DNA of 63,491 bases, filler included, from an uncultured bacterium (GTDB lineage: Bacteria > CAZSTA01): assembly GCA_964609495.1 (NCBI GenBank). It is 28 parts of 28 records of this genome, joined end to end, with 100 filler letters (N's around TTAATTAATTAA, not from the genome) between each part and the next. Parts side by side here need not be neighbours in the genome. Positions count along the whole stretch, not along the records: positions 10,082 to 12,415 come from CAZSTA010000316.1; positions 12,516 to 14,849 come from CAZSTA010000317.1; positions 14,950 to 17,264 come from CAZSTA010000318.1; positions 17,365 to 19,661 come from CAZSTA010000319.1; positions 19,762 to 22,058 come from CAZSTA010000320.1; positions 22,159 to 24,417 come from CAZSTA010000321.1; positions 24,518 to 26,754 come from CAZSTA010000322.1; positions 26,855 to 29,083 come from CAZSTA010000323.1; 20 more parts are not named here. One strand, written 5' to 3'. Numbering within the stretch: position 1 is the first letter of the stretch; the number at the start of each line of letters is the position of its first letter. Both the position numbers and the translations under genes were made by a program. The notes beneath the pieces are model-generated. The model worked only from the letters and a program-made list of their open reading frames with translations, was not told the origin of the DNA and did not search any database. Of the stretch, positions 1 through 63,491 are shown piece by piece.

Positions 1-225
1 CTCTCCTCTAAATCTATATCTCTAATGTTATATTTACAATTTATACCTCTATCTATTTCCTCCCAACTTATCCCTCTTGTTATTCTCTCTTTCCTCCTTT
101 CTTTCCATATTATGTTACCTCCTTAGCCTATTGTCCATAATATTAAAACAATCTTATCTACAACGAATCCTTACAAAAAATCTACCAGCACGATTTATTA
201 CATGCTTACAAGCGATACTGCCAGA

Positions 226-590
226 CGACTTTTTCTGAAGGAGGGATAGGCAAATATCTTAATCTGCTGAAGAAGAGCAAGATTGACCCTCCAGATCAGA
301 TATGGTGTGGGGATATTACTTACATAAGTTTGGAGCAAGGATTTGTCTATTTGGCAGTGTTGATAGATGTATTCACGCGTGGAATAAAAGGTTGGGAGTT
401 ATCGAAGAGCTTGGATGAGCAATTGACCTTAAGCGCACTCGATAAAGCATTGCAGAAGGGAAAGCCTGAGATCCATCATTCAGATCATGGGGGGGTCAGT
501 ATCTCTCTAATCAATATGTCTGCAAGCTGAATGAAGTTGGTGTCTCTATCTCTCTCGCAGGTAGAGGGAAGGCATAGGAGAACAGCTATT
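226..590 (+). pseudogene. IS3-family transposase (rve/DDE integrase core) remnant
   Basis: Translates as PDQIWCGDITY...GFVYLAVLIDVFTR.IKGW...PEIHHSDHG, then shifts frame in the G-run near 489-495 to QYLSNQY...GRGKA*ENSY. No N-terminal OrfA seen. Confidence 0.85.
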
Positions 591-725
591 TTGCTGAATA
601 TCTAAACTCTACAAGATTTCCCTATAGTCTATTTGGGTTTAGTGCCATTTCATAATGTCTTTTCTATATCTTCTTTATTTAATCCTCTCTCACTAGTGAT
701 ATCTATAAACCACTCTCTATTTTTC

Positions 726-1823
726 CTACTTCCTATTTGTCTCCTCTATAAGGCTTAAAATTCCTTCTGCCCTTTTCCTATCCCCTAGCTCCTGAGCTAT
801 CTCTAACGATTGCTGAAGATATCCTAAAGCCTTCTCATATTTCCCTAAATTCCTATATACCAATCCTATATTGGTAAGAGTAGTCCCTTCCTCTCTCTTA
901 GTGCCTAATTGTCTAAAGATAGGTAAGGCCTGCTGAAGATATCCTAAAGCCTTTTCATATTCCCCCAAATTCCTATATACCAATCCTATATTGCCTAAAG
1001 ACACTCCTTCTCCTTCCCTATCGCCTATTTCTCGAGCTATCTCTAACGATTGCTGAAGATATCCTAAAGCCTTCTCATATTTCCCTAAATCACTATATAC
1101 CAATCCTATATTACCTAAAGCTTCTCCCCTTCCTCTCTTATCCCCTATTCCTTGAAGTATCGCTGAGGCCTGCTGATAGTATTGTAAAGCCTTCTCATAT
1201 TCCCCTAAATTATGATATACCATTCCTGTATTGGTAAGAGTAGTCCCTTCTTCTCTCTTATTACCTAATTGTCTAAAGATAGGTAAGACTTGCTGAAGAT
1301 ATCCTAAAGCCTTCTCATACTCCCCTAAATTATGATATACCAATCCTATATTGGTAAGAGTAGTCCCTTCTTCTCTCTTATTACCTAATTGTCTAAAGAT
1401 AGGTAAGGCCTGCTGAAGATATCCTAAAGCCTTTTCATATTCCCCCAAATTCCTATATACCAATCCTATATTGCCTAAAGACACTCCTTCTCCTTCCCTA
1501 TCGCCTATTTCTCGAGCTATCTCTAACGATTGCTGAAGATATCCTAAAGCCTTCTCATACTTCCCTAACTCACTATATACCAATCCTATATTGATAAGAG
1601 TACTACCCTCTCCTCTCTTATCTCTTATCTCTTGATATATTGTTAAAGCTTTCTCCCAATACACCAGAGCCTCTCTAAAATCACTCTTATGGTAGGCTTC
1701 CTTTCCTCTCTCTATTAATTCATCGGTCTTTTCCTTACCACCTCGAACTTGTATTAATATTCTCACCATAAATATAAAGCAGAGCAAGAAAGCCAATAAT
1801 ATAAATATTATTTTAATCACCAC
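726..1823 (-). CDS. Membrane-anchored tetratricopeptide-repeat protein (40-aa TPR units)
   Basis: N-terminal hydrophobic helix, then about 8 repeats of EG.TL.NIGLVY.NLG.YEKALGYLQQ; 120-bp DNA periodicity. Confidence 0.9.
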   Translation of the reverse strand: MVIKIIFILLAFLLCFIFMVRILIQVRGGKEKTDELIERGKEAYHKSDFREALVYWEKALTIYQEIRDKRGEGSTLINIGLVYSELGKYEKALGYLQQSLEIAREIGDREGEGVSLGNIGLVYRNLGEYEKALGYLQQALPIFRQLGNKREEGTTLTNIGLVYHNLGEYEKALGYLQQVLPIFRQLGNKREEGTTLTNTGMVYHNLGEYEKALQYYQQASAILQGIGDKRGRGEALGNIGLVYSDLGKYEKALGYLQQSLEIAREIGDREGEGVSLGNIGLVYRNLGEYEKALGYLQQALPIFRQLGTKREEGTTLTNIGLVYRNLGKYEKALGYLQQSLEIAQELGDRKRAEGILSLIEETNRK

Positions 1824-1928
1824 AGAACCTCCTACTAGACTAAGGAGCTTTAATCATCTAAATAGCTATTAACAGAAATTTTGCATATAACGTCAAGTAA
1901 GCATTATTAGAGGATTTAATGCTGTATA

Positions 1929-1957
1929 ATATCGGATCGGGGTACCCGATCTGATAT
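1929..1957 (-). terminator. Hairpin downstream of the Cys-rich ORF
   Basis: ATATCGGATCGGG-GTA-CCCGATCTGATAT inverted repeat with one mismatch. Confidence 0.5.
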
Positions 1958-1993
1958 CGATGATTAATCCGCTGAGCAAAAGTCTATATTATT

Positions 1994-2443
1994 TTACCAG
2001 CACTTAATCCCACAGTAAGTGGCCCAGATAGCTGCACATGTAAGACAAGCAACACAAGTGATCTTGGTGGGATCAGCAACACATATGAGACAAGGGCCAG
2101 CACAGCCAGGAGCCTTATCGAGGAGACATTTTCCCATGCATTCCCAATATCCCCCTAGAGCTTTCATACCAATAACCTTCGTTTTCCCGGTCTCCAAATC
2201 CATCTCAAATTCTCTACCCTCGATCTTGATCGTCATCTTTTTTCCCTCGACGATCTCGAGGATAATTCCCATAGCTTCTCGACCGAAGGTTAACTCATTA
2301 TCGGGAAGATAAGCGAAGGCTTGGATCTTGTCTCCCTTCACTGGAGCGAACAGAATTGGACTGGGGATACCTTCAACATAGATGATCTTCCCCTCTTCAA
2401 GATCAAGCTCTCCTGCTTCTAAACCCCAAGAATTTCTAAATTC
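1994..2443 (-). CDS. 5'-truncated protein ending in a 51-aa, 10-Cys peptide (halocin C8-like bacteriocin precursor candidate)
   Basis: Frame is open to the contig edge (EFRNSWGLEAG...). C-terminus reads GG|YWECMGKCLLDKAPGCAGPCLICVADPTKITCVACLTCAAIWATYCGIKCW. Confidence 0.6.
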   Translation of the reverse strand, partial: EFRNSWGLEAGELDLEEGKIIYVEGIPSPILFAPVKGDKIQAFAYLPDNELTFGREAMGIILEIVEGKKMTIKIEGREFEMDLETGKTKVIGMKALGGYWECMGKCLLDKAPGCAGPCLICVADPTKITCVACLTCAAIWATYCGIKCW

Positions 2444-2543
2444 NNNNNNNNNNNNNNNNNNNNNNNNNNNNNNNNNNNNNNNNNNNNTTAATTAATTAAN
2501 NNNNNNNNNNNNNNNNNNNNNNNNNNNNNNNNNNNNNNNNNNN

Positions 2544-2883
2544 CAGGAGCAGAGACAGCAGATAGAACTTCTGTCTTGATAGCTTCTACATCGGGAGCTT
2601 CAGGAACGGTAGCTTTGATCTCCTCTTTCACTTTCTCTATCTCGCTTGTTACCACTCCCATCAACTCCTCCTTGAAAGCCTCCAGATCAGGGGTTGCTGG
2701 TCTTTCACCCGATTCCTCTACCTTTGTCTCGAGTTCCTTAATCTTAGCTTCAAGACCCTCTAGAGTAGCTATCCGGGCTTCGAGATTTCTAATCCCACCT
2801 CTAAGAGAGTTTATCCAAAGCAAAGAAATGACTATTAATATAGCCAATACTACTGATACTATAAGTAAACTTCTGTTAGACAT
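2544..2883 (-). CDS. Membrane-anchored coiled-coil hypothetical protein (3' truncated)
   Basis: GGAGGT RBS, N-terminal TM helix, heptad-rich segment; runs into the linker. Confidence 0.7.
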
Positions 2884-3100
2884 AAACCCGCACCTCCCAA
2901 AAAGAATATAAACTGAATCTCTCTTTACAGATTATAATATAATTACGTCTTTTATTCAACCCTTTTTTGAAATAAAAATCTCTAATCCTGGGCAAGAGGG
3001 AAATTAGAGTTATAAATATAGAAAGCCGTCCGCAATCAGGGTTGAATTTATCTCCTATATGTGCTATAATTTGAGATAGATGACTTATTAGGAGGCATTT

Positions 3101-3271
3101 ATGTCACTCGGTCTCTTTGAACTCATCCTGATAATATTAGTGATCTTAATAATATTCGGAGCTGGTAAGTTACCCCAGGTTGGAGAGGCTTTGGGGAAGA
3201 GTATAAGAGAATTTAAGAAATCTCAAAGGGAAGATACTGATAAAGAGGAGAAAAAAGATCTTGACATTTAG
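3101..3271 (+). CDS. tatA: Twin-arginine translocase TatA/TatE subunit
   Basis: Manual translation MSLGLFELILIILVILIIFGAGKLPQVGEALGKSIREFKKSQ... with the FG..KLP motif; AGGAGG RBS. Too short for the ORF track. Confidence 0.93.
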   Translation: MSLGLFELILIILVILIIFGAGKLPQVGEALGKSIREFKKSQREDTDKEEKKDLDI

Positions 3272-3289
3272 CGAGATCTGGTATATACT
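3261..3289 (+). promoter_or_regulatory. sigma70 promoter for tRNA-Leu, with its -35 box inside the tatA 3' end
   Basis: TTGACA-17 bp-TATACT. Confidence 0.75.
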
Positions 3290-3316
3290 ATATCCAGCTA
3301 TCAAGTGGACTTTTAT

Positions 3317-3403
3317 GCCGAAGTGGCGGAATTGGCAGACGCGCTAGGTTCAGGGTCTAGTAGGCAGAAGCCTGTGCGGGTTCGAGTCCCGCCTTCGGCA
3401 CCA
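3317..3403 (+). tRNA. tRNA-Leu (anticodon CAG)
   Basis: GCCGAAG/CTTCGGC acceptor stem, anticodon arm CTAGG-TTCAGGG-TCTAG, long variable arm, GTTCGAGTCC T-arm, encoded CCA. Confidence 0.96.
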
Positions 3404-3698
3404 TATAATAAAGTCCACTCTTTTTATAATCAACTATTCTTTAGTTATGCGGGAATTGGGCTAGAGAATTGGAATAGAATGTATGAAACAGCGAAGGAAT
3501 ATGGAAAATCTGATTAGGTGATATGGAAAGTGGTGAGAGGGACTGTTTCTGTAGAGAGCGAGATATCGAGTTAGGGAGAGGAAAGATTGTATGTTCAGAT
3601 TGGGAAGCTCTTTCAAAACTTCCTTTTTCGATTATGAGCAGAAATTTTTCGCTATGCCAACTTAACTAAACAATATAACTTCTAACGAACTATTCCTG

Positions 3699-3974
3699 GT
3701 GGATAATATGCTCATATTCATATTATACTTCTTATTAGGTGCTATTTGTGGAGCGGTATTCTTTTATCTTCTGAAATTAACTGTCGATTATCTTGTAAAG
3801 AAGAGAAATCCAATGTTATTAGTGTTAAGCTCTTGGGTTAGAATTTTAGCTCTAATAGCTGTAATTTACTTCGCATCTCAAAAGAATCCTCTTTACATAC
3901 TAACGATGCTGGCAGGGATTACAGTGGCTAGGATCATCATTGTTAAGAGAGAAGGATTAGTTAAACCAAGATAG
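3699..3974 (+). CDS. Small 3-TM protein resembling N-ATPase AtpR / ATP synthase I
   Basis: G...G..FF..L..TV, then S..RI, then LAG...AR pattern. Confidence 0.55.
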   Translation: MDNMLIFILYFLLGAICGAVFFYLLKLTVDYLVKKRNPMLLVLSSWVRILALIAVIYFASQKNPLYILTMLAGITVARIIIVKREGLVKPR

Positions 3975-4037
3975 AAATAGCAACAAATTTTAGATCGAGG
4001 ATTAGTTAACCAGTAATTAAAAATAGGGGGTGCTTTT

Positions 4038-4901
4038 ATGATTAAAAGTATACTTATTCCCTTGGACGATTCTCATTACTCTGAAATTGCCTTGAAGTAT
4101 GCTATATCCCTTGCCAAGTTCTTTGAAGCCGACCTCAAAGGGTTATTTGTGATAGATATTAAGCTTCTGGAAGCACCTATGATGAGAAATTATTGGGCTC
4201 CTCTCGATATCGGAAGGATGGGAGTTATAACCTATCCCGCTTATCAAGGTAAGATCCGCGAGACTCTAGAACAGAAAGGTAAGGATATTCTTGGCAATTT
4301 CGAGAAAATTTGTGAGGAAGCTGGAATTAAATATACAAGCTCTCTCGTTACTGGTCTAGTGAGTAGCACTATCTGTGAGGAAGGAAAGACAGTTGATCTC
4401 ATCATTATGGGAAAGAGAGGGGAAAACGCTCCTTGGGGAGAGAAGATGTTGGGCTCTGTTCTAGAGGCTACGGTGAGGAGTGTTACAAAACCAGTCTTTG
4501 TTACTCCTGATAAATATTCTGATATAAATAATATCCTCATAGCTTATGATGGAACGGAAGAGGCATCTCACGCCCTGGAGCTTGCCGCTGAGGTAGGAGC
4601 TCAGGGAGATTTCAACTTTTATCTCTTAACGGTTCACCATTCCGATTCTGATGAGGAGTGGGGACGGGAGACGAACAGGGAAGCTATGGAATATCTTGCG
4701 CCATATAAACTGAGGATAGAGCAGATGGTGGAGAAGGGCGATGCAGATGAGGTTATCCTCAAGGTCGCTGAGGAGAAGGATTGCGATCTGATAATTATGG
4801 GTGCTTATGGTCATTCCCGACTTCGAGAGTTGATCTTAGGAAGCACTACCGAACAGGTGATGCGCCGCACTAACCGTCCAGTTTTACTCTATAGGAAATA
4901 G
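4038..4901 (+). CDS. Universal stress protein (tandem Usp domains)
   Basis: ILIPLDDS..S..AL, DLIIMGKRG, ILIAYDG, DLIIMGAYGHSR...LGSTTEQV motifs. Confidence 0.93.
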   Translation: MIKSILIPLDDSHYSEIALKYAISLAKFFEADLKGLFVIDIKLLEAPMMRNYWAPLDIGRMGVITYPAYQGKIRETLEQKGKDILGNFEKICEEAGIKYTSSLVTGLVSSTICEEGKTVDLIIMGKRGENAPWGEKMLGSVLEATVRSVTKPVFVTPDKYSDINNILIAYDGTEEASHALELAAEVGAQGDFNFYLLTVHHSDSDEEWGRETNREAMEYLAPYKLRIEQMVEKGDADEVILKVAEEKDCDLIIMGAYGHSRLRELILGSTTEQVMRRTNRPVLLYRK

Positions 4902-5061
4902 AGAATTTATCTTCGGGACTCGAACTTTCGTGTTAACCGCTTTGACCTTCTTATAAAAGGGNNNNNNNNNNNNNNNNNNNNNNNNNNNNNNNNNNNNNNN
5001 NNNNNTTAATTAATTAANNNNNNNNNNNNNNNNNNNNNNNNNNNNNNNNNNNNNNNNNNNN

Positions 5062-6515
<1,454 letters not shown>

Positions 6516-6517
<2 letters not shown>

Positions 6518-6581
6518 ATAAATGGTTCATATCTTCTTCCGCAAATTCAAGCCATCTTTGATATCTTTTCTTCCTCCCCAT
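6516..6581 (-). pseudogene. HEPN-domain toxin N-terminal stub
   Basis: MGRKKRYQRWLEFAEEDMNHL* overlaps the MNT stop; W...AEED is typical of HEPN N-termini. It ends at the IS left end. Confidence 0.6.
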
Positions 6582-6915
6582 TATAGAGAACCTTCCCTTT
6601 CGCCACTACCTCTTCCGTTATAAAATTATTTCCTTCTTCTATCATTTCTTTGAACTCTTCGGGGGTATAAACCAATATATTAATACCTACCTTGGGTTTA
6701 GCAATAAGAGCTGCTTCTTTTAATCTATCCAAGAATTCCTTATCGGTATCCTTAATTATTACCAAATCTATATCGCTCCATTCATGAGTATCTCCTTTAG
6801 CTAAAGAGCCAAAGAGAATGATTTGCTTAGGAGCATACTCAGTCTTCAACCTCTCAACTACTAGAGATAATTCCCTCTCTAATAACCTTCTACGTTCTAA
6901 TTTTAGCTTCTCCAT
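6547..6915 (-). CDS. Minimal nucleotidyltransferase (MNT antitoxin)
   Basis: IILFGSLAKG...SDIDLVII, then VYTPEEF...GKVLY. Confidence 0.9.
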   Translation of the reverse strand: MEKLKLERRRLLERELSLVVERLKTEYAPKQIILFGSLAKGDTHEWSDIDLVIIKDTDKEFLDRLKEAALIAKPKVGINILVYTPEEFKEMIEEGNNFITEEVVAKGKVLYNGEEEKISKMA

Positions 6916-7229
6916 TTTAGAGACCTCTGACAACACTGCTATTTGTCCTTCTCAATATGTTAGTTTGATTAGAAACTCAAAGTCTATCTACTTTGTTTTT
7001 AACATAGCTTCCATTCCTATCTTAATTTCTAACAAAAAAATCACTTCTTTTGATGAAATGATTATCAGTAGGATATTTGTTTAGTCCCCCTTTCGTAATC
7101 CAGTTTTCCAACTGGCTAAAGGAGAGGTTTTTTGTTCTCTAGTTTTCAGTCCCTTTTCCATCAAATTCAGTATTTCAACATAGCTTAGGTCTGTTTTGGT
7201 CACTTCGTTCTGTGGAAATCGGTTACACC

Positions 7230-7322
7230 TTAGATTATACGATAAATTTTGTCTCTTGTCAAGGGACTAGAGACACCCTCATATTTCTTAGATAAATTAG
7301 TGGCTTCTTTTATGGTAAGCAT
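7230..7322 (-). pseudogene. Possible AbiEii toxin N-terminal stub
   Basis: MLTIKEATNLSKKYE... lies directly after an AbiEi-like C-terminus and stops after 30 aa. Confidence 0.3.
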
Positions 7323-7335
7323 AATATTGGATTAT

Positions 7336-7473
7336 CTAATAGACTAAGGTGCTAATAAACTTGGCTACGGGGATATTGACCTTAACTCGCCACTTAGTAT
7401 TATGCTTTATCTTTCCTTCCTTCAATATGGGATCAAGCCAAATAAAACCAGAAGATAAATTCTCTTGCCATAT
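7336..7473 (-). CDS. AbiEi-like antitoxin C-terminus (5' truncated)
   Basis: WQENLSSGFIWLDPILKEGKIKHNTKWRVKVNI aligns by eye with WRDDISSSSSYEKLDPTLPKKGRYISRWKLQLNI of 51900-52736. Confidence 0.65.
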   Translation of the reverse strand: MWQENLSSGFIWLDPILKEGKIKHNTKWRVKVNIPVAKFISTLVY

Positions 7474-7708
7474 NNNNNNNNNNNNNNNNNNNNNNNNNNN
7501 NNNNNNNNNNNNNNNNNTTAATTAATTAANNNNNNNNNNNNNNNNNNNNNNNNNNNNNNNNNNNNNNNNNNNNGGAGGGGTTAGGGGAGAGTGATTTAAG
7601 ACCTAATCTGATCTCGAACATCTCAGACAAAAAATTTTGAAACTACTTAATAGATGAGGAGAAGCATCTCACTTGCAGAAGCTACTCTTAACCTAGAACC
7701 AGAGTCAC

Positions 7709-8845
7709 CTACAGAAAATCAGACATAACCACATCCGCTAAGTAGATACCTCTTCTACTCAATCTGATGCTCTCCTTATCTCTAATTAGTAATCCTTGAG
7801 CTACCCACTTGTCTATAACGTCTTTATATATCTCATCCACATCTAAACCGAATCTCTTCCGAAAGTGGGCAAGTTTCATCCCCTCCCGCACTCTTAAAGC
7901 GAGCATAATAGTTTCTCCCATCTTCTCCCTCTTTGTCAATCTTTCCTCGCCTGCTTTCGGAATCTCTTCTCTTCCCAAAATAGAAATATAAGCTCGAGGG
8001 TCTTCTTCCCTATAAAAACGGCACCCATCTAGATAAGAGTAAGCTCCAGCACCTAAGCCGAGATACTCCTCATTTCGCCAATATATCTGGTTATGGCGAG
8101 AGCGATACCCCTCTCGAGCGAAGTTCGATATCTCGTAATGCTCATATCCTACCTCAATTAACCTATCTATCGCTACCTCATACATAGCTAGTTGGGTATC
8201 CTCATCAGGTATCTTCGTATCTCCCCTACGAACGTGGCGATAGAGCGGAGTTCCCTCCTCAAGCGTCAGGTTATATAGTGATATATGTTCTGGATTAAGT
8301 TCGATAGCTTGCTCCAAAGTATCGCAGAAAATATCAAGGGTTTGAGCTGGCAGAGCGAAGATGAAATCTAAATTTAGGTTAGTGAAACCCAATTGGCGAG
8401 CGAGGAAATAACTGTCTTTGGCTTCCTCAGCGGAGTTGATTCGCCCTATCCTCTTTAACAGGTCGTCGGAGAAGGATTGGACGCCGAAGCTGAGGCGATT
8501 AACCCCAGTGGCTTTTAGAATGGATAATTTACCTTTATCAACAGTTCCCGGGTTAGCCTCGATGGTGAACTCGAAATCCTCTTCAAACTCGAAGTAATTA
8601 TAAAGTTGCTCTATTAATCTCCTTAACTGCCCCGCTCTAAGACAGGTAGGAGTCCCCCCACCGAGGTAGAGGGTCTCCATTTTATACTCACCTTGTATCT
8701 GCCTTGAACTCAACTCCATATCCAAAGCTAAAGCGACGAGATATTCCGAGGCTAGATTCTCATCCAGGGGATAAGAATTGAAATCACAATATTCACACTT
8801 CCTTATGCAGAAGGGTATATGAACATATAAAGCGATGGATTTCAT
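7709..8845 (-). CDS. hemW: Radical SAM heme chaperone HemW (HemN-like)
   Basis: LYVHIPFCIRKCEYCDF, GGGTP, YEISNF, HN..YW motifs. Confidence 0.92.
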   Translation of the reverse strand: MKSIALYVHIPFCIRKCEYCDFNSYPLDENLASEYLVALALDMELSSRQIQGEYKMETLYLGGGTPTCLRAGQLRRLIEQLYNYFEFEEDFEFTIEANPGTVDKGKLSILKATGVNRLSFGVQSFSDDLLKRIGRINSAEEAKDSYFLARQLGFTNLNLDFIFALPAQTLDIFCDTLEQAIELNPEHISLYNLTLEEGTPLYRHVRRGDTKIPDEDTQLAMYEVAIDRLIEVGYEHYEISNFAREGYRSRHNQIYWRNEEYLGLGAGAYSYLDGCRFYREEDPRAYISILGREEIPKAGEERLTKREKMGETIMLALRVREGMKLAHFRKRFGLDVDEIYKDVIDKWVAQGLLIRDKESIRLSRRGIYLADVVMSDFL

Positions 8846-8846
8846 C

Positions 8847-9953
8847 TCATTTATTATACCTACCATAGGAGATAGCAGTATCCCATAGCTTGAGCACATT
8901 CTCCATCGAACAAGCGGGATGTATCTCGGTGGTCGAGCCGATTATCAGACCACCTTCGGGAGAGACTACATCGATCGTCCCCTTAACCGCCTTCTCCATA
9001 TCCTCCTCGCTTCCGAAGGGCAATAGAGCGGTAGCATCAATCCCTCCCATCATCGGTAGGCGAGGATATCTATCGTGGACACTAGAAGCGGTCATATTCC
9101 ACAGCGGATCGAGCGGATTGATCCCATCGATTCCAGAGGCTACGAAATCATCAAGGACTTCCAGCAAATTACCGTCGGAGTGGAAGATAACTTTAACCCC
9201 ATGCTTATGCCAAGCATCTACAACTTTCTTCAGACGGGGAAAGAATTCCTTCCTCAAGAAGGCAGGAGAGAAGATCGTTCCGTTCTTGTCAGCTTGATCA
9301 GCATAGACCAAGGCTACCGGGGATAATGAAGGGTCAGCGATCTCATCTACTCGCCTTATCTCATATTGACAAAGGGTCTCGAGCCACTCCGATACAAGCT
9401 CAGGATAATCGGCATAGGTATAGCAAAATAGCTTCAATCCCGTCTTATGATAGGCAATATCCAATCCTACGGGGCTCTCGGGGTGGAAGAGAACGGTATC
9501 CCCCAACTTCTCCTGGAGCATTCGGAAGCGATCACTTATAGTTATAGCCAAATCGCCAGTCTCCACGAACCCCTCCCGATCGTCGGTGAACCACATCACC
9601 CGACCCGGGTGCTCGATACTATTTAGATAATCTATATTCCGTTTGATATACTCCTTCGTCCCTTCTACATCCTCGAAGGGGCGCTTTATGATCCAGGTTG
9701 TCCACCACTCACACTTGATGACGAAGCCGTCCGAGTGCTTTATTATCTTCTCCTCCTGTGGAGGGGCTACTCCCCTGGTGATATCCAAGTTTTCCCTGAT
9801 GGTCTGACATAACAGATCGAGTCCATTCTCTAAGGTAACCTTCTGTCCAGTGCAATACTCGATTAGGGGTATGTGCTGAATTAGATCGAAGATAGGGACC
9901 CTATCTGGATTCTGATAGTTTATCGCCGCTTCGAATCTCTCCCTGGCGGTCAT
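8847..9953 (-). CDS. Uroporphyrinogen decarboxylase (URO-D/MtaA) family protein
   Basis: MTARER...PDRVP start, FHSDGN, GGID, GGLIIGS motifs. Confidence 0.85.
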   Translation of the reverse strand: MTARERFEAAINYQNPDRVPIFDLIQHIPLIEYCTGQKVTLENGLDLLCQTIRENLDITRGVAPPQEEKIIKHSDGFVIKCEWWTTWIIKRPFEDVEGTKEYIKRNIDYLNSIEHPGRVMWFTDDREGFVETGDLAITISDRFRMLQEKLGDTVLFHPESPVGLDIAYHKTGLKLFCYTYADYPELVSEWLETLCQYEIRRVDEIADPSLSPVALVYADQADKNGTIFSPAFLRKEFFPRLKKVVDAWHKHGVKVIFHSDGNLLEVLDDFVASGIDGINPLDPLWNMTASSVHDRYPRLPMMGGIDATALLPFGSEEDMEKAVKGTIDVVSPEGGLIIGSTTEIHPACSMENVLKLWDTAISYGRYNK

Positions 9954-10081
9954 AGTGTCTTCGGCAAGCTTCTCCGGGTCGNNNNNNNNNNNNNNNNNNN
10001 NNNNNNNNNNNNNNNNNNNNNNNNNTTAATTAATTAANNNNNNNNNNNNNNNNNNNNNNNNNNNNNNNNNNNNNNNNNNNN

Positions 10082-11939
10082 GTGATACCTTTCCTATCTC
10101 CTCTCTTAATTCTGGTATCTTCGGGATTAATATCAAATCCCCTCTCTGCAAGGTCATATCCTTAGTGGTATCCCCTTCCTCAAGAAGAGAGATAAGATCA
10201 AGAGCTACCTTCTGTCCATCTCTAACTAAGGAAGCTTCCCCTAGATCAGCTCTATCGCCTGCACCTCCTGACTCGACTATCACCTCTAATAAGGTCGAAT
10301 CCTCCCTTATCCCATATAATCCTGGCTTCGCTACCTCCCCTAAGAGTGATACCTTGCTAATATCTGCACCTAATTCTGGTAATTCTGAGACTATTACTAT
10401 ATCTTCAGGCTTTAGAGCCACATCCTTGTTCATATCTCCTTGCTTTAACAGAGAGAATATATCTATAGGTATCTTCTCTTTTCCTCGAACTATAAAAGAT
10501 TCTTTCAAATTTGCTTTCTCCGTAGTTCCTCCTGCTTGAACTAACATTTTGAGCAACGTATCAGCATCTCTAAGCTTGTATAATCCTGACTTTGCAATCT
10601 GACCCAATACTGTAACTTCTCCCTTTTCGGTAAAAGTGGGAACTATAAGAAGATCGCCTTCTCTTAACTCGAAATTCAAGCTTAGATCACCATCGTAGAG
10701 GAGAGGAGTTATGTCTATAACCCTTCTTTGCTCTCCTCTGATTAGAGAAAATTGCGTTATATCCGCTTCCGAGGTCATTCCTCCTGCCTGAAGAAGAGCA
10801 CTTAATATCGTGTTGGCAGAAGTTAAAGGATAAACTCCAGGATTGCTTACCTGACCAAGCACAGTGATGTTTCTCTCTGAAACTGTGGCTTCTGGAATTA
10901 GGATAATATCTCCCGACTCTAACGCAATATTCTGCTTCATATCTCCAGCATCTAATAAAGCGCCTAAGTCTATCTCTGTTAGGTCTCCGTTTCTCATAAG
11001 AGAAACATCAGCTAAGGCAGCCTTTGAAGTTACTCCTCCAGCACTTGAGATAAGATCTATTAAAGTATCTCCCTTTTGAATTGTATAAGATCCTGAATGA
11101 TTTATTTGTCCTAAGATAGATACCTTCTCTGCTTTCTTCTCAGGGATGAAAAGCATATCTCCCGGTTGAAGGGGTATGTTTATCGTTCTATCTCCATTTA
11201 TCAATAGCTCCTCTAGGTTAATAGATATGATCCTCTTCTCTCTAGTAAGCGTAGCTTCGGATAACGCGGCTGATTTGGTAACTCCCTCTGCTTGACCTAT
11301 CAAGTTTAGGATGGTATCTCCTTCCCGCAGATTATATTCTCCAGGGGCGTTAACTTGCCCTAAGATCTGAACTTTATCCTCTCTCCTCTCCGGAACATAT
11401 ATTATATCTCCGGATTCCAAAGTATAATTTTGACTAATATCTTGTAACTTAAAGAGCCTTTCAAGATCTACAGGTATGGTTTTTTTACCCCTTATAATAT
11501 AAGCAGATTTGAGATAAGCCTGTTCAGTTACTCCCCCTGCAAGAACTAACCCCTCTAAAATCGTCATCTGCTCCTGAGATAAATATAATCCCGGCGAATT
11601 AACTTGACCTAATACTAAATATCGATTTTGCCTAAATCTAGTTACGATGACGGTTACTTGAGGGTTTTGAACATAAGGCGACACTCTTTTGCTGATCTCC
11701 TGACTAACTTGAGTTGGAGTTAAGCCATCGACTTGTAATTCCCCAGCGAGAGGAAATGATATCTTACCGTCCGGCCTAACTACTATCGGGCGCGTTAATT
11801 CCTCTTGCCCCCAAACGCTTATTTCCAACTCATCGCCTGGTCCCAGGATATAATCCTTCGCTATCACATAAGGCAAAATGTTAATAATTAACGCTATTAT
11901 AATCATTATACTATATGCTCTGATTGAATGTAGTCTCAT
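10082..11939 (-). CDS. Polysaccharide export protein (Poly_export plus multiple SLBB domains), 3' truncated
   Basis: Signal peptide, YILGPGDEL.ISVW, VRPDGKISFPL, repeated VLGQV..PG.Y units. Confidence 0.9.
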
Positions 11940-12079
11940 ACAGTTCCTCCCTGTTCTTTCAACGGCTATATCCTTACTAGATAAATAGTCGATTGATTCG
12001 GAAATTCCTTCAAAAATAAAACCACAGGTTTAAATTCCTGTGGTTCAAATAACTCAAGGGACTTTGAGCTTTGGGAAAA

Positions 12080-12293
12080 TAAGCATGTAAACTCCGTGCT
12101 GGGAAATTGAACTTCCCTTAAATCACCCTCCCCTAACCCCTCCCGTCAAGGGAGGGGGAAATAAAGAGAGCAATTCTATCTCAATGTTCCCTCTCCCCTC
12201 GTGGGAGAGGGCTAGGGTGAGGGGGAATTTATATCTTGAACTCCCTAGCGAAAAGCTACTTAAAATCTGCTAGCACAAACTTTTACATGCTTA
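12080..12293. mobile_element. Complete 214-bp MITE with about 24-bp imperfect TIRs and two internal REP-like palindromes
   Basis: TAAGCATGTAAACTCCGTGCTGG ... CTAGCACAAACTTTTACATGCTTA; internal CCCCTCCCGTCAAGGGAGGGG and CCCTCTCCCCTCGTGGGAGAGGG. Confidence 0.8.
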
Positions 12294-12310
12294 GTTTGAG
12301 AAAATAATTC

Positions 12311-12339
12311 TTGACTCTAAAACCTATTTATGCTATATT
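12311..12339 (+). promoter_or_regulatory. sigma70 promoter 17 bp from the MITE end
   Basis: TTGACT-17 bp-(TGn)TATATT. Confidence 0.7.
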
Positions 12340-12551
12340 ATAAATGGCAAATTATGAACCATAACTACTCAAGGGATGGTAAATTATGAGTGATGATAAA
12401 TGGATCACTGTTAAANNNNNNNNNNNNNNNNNNNNNNNNNNNNNNNNNNNNNNNNNNNNTTAATTAATTAANNNNNNNNNNNNNNNNNNNNNNNNNNNNN
12501 NNNNNNNNNNNNNNNCGAGGTGAATGAGGCTCATCACAAGTTAAAGGAATG

Positions 12552-13091
12552 CTACGAATCTGAGACCGATGGTTCAACTGGATGGGGGCGATTCGCGCTC
12601 CCAATACCACTCTTATCTAAATTGTGTATCTCTCGATATCGTGGATCGCTGATCAGCTTTTTCGTCCACCAGTCGATTGCCCTCACATGTCTATTAACAA
12701 CTAGATCCCCAGTTGAAGAGCAAAATCTCGCTTCTCCTGAAACATAGTGAGCTTCGGCACAATTAGGGCATCCATTATAGAGTGCCAATAAATATGAGTA
12801 ATAAGCACATCCATAGAGGAGGTTGATTCGTGGATTGAACAATTCTTGCGGGCTCTCTAACTTTGGTAAATCAAACTCCTTACGATTCATAATGGATTGG
12901 GCTGTCTGCCATAAAATTTGCATTAGCCCATAAGAAGCGTCATTTATCTGTGGCTCTTCTCTAAACGCTTGTGGATTGCCAGATGACTCCTTAAAGATTT
13001 TTGCACATATCCTCGCCTGCGATACTTGATACTTGGCACAGGCTTCCTCAATACAATCCTGATACTTCACATATATTTCAAAAGGATACAT
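12552..13091 (-). CDS. Lytic transglycosylase (SLT domain), probable phage lysin
   Basis: Catalytic KESSGNP, SYGLMQI and LFNPRINL.YG..Y motifs; GGAGG RBS before ATG 13091. Confidence 0.85.
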   Translation of the reverse strand: MYPFEIYVKYQDCIEEACAKYQVSQARICAKIFKESSGNPQAFREEPQINDASYGLMQILWQTAQSIMNRKEFDLPKLESPQELFNPRINLLYGCAYYSYLLALYNGCPNCAEAHYVSGEARFCSSTGDLVVNRHVRAIDWWTKKLISDPRYREIHNLDKSGIGSANRPHPVEPSVSDS

Positions 13092-13119
13092 TTTATCCCT
13101 CCTAATTTCTATCTTCAAA

Positions 13120-14849
13120 TTACCTAACTCTAAGGAATCTGGGCCTTATAGTCGCAGATACTGAGAGAGTATCAGCGATGTTGTTCACGAACGATCCTCT
13201 ATCGACCGAGACGAAGAAGCGATTGCGGCGATAGGCTTCGGGATGAAATTCCCCAGCGATAAGTTCTCCTCTTTCATCCTTAGGATAGATATTTCCGCTT
13301 GATTCGTAACCTATAATATAATCTGATTTTCCTATAGTTGACATAACTAGGTAGTAGTTGTTAGCCCAATCACCATCAGAGGAGAATAGTCCGATCTCCT
13401 CATCAATGGGGAGTAGAAGGAGATAATCGACTCCTACGTGTGACGTTGAGGTTGTAGACTCTATTGTGATCCAATAAGTAGCTGTGCCTCTCTCTGCATT
13501 TCCTTCCTTATCTAGGGGCGGGTATTCTACTTCTCCTAAATCAACTATACACCAGTCATCGGATATATCGGCATAAACCTGATCATTCTCAAATTCTCCA
13601 TCGGCGCCCCATTTGACTCTTATCTTGTGCATTATCGCGGAGAAATTCTTCACTCTGGCGAAAGCTCGGAACTTGCCTATTTGATCGGATAGGTTTGTTG
13701 CTTGCTCGAACTTTAGATATTTCTCGCTTGTAGCGGTCGCGATCTTCGCGTATTTTCCACCACTGCAAGCGCCATCATCCTCCTTTGTTACTGTTCCGTC
13801 TGTTGCTACATAATCTTCTCCCTCGAATACATGGACAAAGTTATCCGCGTCTCCATAAGATCTTATCGCGAAACGACCTTCATCGTAACTATTTGTGCCT
13901 TGAGTATTCTTCAGGAATATCCTCATCTGAGCGGGAAGATCTCCCGGGATATTTAAGAGATCTGTGTAATTACGGTGCGTCGCGGAGTCGGAGTGATTGT
14001 AGAGGGTCTCGCGATTTATGAATGGCAGTTCGGTATATCCCCTTCTCGCATGATAGAGATGGGACGCCTCATCGGCGGATAGCTCGACATCCCAAATCCG
14101 CAGGTCGAAGATCGTTCCTCTTGCTTGCGAGTTTCCCGCGTTCGTCGATCCTAAGAAGAGCCAATCGCCAAGGGAGGCAGGAACGGTAAAGGAATCGGTA
14201 TCACCGATAAGGACTCCATCTCGATATATCTTCCTTCCCGATGATCCCCAAGTGAAGACTAGATGGATCAGATCTCCCGCGGAGAAGGTTTGAGCAGAGC
14301 TTGTCAGATCACCAGTGCCATCTCCGAATACGAAGCTATCTGAGGATTCGCTGTAGAACATCCGAAGGGCAGAACTTCCTTGAGAGGTATCGAGGAGATA
14401 GCGCGAAGTCCCATAAGTATAATCCTCCTGGGGCTTCCACCATAGGGAGAGTGTTCCTGCGGTCTTGGAGATATTGCCAGTGGTTGGATATTTCAAGGTA
14501 TCCGTTCCGGTGATGATAACTCCATCCTCCTCGAGGCTCAGATCGCCATTGGCGACCCCAACACTCATCTCCTCTCCATATCCGAAAGGCTCACAATATA
14601 AGGTGAGCTTGATCCCCCCTAACCTCTCCTTTTGCCAATCGTTGTTGGGGAATCCTCGCAATAGTTTTGTTTCCCCCTGCAATATCCGAAAGCGAATCTC
14701 TCCTCTTCCGAAGATTGGGGCGGTGCCGACTCCCTCACTCCAGCGGTAATGAAGGAAACTATCCTCGAAGGATGTATCGAGGGATAGGAAGAAGTCCTCC
14801 AAATCCCTGATCTTCTTCAACAGATCAGCCTGTCCTGTTCCCTGGATAT
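13120..14849 (-). CDS. Phage tail-like protein with a LamG/concanavalin domain (5' truncated)
   Basis: Distal-tail-like N-terminus (LTLYCEPFGYG), LamG motifs GTLSLWWKP, HLVFTW, DLRIWD.ELS; adjacent to the SLT gene. Confidence 0.65.
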
Positions 14850-14965
14850 NNNNNNNNNNNNNNNNNNNNNNNNNNNNNNNNNNNNNNNNNNNNTTAATTA
14901 ATTAANNNNNNNNNNNNNNNNNNNNNNNNNNNNNNNNNNNNNNNNNNNNCTATCGCTATCCGCTT

Positions 14966-15421
14966 TCAATATATCTCAATATCCCTATCTTTATTTTCGT
15001 CTCCACTTGGTAGATATCTATTTTTCTCTTGTATAGCTGATATGATCTCCTCTATGATCTCCTCTACACTTTGTCGATCTAGGGGTATATGTCGATCCTC
15101 TCCTCTTGGGAGGCTCTGATAAGGGTTATAGGGGATAGTTTGAGGATGGTTTCGATCTCCTCCACCGACCACAATAATATTTGTCTTGGGTTGAGAGTTC
15201 GCATTCTCGGTAACACACCCGCTATAGACTACCAGCACTGCAACTACAAAGCCTAGTATGCCAATTGCTATCGCTCCGTCATGTAAGGTAAAAGCTATCC
15301 TCATACTTCCATAATATTCTGCCACTGACGATATCCCTAAGCATAAAGCTGATAAGATAAGGAAGAAGATAGTTACTCCGATCCCTCGTCCGACTGCTGT
15401 CAAATATCTCATAAAATTCAC
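14966..15421 (-). CDS. 2-TM membrane protein of FtsK cassette 1
   Basis: Two TM helices; clear homolog of 46612-46884. Confidence 0.75.
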   Translation of the reverse strand: MNFMRYLTAVGRGIGVTIFFLILSALCLGISSVAEYYGSMRIAFTLHDGAIAIGILGFVVAVLVVYSGCVTENANSQPKTNIIVVGGGDRNHPQTIPYNPYQSLPRGEDRHIPLDRQSVEEIIEEIISAIQEKNRYLPSGDENKDRDIEIY

Positions 15422-15475
15422 CTCTTTTTTTGAAAAATTCGATACATAAAACCAGATAACTAACTGATAAGAAAG

Positions 15476-16831
15476 CTAGGATATACCAGCTTTTTCTCTG
15501 GTTACCTCTTGAGAGTAACCAGTATCTAACCGATCAGCTCCTCTAACCAGTTCCTCTAACCGATCATAATTGATAGGAGAGGGTAAATTCGGAGCTTCCT
15601 TACCTCCTAATATCCCAAGATCCTCTAATTCTTTTAAAAGCTCTAGTGATCTCGGTTGTGAAAAATTCAATTTCTTTATCAAAATACTTTTCGATATCCC
15701 CTTATCTTTTCCTCTATCACTCATAAGATATATCCTTATCCTCTCTGGTAAAGCCTCAAATTTTTGGATATCCCTAAGATCGGATATATCCCCAAGCTCT
15801 TGGACATCCTCTTGAGGTGGGATATGCTCTCTTTTCTCAATTTGCAATTTAGGGGATATGTCATCTAAGGGGATATTCACTCTTGCATACCCTCTATGGT
15901 TTAAAAGGTATGCCTCCCCTATCCTCAATTTGCTACAGTCTATTCCTGGAGTATTTGATAAGGTGGTGGACTCTCGCTTGGAATGGACTCTAAAGATGAT
16001 TCTGGAGATAATATTCTCTCTGATAATAGGGGAGTTGCTAAGATTCTCTTTTTTACTACTTTGCATAGCTAGGATAAGGTGTATCCTCTCTGATCTACCC
16101 TTCATAGCAACCTGCTCTATATATCCCTTAGAGGTATCAGATAGAGCCACTAGGGAATTGACCTCGTCCAAGATAACTAGGATCGGATATTTGTTTTCCT
16201 TCCCTCTGGATCTACTCTCCATAACCCCTATGATCTCAGATAGGGATATCTCTATATCCCTTATCTCTTTTATGGTCTGTCCATATCTCAATTGAGAGAC
16301 CCCTTTGAATTGATCTAAGTCAGTTTTAGGAGAGTATATCACAAGGGATATAGCCTGCTCTTTATCCCTTATTACAATTTGGGATATGATATTAGAGAGC
16401 AGGTTGCTTTTTCCGGATCCACTACTACCAGCTATTATAATGTGAGGATTCTTATCCCCAATATTGAGTAAAATTAGGGAATTAAAGATATCCGATCCTA
16501 TGAGAATTTTAAGGGGATTCTGATATATCTCTTTATGCTCATTCTCAAGTCTCTGGAGTAGAGTTGATAAAGATATATTCTCTCTATGATCTTTATTTAT
16601 TATGAGATGATATCGCCCCTTGCCTTGCTCTAGTGATATATCCTTATCGGTTATCCCTAACCACATAGATATCCGATCCTCTAATTTAGATATATCCCTA
16701 GCTTGCCTTATATCTGGAATGATAGGGATGGTGATAGTAGCTGGAGATATGATCTCTTTATCTAGCTTGCAATTGATCTTGTAGATATCGAAAAGATCAT
16801 ATAATTTTTGATAGATATATCTCAAGTCCAT
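15476..16831 (-). CDS. Soluble FtsK/SpoIIIE-domain ATPase with a gamma-like C-terminus
   Basis: PHIIIAGSSGSGKS, LVILDEV, KGRSERIHLILAMQ; C-terminal ISKSIL.KKL...PRS.ELL.ELE..GIL; no TM segment. Confidence 0.88.
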   Translation of the reverse strand: MDLRYIYQKLYDLFDIYKINCKLDKEIISPATITIPIIPDIRQARDISKLEDRISMWLGITDKDISLEQGKGRYHLIINKDHRENISLSTLLQRLENEHKEIYQNPLKILIGSDIFNSLILLNIGDKNPHIIIAGSSGSGKSNLLSNIISQIVIRDKEQAISLVIYSPKTDLDQFKGVSQLRYGQTIKEIRDIEISLSEIIGVMESRSRGKENKYPILVILDEVNSLVALSDTSKGYIEQVAMKGRSERIHLILAMQSSKKENLSNSPIIRENIISRIIFRVHSKRESTTLSNTPGIDCSKLRIGEAYLLNHRGYARVNIPLDDISPKLQIEKREHIPPQEDVQELGDISDLRDIQKFEALPERIRIYLMSDRGKDKGISKSILIKKLNFSQPRSLELLKELEDLGILGGKEAPNLPSPINYDRLEELVRGADRLDTGYSQEVTREKAGIS

Positions 16832-16835
16832 ATCC

Positions 16836-16973
16836 TTATCCTACCTTTCTTTTTGAGATATATCTTTTGATCTTATATCTCCTCTCAAGTCCCTCTCTTT
16901 TATCCTCTAATTGAGGTATTATCTCATACCCAATAGGTGATATCCCATGATGGTGTTTAAGGATCTTTAACAT
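16836..16973 (-). CDS. Small basic hypothetical protein
   Basis: Manual ORF MLKILKHHHGISPIG...KRKVG (45 aa) filling the gap before the FtsK gene. Confidence 0.4.
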   Translation of the reverse strand: MLKILKHHHGISPIGYEIIPQLEDKREGLERRYKIKRYISKRKVG

Positions 16974-17157
16974 CTTGACTTTTACCCCTTTCGTAATTTT
17001 CGTCAAGTTCCCCTCTGCTTATCAACTCGTCGATCATATACTCACTTGGTATCCCTTGAGCAAGGGATCGGAAAAATTTGTCCATATATTCAAAATATTC
17101 GGATAGCTCCTCTCCTAGTCCTTTGGGATCAAAAATAAGATCGGACATTCTTATCAT
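16957..17157 (-). CDS. Small hypothetical protein
   Basis: AGAGGAG RBS; first gene of the FtsK cassette. Confidence 0.55.
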   Translation of the reverse strand: MIRMSDLIFDPKGLGEELSEYFEYMDKFFRSLAQGIPSEYMIDELISRGELDENYERGKSQDVKDP

Positions 17158-17364
17158 CTCCTCTAAAAAATTAATTGAAAAATTTTATCAATATATGATA
17201 TAATAGATATAGTCCGCTCCTCTTTAGGGGAGTGGGTCCGACGGGTGGGAGTTGGGGTTGAGAANNNNNNNNNNNNNNNNNNNNNNNNNNNNNNNNNNNN
17301 NNNNNNNNTTAATTAATTAANNNNNNNNNNNNNNNNNNNNNNNNNNNNNNNNNNNNNNNNNNNN

Positions 17365-17468
17365 AGCTCTATCTCGATGTCCCCTCTCCCCTCGTGGGAG
17401 AGGGCCAGGGTGAGGGGGAGTTATAATTCGATCTGAAATCATTTTGATCCCCGATTCTATATGCATCC
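17365..17468. repeat. Repeat-family copy with ATGCATCC-type terminus
   Basis: CCCTCTCCCCTCGTGGGAGAGGG core; ends TATATGCATCC. Confidence 0.8.
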
Positions 17469-17485
17469 AAAAATCCGCGTTTATA

Positions 17486-17514
17486 TTGACTTCCATCATA
17501 CCTTGTGTTATAAT
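17486..17514 (+). promoter_or_regulatory. sigma70 promoter 17 bp from the repeat end
   Basis: TTGACT-17 bp-(TGn)TATAAT. Confidence 0.8.
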
Positions 17515-17570
17515 TGAGGTGCGCTTCCTTATGAGAAGAACTTAATAATCATTAAGGGGATGAGCTTGTA

Positions 17571-19661
17571 ATGAAAAAATGCTTGATTATATCGCTCTCT
17601 ATCCTAATAATATTTTCACTTATATTAGACGGTTGCGATAAGGGAGGAGCTGGTGGTACTAAAAAGCCGGTGGCGATAATCACCGCTAACCCCACCAAGG
17701 GCTCTGCTCCTCTGACCATTGTCTTTACAGGATCGGGTCAAGGGGGGAATGGCACGATAGCTCTTTATCAGTGGGATTTCGGTGATGGCACTACTAGTAC
17801 CGAGCAGAATCCTACTCATACTTATCAGATAGCAGGTACCTATACAGTTACTCTAAAGGTTATGGATAGCAAAGGTAATTTCTCAGATCCAGCTACTATT
17901 ACCATTAATGTTACCGAAGCCGATCTACCAGCGGTAACTGATATCTTCCCGCCTGATGGAGCTGCTGATGTTCCCGTAAATGCCTCGATTAGGATTACCT
18001 TTAATAAAGATATGAACAAGGATACAGTGAGGAACGCCTTCTCTACATCTCCCTCGGTTAATGGCGATATTAGCTGGGAGGGGACCACCTTCATCTTTAC
18101 CCCCGTTCAACCTTTGGATATTAGTAGCTCCTACACAGCTACTATAACTAACGCGGCTAAGGATCTGGAGGGCAACAACCTCATCGCTTCTATCACTTGG
18201 ACCTTCACTACCGCCGCTCCTCCAGCGGTAATATCGGTCGAGCCTTCAGATGGAGCTGAGGAGGTCGCCTTAGACACCGCTATTAAAGTTATCTTCAGTG
18301 AAAAGATGGATCAATTATCGGTGAAGGATGCCTTCTCTATAGTGCCTCCGGTATCTGGGAATTTCAGTTGGAATGCTGAAGGGGATACGATGACCTTCAC
18401 GCCGGATAATAACTTAGCTGGTAGCACTGGTTATACAGCTACTGTAAGCACGGATGCCAAGGATCTTGCGGGGAATAAGTTGATAACTGCGGTTACTTGG
18501 TCCTTCACTACTCGTAAGCAAGAGCAACCACCTCTAGTAGCGGTGGTATCGGTCAATCCTCCAGACGGAGCTAAGGATGTGAAATTAGATACTGATATCG
18601 AGGCGACATTCAATAGAGAGATGAATAAAAGCTCAGTAGAGGATGCTTTCTCTGTAGCTTCTGGCTCTACGGCTTCTAGCATTGAGGGGACTTTCAGTTG
18701 GAGTAGCGATGGAAAGAAGGTAATCTTTGATCCCGAGGATGATCTGGCTAGAGGAACTAAATATACGGTTACCATAAGTACTGGGGCTAAGGATACCGAG
18801 GGCAATAGGCTTCCTGCCAACTTCCAGTGGTCGTTCGATACTATTCCAGAGAATAGACCTCCAACAGTTACGATCACTTCTCCTCAACAAGGAGGTATCT
18901 TCAATAAAGGACAGGAGATAAACTTCCAAGGATCGGCTGTTGATCCAGAGGAGGGAGAATTGACAGGGGACGCTCTAGTTTGGACCTCCAGTATAGATGG
19001 TCAGATCGGAACTGGAAAGCAGTTCACCGAATCTGATCTATCACCTGGAGATCACACGATAACTTTGACCGCAACGGATAGCGAGGGTGCTAAAGGGACC
19101 GCGACGGTTAATATAACCATCAGAGGGAATCAACCTCCAGTAGCTACTATAAACTCTCCTGCCGATGGCAGCACCTTCACTGAAGGGCAGACGATAAACT
19201 TCCAAGGATCGGCTATCGATCCAGAGGAGGGAGAATTGGCGGGGAACGCTCTAGTTTGGACCTCCAGTATAGATGGTCAGATTGGGACTGGAAAGCAGTT
19301 CACTAAATCTGATCTATCACCTGGAGATCATACGATAACTTTGACCGCAACGGATAGCGAGGGCGCTCAAGGGACAGCGACGGTTAATATAACCATCAGC
19401 GGGAATCAACCTCCAGTAGCTACCATAAGCTCTCCTGCTAACGGAGCGATCTTCAATAGAGGAGATACAATAAACTTCCAGGGATCGGCTGTTGATCCAG
19501 AGGAGGGAGAATTGACGGGGAACGCTCTAGTTTGGACCTCTAGTATAGATGGTCAGATCGGAACTGGGAAGCAGTTCAGTAGGTCAGATCTGAGTGTTGG
19601 AGATCATACGATAACCTTGACCGCAACGGATAGTGGAGGTGCTAAAGGGACTGCGACGGTT
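17571..19661 (+). CDS. Surface lipoprotein with PKD, three SbsA Ig-like (Big_5) domains and three 92-aa Ig/PKD-like repeats (3' truncated)
   Basis: Lipobox-like LDGC, YQWDFGDG PKD motif, P.DGA..V...I..F..MN repeats, 276-bp DNA repeats. Confidence 0.88.
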
Positions 19662-19761
19662 NNNNNNNNNNNNNNNNNNNNNNNNNNNNNNNNNNNNNNN
19701 NNNNNTTAATTAATTAANNNNNNNNNNNNNNNNNNNNNNNNNNNNNNNNNNNNNNNNNNNN

Positions 19762-19832
19762 GTAACTGGCCACCAACCTCGAGGACCGTAGTTTTCAAGT
19801 AGAATTTGGTATATCTCTTCCGTTATATTCAT
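19762..19832 (-). CDS. Endonuclease III-related HhH-GPD protein N-terminus (truncated)
   Basis: MNITEEIYQILLENYGPRGWWP. Confidence 0.65.
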
Positions 19833-19858
19833 AATTTGTCTATTTTCAATATGCTCTA

Positions 19859-20506
19859 TTAGATCCCCAACTTTTCCTTGCATTCACGCAGTAGTTTCTC
19901 GGCGTCCTTATTATCCTTATCGAGCTTCAAAGCCCTTCTGAGATCGTCTATAGCTCGATGAGGTTCGCCAGTTTCGTAGAAGTAGTAAGCCCTCCGGATG
20001 AAATTGATGATTCGCTCTTCCTTGGACATTTTACCGATGTCGAAGTCATCATATATTAAATCTATCTCATCTGTTTCGAGCATTAGAGCTTCTTCCTCGC
20101 TTAATTTGCCCTGTCGATAGAGCTTCTGTCCCTCTTCAAGCTTGGATAAGAATGATTCGAGGCGAGCAAGTGCTTTCTCTTGATTGGCTATCTTATATTC
20201 GATCTTTCCTAATTGATAAAACTCCTTGAGGACGATCTTATAAGCCTCTTCTGCTGTTGCAAAGATATCCCTCTTCATCTGAGCGGAATTTGAGATATCG
20301 GTAGTGAGCGCAGTTCCATAAGCATTTAGACCGCTTTGAAAATAGATTCGAAAAGATATTCGTCCTTCAGCCAAATTCAGCCCGAGAATCTCAACGTTCA
20401 ATATCCCAATCGCTACTTCCTTCGCCTTAAATTTCGGCTTCTCTAGTTCTTTACGCTCTACCTTAATTAATCCCTGGGGTTCTTCTTCCTTTTTCTCCGA
20501 GGACAT
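19859..20506 (-). CDS. Hypothetical protein with a C-terminal TPR
   Basis: RAYYFYETGE..RAIDDLRRALKLD. Confidence 0.7.
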   Translation of the reverse strand: MSSEKKEEEPQGLIKVERKELEKPKFKAKEVAIGILNVEILGLNLAEGRISFRIYFQSGLNAYGTALTTDISNSAQMKRDIFATAEEAYKIVLKEFYQLGKIEYKIANQEKALARLESFLSKLEEGQKLYRQGKLSEEEALMLETDEIDLIYDDFDIGKMSKEERIINFIRRAYYFYETGEPHRAIDDLRRALKLDKDNKDAEKLLRECKEKLGI

Positions 20507-20524
20507 AATTTTTCTCCTTTTCTG

Positions 20525-21205
20525 CTAGAAGTCAGCAGTAATAAATATATCGCGTATTCTTCTAAGATGGCATGTATCGTTGATAAGATGGACTATTGGA
20601 TTCTCCTCCTTAGAATATTCGAATATGTTCATAGCGCAGTTATCCTGTTTTATATTCCAAAAATGAGAATTATCCAAGCCAAGCATAGCGCATAGGAGAA
20701 CTTTATTTACCACTCTATGGGATATAATAGCCACTATGCCACCTCGGTGCTTCATAGCGATATCCTTGAGAGCTACTATTCCTCTCTCAGCTACGTTATT
20801 CAGACTTTCTCCTTGGGGGATCTTTACTATGCTTGGTTCAAGACGCCATTGCTTATAGAGATCGGGAAAACGCGCTCTTACCTCACCTTGCGACAATCCC
20901 TGCCATTTCCCATAATCGAAGTCTATAAATCCCTCTTCGCTCTCAGCTTCTAGTTTATGGAAGCTGGCTATGATCTGGGCGGTTTTATAGGCTCTCTTCA
21001 AAGGACTGGAGTATATAGCCTTTAGTTCAACATCCTTGAGAGTCTCTCCCAAAGCGGAAGCTTGCTCTATCCCTCTCTCATTAAGCTCGATATCGATTCT
21101 GCCTCTATATATCTTATCTCTGTTCCAATCGGTCTCTCCGTGTCTGATCAAAATGATCTTAGTCATACTCCCATCATCCGCGAAGACAGGATTAACTTTT
21201 CTCAT
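20525..21205 (-). CDS. Histidine phosphatase (PGM/CobC family); start may be 21166
   Basis: LIRHGETDWN, YSSPLKRA, SH motifs. Confidence 0.92.
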   Translation of the reverse strand: MRKVNPVFADDGSMTKIILIRHGETDWNRDKIYRGRIDIELNERGIEQASALGETLKDVELKAIYSSPLKRAYKTAQIIASFHKLEAESEEGFIDFDYGKWQGLSQGEVRARFPDLYKQWRLEPSIVKIPQGESLNNVAERGIVALKDIAMKHRGGIVAIISHRVVNKVLLCAMLGLDNSHFWNIKQDNCAMNIFEYSKEENPIVHLINDTCHLRRIRDIFITADF

Positions 21206-21869
21206 CGAAGACCATCTGGCTAGTTCTCACTATTTTGCCAGTAACCGTATAGATCACGATCTCCCCTATATTAGTAGCGTGATCGGCCATACGTTCTAGA
21301 TGGCGAGCTACGAGGAGAAGATGAGTTGCTCTAGTGATAGTGCGAGGATCTTCCATCATAAATACCAATAGCTCTCTGAAGATCTGCTCATAAAGACCAT
21401 CAACCTCTATATCATCTCCGCATACTTTTTTGGCCAAGTCTATATCCCTATTCACAAAGGCATCCAAACTTTCCCTAACCATCCTCTGAGAGATGTCTGA
21501 CATTCGAGGTATATCTATAAGTGGCTTTAAGAGAGGTTTATCCGCTATTGCTTTGGTAACTTCTGCTATATTCACCGCCTCATCGGCCATCCTCTCCAAG
21601 TTAGTTACGATCTTAATACCCGCAAAGAGCCTTCTTAGATCTATAGCCATAGGTTGTTGAGTAGCTATAAGCTCAACACATTTCTCCTCTATGCTATTAC
21701 GAAGCTCATCTATAACATCATCTCCTTCTATTACTTTAGCCGCTAGATCTATATCCTTATCGGCTAATGATTGGACTGCTTGGCGGATTGCGTCTTCTAC
21801 TAGTCCTCCTAACCTCAATATATCCCCTTTCAATTCATCTAACTGTTGATGGAAAGCAACTCTTGTCAT
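21192..21869 (-). CDS. phoU: Phosphate signalling protein PhoU
   Basis: QQPMAIDLR, LERMAD, LERMADHATNI. Confidence 0.96.
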   Translation of the reverse strand: MTRVAFHQQLDELKGDILRLGGLVEDAIRQAVQSLADKDIDLAAKVIEGDDVIDELRNSIEEKCVELIATQQPMAIDLRRLFAGIKIVTNLERMADEAVNIAEVTKAIADKPLLKPLIDIPRMSDISQRMVRESLDAFVNRDIDLAKKVCGDDIEVDGLYEQIFRELLVFMMEDPRTITRATHLLLVARHLERMADHATNIGEIVIYTVTGKIVRTSQMVFDEKS

Positions 21870-21958
21870 ATCATCATCCCCCTACTGTTTTTTAGCGGAT
21901 ATTAATTTAATATTTTACCTTCGATGTAAATGATTTTAGCGCTAACTCCAGTTGCTTT

Positions 21959-21987
21959 ATTATAACCTAAAAGATCGAATTTGTCCA
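21959..21987 (-). promoter_or_regulatory. sigma70 promoter for phoU, 17 bp from the repeat end
   Basis: TGGACA-17 bp-TATAAT on the minus strand. Confidence 0.7.
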
Positions 21988-22004
21988 CCATTTAGAATAG
22001 TTTA

Positions 22005-22058
22005 GGATGCATATAAAATCTGGGATCTAAGATCTAATTTACTTTGTATTACACCCTC
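22005..22058. repeat. Repeat-family terminus (GGATGCAT type)
   Basis: Reverse complement of about 59737-59790. Confidence 0.8.
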
Positions 22059-22158
22059 NNNNNNNNNNNNNNNNNNNNNNNNNNNNNNNNNNNNNNNNNN
22101 NNTTAATTAATTAANNNNNNNNNNNNNNNNNNNNNNNNNNNNNNNNNNNNNNNNNNNN

Positions 22159-23811
22159 TGATCCCAGCTTTTGCGGTGGGAAGAGCTCAGGAGGTAGCTT
22201 TGATCCTGAAAGCGATGCAGAACTCAAATACTATACCTCTATTCCCAATATATGTTGATGGAATGGTGAGATCAGCTTGTGATATTTATGAGAATTTGGG
22301 GCATGATCTAAGTCCGCAACTACGAAATTATAAGAAAAATACTCAACAACCTATATTCTTTGATAGGACAAGGCAACAGGTGATAAAGGTATCTGCGATC
22401 TCTAGAGAGAGCATTATAGACGGAGATCCCTGCTGTATCATCTCTAGCTCTGGGATGTTATCGGGAGGTCCTTCCCCCTTCTATGCTAGAAAGATTGCAC
22501 AAGGGGAAAGGAATGCTATCTTGATGACTGGCTATCAGGATGAGGAATCTCCGGGAAGGAAATTGCTGGAGTTGGAGAGAGGACAAACTACGACCTTAGA
22601 GGATACTCCGACGACAATAAATTGCGAGGTAGCAAAGTATAACCTCTCTGCCCATGCGGATAGGAATCAAATAGCAAATATGATAAAACAGTTGAATCCC
22701 TGTTCGATAGTATTAGTGCACGGTGATGAGACAGCGATAGATAATCTCGCTTCTCAATTGAAGAACTTTAACCTCATCAAGCCTGACAATGGAATGAGCT
22801 TCGATCCTTTAGTCCCAGCTGAGAGACATAAAGAATCCGAAGTTAAAACGATATCGGTAGCTCCTTCTTCTAAAAGCACCATAAGTGAGGTGAAGAGGGG
22901 AAAGGATGCTATCACTCAAGAGGATCTCCCAAGAATATGGGAACAACTGCTCGAGCTTTGGGGGAGAAGAGGATATACCGAACCTGAACTTGCTCGTCTC
23001 TGGTTCGGAGATGGTTTCTCAAAAGCCCAGCGGAGTCAGCTATCCAATTTGTTGAGAGCTGATATGATATATTTCGATAAGGGAAGGATGGCCAAGCAAG
23101 TAATATATACCCCTAGGCCCAGAAGGAAAGTAGATGAATACACTAGGCTCAGGAAAGCTTCTCTCTCCGTCCCAGTAGAAAGGGGAGATGTGATAGTCAT
23201 TAAGGATGAGAACAACGCTCTAAGAGTGGGAATCTGTATAGAGCCACCCGATGAGGAAGGGGTATTCAAGGTGATAGTTCAAAAGAAGAGACAGGATATC
23301 TGGTTTAAGGAGGTAGTAAGGGAGAATACCGGGATAAAGCTTCCTTTGGAAGAGTCAATAGATATTAACGAGTTGAAAGTCTATCTCCCATAATAAACTA
23401 CTCCAGAAGACAACTCGTATTTTATATCAAGCAAATCCCGTTGACATTTGGTTCAGAGTCAAGGGTAAAAGCTATACCTTTGAGGAATTAGTAAAACTCA
23501 TATTCGAGGAAGCCACTCCTGAACAACGCTTAGCCTTAGCTCTCCAGATGAATGGATATAATCCTTTCTTTGAAAGAAAGGAGAATGGAGAGTATATCCC
23601 TAGAAGTGAGGAGGAGATGTTAGAGGAAGCTCCTCATTTGAAGAGAGAATTGAAGGTAAGAAAGTTGAATAGAGGGACGAGAGTGAAATTAAAGGATGGT
23701 AAAGTAGTTACCTTAACAGGCGAGTTCTTTATCAAGACTTTCCAATACGAGGATGAGGAGGGTAATATAAGCACAGCTAAGTATAGTCACTTTTCGGAAG
23801 ATGATTTTTGA
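22159..23811 (+). pseudogene. MBL/beta-CASP ribonuclease with a long C-terminal extension; one +1 frameshift near 23388 (real or assembly error); 5' truncated
   Basis: IPAFAVGRAQE, SSGML.GG.S, GYQDEESPG, SAHAD, LVHGD. Removing one C from CTCCCAT joins the frame to ORF 23548-23811. Confidence 0.75.
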
Positions 23812-23948
23812 TGAAGACTAGGGCAGTGGGATATATAAGAGTATCAACTGAAGCTGAAGAAGATTTGAGCTTAGATATACAGCGGGACGCTATAACGAGC
23901 TATTTTGACATACTCCAACGACCTTCAGTCGTTGGAGTATGTCAATGA
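23811..23948 (+). pseudogene. Serine recombinase N-terminal stub
   Basis: MKTRAVGYIRVSTE...SLDIQR catalytic motif, cut off at a perfect palindrome. Confidence 0.75.
23905..23945. repeat. Perfect 18-bp-arm palindrome
   Basis: TTGACATACTCCAACGAC-CTTCA-GTCGTTGGAGTATGTCAA. Confidence 0.9.
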
Positions 23949-24129
23949 AAACAAAGGACATTCCCTTTCGAAGAATTTAGAGGAACAAAAATAGTGAGTC
24001 CAAGGGAGTTTGTCGAATATTTTATATAAAAGTTGAAATACTAGACTTTATGGAAAGAGAATTAAAACCTATAGCCAGTTAAAAAGCTGGACTATACAGA
24101 GAGGGGCTTAAACCAATATATTATTAAAA

Positions 24130-24417
24130 TCACCTTATCAGAAGAGGTGATTTTTTTATGATTAACCAGGGATTTCTTAGCTCGATAAAGAGCTTTTTGT
24201 CTTTTAGGATGAGGTTCGAGCCGATAGTCCCCAAGATTGTTTTCTTATCTTCCAGGGTTCCATTTTCAAACCAGTATTTGGCGTAACAGGCAAAATTGAA
24301 TGTCTTTTCGCTCAGCTCTAACCATTTATCTGCTCTGTGTTCGCTATCATCTATTTTCTCTTTCAGTCTTGCCCTTTCCTTAAAGAGCCTGTTTTTGTGG
24401 GCTAGGTATTCTTCATC
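24130..24417 (-). CDS. Probable large serine recombinase C-terminus (5' truncated)
   Basis: Manual translation: coiled coil, then WLELSEKTFNFA.YAK.WFENG..EDKK.IL..IGSNL.LKDKKL.IE..PW, recognised as an LSR-type tail. Confidence 0.6.
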   Translation of the reverse strand, partial: DEEYLAHKNRLFKERARLKEKIDDSEHRADKWLELSEKTFNFACYAKYWFENGTLEDKKTILGTIGSNLILKDKKLFIELRNPWLIIKKSPLLIR

Positions 24418-24517
24418 NNNNNNNNNNNNNNNNNNNNNNNNNNNNNNNNNNNNNNNNNNNNTTAATTAATTAANNNNNNNNNNNNNNNNNNNNNNNNNNN
24501 NNNNNNNNNNNNNNNNN

Positions 24518-25665
24518 CCCCCCTCCTTATTCTTATAATCGATATGAGTGGTTATCTGGATAGCAAATTCCTGTAACAGCTCCTCCGCGATAATTCGACT
24601 ATGAGTAGCTTTATGAGTGCGAACCTCATCGTTTATCTCTCCGTGCCTTCCTCCGAAGTTATGATCGTGGCAGTAGAACAGGCTAGCCCAACCCTCGTCT
24701 AGGAGTTCCTTAGGATATATTCCCCATCCCAGTAAGTGCCGCCAGGTAGAGAATTTCTCCGCAGAAAGCAGTTCATTCTCACCCCTTCTAGCCTCTTGAT
24801 AAGTTTTAATCTCGGCGGCAGGAATACAATAGAAACCATAAGGTCTCTCTCCAATATAAGTAGGGATCTTCTCCAAATCCTCGGTATCCTTTGAGAGCGC
24901 CTCGAAGAAATTCGACAGGGTCGATATCTTAAATTTAACCTCCTCTTTTTCCCTGTTCCACCTCTCCACCACCTCGCATATCTTTGGCTCAGGCATAATC
25001 AAATCCATCTCATCACACATATATGCCTTAGTGGGAGGCCATCTCTCTGCCAGGATCTCCAACTGCTGGGGAAGTTCGGTGCAAGCGTTATCATATCCCT
25101 TGCGCAAAACGAAACCCCAACCATAATTTATATAGTGATGAGAAGCTAAAACCCGCGATCCATCTGGCGCTTTCCACCAGTGAACGATCTTGGGAGGATG
25201 CAAGCGGCTATAAGTAAAATATTTTATCCCAGCTTTAGCTAATATCTGAGGGATTTGGATGGTATGACCAGGGAGATCCGAGTGCTGACAGGCGATAAGC
25301 TCTAACCCAAAATTTTCCTTAGCCCACCTCTTAGCCATAACGATCTCTTGGATTAGAACCTCCCCATCCAATATCTGCTCTATCCCTCCCGCCATAGCAC
25401 TACAGACCTCAAGTCTCTCTGCCTCAAAAAATTTCTCGACTTTGGGCAGATAATCAGGATAGCTCCTTAAAAAGTGCTGTAAAAACATAGCGTATTCAAC
25501 AGTAAAACAATAGTCGGGATACTTCTCCATAGCATCTAAAGCCTCTCTTATGATCTCATCTGCATAAGCTAAACACTCAGCAGGAGTAGCACACCAACCT
25601 AAATCGAAATGCGAACCGGGAACTACATATATCTCCCACTTCCGTCCAAATTCGGACATAATCAA
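24518..25665 (-). CDS. Glycoside hydrolase family 38-like (alpha-mannosidase) N-terminal part
   Basis: SHFDLGW, DLPGH..QIPQIL, WWKAPDGS.VL, HDH motifs. Confidence 0.85.
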
Positions 25666-26754
25666 GTTCTCCTCCTATGTAATAATCTCCTCAGCAACCT
25701 CTTTATAGCTACATAAGGCCTCTTCCACGAACTCACCGGGAAATTGTTACCCAGAACTTCTCTTATTAGATTGCGTAGCTCTTTATCCTTCTCCTCTCTA
25801 TAAATTCGAATGAGAGGCTCGATCGCCCCCTCTCCAATATCGGCTAAGACATCCATAATAACTATTCTCGTATCTTCATTCGCTTCTCCTCTAAGAATCT
25901 CTATCAAAGGCTCGACCGCCTCTGGACCAAATTTACCCAGAGCTTCGATAGCAACCGATCTAACATGCCAACTCTCATCATTAAGTGCAGTATAAATGAG
26001 TGATTCAATCGTTCTGTCAATTTTTAACTCTCCCAGAAGTGCTGTGATCTGCAGTCGGACCTCCCGATTCTCATCCTGCAAAGTTTGAACGAGGGGTTCA
26101 GTAATACCAGCTCTCCCCAGATTAATGAGTATCCCCATAGCTATGTCATATCTACCCCACTTCTTCAAAGCCTGGAGCAATGGTTCAACAGCTCTCACAT
26201 CATCTAAACTCTTCAGAGCCAAAGCTGCCTTAATCCTTACCTCCTCATCCTCATCATCGAGCAACCCGACCAAGGGGCTCAAAGCTCTGCTATCTTTTAA
26301 CTCCCCTAAAGCTACGGCCGCTTGTATCCGCATATCCCGATCCTCGTCCTCTGAAGCTAGGATCAGAGGTTCAACTATCCTCTCATCCCCCAGATCGATC
26401 AGGGCGGACATTATAACCTTGCGAATAGCAAGAGTCTGATTCTGATCTCCAAGGATCTGAAGGAGCGAATCTACAGCTTCTTCCTCCTTTATTCTCACTA
26501 AAGCCATCGCAGCTTCTTTACGCAGTTCCTCACTCTCATTTTCATTCCCCAGAATCTCACTGAGATGCTCGATGACCTCGATCTCACCTAATTCCCCCAG
26601 GGTCTTAATTACTTCCCGACGCAGCCCTTCATCATTACTCCTAAGAAGCCGGAGCAAAGGTTCGACCGTCTCTGGACCCACATTGATTAGAGCCTCAGAG
26701 GCAGTTCTTTGAAGCTCCTCATCTCTCAAAGCCTTAATGAGAGTATCGATCCCC
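25662..26754 (-). CDS. HEAT/PBS-lyase repeat protein (5' truncated)
   Basis: Repeated VR..AA.ALG.L.D.RAVEPL..L units. Confidence 0.9.
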
Positions 26755-26854
26755 NNNNNNNNNNNNNNNNNNNNNNNNNNNNNNNNNNNNNNNNNNNNTT
26801 AATTAATTAANNNNNNNNNNNNNNNNNNNNNNNNNNNNNNNNNNNNNNNNNNNN

Positions 26855-26954
26855 GTTCAATCTCAGTGTTCCCTCTCCCCTCGTGGGAGAGGGATAGGGT
26901 GAGGGGGGATTATATCTTGATAAAAATCTGTTAGCCCGGATTTTTACATGCTTA
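26855..26954. repeat. Repeat-family copy with CATGCTTA terminus
   Basis: Core palindrome plus TTTTACATGCTTA. Confidence 0.85.
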
Positions 26955-26971
26955 CTTCTATTTAAAAGGTC

Positions 26972-27000
26972 TTGACATTTAGATACTTCTGATCTATAAT
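26972..27000 (+). promoter_or_regulatory. Consensus sigma70 promoter 17 bp from the repeat end
   Basis: TTGACA-17 bp-TATAAT. Confidence 0.88.
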
Positions 27001-27042
27001 ATAATGCGTAGCTATAAGTTATATCAAAAGCGGTGATTTAGA

Positions 27043-27960
27043 TTGAATGAATCGAGAAAAAGAGTGATGACCAAACTACAGAAACGAGAGGCTATCGCCG
27101 GATATCTTGTAATTAGCCCCTGGCTTATAGGGGTGATCATCTTTACTGCTGGTCCGATAATAGCTTCTCTTATTATAAGCTTTTGTAAATGGAGTGTTCT
27201 TGAGCCTCCTAGTTGGATTGGAATAGAAAATTATCAGAAGTTATTTAAAGATACTCTATTCTGGCAATCTTTGAAAGTTACTAGTTACTATTCGGCTCTA
27301 GCTATTCCCCTGGGAGTTACATTTGGATTATTGGTAGCTCTCTTGATGAATCAAAAGGTCAGAGCTATTACCTGGCTTAGGACTATATACTATCTTCCCG
27401 CAGTTGTCTCCGGAGTTGCTGTTGCCCTTCTCTGGCGATGGATCTTCAATCCAGAGTTAGGAGTAATAAATAATATTTTGAAATTATTTGGGATAGAGGG
27501 ACCAGCTTGGTTAACTGATGAATCTTGGGTTATACCCTCCTTCGTCATTATGAGTTTGTGGGCGATAGGAGGAGGGATGATAATTTATTTAGCTGGACTT
27601 CAAGGGATACCTCAACAGCTTTACGAAGCGGCAGATATCGATGGAGCTAATTGGTGGAATAAATTCTGGAATATCACCATACCGATGATCTCCCCGATAA
27701 TCTTCTTCAACTTGGTTATGGGCATCATCGGCTCTTTTCAGATTTTCACCCGATCTTATATAATGACTGATGGCGGTCCCAACAATGCGAGCTTATTCTA
27801 TCTGCTATATCTATACAGAAATGCCTTCCGCTATTTCAAGATGGGATATGCCTCTTCTCTAGCCTGGGTATTATTCTTAATAATCCTAATTTGTACGCTC
27901 TTAGTCTTCAAATCATCCCCTATGTGGGTGTATTATGAGGGAACTTTGAAAGGAAAATAA
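27043..27960 (+). CDS. Carbohydrate ABC transporter permease (MalF-like)
   Basis: EAA motif LYEAADIDGA; multi-TM. Confidence 0.93.
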   Translation: MNESRKRVMTKLQKREAIAGYLVISPWLIGVIIFTAGPIIASLIISFCKWSVLEPPSWIGIENYQKLFKDTLFWQSLKVTSYYSALAIPLGVTFGLLVALLMNQKVRAITWLRTIYYLPAVVSGVAVALLWRWIFNPELGVINNILKLFGIEGPAWLTDESWVIPSFVIMSLWAIGGGMIIYLAGLQGIPQQLYEAADIDGANWWNKFWNITIPMISPIIFFNLVMGIIGSFQIFTRSYIMTDGGPNNASLFYLLYLYRNAFRYFKMGYASSLAWVLFLIILICTLLVFKSSPMWVYYEGTLKGK

Positions 27961-27963
27961 TCA

Positions 27964-28827
27964 GTGACTAAGAAAATTTACTGGCTATCAAGAAAAAGCA
28001 CCCAAGACCTCATAAGCTCCATAGTTATATGGATATTACTTATAAGTGGAGCTGGCTTCCTTATGATACCTTTTTTATGGATGCTTACCTCGGCCTTAAA
28101 GCCACTTGAGGACATCTTCCTTTTGCCTCCCAAGTGGATACCAAATCCTGTGATCTGGAATAATTTTCCGAAAGCTCTTACTGCCTTACCCTTTGGCACT
28201 TATCTTAAGAATTCATGTATTATAACTTTCTCCTGTATCTTTGGTCAATTATTGTCTGCCTCATTAGTAGCTTATGGCTTTGCTCGTTTGAGATTTCCCG
28301 GTCGGAATGGGCTATTTCTCTTCCTCCTATCGACTATGATGCTGCCCGCTCAGGTAACTATGATCCCGATCTTTATTCTCTTTAGAACCATAGGCTGGGT
28401 GAATACCTTGAAGCCTCTTATTATCCCCGCCTTCTTCGGAGGAGGAGCATTCTTTATCTTTCTTCTAAGGCAGTTCTTTATGAGTATTCCTCTGGAGTTG
28501 GATGATGCGGCAAAGATAGATGGCTGTGGGGTTTTAGGCATCTGGCTTAGAATAATATTGCCTCTATCCAAACCAGCTTTGGCTGCGGTTGCCATCTTCT
28601 CCTTTTTAGGACACTGGAATGATTTCATGGGGCCTTTGATCTATCTCAATTCTGCTGATAAATATACCTTGGCTTTAGGATTGAATAGTTTTAGAGGTTT
28701 ATATGGCACCAGTTGGAATCTGCTGATGGCTGCTTCGATAGTGGTTATGCTTCCTTGTCTAATTATATTCTTCTTTGCTCAGAAGTATTTTATCCAAGGT
28801 ATAGTAATGACAGGCCTCAAAGGCTAA
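27964..28827 (+). CDS. Carbohydrate ABC transporter permease (MalG-like)
   Basis: ELDDAAKIDG, WNDF, FIQGIVMTGLKG. Confidence 0.93.
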   Translation: MTKKIYWLSRKSTQDLISSIVIWILLISGAGFLMIPFLWMLTSALKPLEDIFLLPPKWIPNPVIWNNFPKALTALPFGTYLKNSCIITFSCIFGQLLSASLVAYGFARLRFPGRNGLFLFLLSTMMLPAQVTMIPIFILFRTIGWVNTLKPLIIPAFFGGGAFFIFLLRQFFMSIPLELDDAAKIDGCGVLGIWLRIILPLSKPALAAVAIFSFLGHWNDFMGPLIYLNSADKYTLALGLNSFRGLYGTSWNLLMAASIVVMLPCLIIFFFAQKYFIQGIVMTGLKG

Positions 28828-28944
28828 TCTCGATTAAGTCTATCTCAATGATTGGGGGTGATATAAAGAAGCTGAGGATGTTCCAGATTAGACTAGAAGG
28901 GCTAGATAATGTATTGTATAAAAACAAATTTAAGGAGGTATATA

Positions 28945-29083
28945 ATGAAAAGTAAATGGATAGTTATGATCGCCGTGATATCCATAGTATTCGTTAGCTC
29001 CGCTGCTTTTGCCGCCAAGACCACGGTTGATTACTGGTCTCCCGTGGGACGAGCTAACCCGCATGGAATAGGTCTTTTGAAGA
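28945..29083 (+). CDS. Probable ABC solute-binding protein N-terminus (truncated)
   Basis: AAGGAGG RBS, signal peptide ending AFA, position after the permeases. Confidence 0.6.
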
Positions 29084-29183
29084 NNNNNNNNNNNNNNNNN
29101 NNNNNNNNNNNNNNNNNNNNNNNNNNNTTAATTAATTAANNNNNNNNNNNNNNNNNNNNNNNNNNNNNNNNNNNNNNNNNNNN

Positions 29184-29921
29184 AGCAAAGCGTCCATCGT
29201 AATCGAATCGCTTGCTATAATACACGATATAGTTTATCATCTCTCTAGCCAAAGTTCCCGCGCCTTCATCCCCGGTCTCCTCATAGTAATTAACGAGTGC
29301 CAAGATCACGACGGAGTTAAAGAGGACATCGGAGGTGCTACTTAGCTCCCAACCGTATGAAGGAGTATAAACCTCATGGGGAAAGAAGCGATAGCCCAAG
29401 GTCTCGATACTAGGGGCAAGCGATCCTAATTCCGCGTTTTGAAGCTGAGGGATCATCATTCCCATTCCCGCATTTTGGTATATAGATATCTCAGTTAGTC
29501 CCCTGATTAATTTATCTATCACATCTTTTACCCGCTTTTCCTTCGAATCAAGATACCAGGTTAGGAGCCCGTTGAGGATATATCCTTGCTCGTGAACGCT
29601 ACAATATACCTTCTCACTCCAGGGATAGCTCTCATTATAACGTAGTCCCTTAGCTCCAAAGTAGGAGAGGAGCAATTCCTTGAGCTTTTCCTCCACCTCG
29701 ATACCCTCATCGCTTCCGGTCATATTACGAAGCATTATAAGAGCATCGACCCAGCTTCCGGGCAGTTCGCTGGTATCCCATCGGGTATGTTCGGCATGAG
29801 GTGGATCGGTATCAAAATATACTCCCCAGTAGGGTAAACATCCTTTACTTCTATCAACCATACTCGTTAGATAGCGCAGACTAAGCTTCGCGCGCTCTCT
29901 TAAATCCGAGGTATTTAACAT
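29184..29921 (-). CDS. Hypothetical protein, possibly (alpha/alpha)6 glycosidase-like (3' truncated)
   Basis: GGAGG RBS; ALVNYYEETGD..A..LA helix motif. Confidence 0.5.
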
Positions 29922-29972
29922 CGCTTATCCCTCCTTTTTCGCTAACTGTCGAAGTTGGCTCATAATGATGAT

Positions 29973-29998
29973 AGCCCTTCCGAGACTTCGGAAGGGCT
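29973..29998 (-). terminator. Hairpin after rplA
   Basis: AGCCCTTCCGA-GACT-TCGGAAGGGCT; weak U-tract. Confidence 0.55.
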
Positions 29999-30031
29999 TA
30001 TCTTAATTTCAGATAAAGTTTGCTTTATGAA

Positions 30032-30745
30032 TTAGCGCCTTTTCTCCACCGTGGCGGATAGCTTTTGGGTATCTAATTTTATACCAGGCCCCATTGTGCT
30101 TGATAGCACGAGGGACTTCAGATATGTCCCTTTAACCGCGGCTGGTCGAGCTCGGATCAAAACATCCGCAAAGCTTAGAAGATTCTCGACTAGATGCTCA
30201 GTGGGAAAGGATACCTTACCGATCGGACCATGAACGATCCCCGTTCTATCAACTCGATATTCAACTCGCCCCTTTTTGATCTCTTCTACGGTATCAGCGA
30301 TCTCAAAGGTAACCGTGCCAGTCTTAGGACTGGGGAACATACCCTTGGGACCGAGAATTTTACCGAGCTTCCCTACAAATCTCATCATATCAGGAGTTGC
30401 CACTACAACATCGAAATCCATCCAGCCACCTGCTACCTTCTCGACCAACTCCTCCCCTCCCACATAATCGGCTCCAGATTCCTCTGCCTCGAGCGCCTTT
30501 TCACCCTTGGCGAATACCAGAACTCGCCTCTCTTTACCAGTGCCATGAGGTAAAGAGATCGCTCCTCTTATGTTCTGATCAGCATGACGAGGATCGACTC
30601 CCAAGCGCGCGGCAAGGTCTATAGTCTCATCGAACTTGGCAGTTGCAGTTCTCTTTATAAGCTCTATCGCCTCTTCAGGATCTAGTAAATCGGCTCTATC
30701 GACTAATTTCACTACCTCTTGATATCTTTTTCCCCTTTTCGCCAT
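30032..30745 (-). CDS. rplA: 50S ribosomal protein L1
   Basis: [29 protein letters not shown]. Confidence 0.98.
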
Positions 30746-30761
30746 TATTCATCTCCTCTTC

Positions 30762-31196
30762 CTAACTGGGTTGCTCCGTGACCTCAATACCCATACTCCG
30801 CGCAGTCCCCATAATTATCTTCATCGCCCCCTCGATATCATTAGCGTTTAGATCGGGCATCTTCTGCTCGGCGATCTCTTTGATCTTGGAATAGGGCAAT
30901 TGAGCCACTTTATCCCTATTTGGCTCTGCAGAAGCCTTCTCGATTCCAGCCGCTTGCTTGAGCAACACTGCCGCGGGAGGGGTTTTGCAAACAAAGGTAA
31001 AGGATCTATCCTGATAAACTGTGACCACTACAGGTGTTATCAGTCCTGCTTTAGAAGCAGTCTGAGCATTGAAGGCTTTACAGAATTCCATAATATTCAC
31101 TCCATGCTGAGCCAAAGCTGGACCAACTGGAGGGGCAGGATTAGCCTTTCCCGCCGGAACTTGCAATTTCACCATCGCAATGACTTTCTTAGCCAT
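30762..31196 (-). CDS. rplK: 50S ribosomal protein L11
   Basis: [21 protein letters not shown]. Confidence 0.98.
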
Positions 31197-31235
31197 CTAC
31201 TTCAATTCCTCCTAGTTCTATTTTCCACTTTCCAA

Positions 31236-31375
31236 CTATAATTTTTCCACTTGATTGAACTCTGATTCCACAGGTGTCTCTCGACCAAATATAGAAACTA
31301 AGATCTTCAATCTTCTCTTCTCAGCATTTATCTCATCAATTACTCCTGTAAACTCAGCGAAGGGACCCTTGATAA
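31236..31375 (-). CDS. nusG: NusG C-terminal KOW domain (5' truncated)
   Basis: [13 protein letters not shown]...[17 protein letters not shown] upstream of rplK. Confidence 0.95.
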
Positions 31376-31669
31376 NNNNNNNNNNNNNNNNNNNNNNNNN
31401 NNNNNNNNNNNNNNNNNNNTTAATTAATTAANNNNNNNNNNNNNNNNNNNNNNNNNNNNNNNNNNNNNNNNNNNNTAATAGATAGAGGATATTTTGAATT
31501 TACAGATAAGGATATGATAAAACCTAAGAGAGTGGGGAGTTAAGTCTCTGAGGCAGAACTTCCGTCGGGAGCTTTTTTTCGTAGGGAAAAACTACTTAAT
31601 CGCTTGTTAGTCAGGATGAAGTATGATATAATAACATAAATACGGAAGTAAGGAGAATCTACTTTTATA

Positions 31670-33666
31670 ATGAATGAAGAAGTTGAAATCACTGCTCATA
31701 ATAATACTCAGCTCTTCTCGAACTACTACCTAAATGAGATCTTGCCTAAAGGTGAGGAGTGGAGAAATGTTCCCAACCTCGAGGAGAAGTTCGAGGAGTT
31801 GAAGAAACTCTATGAGGAATCAAGAAGGCTCGTAGTGGCTTCTAATGAACCTCAGACTGAAAAACACTTTGTCCGACCCGCTTTGGAGAGGTTAGGTCAT
31901 ATCTTTGAGGTTCAAACTCCCATAAATACTAAGCAGAGAACTATAACTCCAGATTATACCTTCTTCGCTTCCCCTGAAGATCGCGAGGAAGCCGCTCATC
32001 TAAAGGGAGAGAAGGAATATTTTAGGAAAGCTCTAGCTATTGGTGATGCTAAGAGATGGAATAGAAATTTGGATAAAGCCAGCAAAGAGTATAAAGACCC
32101 GTTTGCTAATACTAATCCTAACTATCAGATAGATAGCTATCTTAGACATACTAATACTCGCTGGGGAATATTGACCAATGGACCGAAGTGGAGACTCTAT
32201 AATATCGAGCGTAGCTTCTCCCTCGATACCTATTATGAAGTGGATTTAGTTGCCCTCCTCGAGCAGGGCGATTTAAATGCCTTCAAATATTTCTATCTTT
32301 TCTTCCGTCAAGAGGCTTTTATTGAGATAGCTGGCAAGTCCTTCTTGGACAAAGTTTATGCGGAAAGCAGTGAATATACAGCCAAACTTGAAGAGGATCT
32401 GAAGGAGCGCGTATATAAAGCTCTGCCCCTCATCGCTCAGGGATTTCTGGATTATCCGGGCAACGATCTCGATCCCAAAAGTGATCTCAAGGAGATATAT
32501 GATCATAGTTTGATACTGCTCTATAGACTCCTCTTCATCCTCTATGCGGAGAGCAGGGATAGGTTACCGCTTAAAAGAAATAGGGATTATGCCGATTCCT
32601 ATAGCTTGTCTAAAATTAAGCAGGAGATCGCTGATAAGATAGATAAGGATTATAAGCTGAACCCCAAAGCACTCACTTGTTGGAGCAGTTTAAAAGACCT
32701 GTTTCACCTAATCGATCAGGGATGGGAGGAGATAGATATCTTCCCCTATAATGGTGGTTTGTTCGACCCTAGTAGGAATGAATTTCTGGAGAAGTTCAAT
32801 ATCGGTGAGCTTTATATAGCCCAGTGCATCGATCTCCTCTCTCGAACGAAGGGTGATGAAGGACAACAGGTATTCATTGACTACCAATCCCTAGGGATAA
32901 GGCATCTTGGCTCGATCTATGAGGGATTGCTGGAGTATAAGTTGGAGATCGCCGAGGAGGAAAAAGTAGAGCCTAATACCTATGGGGCTGGAGAGGTCTA
33001 TTTAGTGAATGATAAAGGGGAGAGGAAGGCTTCAGGAAGCTATTACACTCCAGATTATATAGTCAAATACATCGTGGAGAATACTTTAGAGCCTCTGTGT
33101 GAGAGCAGGACTAAGGAGGAGATATTGGCTCTCAAGATATTAGATCCAGCGATGGGGAGTGGTCATTTCTTGGTAAGTGCTTGTGATTTCTTAGCCAACG
33201 CGATAATGGAGGCGCCCGCTGAAGATGAAGACTCGGAAGTAGCTAAAATAGAGGAGGATATAGATGATCTTAAGAGATTAGTAGTTGAGAAGTGCCTATT
33301 TGGAGTGGATTTGAATCCGTTGGCGGTGGAGCTAGCGAAACTTTCCTTGTGGTTACATACCTTCGTTTCTAATAAACCCTTGAACTTCTTGGATCACCAT
33401 TTCCGATGTGGGAATAGCTTAATCGGAGCTAGGATAGGGGATTTGGGGAAACTCCCAAATAGAAAAGACAACGATAAAAAAGGTGATGTTGAGCAGATGG
33501 ATATATTCCAAGATGCGTTCAAATCTAAGGTCAGTATTCTGCTTGACTTCTTTGAGCAGATCGAGGATATACCTAGCGATACCAGAGAGAATATAAAAGC
33601 CAAGGAGGAGCTATATAAAGAAGCGAAAGATATGACTAGAAGGTTCAGAGAGGTAGCTGATATCTG
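31670..33666 (+). CDS. Type IIG restriction-modification enzyme (Eco57I-like fused nuclease/N6-adenine MTase), 3' truncated
   Basis: PD..DAK nuclease, GILTNG.KWRLY, YNGGLF, GSYYTPDYIV, LDPAMGSGHFL, CGNSL. Confidence 0.9.
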
Positions 33667-33766
33667 NNNNNNNNNNNNNNNNNNNNNNNNNNNNNNNNNN
33701 NNNNNNNNNNTTAATTAATTAANNNNNNNNNNNNNNNNNNNNNNNNNNNNNNNNNNNNNNNNNNNN

Positions 33767-34204
33767 GGAACTCAAAAAGTGAGAGGAAGATTTCATAACC
33801 GAAGTGTGGAGATATCCTCAGGTAGATTGGGATTATATGGGATAGTGGATTTAATAGAGAAGAGTTCGGGGGCGGTCTTTCCCGTTGAGTATAAGAAAGG
33901 TAGGATGAGCGATTGGAAAAACGATCAGCTTCAACTCTGCGCTCAAGCTTTAGTTTTAGAGGAGCAATTAGGGATCGAGTTAGAAGCGGGATATATCTTT
34001 TATCTTAGTTCCCGTAGGAGAATGAAGATATCCTTTACTCCGGAATTGAGGAGAAAAACGCTCCAGACCGCGGAGGAACTACGACTTTTAACTGAAAAAG
34101 AGAGCGCCCCTCCACCTCACTGGACGAAAAAGCGATGTGAACCCTGTAGTATTAAGGATATCTGCCTTCCTCAAGAGATAGAGATTATGAGGATGAAATT
34201 ATGA
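33767..34204 (+). CDS. cas4: CRISPR-associated exonuclease Cas4 (5' truncated)
   Basis: G.VD..E, PVEYKKG, QLCAQAL, C..CS...C Fe-S ligands. Confidence 0.93.
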   Translation, partial: GTQKVRGRFHNRSVEISSGRLGLYGIVDLIEKSSGAVFPVEYKKGRMSDWKNDQLQLCAQALVLEEQLGIELEAGYIFYLSSRRRMKISFTPELRRKTLQTAEELRLLTEKESAPPPHWTKKRCEPCSIKDICLPQEIEIMRMKL

Positions 34205-35193
34205 TCCTATATGTGATGGAGAAGGAGATCAATTTAAGAAAAGAGGGAGAACGACTTATCGCCTTTAAGAATGGCACTAAATTACGTGATATCCCTATCC
34301 TCAATTTGGAACAGGTAGTTATCATCGGGAATGTTAATTTGACCAGTCCAGTAATTGCTTTGTTGCTAGAGAATAATATTGAAATATGCTATCTTTCTTA
34401 TTATGGTCGCTTTCGAGGAAGGTTGATGCCAGAGTTCTCTAAAAACTCGCTTCTTCGTATCAAGCAGTATAGTGCTTCTCGAGATGATGGTTTTAAGGTT
34501 AAAGTAGCAAGACAATTTATCTATGGCAAACTGGCTAATATGCGCACTATGCTGATGAGATACAATCGGGAGTTGAAGGATAAGAGGTTGACGACTGCTA
34601 TAAATAGAATAAAGGTGATTATAAAGAAGTTAGAGAAAGTGGAAACACTTGATAGTCTGCGAGGATATGAGGGGGGAGGATCAGGCCAATACTTCTCTGT
34701 TCTACCTCTGTTATTTAAGGACGATTGGGGATTTTCCAAGAGGGTCCGCCGTCCTCCTACCGATCCAGTCAATTCCCTCCTCTCGTTAGGCTATACTCTT
34801 CTGATGAATGATATGTCAAGTGCAGTCAATACCGTGGGTTTCGATCCCTATATAGGTTATCTCCATGCCGATAAATATGGAAAACCCTCATTGGTTCTCG
34901 ATTTAATCGAGGAGTTCCGGCCGGTAATCGTCGATTCGATAGTGCTTGAGCTTATCAATCGCCATAGCTTAAAGATGAAGGATTTTGTGAAAAACATGGA
35001 GGCTTATTATCTAACCAATAAGGGGATGAAGATTTTTCTGAGTAAGTATGAGGAGCGTAAGAATACCGAGATAATCCACCCAATATTTGGCTACAAGGCA
35101 ACTTTAAAGAGATGTTTAGAACTTCAGGCGAGGCTTTTTTCAAAATTATTGCTTTCGGATATTGATAATTATATGCCTTTTATGGTAAAATAA
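34201..35193 (+). CDS. cas1: CRISPR integrase Cas1
   Basis: LRGYEG, RRPPTDPVNSLLSLGY, GYLH, SLVLDLIEEFRP. Confidence 0.97.
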   Translation: MILYVMEKEINLRKEGERLIAFKNGTKLRDIPILNLEQVVIIGNVNLTSPVIALLLENNIEICYLSYYGRFRGRLMPEFSKNSLLRIKQYSASRDDGFKVKVARQFIYGKLANMRTMLMRYNRELKDKRLTTAINRIKVIIKKLEKVETLDSLRGYEGGGSGQYFSVLPLLFKDDWGFSKRVRRPPTDPVNSLLSLGYTLLMNDMSSAVNTVGFDPYIGYLHADKYGKPSLVLDLIEEFRPVIVDSIVLELINRHSLKMKDFVKNMEAYYLTNKGMKIFLSKYEERKNTEIIHPIFGYKATLKRCLELQARLFSKLLLSDIDNYMPFMVK

Positions 35194-35208
35194 AGGGGGA
35201 GAGCGAAA

Positions 35209-35484
35209 GTGCTTATTGTGGTAAGTTATGATATCTCGGATGATAAAAGGCGATACCGCGTTTTTAAGAAGCTCAAAGATTATGGGAAATGGATGCAATA
35301 TAGCGTGTTTGAGTGCAACATAAGTCGCGAAGCTAACTTAAGGCTTCAGGATGCTTTGGAGGAGATGATTGATAAGAAAGAGGATAACATTAATTATTAT
35401 TACCTGTGTGAAACATGCCGAGATAAGATTCACAGAATAGGAAGAAAAAAACCTAGGGATGATGGTGATATTCTGATCATCTAA
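35209..35484 (+). CDS. cas2: Cas2
   Basis: VSYDISDDKRR, QYSVFEC. Confidence 0.96.
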   Translation: MLIVVSYDISDDKRRYRVFKKLKDYGKWMQYSVFECNISREANLRLQDALEEMIDKKEDNINYYYLCETCRDKIHRIGRKKPRDDGDILII

Positions 35485-35717
35485 AATGATCCTCCGAGAT
35501 TTTTCCGAGCATCACAGTGATTCTGATTCTCCCCTATGTCTCTCGGAAAACTTAGAGGATATTAGAAAAACCTTTGTAGGAGAAGATTTTATGGCTGAGT
35601 TATTAAGTGAAGTTAAGAAGTTTTTGAAGAGAAAAAGCCGTGAAATGAGTCAAAAAGAGCTGTTGCTCGGAAATGGGTTCGGAAAGTCGCTCCAGCAGAG
35701 GGCAAAAATTGGGGTCT
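35485..35717 (+). promoter_or_regulatory. CRISPR leader
   Basis: Non-coding segment between cas2 and the first repeat. Confidence 0.7.
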
Positions 35718-35901
35718 GTAGAAATAAAGATAATTCCGCTTGAGGAATTGAAACTAATTTCGCGGGGGGGATAACCCAAGGTAGTGAGAAGTAGAAATAA
35801 AGATAATTCCGCTTGAGGAATTGAAACTTTAGCCCTAATTGCCATTTTCTTAATGCTATATCTGGTAGAAATAAAGATAATTCCGCTTGAGGAATTGAAA
35901 C
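35718..35901 (+). CRISPR. CRISPR array start: 3 identical 37-bp repeats and 2 spacers (36 and 37 bp); truncated by the contig end
   Basis: GTAGAAATAAAGATAATTCCGCTTGAGGAATTGAAAC at 35718, 35791 and 35865; internal AATTCC/GGAATT hairpin; ATTGAAAC end. Confidence 0.97.
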
Positions 35902-36003
35902 GGNNNNNNNNNNNNNNNNNNNNNNNNNNNNNNNNNNNNNNNNNNNNTTAATTAATTAANNNNNNNNNNNNNNNNNNNNNNNNNNNNNNNNNNNNNNNNN
36001 NNN

Positions 36004-36129
36004 AGCGAAAACTATGTCATTATCCCGCTCTCTCCCCAATTTTATTTCCTTCTTAGTCAGAGGCAATTCCTTAACAACAGTATCGCCCAACTCAATTATC
36101 AATTTTGCTTTCAAATCACTTGGTTCCAT
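36004..36129 (-). CDS. FHA-domain protein N-terminus (truncated)
   Basis: ...KEIKLGRERDNDIVF (GR...NDI motif). Confidence 0.7.
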
Positions 36130-36186
36130 AAATACGATCTACCTCCAATTGAGTGATCATCATTATGATGATAACTCAAATTACAA

Positions 36187-37134
36187 TTATGATAACAGTG
36201 AGATCAAAATAGCTTTCTGGATATGTAATCTATTCTCCGCCTCATCGAAAACTACCGATTGCGGTCCATCAATAACCTCATCCGTGATCTCCTCTCCTCG
36301 ATGAGCGGGAAGATCGTGCATTATAATAGCATGCTCTTTAGCTAACCTTATCAATTCCTGATTGATCTGGTAGTTTTGGAAGATACCTCTTCTCCTTTCC
36401 CTCTCCCCCTCCTGCCCCATACTTGTCCAAACATCGGTATAGATTAAATCAGCATCTTTAACAGCCCTTCGGGGATCGTTAGTGATCTCGATCGTGCTTC
36501 CCGAACTTTCAACATTCTTTCGGGCGAGGGAACAAATATCCTCCTCGGGTCCGTAACCAGGAGGGGCAGCTATAACAATATCCGTTCCCAGCTTAGTAGC
36601 GAGCAGAAGGAGGGAGTGGCAGATATTAAAACCATCTCCTATGAAAGCCAGCTTCAGTTTAGTCAGATCACCTTTCTTCTCATAAATAGTATAAAAGTCG
36701 GCTAGAGCTTGGCAAGGATGCTCTAAATCGCTTAAAGCGTTTATCACTGGGATAGAGGCATATTCAGCTAGCTTGAGAACAGTGCTATGCTCAAAGGTCC
36801 TTATGACTATTCCATCGACATAGCGAGATAAGACTTTTGCGACATCAACTATCGCCTCCCTCTTCCCCAATCCGATATCATTATTATCTAGGTGAACAGC
36901 GTATCCTCCTAACTCAAACATCCCTATCTCAAAGGATACTCTTGTTCGGAGGGAAGGTTTCTCGAAGATCATCGCGATGCTCTTTCCATCTAGGGGACGG
37001 AAAGGGATCCCCCGCTTTCTTTTTTCCTCGATCGTCCTTGCCAAAGAGAAGAGTTGATATATCTCCTCGGATTTCAGATCCATTATAGAAAGTAAATCTC
37101 TGCCTTTCAGCTTTGAAGCGGAATTATTAGACAA
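36187..37134 (-). CDS. argF: Ornithine carbamoyltransferase
   Basis: FEKPSLRTRVSF, HPCQALAD, DVWTSMG, HDLP. Confidence 0.95.
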   Translation of the reverse strand: MSNNSASKLKGRDLLSIMDLKSEEIYQLFSLARTIEEKRKRGIPFRPLDGKSIAMIFEKPSLRTRVSFEIGMFELGGYAVHLDNNDIGLGKREAIVDVAKVLSRYVDGIVIRTFEHSTVLKLAEYASIPVINALSDLEHPCQALADFYTIYEKKGDLTKLKLAFIGDGFNICHSLLLLATKLGTDIVIAAPPGYGPEEDICSLARKNVESSGSTIEITNDPRRAVKDADLIYTDVWTSMGQEGERERRRGIFQNYQINQELIRLAKEHAIIMHDLPAHRGEEITDEVIDGPQSVVFDEAENRLHIQKAILISLLS

Positions 37135-37383
37135 TTTCCCCTCTCCTTGTCAGGCTTCACTATCCCTCTCCTCGAGGGACAGGGTATAGGGAAACCTTTG
37201 AACCTTGAGTTTTTCTGCCCGCAAAACAAAAGTTTCCTCTTAGAGGTAAATTATTTCGATATCCAATATATTTTGATCATTGGATTCAAAAAATCGACTT
37301 GGAGTGCCCTGACCTGCCCTGAATCCTCCACCTCATCATTTAGGGATTCATAGGGGGAGGGAAATCTTTATCCTCGCTCTCCC

Positions 37384-37962
37384 TTAAGCCCCTTGCAGAC
37401 CTATATCCTTTTCCCCAAAGACCTGAGCGCTGTAGATATATATATCGGCCCCTTCCTTCCAAGCATCTTTAGGTAAGCCAGCCTTTAAGCAACTATTCTC
37501 AAGAAAAGTTTCCCTATCCCAACCATACTCCGTCGCAACCTGGGGAAGAAGAGTGCCTCTGAAATAGCCTTTTATAATGTATATGCCATGCTTTCCAACC
37601 TCTATTTTGCTGACATCTTTTATCTTTCTCAAGGGAGAAAGAACCGATATCTCTATATCTATATCCTTTAATTCACTCTGCATAACTGGAGGGAATCTCG
37701 GGTCTTGAGTAGCGGAGGAGATAGCCATCTGAGGTACCATTTTGTATAGAGGAAGATCAGGGGTGAAATTCCCCAGGCAACCTCGTAATGCACCTTTCTT
37801 GTGAAGAGTTACGAATACCCCTCGCTCCTCATTCAGCGCTGACTCGAATGGTTTAGGCTCAATCCTTGCTCCAGATATATAATAAGTCTCGATAGAGGAA
37901 CGAGCTAGCTTTAATAACTCCCTTTTAGCCTCCTCGCTAAGAGTAAAATCATCGTCCTTCAT
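37384..37962 (-). CDS. amrA: AmmeMemoRadiSam system protein A (AMMECR1 domain)
   Basis: GVFVTL...LRGCLG, DPRF, EISVLSP, LLPQVA, KAGL. Confidence 0.92.
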   Translation of the reverse strand: MKDDDFTLSEEAKRELLKLARSSIETYYISGARIEPKPFESALNEERGVFVTLHKKGALRGCLGNFTPDLPLYKMVPQMAISSATQDPRFPPVMQSELKDIDIEISVLSPLRKIKDVSKIEVGKHGIYIIKGYFRGTLLPQVATEYGWDRETFLENSCLKAGLPKDAWKEGADIYIYSAQVFGEKDIGLQGA

Positions 37963-38013
37963 CTATTTCATCACACCTTTGATTCGGATTAGATATTCAC
38001 TCTATTCACTATT

Positions 38014-38042
38014 ATTATATCCGAACTGAATCTCTTTGTCAA
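38014..38042 (-). promoter_or_regulatory. Consensus sigma70 promoter 18 bp from the repeat end
   Basis: TTGACA-17 bp-TATAAT on the minus strand. Confidence 0.85.
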
Positions 38043-38060
38043 GTAAATCTATCTCATTAG

Positions 38061-38132
38061 TAAGCATGTAAAAAATCGTGCTGGGGAATATGATTCTCCC
38101 CCTCACCCTATCCCTCTCCCACGAGGGGAGAG
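38061..38132. repeat. Repeat-family copy (TAAGCATG terminus)
   Basis: TAAGCATGTAAAAAATCGTGCTGG followed by the core palindrome. Confidence 0.85.
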
Positions 38133-38232
38133 NNNNNNNNNNNNNNNNNNNNNNNNNNNNNNNNNNNNNNNNNNNNTTAATTAATTAANNNNNNNNNNNN
38201 NNNNNNNNNNNNNNNNNNNNNNNNNNNNNNNN

Positions 38233-38640
38233 AGCTGGGCTGTCAATTCCTCCAATTCCTTTCTGTGCTTTTCAAGTTCCTCCTCCGCTCGCTTGCGCTC
38301 AGTGATTTCTCGCCGAAGTTGTTCATTAATTTTCCTTAGCTTATCAATAGTCTGGATTATCCCTTGAGAAAAATCCCTCTCTCGGCGTAATGCCTCCTCA
38401 TGCCTTCGTCTTTCTTCCTCCTCAGCTATCTTCAGCCTTCTATACCACCAGACTATTGTACCTATCATTGCAACTATCACCATAATTAATATGCTCACTC
38501 TGACTAAGTTACTCCACGGTGAAATATTCACTTGAGAGATTATGCGGAGGAAGATCGCTAAATCCATACTTAAGAATCTCCTCTTTTCAACCCTGGATAA
38601 TTATTGCTAAGAGGACACATAATAGATATGTGGAAACGCT
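38233..38640 (-). pseudogene. Degenerate or 5'-damaged histidine kinase, paralog of 55900-57498 lacking PAS domains
   Basis: Shares WWYRRL, ERD.SQGIIQT, EITERKRAEE and ELEELTAQ; the upstream TM-coding part is homologous but has stops and frameshifts. Confidence 0.6.
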
Positions 38641-38733
38641 CTGCCTATATCTTCGCCCTGAAAGTAAAGAGGGTATTATTCTATCTCTAAGGAGGGCACC
38701 TTTGGTGAATTGCTGATTAACACCAGAAGTTAT

Positions 38734-40119
38734 CTAATGGATAACTTCCGATATATCCTGACTACTGTTTGACAGTTCCTCCGTGATATCGACTACTTGG
38801 CTGGAGTAAGAATCGATCTGACTCACTATCTGGTTCAAATTATCTCTGACCTTACTTGCCGCTTCATAAAGAACTAGTATCTCTCTCTGATTCATAGAGG
38901 CTAGAGGGATCTCGACTCTAAAGTCGCCTTCCGAGATATTTTGAGCAACTGTAATTAAACGGGTCAGATTTAAGGATAATATCGAGGCATAGGCATAAGC
39001 TATCGCGGACATCGATCCTACTCCTAAGAGAACCATGAGCAGCGAAGACAGCTTAATGCCCGATGTCTCTGCATTCATCTCTTGAATATCTCCCTCATAA
39101 GCAACTATCCAATCCCAAGAGGGATAATAACGATAGGCGACCAATCGCCATCGGGGAGGGTCCTTATCCCTATCAATATATCTTAACCAACTATTCTTAA
39201 AATCAAGCATCTCCCGAATATGAGGTTTCAACTCGATAATTTCTCCCTCTTTGGTAGGATGAGCAATCAATTTCCTCTGCATATCCAGAATGAAAGGGAA
39301 ACCAGTATCACCAACCCTGTTCTCCAAAGAAACTTCCCTTCCTTCAGCTTTGGAATGGCCAACTAATCTGATCTTGGCTAACTCCTTAGCGGAAGCAAGA
39401 GACATCTCCCCTATCTCCACTCTTCCGTCGAGCTCACTTAATACTTCTCTGGCAATCTCCGCTCTCTCAATAAGTCTATTTCTTAAAAGCCAATAGATAT
39501 AACGATTGGCAGTTATAGCATTTAAGGATAGAGGAACTAATATTGATACTAAGAATAATAATATTAATATAAACTTACTACCGACTATATACCAAGGTAT
39601 CTTTCTTCTCCTAATTAGCCCCATCCCATAACCAGCCAAAGTTTCTGCGATAGGCTGGAGCCTTAAGCTGTAGAATACAAGGTTGAGGAAAGCTATCATA
39701 ATTCCGAATATGAAAAAACCTGCCTCAATAAGAACAATATCCTCTAAGGATATAGCCAAGACCACCTTGAGCAGAAGATAGATTATATTCCCTAGAACCA
39801 CCGTTCTGAGAAAAGCGAATAGAGAAAAAATTAGAGGATAGCTTAAGATAAACCTATGAACTATCGCACCCTCTTCAGGAGTTATATTTTCTCCCCTAGA
39901 TAGAGCCTCTAATATCCTTTGAGGGTGAAAGCTCAAGGTTCTATTAATGAGATAATCGATCGCTATTAAGATAAAACTACCTATTATCGCGGCGATAATG
40001 ACAAAGATCCGCTGAATTGGGCTCAAGGGGAAATTCAGGATATAGAAATAAACTGCCAGGGGAATCGATAACGAGAATACAACAAAATCAGCCCAGAGCA
40101 ACCTTCTAGCGATTCTCAT
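38734..40119 (-). pseudogene. Cache/HAMP methyl-accepting chemotaxis-like receptor truncated at the start of the signalling domain
   Basis: Multi-TM, Cache (GFPFILD...AHPT, WDWIV), HAMP, then EELSNSSQDISEVIH*ITSGVNQQ; the rest is absent. Confidence 0.7.
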
Positions 40120-40244
40120 TTTAGCTTCCTCCCTGATTTACAAAGCCCACCAAGAGTAGCAGGTTTTGAAGGACATCTTTCTTCGTCCCGCTAAATGGTT
40201 CGAACATTTAAACTCCCAATGACCAATTCTGAATTTATATTTTA

Positions 40245-40273
40245 ATTTTACTATATCACTAAGAAAATGTCAA
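40245..40273 (-). promoter_or_regulatory. sigma70 promoter 9 bp from the repeat end
   Basis: TTGACA-17 bp-TAAAAT on the minus strand. Confidence 0.75.
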
Positions 40274-40282
40274 TAGATTCTG

Positions 40283-40336
40283 TAAGCATGTAAAACTTTG
40301 TGCTGGGGAATGTGATTCTCCCCCTCACCCTATCCC
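40283..40336. repeat. Repeat-family terminus
   Basis: TAAGCATGTAAAACTTTGTGCTGG...CCCCTCACCCTATCCC. Confidence 0.85.
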
Positions 40337-40436
40337 NNNNNNNNNNNNNNNNNNNNNNNNNNNNNNNNNNNNNNNNNNNNTTAATTAATTAANNNNNNNN
40401 NNNNNNNNNNNNNNNNNNNNNNNNNNNNNNNNNNNN

Positions 40437-40626
40437 TTTCCAGATCTATTATATCGTTGATGATATATATGCTTCCCGATAACAGGCAGAATAGGAGAAA
40501 AGCCAGGATTGATATAATCCATAGATCGAGGGCTAGAAGATTCTTGGAGAAGATCAAGCCCGCGAAGATGAGTAGATTTTTGATCCACTGCTTGGGACGC
40601 ATAGTCTTGATTATCGCTCTTAGCAA
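40437..40626 (-). CDS. UbiA-family decaprenyl-phosphate phosphoribosyltransferase N-terminus (truncated)
   Basis: RPKQWIKNLLIFA, YIINDIID. Confidence 0.88.
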
Positions 40627-40628
40627 AT

Positions 40629-42344
40629 TTACGCCTCCTCGCGGATTTTAAAGATCATAACTTTCAGGTGGTCATATAGTCTAAATGTCAATTCCGATGA
40701 GCCATCATCTATCTTAAAGCCGAATATAGAGGGGAAGCTCTTGATAGTCTTGATAAGTTCAAAACCGAGCTTTCCAGAAAATAAAGAGCTATAATATTCG
40801 TTGATGAGGGGGAATCTCTTTTCCGCTTGAGAATATTGATTATAGTATCGCTCGGTCATAACTATATAATCAACTTCGCGCAGATTTTCTTCAAAGAAAT
40901 TCTTATCCTCTCCTCCACCGTATCTCTCGTAATAGAAATGGACATCTAAGATCTCGACTTTATAATCGTCCGCTAGAGCTGATCCGAGAGGAGGAGCGCT
41001 TAGATCCCACTCGAGGAGGATGGTAGATCCCTTCTCCACATTTTCTCTTATCCATTCAGCGGCGTTTATACGACTATCTCCTTGACGATAGATGTTGAGA
41101 TAGGCGAAGGAGTAGAGGATAGAGGAAATCAGCACTAGAGCGGTGAACCCTCTGAAAGCCAACGAGGTCGCCTTCCCCGGAAATCTTCTCGGCATTTCAA
41201 CAGCCCAACGTGCTCCCAATAGGGCTAGAAAAGGGACTATAGGAAGTATATATCTTATGAACTTAGCGAACCAACTTCCTGCGAGGAGGAAATAGGGAAC
41301 GACCCAAGCTAGAAGCAGAATATCCTCTCGTTTAAGGCGAATGAAAGCATAGATTACTCCGATCAGAGAGGTTATCTCTAGAAGGGGCCCCATCCCCCAG
41401 AACAGGAGATTTTTGAGATGAAATATGTAGGGTCGAGTCCCTTCATACTGCAAGGTCCAGTGGGGTTTTATAGCTCCAGTCGCTACCCTTCCGTGAAAGA
41501 CGAAGCTTGAACGAGAAGTAGGACTAGTGAAGTTTTTGAAGTCCAAGAGGAAGTAGGGATTTAAAATTAAAAATATCATCGCTATTAAAACGAAGGTAAG
41601 GATCAGTTTCCTATCTATTATCCGCAGAATCTCTCGCCATCTCTTATCCACCTTCCGATTGCTATTTTCCGCTTTCCATCTCATAAGATGGGCTAGGAGG
41701 ATAACGAGCATCACTGGAGCACCACTTAACTTGGTGGACATCATCAGTCCACCGGCTATTCCGGTTTTGAGGTAGCTGTTTAGATCTCCTTTCCGCATAA
41801 TATCCGCGGCGAAGTATATAGTCAACCCAATGAAGAAGATGAACATCACCTCCACCGTGAAGAAGTGAGATGCTTGAAGATGTCCTACGGTAAAGGCGAC
41901 GAAAGCCGCGGCTAATAATCCTACTTTCCTATCATAGAACTTATCTCCTAGTAGATAGAAGAGGAATACCGTTATCGTCCCAAAAGAGGCAGATATGGAG
42001 CGACCAATTATATATATGAGAGGAAGATTGTTAGGGTCTGTGAGGGAAAATCCTCCTAAGAATGAGGATAGAATTGAGATCGCTCCTAAGATGAACATTG
42101 GCAAGGTCCCATAGACGGATATATGGGGGTTGAGAGAATGTCGCAATCTAACGGTGGTGCTTATCAATAACTCCTCATCACTATGAAAGTGAAAGGGCAA
42201 TCCCCAATCTACCCCATAGAAGCGAACAAAAGCGCTGCCCAGGAGAATAACAAGTAGCAATAGAAAGTGGAAGATGGGGGATTCCACCCCTCCATTCTCT
42301 ATTCTCCGTCTTTCACTTTCTATATGCCACTCTCCACTTTTCAT
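40629..42344 (-). CDS. GT-C (ArnT/PMT family 39) glycosyltransferase
   Basis: R.YGVDWGLP..FHSDE, multi-TM, RYILP. Confidence 0.85.
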   Translation of the reverse strand: MKSGEWHIESERRRIENGGVESPIFHFLLLLVILLGSAFVRFYGVDWGLPFHFHSDEELLISTTVRLRHSLNPHISVYGTLPMFILGAISILSSFLGGFSLTDPNNLPLIYIIGRSISASFGTITVFLFYLLGDKFYDRKVGLLAAAFVAFTVGHLQASHFFTVEVMFIFFIGLTIYFAADIMRKGDLNSYLKTGIAGGLMMSTKLSGAPVMLVILLAHLMRWKAENSNRKVDKRWREILRIIDRKLILTFVLIAMIFLILNPYFLLDFKNFTSPTSRSSFVFHGRVATGAIKPHWTLQYEGTRPYIFHLKNLLFWGMGPLLEITSLIGVIYAFIRLKREDILLLAWVVPYFLLAGSWFAKFIRYILPIVPFLALLGARWAVEMPRRFPGKATSLAFRGFTALVLISSILYSFAYLNIYRQGDSRINAAEWIRENVEKGSTILLEWDLSAPPLGSALADDYKVEILDVHFYYERYGGGEDKNFFEENLREVDYIVMTERYYNQYSQAEKRFPLINEYYSSLFSGKLGFELIKTIKSFPSIFGFKIDDGSSELTFRLYDHLKVMIFKIREEA

Positions 42345-42535
42345 TAGAAATATTTCATCAATTCATCTTGATAGATCTCATGGCCTTCATCGTTAGGGTG
42401 ATGTCCTCCACTATCATAATCATTAAGGAGCTCCGATAGAGGAGTCCCAGAATCTATGATACTACGAAAGGCCGCATGGACATCTACTAATCCAACTGAG
42501 ATTCCGTTAGCTAGGGATCTAGCTTCATTATTATA
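42344..42535 (-). CDS. SGNH/GDSL hydrolase C-terminus (5' truncated)
   Basis: YN...R.LA...LVDVHAAF...HHPNDEGH. Confidence 0.7.
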   Translation of the reverse strand, partial: YNNEARSLANGISVGLVDVHAAFRSIIDSGTPLSELLNDYDSGGHHPNDEGHEIYQDELMKYF

Positions 42536-42664
42536 NNNNNNNNNNNNNNNNNNNNNNNNNNNNNNNNNNNNNNNNNNNNTTAATTAATTAANNNNNNNNN
42601 NNNNNNNNNNNNNNNNNNNNNNNNNNNNNNNNNNNGATTCTGCGTGCTTAGCCAAGGTTTCAAA

Positions 42665-42818
42665 TTTAAATCACCCTCCCATCGAGGGAGTGGGAAATAG
42701 AAGGATCAGTTCTATCTGGATGTTCCCTCTCCCCTGGTGGGAGAGGGATAGGGTGGGGGGGAAATTATTTCTTTCGCTCATTAGATTAGTCTAGCGCACC
42801 TTATGCGGATATGAGCGA
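42665..42818. repeat. Repeat-family copy with a third terminus type
   Basis: Both palindromes, then TTAGATTAGTCTAGCGCACCTTATGCGGATATGAGCG, an inverse match to about 48923-48960. Confidence 0.8.
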
Positions 42819-42963
42819 ATATATTTAAGTTCGCTTATAGTGAGATTTTCTCTGAGAGATAAAAGATAACATTTTAAAATGAAAGGGAGAAAAGAGTTTT
42901 GAAGACGAGTCTAACCCTCTTCTCCTTTCACTCACTCTTTTCACCTTTGCGATCTACCGAGTC

Positions 42964-44469
42964 TCAAGCCAATAGATCGTAATCCTCGATCAACTGTATG
43001 GCTTTGTGATAGGTACTCATATATTGATCTTTAATCTTATAGCCTATCTCTATAAATTTGTTATAATCTATCATAAATAGATATTGAATCACATTTGAAG
43101 TTCCTTCAGGAGCATCTCTATTCTTATCTATATACAGATTAATCACATCTATTCTAGGAACGCTCTCATCTGGAATACCCCTTAACTTCGACATCTCGTG
43201 AAGTTGCTTATCTAACTCCTCAGTCTCTATCCAATCTTTAGAGAGAATCAGGGCTACATCTAGGTCATATTCTATGTCTCCGCTACCAGTACAGTTATGC
43301 ATAGTGGGACGCTCGGAAGTATGTCTCTCATCGAGCTTACAACCCTCCTTATCTATGGAGGATACAGTAAATACGGGGCAATTCAACTCTAAGCTCAAAT
43401 CCGCCAATCCCGAAGATAGCTCATCTATCTTGCTGGCAGACTCCGCGATCTGCCTATCCAGAGGGATCTTCTGGAGATAATCTAAGAATATCACTATATC
43501 TTCCTTCTCAAACTCATGCATCGTGTTATAAGCATTTATCTTGATCCTTTCGATCGCATCCTTCTGGCCAGCCTCTATTATATAAAGATAGTTTACATAC
43601 TTTTCCGTGGCACTCCAACCCCTCTGAAGCTTCTTCAGTAGCTCTCTATCACCCTTTACCCGGTGGCTTTGCAATACCGTGGTATTTATCTGGCTCTCCT
43701 TCGCCAGAAGGCGATAGCTCAAGGTCCGAGTGGTTTGCTCCCAAGAGTAGAATAGGACCGGGATCTGATTATTAGAGACGATCCGAGAAGCCAACTCCAG
43801 CGACAAATTCGTCTTTCCCCTTCGAGGAGCCCCGGCTAGTCCATAATAGAAACCTTTCCTTATCCCAGATAGCGCGCTGTTTAGAGCATCTAAAGGAGCG
43901 ATAGAATATCCCAGGATAGTGATCTCTTCGTCCATCTTCTCCCTGGCATCCAACTCTCGATTGAGCTCATACATCTTATATTTCAGAGGCTCTATCTTCT
44001 CCTTTACATGATCTTCCCTCATCTCCTGGAGAATGCGAATCAATCCCCCTGTGAAATCAGAGATCTCCATACTCTTGTTCTGCCCATCTCCCCTCAGATA
44101 CTCAGTTATCGCAGTGTTGATCTGCCCCAATCTAATTCGATGAGCTTGTCGCTTCAACTCATCTACGTAGTCTATCATCTCGGATAATTGAGGTGGTTTC
44201 TGGTCCATCACATTCTCCAGATATTGCTCCATCTCATCTGTAAGCAAATTCCTCCTATCTAACTGCTTTCTTATACTATCTATGTCTATGAGCTTATCTG
44301 AAGAACGACTATCATACATCTGAAACACTATTCGGAACAGGTTTCTAGCATTTCTGGATCTAAACATAAAGGGCTTTAGCCCTTCATCTATAACCTTCCC
44401 GATTAAGAAACGATCATTTATCAGTCCAGACATAAATGTTTGTTCTCTAATGGTTCTTGTATCCGCCAT
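42964..44469 (-). CDS. Divergent DnaB-like helicase
   Basis: DnaB-like N-domain, GAPRRGKT, SWEQ, DYLQ, SGDIEYD, KNR; ATG 44469 with an AAGGGGG RBS. Confidence 0.8.
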   Translation of the reverse strand: MADTRTIREQTFMSGLINDRFLIGKVIDEGLKPFMFRSRNARNLFRIVFQMYDSRSSDKLIDIDSIRKQLDRRNLLTDEMEQYLENVMDQKPPQLSEMIDYVDELKRQAHRIRLGQINTAITEYLRGDGQNKSMEISDFTGGLIRILQEMREDHVKEKIEPLKYKMYELNRELDAREKMDEEITILGYSIAPLDALNSALSGIRKGFYYGLAGAPRRGKTNLSLELASRIVSNNQIPVLFYSWEQTTRTLSYRLLAKESQINTTVLQSHRVKGDRELLKKLQRGWSATEKYVNYLYIIEAGQKDAIERIKINAYNTMHEFEKEDIVIFLDYLQKIPLDRQIAESASKIDELSSGLADLSLELNCPVFTVSSIDKEGCKLDERHTSERPTMHNCTGSGDIEYDLDVALILSKDWIETEELDKQLHEMSKLRGIPDESVPRIDVINLYIDKNRDAPEGTSNVIQYLFMIDYNKFIEIGYKIKDQYMSTYHKAIQLIEDYDLLA

Positions 44470-44582
44470 ATTATAGCCCCCCTTAAAAGCAGGGATAGTT
44501 TGGTAATTATCAAGCTCATTTCCGATAAGATGAATGCTGAGGATCTTCAAGCCATATTCCCATAACGATGATACTATATAAT

Positions 44583-44611
44583 ATTATATCACAAAATAAA
44601 AATTTTGTCTA
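44583..44611 (-). promoter_or_regulatory. sigma70 promoter 18 bp from the repeat end
   Basis: TAGACA-17 bp-(TGn)TATAAT on the minus strand. Confidence 0.8.
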
Positions 44612-44629
44612 GAAAAAAATACTATGGAG

Positions 44630-44722
44630 TAAGCATGTAGAATATCGTGCTAGCGGTTTTGAACTCCCTTAAATCACCCTCCCCTAACCCCTCCCGTCAA
44701 GGGAGGGGAAACTGAAGAGAGC
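44630..44722. repeat. Repeat-family copy (TAAGCATG terminus)
   Basis: TAAGCATGTAGAATATCGTGCTAG...CCCCTCCCGTCAAGGGAGGGG. Confidence 0.85.
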
Positions 44723-44921
44723 NNNNNNNNNNNNNNNNNNNNNNNNNNNNNNNNNNNNNNNNNNNNTTAATTAATTAANNNNNNNNNNNNNNNNNNNNNN
44801 NNNNNNNNNNNNNNNNNNNNNNACACCTATCCCCTCTATAGAGGCGAATCGAGACAAGTTAGAGCGCAAGTGGAAAGTAGGCAAATACAAAGCTGATAGA
44901 GCTAGTTAAGAGGAGTAAGAA

Positions 44922-45116
44922 ATGGTCGAAATTCTAAGAAATATTACATCAGATAATATTTTAGCAATCCTTATTTTTGGACTCTTAGGACTAGGTTGCG
45001 CATTTCCCGTGTCTTGGGTCATCATTTCATTGTTACAGCGAAAAGACGATCAAAATGACATCGGATCCAAAATCGTCGATACTATAATTGTAATAAATGA
45101 TAAGGGAGCGATATAG
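44922..45116 (+). CDS. Small single-TM protein of FtsK cassette 2
   Basis: GAGGAG RBS; hydrophobic stretch. Confidence 0.65.
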   Translation: MVEILRNITSDNILAILIFGLLGLGCAFPVSWVIISLLQRKDDQNDIGSKIVDTIIVINDKGAI

Positions 45117-45119
45117 AAA

Positions 45120-46484
45120 ATGGAGAATCTTAGATCAATATATCAGCGAATCTATGAACTCTTAGATCTCTATTCTATAAATGCAAAATTAGGAAAAGAG
45201 AGGATCGGAGTCTCAACGATCACAATCCCTATATACCCCGATATCCGAAAAGCTAAGATCCTTAGTAATTTAGAGACCGAATTATCACTTTATCTAGGTT
45301 GTAATGTATCGCTGGTCAGAGGTCCGGGTCGCTATGATATAATAATTCCTAGATTTGAAAAAAAAGAATTAAAACTCTCAAAACTACTCTCAAGATTGCA
45401 GAGAATAGACAAAGCTATATATAATGATCCCTTAACACTAGTTTTAGGTGTAAATCATCGGAATCAGTTAATAGTAATTAAGATCGGCACTCCTCAAATA
45501 CCACACTTAGCGATTCTAGGCTCTAGTGGGAGCGGTAAGACAGAATCCCTACGCTCTATCCTATATCAGCTTAACGATATGAGTAAAGTAATCTATACCC
45601 CTAAGACTGATCTTGACGCTTTTCGACGCTCCGAGCAACTACTCTATGGAGATATCGCTAAAGAGATATCGGATTTTGAGACTATCCTTAGCGACCTAGT
45701 CGCCACTATGAATTTGAGAGCTAAAACTAGAAAACACAAAAGCCCGATCCTACTGATAATTGACGAACTTACATCTCTTTTAGCTAGATCAGATAAAGCT
45801 ACTTTTCTATTAGAGCGACTGAGCGAACGGGGTCGGAGTGAAAATATAATTCTTATTTTGGCTACTCAAAGCGGTAAAAAAACGGTATTTGGCAACAGTG
45901 ATGTGCTGAGGGAAAATATAACTACTCGACTTTGCTTTCGCACTATGAATAAGCGAGAATCTACTACCATAAGCGGTAATTCAGATATTGATTGCTCTAA
46001 CCTAGAGGTAGGAGAGGCGATTCTGGTAGGATCGAGCAGATCTCAAACGATATCTACCCCACTTTGCGATCAGCTCGGAGACGGGGATAGGACTTATGAG
46101 AATATCCTCTACTCACCCTTGCAGGTCGTTAAAGGCGGGCTTGACCAGTCTGGACAAAAAAACGCAAAGGATATAGATGAGCTTGGGGATATCCGAAAAT
46201 TTGAGAATTTACCAGAGAAAATAAAAAAATATCTCTTGAGTGATAGAGGAAAAGAGCAAGGTATATCGAAAAGTATATTGGTAAAGGAATTAGACCAGTC
46301 TCAACCTCGATCACTTGAGATATTAAGGGAATTAGATCAGCTTGAGATCTTAGGGGATAAGAAAGCTCCGAATTTACCCTCTCCGATCAATTCGGATCGG
46401 TTAGGGGAACTGGTTAGAGGGGTTGATCGGTTAAGTGCTGGTTATCCCCAAGAGCTAACCAGTGAAAAAGCTGGTATATCCTAG
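45120..46484 (+). CDS. Soluble FtsK/SpoIIIE-domain ATPase, paralog of 15476-16831
   Basis: PHLAILGSSGSGKT, LLIIDEL, RGRSENIILILATQ; gamma-like C-terminus nearly identical to cassette 1. Confidence 0.88.
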   Translation: MENLRSIYQRIYELLDLYSINAKLGKERIGVSTITIPIYPDIRKAKILSNLETELSLYLGCNVSLVRGPGRYDIIIPRFEKKELKLSKLLSRLQRIDKAIYNDPLTLVLGVNHRNQLIVIKIGTPQIPHLAILGSSGSGKTESLRSILYQLNDMSKVIYTPKTDLDAFRRSEQLLYGDIAKEISDFETILSDLVATMNLRAKTRKHKSPILLIIDELTSLLARSDKATFLLERLSERGRSENIILILATQSGKKTVFGNSDVLRENITTRLCFRTMNKRESTTISGNSDIDCSNLEVGEAILVGSSRSQTISTPLCDQLGDGDRTYENILYSPLQVVKGGLDQSGQKNAKDIDELGDIRKFENLPEKIKKYLLSDRGKEQGISKSILVKELDQSQPRSLEILRELDQLEILGDKKAPNLPSPINSDRLGELVRGVDRLSAGYPQELTSEKAGIS

Positions 46485-46611
46485 CTTTCCTATCAGTTAA
46501 TTAAATGATCAAAATTCGGTGCTTTGAGAGTTGAAAGTAATAGGATCTAATCAAATATTAAAAAACTAACCAGAGAAAATAAACCTTAAAACAAAGGATG
46601 GTGAATCAAAA

Positions 46612-46884
46612 ATGAGATATTTAGTTGCAGTCGGTCGAGGCGTCGGAGTAGCATTGCTTTTTCTATTCTTAGCGACTTTGTGTTTAGGTGCGAGCGCTAT
46701 CGCAGAGCATTATAACAATATACGACTTGCTTATACCTTTCATGACGGAGGAATCGCTATAGGAATCTTAGGCTTGGTGATATCGACTCTCGTAGTTTTT
46801 AGCGGTTGTGTAACTGCTAACGCTGAATCTATGAACAGTAAATCCTCCGAGCCTAGAATCATCATTATTAACGGAAAAGAGATT
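46612..46884 (+). CDS. 2-TM membrane protein (3' truncated), homolog of 14966-15421
   Basis: MRYL.AVGRG.GV...HDG.IAIGILG...SGCVT.NA shared. Confidence 0.75.
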
Positions 46885-46984
46885 NNNNNNNNNNNNNNNN
46901 NNNNNNNNNNNNNNNNNNNNNNNNNNNNTTAATTAATTAANNNNNNNNNNNNNNNNNNNNNNNNNNNNNNNNNNNNNNNNNNNN

Positions 46985-47625
46985 CGGGTTGTGCTTTGAT
47001 AGGCGGAGAGACCGCGGAACTGCAAGAGTTCTACAAAGAGAGGGAATATGACCTCGCTGGTTTTGCCGTGGGTATAGTCGAGCGAGAGGAGATCATAGAT
47101 GGGTCTAAGATCTCCCCTGGGGATAAGATCGTTGGGCTAGCAGGGAATGGATTACATAGCAGTGGTTATTCTCTAGTGCGAAAAGTTTTACTAGAGGTAG
47201 CGGAGTTCGATATAACCGCTTATATTCCGCTGTTGGGAAGAACCTTAGGGGAGGAATTGCTAGAACCAACCAAGATTTATGTAAACTTAATACATAGTTT
47301 ACTACCCGACTTCTCTCTAAAGGGGATCGCCAATATAACTGGTGGTGGATTTCCTGATAACATCGTTCGGATACTTCCCCTAGGGGTTAAGGCGGTTATA
47401 GATAGGGGTAGATGGGAAGTTCCTCCAATATTCGATCTGGTCCGTAAGGAGGGAAATATCCGAGAGACGGAGATGTTCAGGGTATTCAATATGGGGATCG
47501 GGATGATCTTAGTAGTCCCAGAGGAGGAGGCGAAGGCTGTAGCAACTAAGGTAGAGGAGAGGGGAGAGAGGGCTTATATCATAGGTCACATAGAGGAAGG
47601 AGAGCGAGGGGTGATAATAAAGTGA
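46985..47625 (+). CDS. purM: AIR synthase PurM (5' truncated)
   Basis: LIGGETAE, YDLAGFAVG, ITGGG, FNMGIG. Confidence 0.96.
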
Positions 47626-48230
47626 TCAACATAGGGATCTTAGTTTCGGGCCGAGGCAGTAATATGGAGGCGATAATCAAGGCTTGTGAGGATGGCAGGA
47701 TCGAGGGGAGGGTTGTAGTTGTCATAAGCGATGTAGAGGACGCTTATGCCTTAGAGCGAGCGAGAAGGCATAATGTCGAGGCGGTCTATATCGCTTCTGG
47801 GAATTATAGGGCTATCTTAGGGAGAAAAGCTGAGGAGGGGTATGTAGCTTGCCTCAAGGAACACAAAGTCGATCTACTCGCCTTAGCTGGATTTATGCGG
47901 ATGATCAAAAAGCCTCTATTCAATGCTTTTAGGGGAAGGATATTGAATATTCATCCTTCGCTTCTTCCCTCTTTCCCAGGCTTGGAGGCTCAAAAACAGG
48001 CTTTAGAATATGGCGTTAAAGTATCTGGTTGCACGGTTCATTTCGTGGATGAGGGGATGGATGCCGGTCCTATAATCATCCAAGCGGTGGTGCCAGTTAG
48101 GGATGATGATACGGTGGAGAGCCTATCCGAGCGCATCTTAAAGGAGGAACATAGAATCTATCCCGAGGCGATAAAGTTGGTTAGCGAGGGGAGGGTCGGA
48201 GTTGAGGGGAGAAGGGTGATAATAGTTTAG
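47622..48230 (+). CDS. purN: GAR formyltransferase PurN
   Basis: SGRGSN, LAGFMR, NIHPSLLP, DAGPII. Confidence 0.97.
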   Translation: MINIGILVSGRGSNMEAIIKACEDGRIEGRVVVVISDVEDAYALERARRHNVEAVYIASGNYRAILGRKAEEGYVACLKEHKVDLLALAGFMRMIKKPLFNAFRGRILNIHPSLLPSFPGLEAQKQALEYGVKVSGCTVHFVDEGMDAGPIIIQAVVPVRDDDTVESLSERILKEEHRIYPEAIKLVSEGRVGVEGRRVIIV

Positions 48231-48306
48231 CAAGGCATTGACATTGTCGATAAAGATCGGTTATAATGATATTAATGAAGATATTTAAGCGAAAGAAGGG
48301 AATTTA

Positions 48307-48855
48307 ATGAAGAGAATATCCTTACTCGTAGTAGTATTGACACCCTTGATATTTCTTATCTTCACCAATTGTTTAGCTCAAGATAGCGAAGCCTCTGCCG
48401 ATAAGGAAGCTGAAAAAACTCCCGCCGAGCGTTTGCAGGAGGCGAAGGGGTTCTCCGCCTTGAAGAGCAGATATCCAGCTTTGGATCCTGCCAAGGCCTC
48501 TATCGTAGGGAAGAAGGATGAAGAGGATAAAGGAATAGTGATCACTTCCTTGGGAGCTCCTCTTCCCGATCTAACTCAAGCCAATGAGAATTGGACTCCC
48601 TACCTGGGAGTGGAGATGAACGACAATGCCTATCTAGTTAGGATAAGGAATCTTCAGGGTGAATATCCTGAGGAGGAGATATATATCCTCCAACTTCAAC
48701 TCGTCTTCTTTGAAGAAGGAGGAGGTATGAAAGGAAGTATTCCTCAAAATTTCGTGGTCAGAGTTCCTGAAGGATTGACTATTGAAGAGGTGATGAGGAA
48801 ACGCTTTCTTGATAGCACTGATATAATCAACGCTATTAAGAGCGCTACGTTCTAA
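48307..48855 (+). CDS. Secreted hypothetical protein
   Basis: Signal peptide; own promoter TTGACA(48238)-18 bp-TATAAT. Confidence 0.7.
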   Translation: MKRISLLVVVLTPLIFLIFTNCLAQDSEASADKEAEKTPAERLQEAKGFSALKSRYPALDPAKASIVGKKDEEDKGIVITSLGAPLPDLTQANENWTPYLGVEMNDNAYLVRIRNLQGEYPEEEIYILQLQLVFFEEGGGMKGSIPQNFVVRVPEGLTIEEVMRKRFLDSTDIINAIKSATF

Positions 48856-48922
48856 CCCAGCTTTGATAGATAGAGGAATTGCTCTGAGTTAGGAAACCTC
48901 ACGCAGGGGTATTAAAGAAGAA

Positions 48923-49041
48923 CGCCCATATTCGCATAAGATGCGCTAGACCGATCTAATATGAGTGAAGGGAGTAATTTTCCCCCTCACCCTAGCCCTC
49001 TCCCACGAGGGGAGAGGGAACATCCAGATAGAACTACTCTT
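48923..49041. repeat. Repeat-family copy
   Basis: Inverse match to 42705-42818. Confidence 0.8.
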
Positions 49042-49141
49042 NNNNNNNNNNNNNNNNNNNNNNNNNNNNNNNNNNNNNNNNNNNNTTAATTAATTAANNN
49101 NNNNNNNNNNNNNNNNNNNNNNNNNNNNNNNNNNNNNNNNN

Positions 49142-49310
49142 CTAAAGCCCTTTAGTCCCCCCTCCCTCGATGGGAGGGGGTTAGGGGGAGGGTGATAATT
49201 AACAAGATTCTTTGATAACCTTATTAATTCAGCAAGAACCAAGACGGGAGGGGTTAAGGGGGGTGATTTAAGGGAAGTTCAATTTCCCAGCACGGAGTTT
49301 TACATGCTTA
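49142..49310. repeat. Repeat-family copy with a duplicated arm and CATGCTTA terminus
   Basis: Inverse match to 12080-12147, with an extra module shared with 57856-57905. Confidence 0.85.
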
Positions 49311-49318
49311 CAAATCGC

Positions 49319-49348
49319 TTGACATAGACAGTTAGAAAATGATATAAT
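49319..49348 (+). promoter_or_regulatory. sigma70 promoter 8 bp from the repeat end
   Basis: TTGACA-18 bp-(TGn)TATAAT. Confidence 0.8.
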
Positions 49349-49383
49349 AACCTTAGCGAATCTATAAGAAGAGATATAGAGCT

Positions 49384-50979
49384 ATGAGCCTCAAAGTAGA
49401 AAATATTTTTCACCCCCGCTTCATAATCTCCTATCTTCTATATTTTACTTTAACTCTCTTAATAGGATTGTCAATGACTGTATCTGGGCCAGGAGTTAGT
49501 CCTGATTCCGTTTGGTATATAAGTGCGGCAGAGAATCTGCTTAAAGGAAAAGGGTTAGCTGGAAGTATAACCGCTTCCTTGGATATATCGGAACTTACCC
49601 CCTACTCCGCTTGGCCCCCTCTATATCCTCTCTCGATAGCTTTCCTCTCTTCCCTAAAACTAGATTCGACCTCGGCCGCCAGATTCTGCTCGATTCTACC
49701 CTTCGCGTTCCTGATGATTCCCCTATTTATGATGGGAGTTTTAATCTCCAATTCTAAGGTAGCTCATCTGAGTTGTATTACTTGTATGTTTTTAACTCCT
49801 TTAGTATCTGTCTCCACCTATGCTTGGCCCGAATCTTTATATATCTTCCTCTCCAGCTTGGCGATACTGTCCTTGTTGCTCTTCACCCAACGGACTGGAG
49901 TGAGAAGTGGATTCGCCTTTCTTCTAAGCGGACTCTTCATCAGTTTAGCCATTCTAACTCGATATATCGGGATTACACTCCTGCTTATGGGGATAATCGC
50001 GATATTTCTCAAAGATAGGAGGATAAATACCAGAAATATTAGAAGGATCATAGCTCTAGGTGTAATATCGCTTTTACCAGTGAGTATTTGGTTTATTAGA
50101 AATATTCGGGTTACTGGTTCTCTCTGGGGAATATCACGTCCTACTGTCACCTATGGTCTGCTCGACAATCTCGCTCTTCTCTCGAAAACGCTGATAGCTG
50201 ATCTTCTCCCCTCTCCTAGTCCTGCCCTTCAATCCAGTTGGGATAAGATCACTCCTCATCTCACCTTAATATTTATAGCTATTTTGGTCATTATATTTAT
50301 AATTTCTCTAATTATCTCTCCTTCCCCAAGAAGTAGGTTGAAACTATTTCTCTCGAACAGTCTGGTTCTATTACTATATGGACCTATATATCTTTTGAGC
50401 TTGTTATTTTTAAGATCCACAATGGGTTTTCAAAACTTTGAGACGCGCTTAATAACTTCATCTTACCCCTTTTTAGTAATTTCATCGATCTCGCTCTTTT
50501 ATATCGTTCTGCGTTATATGAGGGGAAATAGAATTAAATTATATATAAGTAGCTTATCCATACTACTCTTCTTGCTCTTTTTATCTTTTCAGATTTTGCA
50601 CACTCTCCGTTACTACAATTATGCAAAAGATGGGCAAGTATATACCAACATCGTTTGGAGGGAAGACGAAGCTATCCAATGGATCAAGGATAATACTGAC
50701 CCCCAAGATCACATTTATAGCAATTATGCTGATGCAGTTCATTTTCTAACTAAGAGATCGGTCAAATATCTCCCCTTTAGAGGTGCGGAGGAATCCGTCA
50801 GATATTTCTTTGCCAAAGAGAGAGGAACTGTGAGGACTTACGTGATCGCTCTTAAGGAAGTTGGTTGGAAAGGGTACGTGCTTACTAATGATGACATCAT
50901 GGAGAACAATAAAAAGTATAAGACCCTATTTGTTATTAAGGATTTTCCTCGAGCGGTAATCTATAAATTCAAGCAGTAA
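49384..50979 (+). CDS. GT-C (ArnT/PMT-like) glycosyltransferase
   Basis: SPDSVWY, WPPLYP, E.LY, RYIG motifs; polytopic. Confidence 0.8.
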   Translation: MSLKVENIFHPRFIISYLLYFTLTLLIGLSMTVSGPGVSPDSVWYISAAENLLKGKGLAGSITASLDISELTPYSAWPPLYPLSIAFLSSLKLDSTSAARFCSILPFAFLMIPLFMMGVLISNSKVAHLSCITCMFLTPLVSVSTYAWPESLYIFLSSLAILSLLLFTQRTGVRSGFAFLLSGLFISLAILTRYIGITLLLMGIIAIFLKDRRINTRNIRRIIALGVISLLPVSIWFIRNIRVTGSLWGISRPTVTYGLLDNLALLSKTLIADLLPSPSPALQSSWDKITPHLTLIFIAILVIIFIISLIISPSPRSRLKLFLSNSLVLLLYGPIYLLSLLFLRSTMGFQNFETRLITSSYPFLVISSISLFYIVLRYMRGNRIKLYISSLSILLFLLFLSFQILHTLRYYNYAKDGQVYTNIVWREDEAIQWIKDNTDPQDHIYSNYADAVHFLTKRSVKYLPFRGAEESVRYFFAKERGTVRTYVIALKEVGWKGYVLTNDDIMENNKKYKTLFVIKDFPRAVIYKFKQ

Positions 50980-51047
50980 GGCCCAATAGGAAGAAAAAAT
51001 TGGAGGTGGTAGTGAGGCTGGCGAAAATCCCTTGGGTATGCTATATT

Positions 51048-51195
51048 GGTCTTTGAGCAGATAATCGGAGTATCATATTCTTAGTTTTTCACTAAGGGAG
51101 TTCAAGATATGATTTTCCCCCTCACCCTATCCCTCTCCCACGAGGGGAGAGGGAACACTGAGATTGAACTAAAGCCCTTTAGTCCCCCCTCCCTT
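51048..51195. repeat. Repeat-family copy with GGTCTTTGAGC terminus
   Basis: Inverse match to about 55135-55234 and 57935-58073. Confidence 0.85.
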
Positions 51196-51295
51196 NNNNN
51201 NNNNNNNNNNNNNNNNNNNNNNNNNNNNNNNNNNNNNNNTTAATTAATTAANNNNNNNNNNNNNNNNNNNNNNNNNNNNNNNNNNNNNNNNNNNN

Positions 51296-51531
51296 GAACT
51301 CAACTAGGACAAATCTTAGAGAGAGTATCAGAAAATAAGGAGCGATTTCTTATAAAAAGAAGAGGAAAACCTACCGCAGTAATTTTAGGAATAGAGGACT
51401 ACCTGAAGAATGTAATTAAACAGCCTGATGCATTAACGAAGTTGCAGAAACAGACGGAAAAAAGCGGAGCAAATAGAATGACTTTAGAGGAGATAGAGGA
51501 GGAAATTAAGGCGGTAAGGAAAGGACACTAA
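51296..51531 (+). CDS. Phd/YefM-family antitoxin (5' truncated)
   Basis: Manual translation TQLGQILERV...FLIKRRGKPTAVILGIEDY...MTLEEIEEEIKAVR. Confidence 0.75.
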
Positions 51532-51535
51532 GCCT

Positions 51536-51619
51536 ATGATAAGGGTAGTCTTCGATACCAATGTGGTAATCTCAGCCGCACTTAAAGAAGGAAGTTTACA
51601 ATCGCTCATATCGGAGTAG
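51536..51619 (+). pseudogene. PIN-domain toxin N-terminal stub
   Basis: MIRVVFDTNVVISAAL...* after 27 aa. Confidence 0.75.
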
Positions 51620-51899
51620 CGTACATAGCTAAGGTAGCTTGAATTTCTATCAGCTATGATAAATCTCATCCAGGAGACGGTTGAACGACAATTCTGGCAG
51701 ATCAACCTAGAGCTCCCTATGTCAATATGAGCGATCTAAATATACTCTAACTTAGCACCAGAGTAGGTTAGAGAAGCCTATGATAAGGATATAGGTTTGA
51801 GTGAACTTATTCCCTACTTCTGCACAAACATCTTGACAAAAACTAAATCATTTGTTATTATAGTAATAAATAATACTGTAGTAATTTATAAGGATTGCT

Positions 51900-52736
51900 A
51901 TGACTCTAACAAATACTAAAACTCTATCGGGAAGAGAAACTAAACTTCTTGCTACCTTGAGTAGTCAAGGAAAGATTATCTTCTCCTCTGCTGAGGCTAA
52001 AGAGGTCTTAAAAGAAGAAACTTGCTATGTAAAGCAAGTGCTTTATAATTTGAAGACTAAAGGATGGCTAAAAAGGTTAGAGAGAGGAAAGTATTTGATT
52101 ATTCCTCTTGAGGCAGGACTAGAAGGAGAGTGGTCAGAAGAGCCTTTTGTTATCGCTTCCCATCTGGTAAAACCTTATGCTATCTCTTACTGGTCAGCCC
52201 TGAACTTCTGGCAGTTTACTGAACAGATACCTCGAACTATCTTTGTAAGTTCCCCTACTCAGAGTAGAAAATACAGTGAGAAGGAGATTTTAGGTATTCC
52301 TTTCAAATTTGTGGTAGTGAAAAAGGAAAAGTTCTTTGGTATTACTAAGATATGGATGGGAAGTCATAAGGTTTGTATTACAGATGAGGAGAAAACACTT
52401 ATTGATTGCCTAGACCATCCTGAATACTGCGGAGGAATTGTTGAAGCCTGTAAAGGATTGTGGAATGGATATAAAGAAGGGATAGATTGGTCAAAACTCA
52501 GTGATTATGCTTATAGGATAGGAAAGAAGGCAGTCTTAAAAAGATTAGGTTATCTAGCGGAGCTCTTGGAGTTACCTATCCCTGACTACCTATCTAAGTG
52601 GAGAGATGATATTTCCTCAAGTTCGAGTTATGAGAAGCTAGACCCGACTTTACCAAAGAAGGGAAGATATATTTCTCGCTGGAAGTTACAGCTTAATATT
52701 GATAAATACGATTTAATCAACTGGAAGGAAGAGTGA
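51900..52736 (+). CDS. Type IV TA antitoxin AbiEi-family transcriptional regulator
   Basis: GWLKRLERGKY, ISYWSAL...TEQIP, EKTLIDC. Confidence 0.88.
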   Translation: MTLTNTKTLSGRETKLLATLSSQGKIIFSSAEAKEVLKEETCYVKQVLYNLKTKGWLKRLERGKYLIIPLEAGLEGEWSEEPFVIASHLVKPYAISYWSALNFWQFTEQIPRTIFVSSPTQSRKYSEKEILGIPFKFVVVKKEKFFGITKIWMGSHKVCITDEEKTLIDCLDHPEYCGGIVEACKGLWNGYKEGIDWSKLSDYAYRIGKKAVLKRLGYLAELLELPIPDYLSKWRDDISSSSSYEKLDPTLPKKGRYISRWKLQLNIDKYDLINWKEE

Positions 52737-53343
52737 TCGACCTTAGAGAGCTTAAACAAAAATCAGAAAGACTAGGATTAGATATCTCAACTATTGAGAG
52801 AGATTATGCTTTAAGTTGGGCTCTTTTTGGAATATACTCCAGCCCTCTCTTAGCGAAAGCTCTGGTTCTTAAAGGAGGGACAGCCTTAAAGAAGATATAC
52901 TTTGAGAATTATCGGTTTTCACAAGATTTGGATTTTACTGTGAGATTTAAGGATATTTCTGAGCAGGACTTACAAAATAATCTAGTATCTGCTGCTAGAG
53001 AGGCAGAGAAAGCTTCAGGATTAGAGTTTGAGCTTATTTCCTTAGAGAAGATTAGGGATATACCACAAGAGGAAGCGTATGAAGGCAAGATTGCCTTTGT
53101 TGGTCCGAGAAGACAGAAAAGAAGACCAGCCCGAATTAAGCTTGATATCACCTTTTATGAAGAAGTAATGCTGTCTCCATATAATCTTTCTCTAATCCAT
53201 CCTTATTCTGACCGAGAGGATTGCCAGATAATAATACCTGTCTATAGATTAGAGGAGATAATAGCTGAGAAGCTGAGAGCCCTATTAAGAAGGATTAGAG
53301 CTAGGGACTTATACGATATTTGGTATCTACTCAAGTTTGCTCA
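52733..53343 (+). CDS. AbiEii/AbiGii nucleotidyltransferase toxin (3' truncated by the contig end)
   Basis: ERDY, LKGGTAL, RFSQDLDF, AEKLRA, RARDLYD. Confidence 0.9.
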
Positions 53344-53567
53344 NNNNNNNNNNNNNNNNNNNNNNNNNNNNNNNNNNNNNNNNNNNNTTAATTAATTAAN
53401 NNNNNNNNNNNNNNNNNNNNNNNNNNNNNNNNNNNNNNNNNNNAGGGATAAGGACATCTATGTCCTTGAGATTATGTTCCCTGGCTCCTTTAACAAATAT
53501 GGCGTCTGGCATGATGCTTTATTGTAGCATCACTGCTCATGTGGCTCAAAGAAAAGCTAAGGATAAC

Positions 53568-53921
53568 GCTGGCAATAAAGCTCAACCGATATCAACCACC
53601 TTCAAAGTGGAAGAAATAGTAGGAGAAGCGAGGGTCATCCGGGTGCTGAATTATCCTAACCCAGTTAAAGATGGAACTTACTTTACTTATACTCTCTGTA
53701 CTGAGGCGGATGAGGTTAAGATTGAGGTCTTTAATATAGCTGGAGAGCGAGTAAGAACCCTAGAAGATGCTCCAACAGATCCCGGCTTTAACAAAGTCTT
53801 CTGGGATATGATGGACGATGATGCAGAAGAAGTAGCTAATGGACTATACTTCTACCGACTGACGGCGAAATTTACGGATATGAAGGTAGAAAAGATAGGA
53901 AAGATAGCGGTAGCGAAGTAA
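53568..53921 (+). CDS. C-terminal FlgD-Ig / T9SS-type-A-like sorting domain (fragment)
   Basis: AKDNAGN...NYPNP...IEVFNIAGERVRTL...WD...ANGLYFY; true 5' end unclear. Confidence 0.75.
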   Translation, partial: AGNKAQPISTTFKVEEIVGEARVIRVLNYPNPVKDGTYFTYTLCTEADEVKIEVFNIAGERVRTLEDAPTDPGFNKVFWDMMDDDAEEVANGLYFYRLTAKFTDMKVEKIGKIAVAK

Positions 53922-53996
53922 ATAAGTGAAGGAGAGGTTGTCAGATGATAACCTCTCCTCAAAGTTCTAACCATAGCCAGGAAAAGGAGGAAAGAG

Positions 53997-54926
53997 ATGG
54001 AGCTATCAGCAATAAAGAGAGGGAAATTAATTATCATTCTATTGATAGTAGTAGTTTTAGCTGGAAGCTCAACAGCGATGGCCAATAAAGATACGGGAGC
54101 CTTCTTGCGAATAGGAGCTGGAGCTAGGCCCCTAGGTATGGGAGGAGCTTTCGTCGCTATCGCTGATGATGCCAGCGCTACCTATTGGAATCCAGCAGGG
54201 TTAGCTCAGTTGGATAGGATCGAGATAAGCAGTATGTATAATGATCAATTCGGATTAGATATTGACTATAGCTTTATATCTTATACTCAACCTTTGGGCA
54301 ACCAAACTGTAGGATTGAGTTGGATAATGCTAGCAGTGGGAGATATCCCAAAAGTAGAGCAAGCTAGTGAGGATGGGAAGCCGATAGTAGTCGGATATAT
54401 AGAGGATGCGGAGAATGCTATTCTCCTCTCCTATGGGCGGAAGATAACTGAGGATATCTATGCAGGTGCTAACCTCAAGTTTATCTCTCAATTCTTAGGG
54501 GATGACAATTCCAGTGGTTTTGGATTTGACGCGGGAGCTTTATATAAAACCCCTATCGAAAATTTAACCTTAGGGTTGATGCTTCAGGATATAGCAAGCA
54601 GTGTTACCTGGAGTACCGAGAGTGAAAAAACTGAGGATCTTCCTATGCTAACGAAGGTAGGAGTATCCTACAAACTATTAGACGATACTCTAACCCTATC
54701 AGCGGAAGTGGATAACGGACCGAGAGGGAGTGAATTCAAGGGAGGACTGGAGTACTGGTATGCCAAAACGGTCGCACTTCGCTTGGGAATCTCAGGGGAG
54801 AATCTAACCGCTGGAGCTGGGGTAAGGTATAGTCCCAGCAAGAGGGTCTCTTTAGGTTTCGATTATGCTTTCTTGTCCCACGAACTGGGTGACACCCATC
54901 GCTTATCTTTGGGTATTAAATTGTGA
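53997..54926 (+). CDS. PorV/PorQ-family outer-membrane beta-barrel
   Basis: FLRIGAGARPLGMGGAF.A.ADDASA.YWNPAGL; C-terminal DYAF...LGDTHRLS. Confidence 0.88.
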   Translation: MELSAIKRGKLIIILLIVVVLAGSSTAMANKDTGAFLRIGAGARPLGMGGAFVAIADDASATYWNPAGLAQLDRIEISSMYNDQFGLDIDYSFISYTQPLGNQTVGLSWIMLAVGDIPKVEQASEDGKPIVVGYIEDAENAILLSYGRKITEDIYAGANLKFISQFLGDDNSSGFGFDAGALYKTPIENLTLGLMLQDIASSVTWSTESEKTEDLPMLTKVGVSYKLLDDTLTLSAEVDNGPRGSEFKGGLEYWYAKTVALRLGISGENLTAGAGVRYSPSKRVSLGFDYAFLSHELGDTHRLSLGIKL

Positions 54927-54956
54927 TGATCATTCTGATATGCTAATCAGATATAG

Positions 54957-54993
54957 ATGAGCATACGAGATATCTCGTATGCTCATTTCTTTT
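54957..54993 (+). terminator. Rho-independent terminator
   Basis: ATGAGCATACGAGA-TA-TCTCGTATGCTCAT followed by TTCTTTT. Confidence 0.8.
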
Positions 54994-55011
54994 CCGGTAT
55001 AATTCCACTAG

Positions 55012-55234
55012 ATCACCCTCCCCTAACCCCTCCCGTCAAGGGAGGGGGAAATAAAGAGAGCAGTCTTATCTGGTGTCCCCTAAAAGGTAACTTTTTTGCT
55101 TCAAATAGAACTCATGGTTAAAAAAGTTACCTTTTTCCCCTCGTGGGAGAGGGCTAGGGTGAGGGGGGATTTATATCTTGAACTCCCTAGCGAAAAGCTA
55201 AGAATATGATACTCCGATTAGAAGCTCAAAGACC
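55012..55234. repeat. Repeat-family copy with a nested ~55-bp mini-element (55081-55135)
   Basis: Matches 12123-12258; the core is interrupted by AAAAGGTAACTTTTT...AAAAAGTTACCTTTT. Confidence 0.85.
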
Positions 55235-55243
55235 AAATAGGCA

Positions 55244-55448
55244 CTATTCCCTACCCAATGTCTCTCTAACTAGATTCAAAGCCTCTTCCCTAGAGGAGAT
55301 CATACCTTCAAGCTGAGCCTGTTCAACAACCCCTAATAGCACTCCTACTAAAGGACCACTCTCTAGCTTGAATTCGTCAATTAAATCCTTCCCTGATATC
55401 AACTTAGGAAATTTATCTTTCTTATTCTCCATCTCATAGCAATAAGCT
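55244..55448 (-). CDS. CCA-adding/poly(A) polymerase-family C-terminus (5' truncated)
   Basis: LISGKDLI..F.L.SGP.VG.LL..V.QAQ.EG.I.SREEAL. Confidence 0.75.
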
Positions 55449-55548
55449 NNNNNNNNNNNNNNNNNNNNNNNNNNNNNNNNNNNNNNNNNNNNTTAATTAA
55501 TTAANNNNNNNNNNNNNNNNNNNNNNNNNNNNNNNNNNNNNNNNNNNN

Positions 55549-55695
55549 ATGAGTTCTATTTGAAGCAAAAAAGTTACCTTTTAGGGAACATCGAGATAAG
55601 CTCCATCTCTTTAGTTCCCCTCCCTCGACGGGAGGGGCTAGGGGAGGATGATTTAAGGAAATTCAAATCTGCTAGCACGATATTCTACATGCTTA
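55549..55695. repeat. Repeat-family copy with nested mini-element and CATGCTTA terminus
   Basis: AAAAAAGTTACCTTTT, palindrome, then CTAGCACGATATTCTACATGCTTA. Confidence 0.85.
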
Positions 55696-55712
55696 CTGAG
55701 GTATAGCCATAC

Positions 55713-55741
55713 TTGACAATGAGTCTCAATTTAGCTATAAT
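55713..55741 (+). promoter_or_regulatory. Consensus sigma70 promoter 17 bp from the repeat end
   Basis: TTGACA-17 bp-TATAAT. Confidence 0.88.
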
Positions 55742-55899
55742 GTAAATAGACAACTAGCTATCCACTCAGATGAGGGCGATAATCCTATACCCAGGAGGAG
55801 GCTACAGCATATCTTAATTCACTCTCAAAGAAGTTTAGAGAAAGATAACTGTAGCAGTGATAACGAGAGTCCTTAAATCTAAGATTCGAGGTGATAGAG

Positions 55900-57498
55900 A
55901 TGGCTAAGTTACCGACTCTAAAAGAGGCTATGGCATACCTTAAAAGGGAAGATAGAAAAGTGAACAAAATACTAGTTATGTTATTAACCCTCTTTTCGGT
56001 TATAATCACTATTTACTTTCAGAGCGTAGGCATAGACATTGTATTTACGCATGTCTATTATGTACCTGCCGTCTTAGCAATAATTCTCTGGGGCTGGAAA
56101 GGATGGTTTTTAAGCATAGGGTTAGCAATCTTCCAAATAATCTCCCATATATTGCAGATAGGGACTCCGCCGTGGAATGATTTAGTTAGAATGAGCTTAT
56201 TAGTTGCAGTGGCAGGTTTAATAGCCTGGTGGTATAGAAGGCTAGAGAAAGAGAGATTAAGTTGTGAGGAAACATTACGTCAAGAGAGGGACTCTTCTCA
56301 GGGGATAATCCAGACGGCGCGCAAGCAGGCGGAGGAGGAGTTTTTAACCATTTTCCACGGTGTTCAAGACGGAATAGTTCTGCTGGACAAGACTGGCAAG
56401 ATCCTCAAAATCAATAAGAGGGTCACTGAAGTTGCAGGATACACTGAGAAGGACGTTGTTGGTAAACGCCTTTCCAGTCTGAAAATGTTCTCTAAAAAGG
56501 ATTTGGGGTTAATGGTTGTTAGGATTGCCAAACTAATTGCAGGTGCTCAAGTTCCACCAGCTATTTATGAGGCCGTTACTAAAGAAGGCAAAAAAATTTA
56601 TGTTGAAGTAACTTCTCGACCCGTGAAAGGTGGAGTGGCAGCTGTACTTAGGGACGTCACCAAGCGCAAGCAGATGGAGGAAGAATTGAGGAAACACCGT
56701 GATCACCTTGAGGAGCTAGTGGAAGAGCGCAGCGTCGAGCTAAGAGCGATTAATGAACAACTTCAACGGGAAATCACCGAGCGCAAGCGGGCAGAGGAGA
56801 CACTGCGAGAAAGTGAAGAACGTTTCCGCTCAATTTTTAATAATATATCCGTAGGGGTAGCCCTTGTTGACAAGGATGGTTTTGTCATAGCCGCGAACGA
56901 GGCCGATTGTCGCTTCCTGGGTTACTCCCAGGAAGAAATAGGGGGGATGCATTCTTCGGAATTTATCTATCCGGAAGATCTGAATCTGGATATGGAGTTA
57001 TATGACTCCCTGATAAAAGATGAGAGAAGCAGCTATATGATAGATAAAAGGTATGTGCGAAAAGATGGTGAAATCGTTTGGGGTCGCCTAAGTGTCTCAT
57101 TAATCAAGAGTGATGATGACCACCCTCGGTACATAGCTATTGTTTGTGAAGACATCACCGAGCGCAAGCGAGCAGAGAAGGAGATTGAAAAGCGCAAAGA
57201 GGAATTGGAGGAATTGACAGCCCAGCTAAATGAGGCTCTTCAAGCTAAATCAGATTTCTTGAATATGGTCAGTCACGAGCTTCGCACTCCTCTTACCGGG
57301 ATAAGAGGAGCAGCTGAGATTATTTATAGTATGCCTGATCTCTCCAGAGATCAGCTCGAGGAAATGTCGGACATCATTATAAAGAATGTGGATCGGCAAG
57401 AGATTCTGACCAATGATCTACTCACCCTTGCTAGACTAGAGGTAGGAAGGCAGGAGGTTAATCGGCAAGCGCTGCCGTTAGCACAGGTTGTTTTGGAT
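55900..57498 (+). CDS. Membrane sensor histidine kinase with two PAS domains (3' truncated)
   Basis: TM helices, PAS domains ending DVTKRK and DITERK, H-box SHELRTPL. Confidence 0.92.
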
Positions 57499-57598
57499 NN
57501 NNNNNNNNNNNNNNNNNNNNNNNNNNNNNNNNNNNNNNNNNNTTAATTAATTAANNNNNNNNNNNNNNNNNNNNNNNNNNNNNNNNNNNNNNNNNNNN

Positions 57599-57793
57599 GT
57601 GAAGGATAGTTACGAGGTAATAGAGGAAATGCGAAGGGACGAGCGCTTCGAGGATTTACCGATCATCATTGTATCAGCCGAGGGTAGGGAGTGGGAGATC
57701 GAAAGGGCAATGGACTTGGGTGCCAACGGACATATTATGAAACCATTTAAGTTGGAGGAGCTATCTGCTGTAGCGAAAAAATGGCTGGAATAG
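57599..57793 (+). CDS. Response-regulator receiver C-terminus (5' truncated)
   Basis: LPIIIVSA...GA..HIMKPF. Confidence 0.85.
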   Translation: MKDSYEVIEEMRRDERFEDLPIIIVSAEGREWEIERAMDLGANGHIMKPFKLEELSAVAKKWLE

Positions 57794-57815
57794 ATAAGAT
57801 TAATGCAAGTACAGG

Positions 57816-58073
57816 TCTTGAACTCACCTTAAATCACCCTCCTCTACCCCCTCCCTTTTGGTTTTTGCTGAATTAATAAGACTTCAAATAATCTTGTTAA
57901 TTATCACCCTCCCCCTAGCCCCTTCCTCAAGAGAGGGGGAATAAAGAGCTTTAGTTCAATCTCAGTGTTCCCTCTCCCCTCGTGGGAGAGAAATAGGGTG
58001 AGGGGAGATTTACATCTTGAACCCACTAGCGAAAAGCTGAGAATATGATACTCCGATCATCTGCTCAAAGACC
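57816..58073. repeat. Repeat-family copy between convergent genes
   Basis: Both palindromes, the extra TTGCTGAATTAATAAG module and the GCTCAAAGACC terminus. Confidence 0.85.
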
Positions 58074-58084
58074 ATTCTCTACTT

Positions 58085-59344
58085 TCATCTCCATAACAAC
58101 CATACGAAGAGGGTAGATACCGTTACCGCGACCAAAGTGAAAGGTAATCCTATCCTCATAAAATCCCAAAAAGATAGCTTATATCCTCTCTTCCTCAGTA
58201 AGCCGAAGGAAACTATATTAGCTGAAGCTCCGATAGGAGTTATGTTTCCCCCGATCGTCGCTCCTAATAACAAGCCAAAGAGGAAGAGATATTGCGATAC
58301 TCCAAAGCTTGCAGCGACTTTCTGCACCACAGGGATCATCGCCATCACATAAGGAATATTATCTACAAAGGCCGAGGCGAAAACGGAGCTCCAAACTACT
58401 AGACTATAAGCTATAACAAGATTATTCCCTGACCAGTGAGCAATTAAATCCGCTATATCATCGACTAATCCTACCTCGGTGAAAGTCCCTACTATGATAA
58501 AAACTCCTATGAGGAAAAAGAGGGTAACCCAATCTAAACTTCGCAGTAGAGCTATTCTGCTGGGAGCTTCCTTTCCGCGAGGCAATAATAGCGCTATAAT
58601 TGCGAAACTGAAGCAGATTATCCCTATCGCGTAATGATATCTAGTTATGAAGGAAGATATCGCCAGAGAGAATATCATCAAGCATAGAAGAATAGTTGGA
58701 ATCCAACTTTTTACTTTAACTGGAGGAAAAGGTTCTACTTTTCTTCTATATTTGCGGAAGAAGAAATATAATACAAAGAGAGAGAAGATAGCTCCTAACT
58801 GCACTGCGAAGAATATACTGGGTTTCCCCCACATCCAGATAAAGTCGTTGAAGTTCATTCCAGAGGAGGTTGCCAAGATTATACTAGCCGAATCTCCGAC
58901 GAGGGTGGCACTTCCTTGAAGGTTAGAGGAGATAGAGATGCCTATCAATAAGGGGACCGGTGATACCCCCAATTTTTTAGCCACTTCGAAGGCGATGGGT
59001 GCTATAATAAGTACTGTAGCAACATTCTCCGCCACCGCGGATATTGCTCCTGAAAGGACACAGATGGCAAGCAAGGCTAAGCTCACGATCTTCAATCTAT
59101 TTACCATAGATATCGCCAGAAAAGCCGGAGCTTCGGAGAGGATAAAAAGCTCCGCTAAAACCATCGTTCCCCAAAAAATGCCCAGAACGTTCAGGTTTAT
59201 AGAGGCTAATGCTTGGAGAGGAGATATCGCTCTTCCGATGATCAGTAGCAGGGCACCTGCCCAGATAATCAATAATTGATTCTTTCTTTTGAAGATTAAT
59301 AGGCTATAGCAAACTGCAAATACTATGAGAGTAAATGCTTTCAT
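58085..59344 (-). CDS. ArsB/NhaD/CitMHS (SLC13-like) permease
   Basis: ENVATVL, NLQGSATLVGD, FVDNIPY, GGNITPIGASAN. Confidence 0.88.
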   Translation of the reverse strand: MKAFTLIVFAVCYSLLIFKRKNQLLIIWAGALLLIIGRAISPLQALASINLNVLGIFWGTMVLAELFILSEAPAFLAISMVNRLKIVSLALLAICVLSGAISAVAENVATVLIIAPIAFEVAKKLGVSPVPLLIGISISSNLQGSATLVGDSASIILATSSGMNFNDFIWMWGKPSIFFAVQLGAIFSLFVLYFFFRKYRRKVEPFPPVKVKSWIPTILLCLMIFSLAISSFITRYHYAIGIICFSFAIIALLLPRGKEAPSRIALLRSLDWVTLFFLIGVFIIVGTFTEVGLVDDIADLIAHWSGNNLVIAYSLVVWSSVFASAFVDNIPYVMAMIPVVQKVAASFGVSQYLFLFGLLLGATIGGNITPIGASANIVSFGLLRKRGYKLSFWDFMRIGLPFTLVAVTVSTLFVWLLWR

Positions 59345-59638
59345 GGACACTCTATTCCCTATTAGCAAGCGAATAAATTACTCTATTTCTCTCGGAGGAA
59401 CTTTAGTATGGATGAAGCGATATTAATAATCGATCATCTAATATGACAAATTAAAGGAGCTTGTTTCAAATATTTTACAAGCTCTCTATGGAAATTATAA
59501 CCGAATGTCAGTTTTCTGTCAAGTCATCTACTTCTAAANNNNNNNNNNNNNNNNNNNNNNNNNNNNNNNNNNNNNNNNNNNNTTAATTAATTAANNNNNN
59601 NNNNNNNNNNNNNNNNNNNNNNNNNNNNNNNNNNNNNN

Positions 59639-59790
59639 CAAAAAAGTTACCTTTTAGGGAACATCAAGATGGAGCTTAAGTCTATGCTTCGCACTATTTT
59701 CTCGTCCCCCCTCCCTCGATGGGAGGGGGATAGGGGGAGGGTGTAATACAAAGTAAATTAGATCTTAGATCCCAGATTTTATATGCATCC
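59639..59790. repeat. Repeat-family copy with nested mini-element end and ATGCATCC terminus
   Basis: AAAAAAGTTACCTTTT, palindrome, GATCCCAGATTTTATATGCATCC. Confidence 0.85.
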
Positions 59791-59891
59791 TTCTAAGGAG
59801 GCGAAAAAGGGCAATTCCTCTCTGAAGTTATTGCAGAGGGGTCTCCTTGCCCGATTCTTATGAGTCTTAATAAAGAAGGAGGTCTGTCTTA

Positions 59892-61451
59892 ATGGCTGAA
59901 TACATAGTCACTCTGGATGCTGGAACTGGTAGCGGACGTTGTATTATCTTCGATACCGAAGGGAATCAGCTAGGAGTCTCTCAGGAGGAGTGGTATCCCA
60001 AAACCATACCTGAGTACCCTGGCTCTCAGGTCTTCGATACAACCGAGGCTTGGCAGATATTGATTAATTGTATTAAAGAGGCTATGCAGAAGGTATCTGC
60101 GAAGGCGGAGGAGATCATCGGGGTCACTGTCACTAGTATGCGAGAGGGATTCGTTCTCTATGATAAGGATGGGAATGAGATATGGGCTTGTCCTAATGCC
60201 GACTCTAGAGCTCACGAGGAGGTCAAGGAGCTAGTGGCGAAAGGATTGGGGGAGAAGATATACCGAACTGGTGGCGATTGGTTTGGAATGGCTGCTCCCC
60301 CTCGCTTCTTGTGGATTAAGAGACATCAACCTGAGATATATGAGAAGATCGCCCGTATGACTATGCTCTCCGATTGGGTGCTTTATCGTTTGACTGGGGA
60401 GTTCGTGACCGATCCCTCTGTGGGCTCTAGTTGTGATCTATTTGATCTCTCAAGGAGAACTTGGTCCGAGGAGACGATCGAGACCTTCGATCTTCCTCGT
60501 GGTATCTATCCTCCAGTCTATGAATCTGGCACGATAATAGGAGAGGTTACCGAGAAGGCGGCTCGGGAGACTGGCTTGAAGAAAGGGACTCCCGTTATCA
60601 CGAGTGGTGCGGATACTCAGCTAGCGTTGACTGGAGTGGGAGCGGTTCATCCCCTTGATTATGTTATCGTAGCGGGTAGCTTCTGGCAAACAGCGGTTGT
60701 CTCCGACATCCCTCTTATTCATCCCGAATGTAAGCCCCGCACCCTTTGTCACACCGTTCCTGGCCAGTGGATGACCGAGGGCATCGGCTTCCTACATGGT
60801 TATGCGATGCGTTGGTTTAGGGATGGATTCTGCGCTAAGGAGAAGGAGGTCGCCGCGGAGCAAGGCGTAGATCCCTATTATGTTTTGGAGAAGATGGCTG
60901 AGCAGGTTCCCCCTGGCTCTAACGGCCTAATCGCGATCTTCTCTGATATTATGAACGCCAAGCGGTGGAAACAAGCGGCTCCTTGCTTTATGCAGATCGA
61001 CATCTTCTCTCCCTCGACCTGTGGGAAGAAGGAATTCTTCCGGGCTTTAGAGGAGAATGCCGCTTATGTATCTTATGGTAATTATCAGAACTTGCTGGAG
61101 CTAACCAATCACATTCCCGAGGAGATCATCTTCTGCGCTGGCTCCTCTAAAGGATTCCTCTGGCCGCAGATTATGGCTGATGTCTATGGAATCAGGATGA
61201 AGGTCCCTGTAGTTAAGGAGTCAACTGCTCTCGGAGCGGCGATGTGTGTCGGCGTTGGTTTGGGGAGATACAAGGATTTAGCTGAAGCGGTAGAAGACAT
61301 CGTTCGTTGGGATAAGACCTTCGAGCCGAATATGGGAAACCATAAAGCCTATAAGAAGTATTACGATAAGTGGCATCAGGTATATCCTCGAATCCTGCGA
61401 TTAACCGATGAAGGATTATTAGAGCCGATGTGGAGGGCTCCGGGAACTTAG
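59892..61451 (+). CDS. lsrK: Autoinducer-2 kinase (FGGY family)
   Basis: LDAGTGSGR, SMREG.VLY...IWAC.N.D.RA, GSFWQ, C-terminal WRAPG as in LsrK. Confidence 0.85.
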   Translation: MAEYIVTLDAGTGSGRCIIFDTEGNQLGVSQEEWYPKTIPEYPGSQVFDTTEAWQILINCIKEAMQKVSAKAEEIIGVTVTSMREGFVLYDKDGNEIWACPNADSRAHEEVKELVAKGLGEKIYRTGGDWFGMAAPPRFLWIKRHQPEIYEKIARMTMLSDWVLYRLTGEFVTDPSVGSSCDLFDLSRRTWSEETIETFDLPRGIYPPVYESGTIIGEVTEKAARETGLKKGTPVITSGADTQLALTGVGAVHPLDYVIVAGSFWQTAVVSDIPLIHPECKPRTLCHTVPGQWMTEGIGFLHGYAMRWFRDGFCAKEKEVAAEQGVDPYYVLEKMAEQVPPGSNGLIAIFSDIMNAKRWKQAAPCFMQIDIFSPSTCGKKEFFRALEENAAYVSYGNYQNLLELTNHIPEEIIFCAGSSKGFLWPQIMADVYGIRMKVPVVKESTALGAAMCVGVGLGRYKDLAEAVEDIVRWDKTFEPNMGNHKAYKKYYDKWHQVYPRILRLTDEGLLEPMWRAPGT

Positions 61452-61692
61452 AGTTATAGGTTTGATTGGGGATTAATGAAAGGAGGGAAAGCCTGTAGGA
61501 AAGAAGCGAAGATGAGAAGAGATGAGGAGTAAGAAATTATTTCGGAGGTGNNNNNNNNNNNNNNNNNNNNNNNNNNNNNNNNNNNNNNNNNNNNTTAATT
61601 AATTAANNNNNNNNNNNNNNNNNNNNNNNNNNNNNNNNNNNNNNNNNNNNCAGATCTCACTAATTGTTTCATATCGGAAACTCCCATTAGTT

Positions 61693-61817
61693 TCCCCCTC
61701 ACCCTTAAAAGGTAACTTTTGCTTCAAATAGGACTCAAGGTTAAAAAGTTACCTTTTATCCCTCTCCCACAAGGGGAGAGGGGACGTAATTGAGAAGGGT
61801 TAGGGGAGGGTGATTTA
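61693..61817. repeat. Repeat-family copy with the mini-element nested at a different position (about 61706-61757)
   Basis: CCCCTCACCCT|TAAAAGGTAAC...GTTACCTTTT|ATCCCTCTCCCACAAGGGGAGAGGG. Confidence 0.8.
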
Positions 61818-61833
61818 TTTGAAACTACCTATC

Positions 61834-63156
61834 TCACTTAACGCATACCTTAGCCACGATCTCATAGATGATCTTCGTGGCAAATTTGATATTCTCAATT
61901 GATATTCGTTCATTATGTCCATGAGCTAACTTCAGTTCCTCCCAAGTTAGCTTGAAGGGAATGAAACCATAGCTCGGGATCCCTAGCGCCCGAAAGAAGC
62001 GACTATCACTAGCTCCAGTTGATATAGCAGGAGTAACTATCGCCCCTGGATCAGCTTCCCGAAGGACTTCTTCAATAGCGAGGTAGAGTTCGCTATCGAG
62101 GGGAGAGGCATCGGTAGTAGCGCTCTGCTTAATAGCTTCCACCTTGATATCACCATCAGCTATGACCTCCACCAACTGCTGATGAAATTCCTCCTTAGAA
62201 GCACCCGGAAGGAGGCGCACATCTAATTCTGCTATTGAAGTTGAGGGAATGACGTTAGTCTTAGAACCAGCGTTCAATATAGTTATATTGATCGTATTAC
62301 GTAGCATCCCCTCGTATATCGAATTAGCTGTTATCTTAGTCAAAGCCTCGGGATCCGTGATCGTCCGATCGATATTGCGGAAGAGATCGGCCAGTTCTGA
62401 ATCCTGCTTGTCCGCTAATCTGATGAAATATTCCCTGACAGTTGGTATAACCTCGAAAGGAGGAGTCCACTCCGCTACTCTCTTTAAAGCCCGGACCAAC
62501 TTGACATTAGCGTTATCGCTATTGGGAATTGAACCATGACCAGGTCTCCCAGTAGCCGTAAGTTCTATCTGATAGATGATCTTCTCCCCGGTATTAACCT
62601 CATAATGTTCCAATTCGCCATCCTCAGTAATAACCCCTGTTCCTCCCTCGTTCAATACGAGAGCCGCTTCCTTTAGGGTTGGATAGCGCTCAAGCATCCA
62701 CTTAGCACCCTTCATCCCCCCGGTCTCCTCATCACCAGTCGCGAGGAAGATCACATCTCTCCTCAAGGGCAGACCGTTTCGCTTTAAGATGAGGATCACC
62801 ATCAGCTCTAAGATCCCCATACCCTTCATATCGAGAGTGCCTCTTCCCCAGATATAACTATCTTTAATGACTCCACCGAAGGGATCGACCTCCCATTTAT
62901 CCCTCTCCACAGGAACTACATCGGTATGATTGAGGATAATTAGAGGAGCTTCCGACTCGTCTCCCTTTAGGCGAGCTATCAGATGACCGCGTCCTGCTTC
63001 CGATTCCGCTACTTCGCACTCGATCCCCTCCTTTTCCAGTATCCCCTTGAAATAATTCGCAGCTATTATCTCATTCCCTGGAGGGTTAGAGGTATCCAGA
63101 CGTATATATTCCCTTAGCTTGTCTATTGCTTCCTCTCCCAAAGAATCCCAATCCAT
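61834..63156 (-). CDS. M20/M25/M40 metallopeptidase
   Basis: NHTDVVP, GRGTLDMKG, DEE, GHGS, HGHNERI. Confidence 0.93.
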   Translation of the reverse strand: MDWDSLGEEAIDKLREYIRLDTSNPPGNEIIAANYFKGILEKEGIECEVAESEAGRGHLIARLKGDESEAPLIILNHTDVVPVERDKWEVDPFGGVIKDSYIWGRGTLDMKGMGILELMVILILKRNGLPLRRDVIFLATGDEETGGMKGAKWMLERYPTLKEAALVLNEGGTGVITEDGELEHYEVNTGEKIIYQIELTATGRPGHGSIPNSDNANVKLVRALKRVAEWTPPFEVIPTVREYFIRLADKQDSELADLFRNIDRTITDPEALTKITANSIYEGMLRNTINITILNAGSKTNVIPSTSIAELDVRLLPGASKEEFHQQLVEVIADGDIKVEAIKQSATTDASPLDSELYLAIEEVLREADPGAIVTPAISTGASDSRFFRALGIPSYGFIPFKLTWEELKLAHGHNERISIENIKFATKIIYEIVAKVCVK

Positions 63157-63210
63157 TTATATCTCCTTTCTACTCGATTTCATCTTTAAGTAGTTTCAAA
63201 TATTCGCTAC

Positions 63211-63320
63211 TGAGTTCAATATCCCCCTCACCCTGTCCCTCTCCCACAAGGGGAGAGGGAACATAATCAAGCCCCTCTCTTGATACCTCTCTCCCCCTCC
63301 CTTGATGGAAGGGTGATTAA
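63211..63320. repeat. Repeat-family copy between tandem M20 genes
   Basis: CCCCCTCACCCTGTCCCTCTCCCACAAGGGGAGAGGG plus a degenerate second palindrome. Confidence 0.8.
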
Positions 63321-63329
63321 AACATAATA

Positions 63330-63491
63330 TTACTTAACGGCTACTTTGCGAACTATATCATAGAGCATCTTAGCTCCGAATTTCATATTCTCTATGGATA
63401 TTCGCTCATTATGTCCATGAATCCTTCTCAGTTCATCCCATTGAAGTCGGAAGGGGATAAAACCATAGCAGGCGATCCCCTCAGCGCGGAA
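63330..63491 (-). CDS. Second M20 peptidase C-terminus (tandem paralog, 5' truncated)
   Basis: YGFIPF.L.W.EL...HGHNERISIEN.KF, paralogous to the end of 61834-63156. Confidence 0.85.
   Translation of the reverse strand, partial: FRAEGIACYGFIPFRLQWDELRRIHGHNERISIENMKFGAKMLYDIVRKVAVK

Follow-up and report, generated by a model that had tools for sequence, protein, structure and literature searches.

Guerillot et al. (2014; PMC3942029) described TnGBS/ISLre2 and ISKra4-group elements whose insertion sites precede the -35 box of sigma-A promoters by 15-17 bp, with a distance peak at 16 bp for TnGBS and related insertion sequences (IS), a peak that related transposases show over many hosts. The promoter-targeting p-MULT repeats are 18-39 bp long, finish in a cytosine and are accompanied by direct repeats of 8 or 9 bp, and the class is defined by sigma-A/sigma-70 promoters that lie 13-17 bp away from the junction of repeat and genome in over 20% of the insertions. 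Its transposases carry a signature motif with a conserved Asp between domains N1 and N2, and transposition proceeds through a circular intermediate. Thirteen ISKra4-group IS, whose repeats are 83-100% complementary, have promoters on both sides, and contact with the RNA polymerase initiation complex was proposed by the authors, who for p-MULT 3 (TnGBS ICEs and the ISLre2 family) cite Brochet et al. 2009 and Guerillot et al. 2013.

Here we analyze a stretch of 63,491 nucleotides (the window) from the genome of an uncultured bacterium, formed by 28 contigs of 1.8-2.4 kb that are sorted by size and linked by N44-TTAATTAATTAA-N44 spacers. The repeats that it contains are very probably non-autonomous MITEs of a 1.5-kb UPF0236/ISKra4-ISLre2 insertion sequence, which dock upstream of the -35 boxes of host promoters. 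As 10 of the 12 repeat ends in the window are elements truncated at a contig boundary, this sample is rich in repeat edges and uninformative on genome-wide frequency.

Repeat ends and anatomy of the elements

Two terminal words mark the ends of the repeats. The first, CATGCTTA, occurs 10 times in the window against 1.83 expected, a number that none of 100 shuffles reached; the second, ATGCATCC, was found 4 times (1.49 expected), by itself not a significant excess. Extended similarity identified 12 of these 14 matches as true repeat ends, and those at 9207 and 56945 were rejected as chance matches within coding sequence. Both types of terminus can be aligned with each other (TTTTACATGCTTAC and TTTTATATGCATCC), with C as the last base in the two of them. 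The conserved terminal block spans around 32-36 nt, within the published p-MULT range, and a terminal C was found in 10 of the 12 window ends and in the ATGCATCC-type tips.

Eleven of these ends belong to MITEs of around 215-230 bp, which are non-coding and carry GC-rich hairpin modules between near-perfect inverted repeats of around 35 bp. The only complete one in the window, of 216 bp (12079-12294), contains two GC-rich hairpin modules flanked by its inverted repeats (12079-12113 and 12260-12294), is overlapped by no ORF of at least 80 aa, and folds into a single long hairpin (-92.9 kcal/mol, z = -7.75). A 9-bp direct repeat lies at its tips, with a left copy TTTGGGAAA (12070-12078, plus strand) and a right copy TTTGAGAAA (12295-12303, plus strand) identical in 8 of 9 positions, the latter followed by 7 nt and then by a -35 box. 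The remainder of the MITE that is cut at 55549-55696 was found on the metagenome contig L045 (100% identity to its positions 1-149), and this element, of around 231 bp, shows an 8-bp direct repeat outside its tips with 6 of 8 identical positions. Of the three elements for which both flanks are available, two show imperfect direct repeats, of 9 and of 8 bp, and the IS of locus L019 shows no target duplication. The direct repeats sit beyond the tips, within the gap of 16 nt that precedes the -35 box. The elements are therefore short, non-coding and multi-copy, with these imperfect direct repeats as probable target duplications and with inverted repeats matching those of an IS, as corresponds to MITEs.

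The remaining end (1-209, plus strand), all that the window contains of the IS, is of the autonomous type and devoid of hairpin modules, with its inverted repeat at 177-209 and the terminal C at 209. It aligns over its full length with the transposase-proximal ends of two metagenome loci, L019 and L044 (77% mean column identity), and is also an nhmmer match. An IS3-type rve fragment was observed at 330-530, outside this IS end.

Additional family members (L019, L023, L044, L045, L050, L051, L052, L059 and L066) were obtained by a pattern scan of the metagenome (Logan contigs), for which the pattern contained no promoter information and itself demanded the terminal C.

Distance from the repeat tips to the -35 boxes

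The distance d was measured as the number of bases between the terminal C of the repeat and the -35 hexamer, and for the window a promoter was considered absent when no site with 3 or fewer mismatches was present inside 40 nt. The right tip of the complete MITE, at 12294, lies 16 nt from the promoter TTGACT-N17-TATATT (12311-12339, plus strand), and d is also 16 for the contig-start-cut ends at 26855-26955 (plus; promoter 26972-27000, ABC permease gene) and 55549-55696 (plus; promoter 55713-55741, PAS histidine kinase gene). A distance of 17 nt was found for the contig-start-cut end with a ATGCATCC-type tip at 17365-17468 (plus; promoter 17486-17514, gene of an Ig-like surface protein), and for three contig-end-cut ends on the minus strand, at 22005-22058 (also a ATGCATCC-type tip; promoter 21987-21959, phoU), 38060-38132 (promoter 38042-38014, AMMECR1 gene) and 44629-44722 (promoter 44611-44583, DnaB-like gene). 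Two further ends are docked at a short distance, the contig-end-cut one at 40282-40336 (minus; promoter 40273-40245) with d=8, and the contig-start-cut one at 49142-49311 (plus; promoter 49319-49348, PMT_2 glycosyltransferase gene) with d=7. The 16-17 and 7-8 classes are around one helical turn apart, as had been noticed before. Within 40 nt outward of the ends at 209, 12079 and 59790, the last being the ATGCATCC-type tip of a contig-start-cut MITE end (59639-59790, plus), no promoter was detected at the above threshold.

An earlier note on this DNA had listed nine outward promoters with a proper -10 box, all of which are present as it described, and it also coincides with our data in the three ends without a promoter, which it placed near 208, 12080 and 59790. 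The fixed-distance pattern in its list was reproduced; with d counted from the terminal C, the values of 17 and 18 given for CATGCTTA-type ends become one less. The nine element-adjacent promoters have 0-2 total mismatches to TTGACA/TATAAT and spacers of 17-18 nt, and ORFs on the same strand begin 33-150 nt past the -10 box. The genes downstream are mutually unrelated, as the note had claimed, with eight distinct products annotated (those named above and a Cache sensor). Both types of MITE end face promoters, as predicted by their near-perfect repeats.

Near-consensus TTGACA-N17-TATAAT promoters at 16-17 nt were thus present in 7 of the 12 window ends. When position and orientation are drawn at random from the non-coding part of the window, a site with 2 or fewer mismatches lies at 15-19 nt with a probability of 0.0047; the background per end ranges from 0.0047 to 0.016 (0.5-1.6%), and 7 of 12 corresponds to a binomial tail of 4e-14. 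In the metagenome contigs outside the window, 7 of 9 ends have the promoter at 15-18 nt. When window and metagenome loci were pooled (n=21 evaluable, non-redundant ends), distances of 15-18 nt were found in 14 ends (one at 15, five at 16, seven at 17 and one at 18), so that 13 of 21 fall at 15-17 nt; two others are at 7-8 nt, and five lack a promoter (209, 12079, 59790, and those named L019+ and L044+). Among the 16 docked ends, d is exactly 16 or 17 in 12. The share of ends at 15-17 nt thus exceeds the 20% that defines the published class. An independent scan of positions 36004-55800 detected eight sites with no more than one mismatch in the 12 hexamer positions, five of which are adjacent to an element.

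At the other tip of the MITE shared by L045 and the window end at 55696, a promoter lies at 15 nt and precedes a gene of the ATP synthase alpha/beta family. A perfect TTGACA-N17-TATAAT promoter was also found at 59494-59538 (minus), with its -35 box starting 16 nt from the contig end, the sole contig boundary with such a promoter, and this suggests, as a mere hint, another element adjoining that end.

A related insertion sequence and its transposase

The metagenome locus L019 contains a 1.5-kb IS with the same inverted repeats as the MITEs (142-174 and 1624-1658) around two overlapping ORFs, and over around 24 nt its tips do not differ from the MITE tip at 12294. An autonomous-type element with these terminal repeats, the kind of relative pointed to by the earlier note, therefore exists, with a UPF0236/ISKra4-type transposase inside the shared repeats. 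The transposase matches PF06782 (UPF0236) with 71.9 bits against a cut-off of 24.3, and its best NCBIfam model is NF033572 (ISKra4 family), with 170.2 and 44.5 bits for the two ORFs, each of them singly below the curated cut-off of 205 bits; ISLre2 is the second-best model, with 145.8 bits. The two ORFs are colinear with a single 442-aa relative, in such a way that the gene is split by a +1 frameshift, and no intact helper transposase was seen in the window or in the metagenome loci. A search in 5.8 billion proteins gave closest relatives with 34-35% identity. The tip distal to the transposase is docked, with d=16.

From these matches, the L019 transposase is assigned to the Mutator-like DDE UPF0236 / ISKra4-ISLre2 lineage, and its DWYH motif agrees with the D(2)H signature given in PMC3942029. 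Its putative placement in the promoter-targeting ISKra4 subgroup, and not with ISAzba1/ISMich2, is based on behavior, not on phylogeny or the published signature motif.

Promoter targeting and comparison with known systems

The peak in tip-to-(-35) distance, the target duplications and the IS of L019 support the existence of a mobile element that targets sigma-70-type promoters of the host and integrates upstream of them at a fixed distance, as the earlier note proposed. That RNA polymerase itself would position the insertion, as the note suggested, is a hypothesis also put forward for this transposase group in PMC3942029. That the promoters belong to the host, also claimed there on the grounds of differing intervening bases, follows from the direct repeat located between the tip and the -35 box. 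A mobile promoter cassette, in which tip, spacer, -35 and -10 boxes all travel in the mobile unit, could account for the recurrence of the hexamers and of their spacing beside the repeat, but the element interior is 80-95% identical among copies whereas no similarity is seen in the gap of 16 nt or in the 17-nt spacer of the promoter, the duplication at 12295-12303 is matched across the element, so that the -35 box falls within host sequence, and equally strong consensus promoters exist without any element, such as that before tRNA-Leu at 3261. This is the least probable of the readings considered, and is practically discarded. Insertion at random, followed by purifying selection that retains only the copies immediately next to a promoter where the intergenic regions are very short, is consistent with the tight packing of the genes, where insertions in genes or core promoters would be lost; however, selection of this kind would set a lower bound on distance and not a peak at exactly 16 or 17 nt, where 12 of the 16 docked ends fall, and related transposases have an identical published peak in many hosts (PMC3942029), so we consider it very improbable.

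A regulatory role of the motif has to be judged against the same data. The terminal motif of around 32 nt could be a host cis-regulatory site, such as a class-I-type activator site or an insulator at around -64, phased by selection and with the repeat only as its carrier. The loose palindrome AGCAC...ATGCT within the motif, the separation of the two distance classes by around one helical turn and a solo copy of the motif between two divergent promoters in L051 would fit such a site. Against it, the motif is the transposase-binding end, an inverted repeat, of an IS with a transposase gene, which led us to abandon the regulator site suggested in the earlier note, 5 of 21 motif ends have no promoter, target duplications lie between the motif and the -35 box, and the downstream genes have no function in common; the probability left for this explanation is very small. 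A host operator or UP-like promoter module was likewise rejected, given the transposon-bounded motif, the duplication gap and the lack of a common regulon. A tip bound by transposase could nevertheless influence the adjacent promoter after insertion.

Under promoter-aimed integration, the 8-9 bp that become duplicated would lie around 7-8 bp upstream of the -35 box, roughly from -51 to -43, in the UP-element zone, and the tip would consequently end 15-18 nt from the -35 box, leaving the core promoter intact. Since the inverted repeats hardly differ, the promoter can be faced by one tip or the other, and an element may also land midway between back-to-back promoters.

The targeting rule itself is known, being published for ISKra4/TnGBS-type transposases (PMC3942029), so the novelty implied by the earlier note does not extend to it; what stands is that a MITE form of promoter-docking elements was not found in the published literature searched. 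It is conceivable, though we would not bet on it, that this is the first MITE lineage using the promoter docking of a Mutator-like transposase, in an uncultured marsh or marine-sediment host beyond those listed. Equally tentative are three features that would go beyond the published text consulted: a 7-8-nt register, exactly one duplication length or around one helical turn closer; perhaps, insertion midway between back-to-back -35 boxes around 23 bp apart, both docked; and, with similar doubt, a cargo of GC-rich hairpin modules that is also present in unrelated phyla. If these were true, the transposase may recognize the -35 box, or else a subunit of the polymerase, from both sides of its staggered cut, and the MITEs would be a tiny natural substrate for probing promoter recognition by a transposase.

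Safe-harbor parking upstream of promoters has here been found again, independently and from raw sequence, and a known strategy is extended to MITEs and to an uncultured sediment lineage, while the current view of transposon targeting is unchanged. The MITE tips flag actual promoter positions in a genome without transcript data, and the MITEs account for the breaking of the assembly at intergenic regions. A small element together with the intact transposase of a relative would make a handy system for the question of RNA polymerase or -35 recognition.

Correia elements and IS ends with outward -35 boxes are short inverted-repeat elements beside promoters that they alter or create by their own sequence; here, by contrast, the promoter belongs entirely to the host, and the element just occupies a site at a constant distance from it. 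IS200/IS605 PATE and REP/RAYT elements are recognized by subterminal hairpins without inverted repeats and by insertion 3' of a TTAC-like word without duplication, and were rejected given the 35-bp inverted repeats and the 8-9-bp direct repeats, probable duplications; an IS605 TnpB gene at 5328-6506 has no link to the repeat ends.

The yeast Ty3 element, an analogy taken from PMC3942029, integrates a fixed few bases upstream of the transcription start through contact with the transcription initiation machinery, also a safe harbor. It is, however, a eukaryotic LTR retroelement whose integrase uses TFIIIB/TFIIIC at Pol III genes, with no sequence or mechanistic homology past the DDE fold. TnGBS/ISLre2 elements share with those described here the position 15-17 bp upstream of the -35 box and a DDE Mutator-like transposase, but, according to the text consulted, they insert in a single orientation with IRr beside the promoter, because their repeats are dissymmetric, whereas both MITE tips dock here; their described hosts are mainly Firmicutes, and TnGBS is a large conjugative element. 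With respect to the ISKra4 group (p-MULT 4), most copies here differ in being non-coding MITEs of around 220 bp with GC-rich hairpin cargo, and in the additional 7-8-nt register, absent from the consulted text of PMC3942029, but both share near-perfect inverted repeats with a terminal C and promoters beside either end at around 16 nt, and the imperfect 8-9-bp direct repeats of two elements here would correspond to the 8-9-bp duplications of the group.

Repeat ends and predicted promoters in the window

Two terminal words were counted in the window, CATGCTTA with 10 occurrences against 1.83 expected and ATGCATCC with 4 against 1.49 (not a significant excess by itself), and 12 of these 14 matches are ends of a single repeat family, the remaining two (9207 and 56945) having been rejected as chance occurrences within coding sequence. 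The tips of the family, that is its terminal inverted repeats, are of two types, TTTTACATGCTTAC and TTTTATATGCATCC, which align together and carry C as the terminal base in both cases. For each end, the distance (d) was taken as the number of nucleotides separating this C from the start of the best-matching TTGACA-N16-18-TATAAT site. The distance was 16 or 17 nt at seven ends (12294, 17468, 22005, 26955, 38060, 44629 and 55696), and shorter at 40282 (8 nt) and 49311 (7 nt), all nine docked promoters showing between 0 and 2 mismatches in total. At 209, 12079 and 59790 there was no site with three or fewer mismatches inside 40 nt, as an earlier note on this DNA had reported for these ends. When non-coding positions and orientations were drawn at random from the window, such a site at 15–19 nt had a probability of 0.0047, so that the binomial tail for 7 of 12 ends is 4e-14. 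These data confirm the claim of that note that the repeat ends lie at a fixed distance from sigma70 -35 boxes.

The window is not one piece of the genome, as it joins 28 contigs ordered by size, from 2,443 down to 1,841 bases, with 27 spacers of the form N44-TTAATTAATTAA-N44. At 10 of the 12 ends the element is truncated where its contig starts or stops; assembly breaks evidently fell inside repeats, which makes repeat edges over-represented in the window, and no frequency is to be generalised from its counts.

An independent promoter scan of 36004–55800 gave eight sites that match the consensus at 11 or all 12 of its bases, five of which adjoin elements. The -10 boxes lie 33–150 nt upstream of an ORF start on the same strand, and the ORFs downstream of docked promoters code for unrelated proteins, as also stated previously. 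Since a comparable consensus site precedes the tRNA-Leu gene (the sole match in an Rfam search) with no element adjoining it, the predicted sites beside the elements look like ordinary promoters of the organism.

Other features of the window were recorded apart from the repeats. The genes cas4, cas1 and cas2 are followed by a short CRISPR array (33779–35902), whose three 38-nt repeats (35718–35902) run into the contig end, and two genes for FtsK/SpoIIIE-like ATPases (451 and 454 aa) on different contigs are 82% identical across 335 nt in inverted orientation (15457–15791 and 46169–46503).

Copies beyond the window and a transposase-bearing relative

The tip pattern was searched in the genomes of 185,579 species, one per species, and the family was not found: the 17 single matches came from unrelated taxa, none with extended similarity, and are attributable to chance. 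A metagenome scan with the same pattern yielded 49 loci, nine of them true family members. After leaving out L023 (a duplicate of L019), one end with just 30 nt of flank and the left end of L045, which is identical to 55549–55697 of the window, nine ends could be evaluated. Seven were docked at 15–18 nt, with d values of 15 (right end of L045), 16 (L019- and L050), 17 (L051, L059 and L066) and 18 (L052), and no promoter was found at the other two, L019+ and L044+. The tail probability is 1e-11 when 0.016 is taken as the background, and this result is an unbiased replication because the scan pattern held nothing beyond the tip. Pooling window and metagenome, 14 of 21 ends are docked at 15–18 nt, two at 7–8 nt, and five have no promoter. 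Contigs of four DNA runs were also compared with 10082–12415, and none of them joined across the MITE, as an empty-site allele would, or spanned the stretch.

The earlier note had proposed a search for an autonomous element with the same terminal repeats, and L019 is such an element. This locus (1,779 nt) carries MITE-type inverted repeats at 142–174 and 1624–1658, and between them two ORFs (124 and 347 aa) that overlap. The ORFs match PF06782 (UPF0236) with 71.9 bits; among NCBIfam models, the ISKra4 family ranks first (170.2 + 44.5 bits, each under the cut-off of 205), followed by ISLre2 (145.8 bits). As they align colinearly with residues 24–102 and 106–439 of a 442-aa relative, they represent a single transposase gene split by a +1 frameshift. 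Apart from one 99% copy, relatives of this transposase show 35% identity or less. The transposase-distal tip is docked (d = 16), and the transposase-proximal tip is without promoter at three different insertion sites (window 209, L019+ and L044+). Positions 1–209 of the window align along their entire length with the transposase-proximal ends of L019 and L044, so the window contains the end of such an insertion sequence. Directly outside it, at 330–530, lies a fragment of an IS3-type integrase (rve), which suggests nested mobile elements.

Probable target duplications, alternatives and irregular cases

The sole complete copy in the window (12079–12294) is a 216-bp MITE whose 35-nt inverted repeats enclose two GC-rich hairpin modules, and it folds as a single long hairpin (z = -7.75). 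Its tips are directly flanked by TTTGGGAAA and TTTGAGAAA, identical at 8 of 9 positions, with 7 nt separating the right copy from the -35 box. Locus L045 supplies the remainder of the element that starts window contig 25, a MITE of about 231 bp between divergent promoters, one for a histidine kinase gene at d = 16 and the other, at d = 15, for a gene of the ATP synthase alpha/beta family. This MITE is flanked by ATACCTCA and TAACCTCA (6 of 8 identical). In its empty site, the target would have lain midway between two -35 boxes separated by about 23 bp. The docked promoters are host DNA, as had been proposed, because the duplications sit between tip and -35 box, and because copies with interiors 80–95% identical share no similarity in either the gap or the promoter spacer.

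Three other explanations would make the tip a host operator or UP-like module, the distance a product of selection after random insertion, or the whole element a mobile promoter cassette. All three are contradicted by the existence of the transposase-bearing relative, the place of the duplications, the sharpness of the distance peak and the lack of homology among the gaps. Regarding the identity of the tip, its end in TTAC and a TnpB gene at 5328–6506 hinted at an IS200/IS605 origin, which was rejected after inspection of the ends of that gene, given the inverted repeats and duplications found. The TnpB gene (OrfB_IS605, with a Cas12f1-like TNB domain) has a 3' hairpin at 5285–5316, the whole covering 5285–6506, and its upstream neighbour (6547–6936), considered as a TnpA candidate, is a nucleotidyltransferase. 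Some likeness of the tip to a sigma-54 box, the CIRCE operator and the GTAAGC ends of IS66-type elements was also considered; the first two were discarded on spacing, and the third was superseded by the Pfam/NCBIfam result.

An ISKra4/ISLre2-type element and its MITE derivatives have transposase-binding tips in common, two of the three insertions with both flanks carry imperfect 8–9-bp duplications with the inner edge 7–8 bp from the -35 box, and the promoter can face either tip. By analogy with the family literature, the transposase, acting in trans for the MITEs, would excise or copy the element as a circle and would integrate it on meeting either the -35 box as such or an initiation complex bound to the promoter. 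The staggered cut would then fall at about -51 to -43, keeping the core promoter intact and avoiding genes.

Some cases are irregular. The 7–8-nt class (2 of 16 docked ends) is closer by exactly one duplication length, and the far ends of both elements are off-contig; it could represent a second register or later loss of a duplicated copy. L019 has no target duplication, possibly because copies have recombined or because its short contig is chimeric. In L051 (134–220), a solo inverted repeat of about 28 nt lies between two divergent consensus promoters, at 17 nt on its outer side and about 8 nt on its inner side; it was perhaps left behind when an element was excised or deleted.

The hairpins of the MITE were rejected as intrinsic terminators, as no T-run follows them. 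A terminator-like hairpin (CCACAGG...CCTGTGG, 11985–12030), with a T-run after it on the minus strand, lies close to the left tip of the complete copy, the one that lacks a promoter, on its outer side and upstream of a polysaccharide-export gene. The GC-rich modules of the MITEs, whose cores include GGGAGAGGG-NN-AGGGTGAGGGG, lie at 12110–12265 and also at 42674–42784, 48977–49040, 51082–51195, 55003–55210, 57806–58038, 61700–61830 and 63185–63313, and they are found apart from promoter-docking tips too. In four metagenome runs their summed contig depth was 700–2,969, against about 4.7 for unique flanking DNA, with many different flanks. A 22-nt module pattern was present eight times in the genome carrying L013 (Desulfobacteraceae) and once in that of L001 (Planctomycetota), with none for reversed controls, and the module looks like a cross-phylum repeat of its own. 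Beside the same modules, at 51040–51080, 55185–55235 and 58020–58075, the docking tip is replaced by a second kind of repeat end (...CTAGCGAAAAGCT-AGAATATGATACTCCGAT...GCTCAAAGACC), which may belong to a different MITE family with common cargo.

Comparison with published promoter-targeting elements

Guerillot et al. 2014 (PMC3942029) report that TnGBS elements and related insertion sequences target sigma-A promoters, inserting 15–17 bases upstream of the -35 box, with a peak of promoter detection 16 bp from the right repeat in the TnGBS/ISLre2 family. The same specificity was described there for thirteen insertion sequences of the ISKra4 group; as the repeats of these are 83–100% complementary, promoters lie at either side. 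All these elements have 18–39-bp repeats, a terminal cytosine and 8- or 9-bp direct repeats, and a circular intermediate is thought to mediate their movement (PMC3942029). In the literature searched, no description of a MITE linked to TnGBS, ISKra4, ISLre2 or p-MULT was found; the insertion-site supplements of PMC3942029 may bear on this question and on the 7–8-nt register. The features testable in our elements agree with the ISKra4/TnGBS/ISLre2 elements, with 8–9-bp direct repeats at two of the three elements that have both flanks, so the rule of the earlier note and its proposed mechanism are the published ones: fixed-distance targeting is supported, and the novelty implied for it is not. 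The value of the present case is modest: it is a clean natural example, the host lineage is new, and as a compact substrate it would suit tests of promoter recognition by a transposase. The rule itself is known, and what is added is a further member of the described group.
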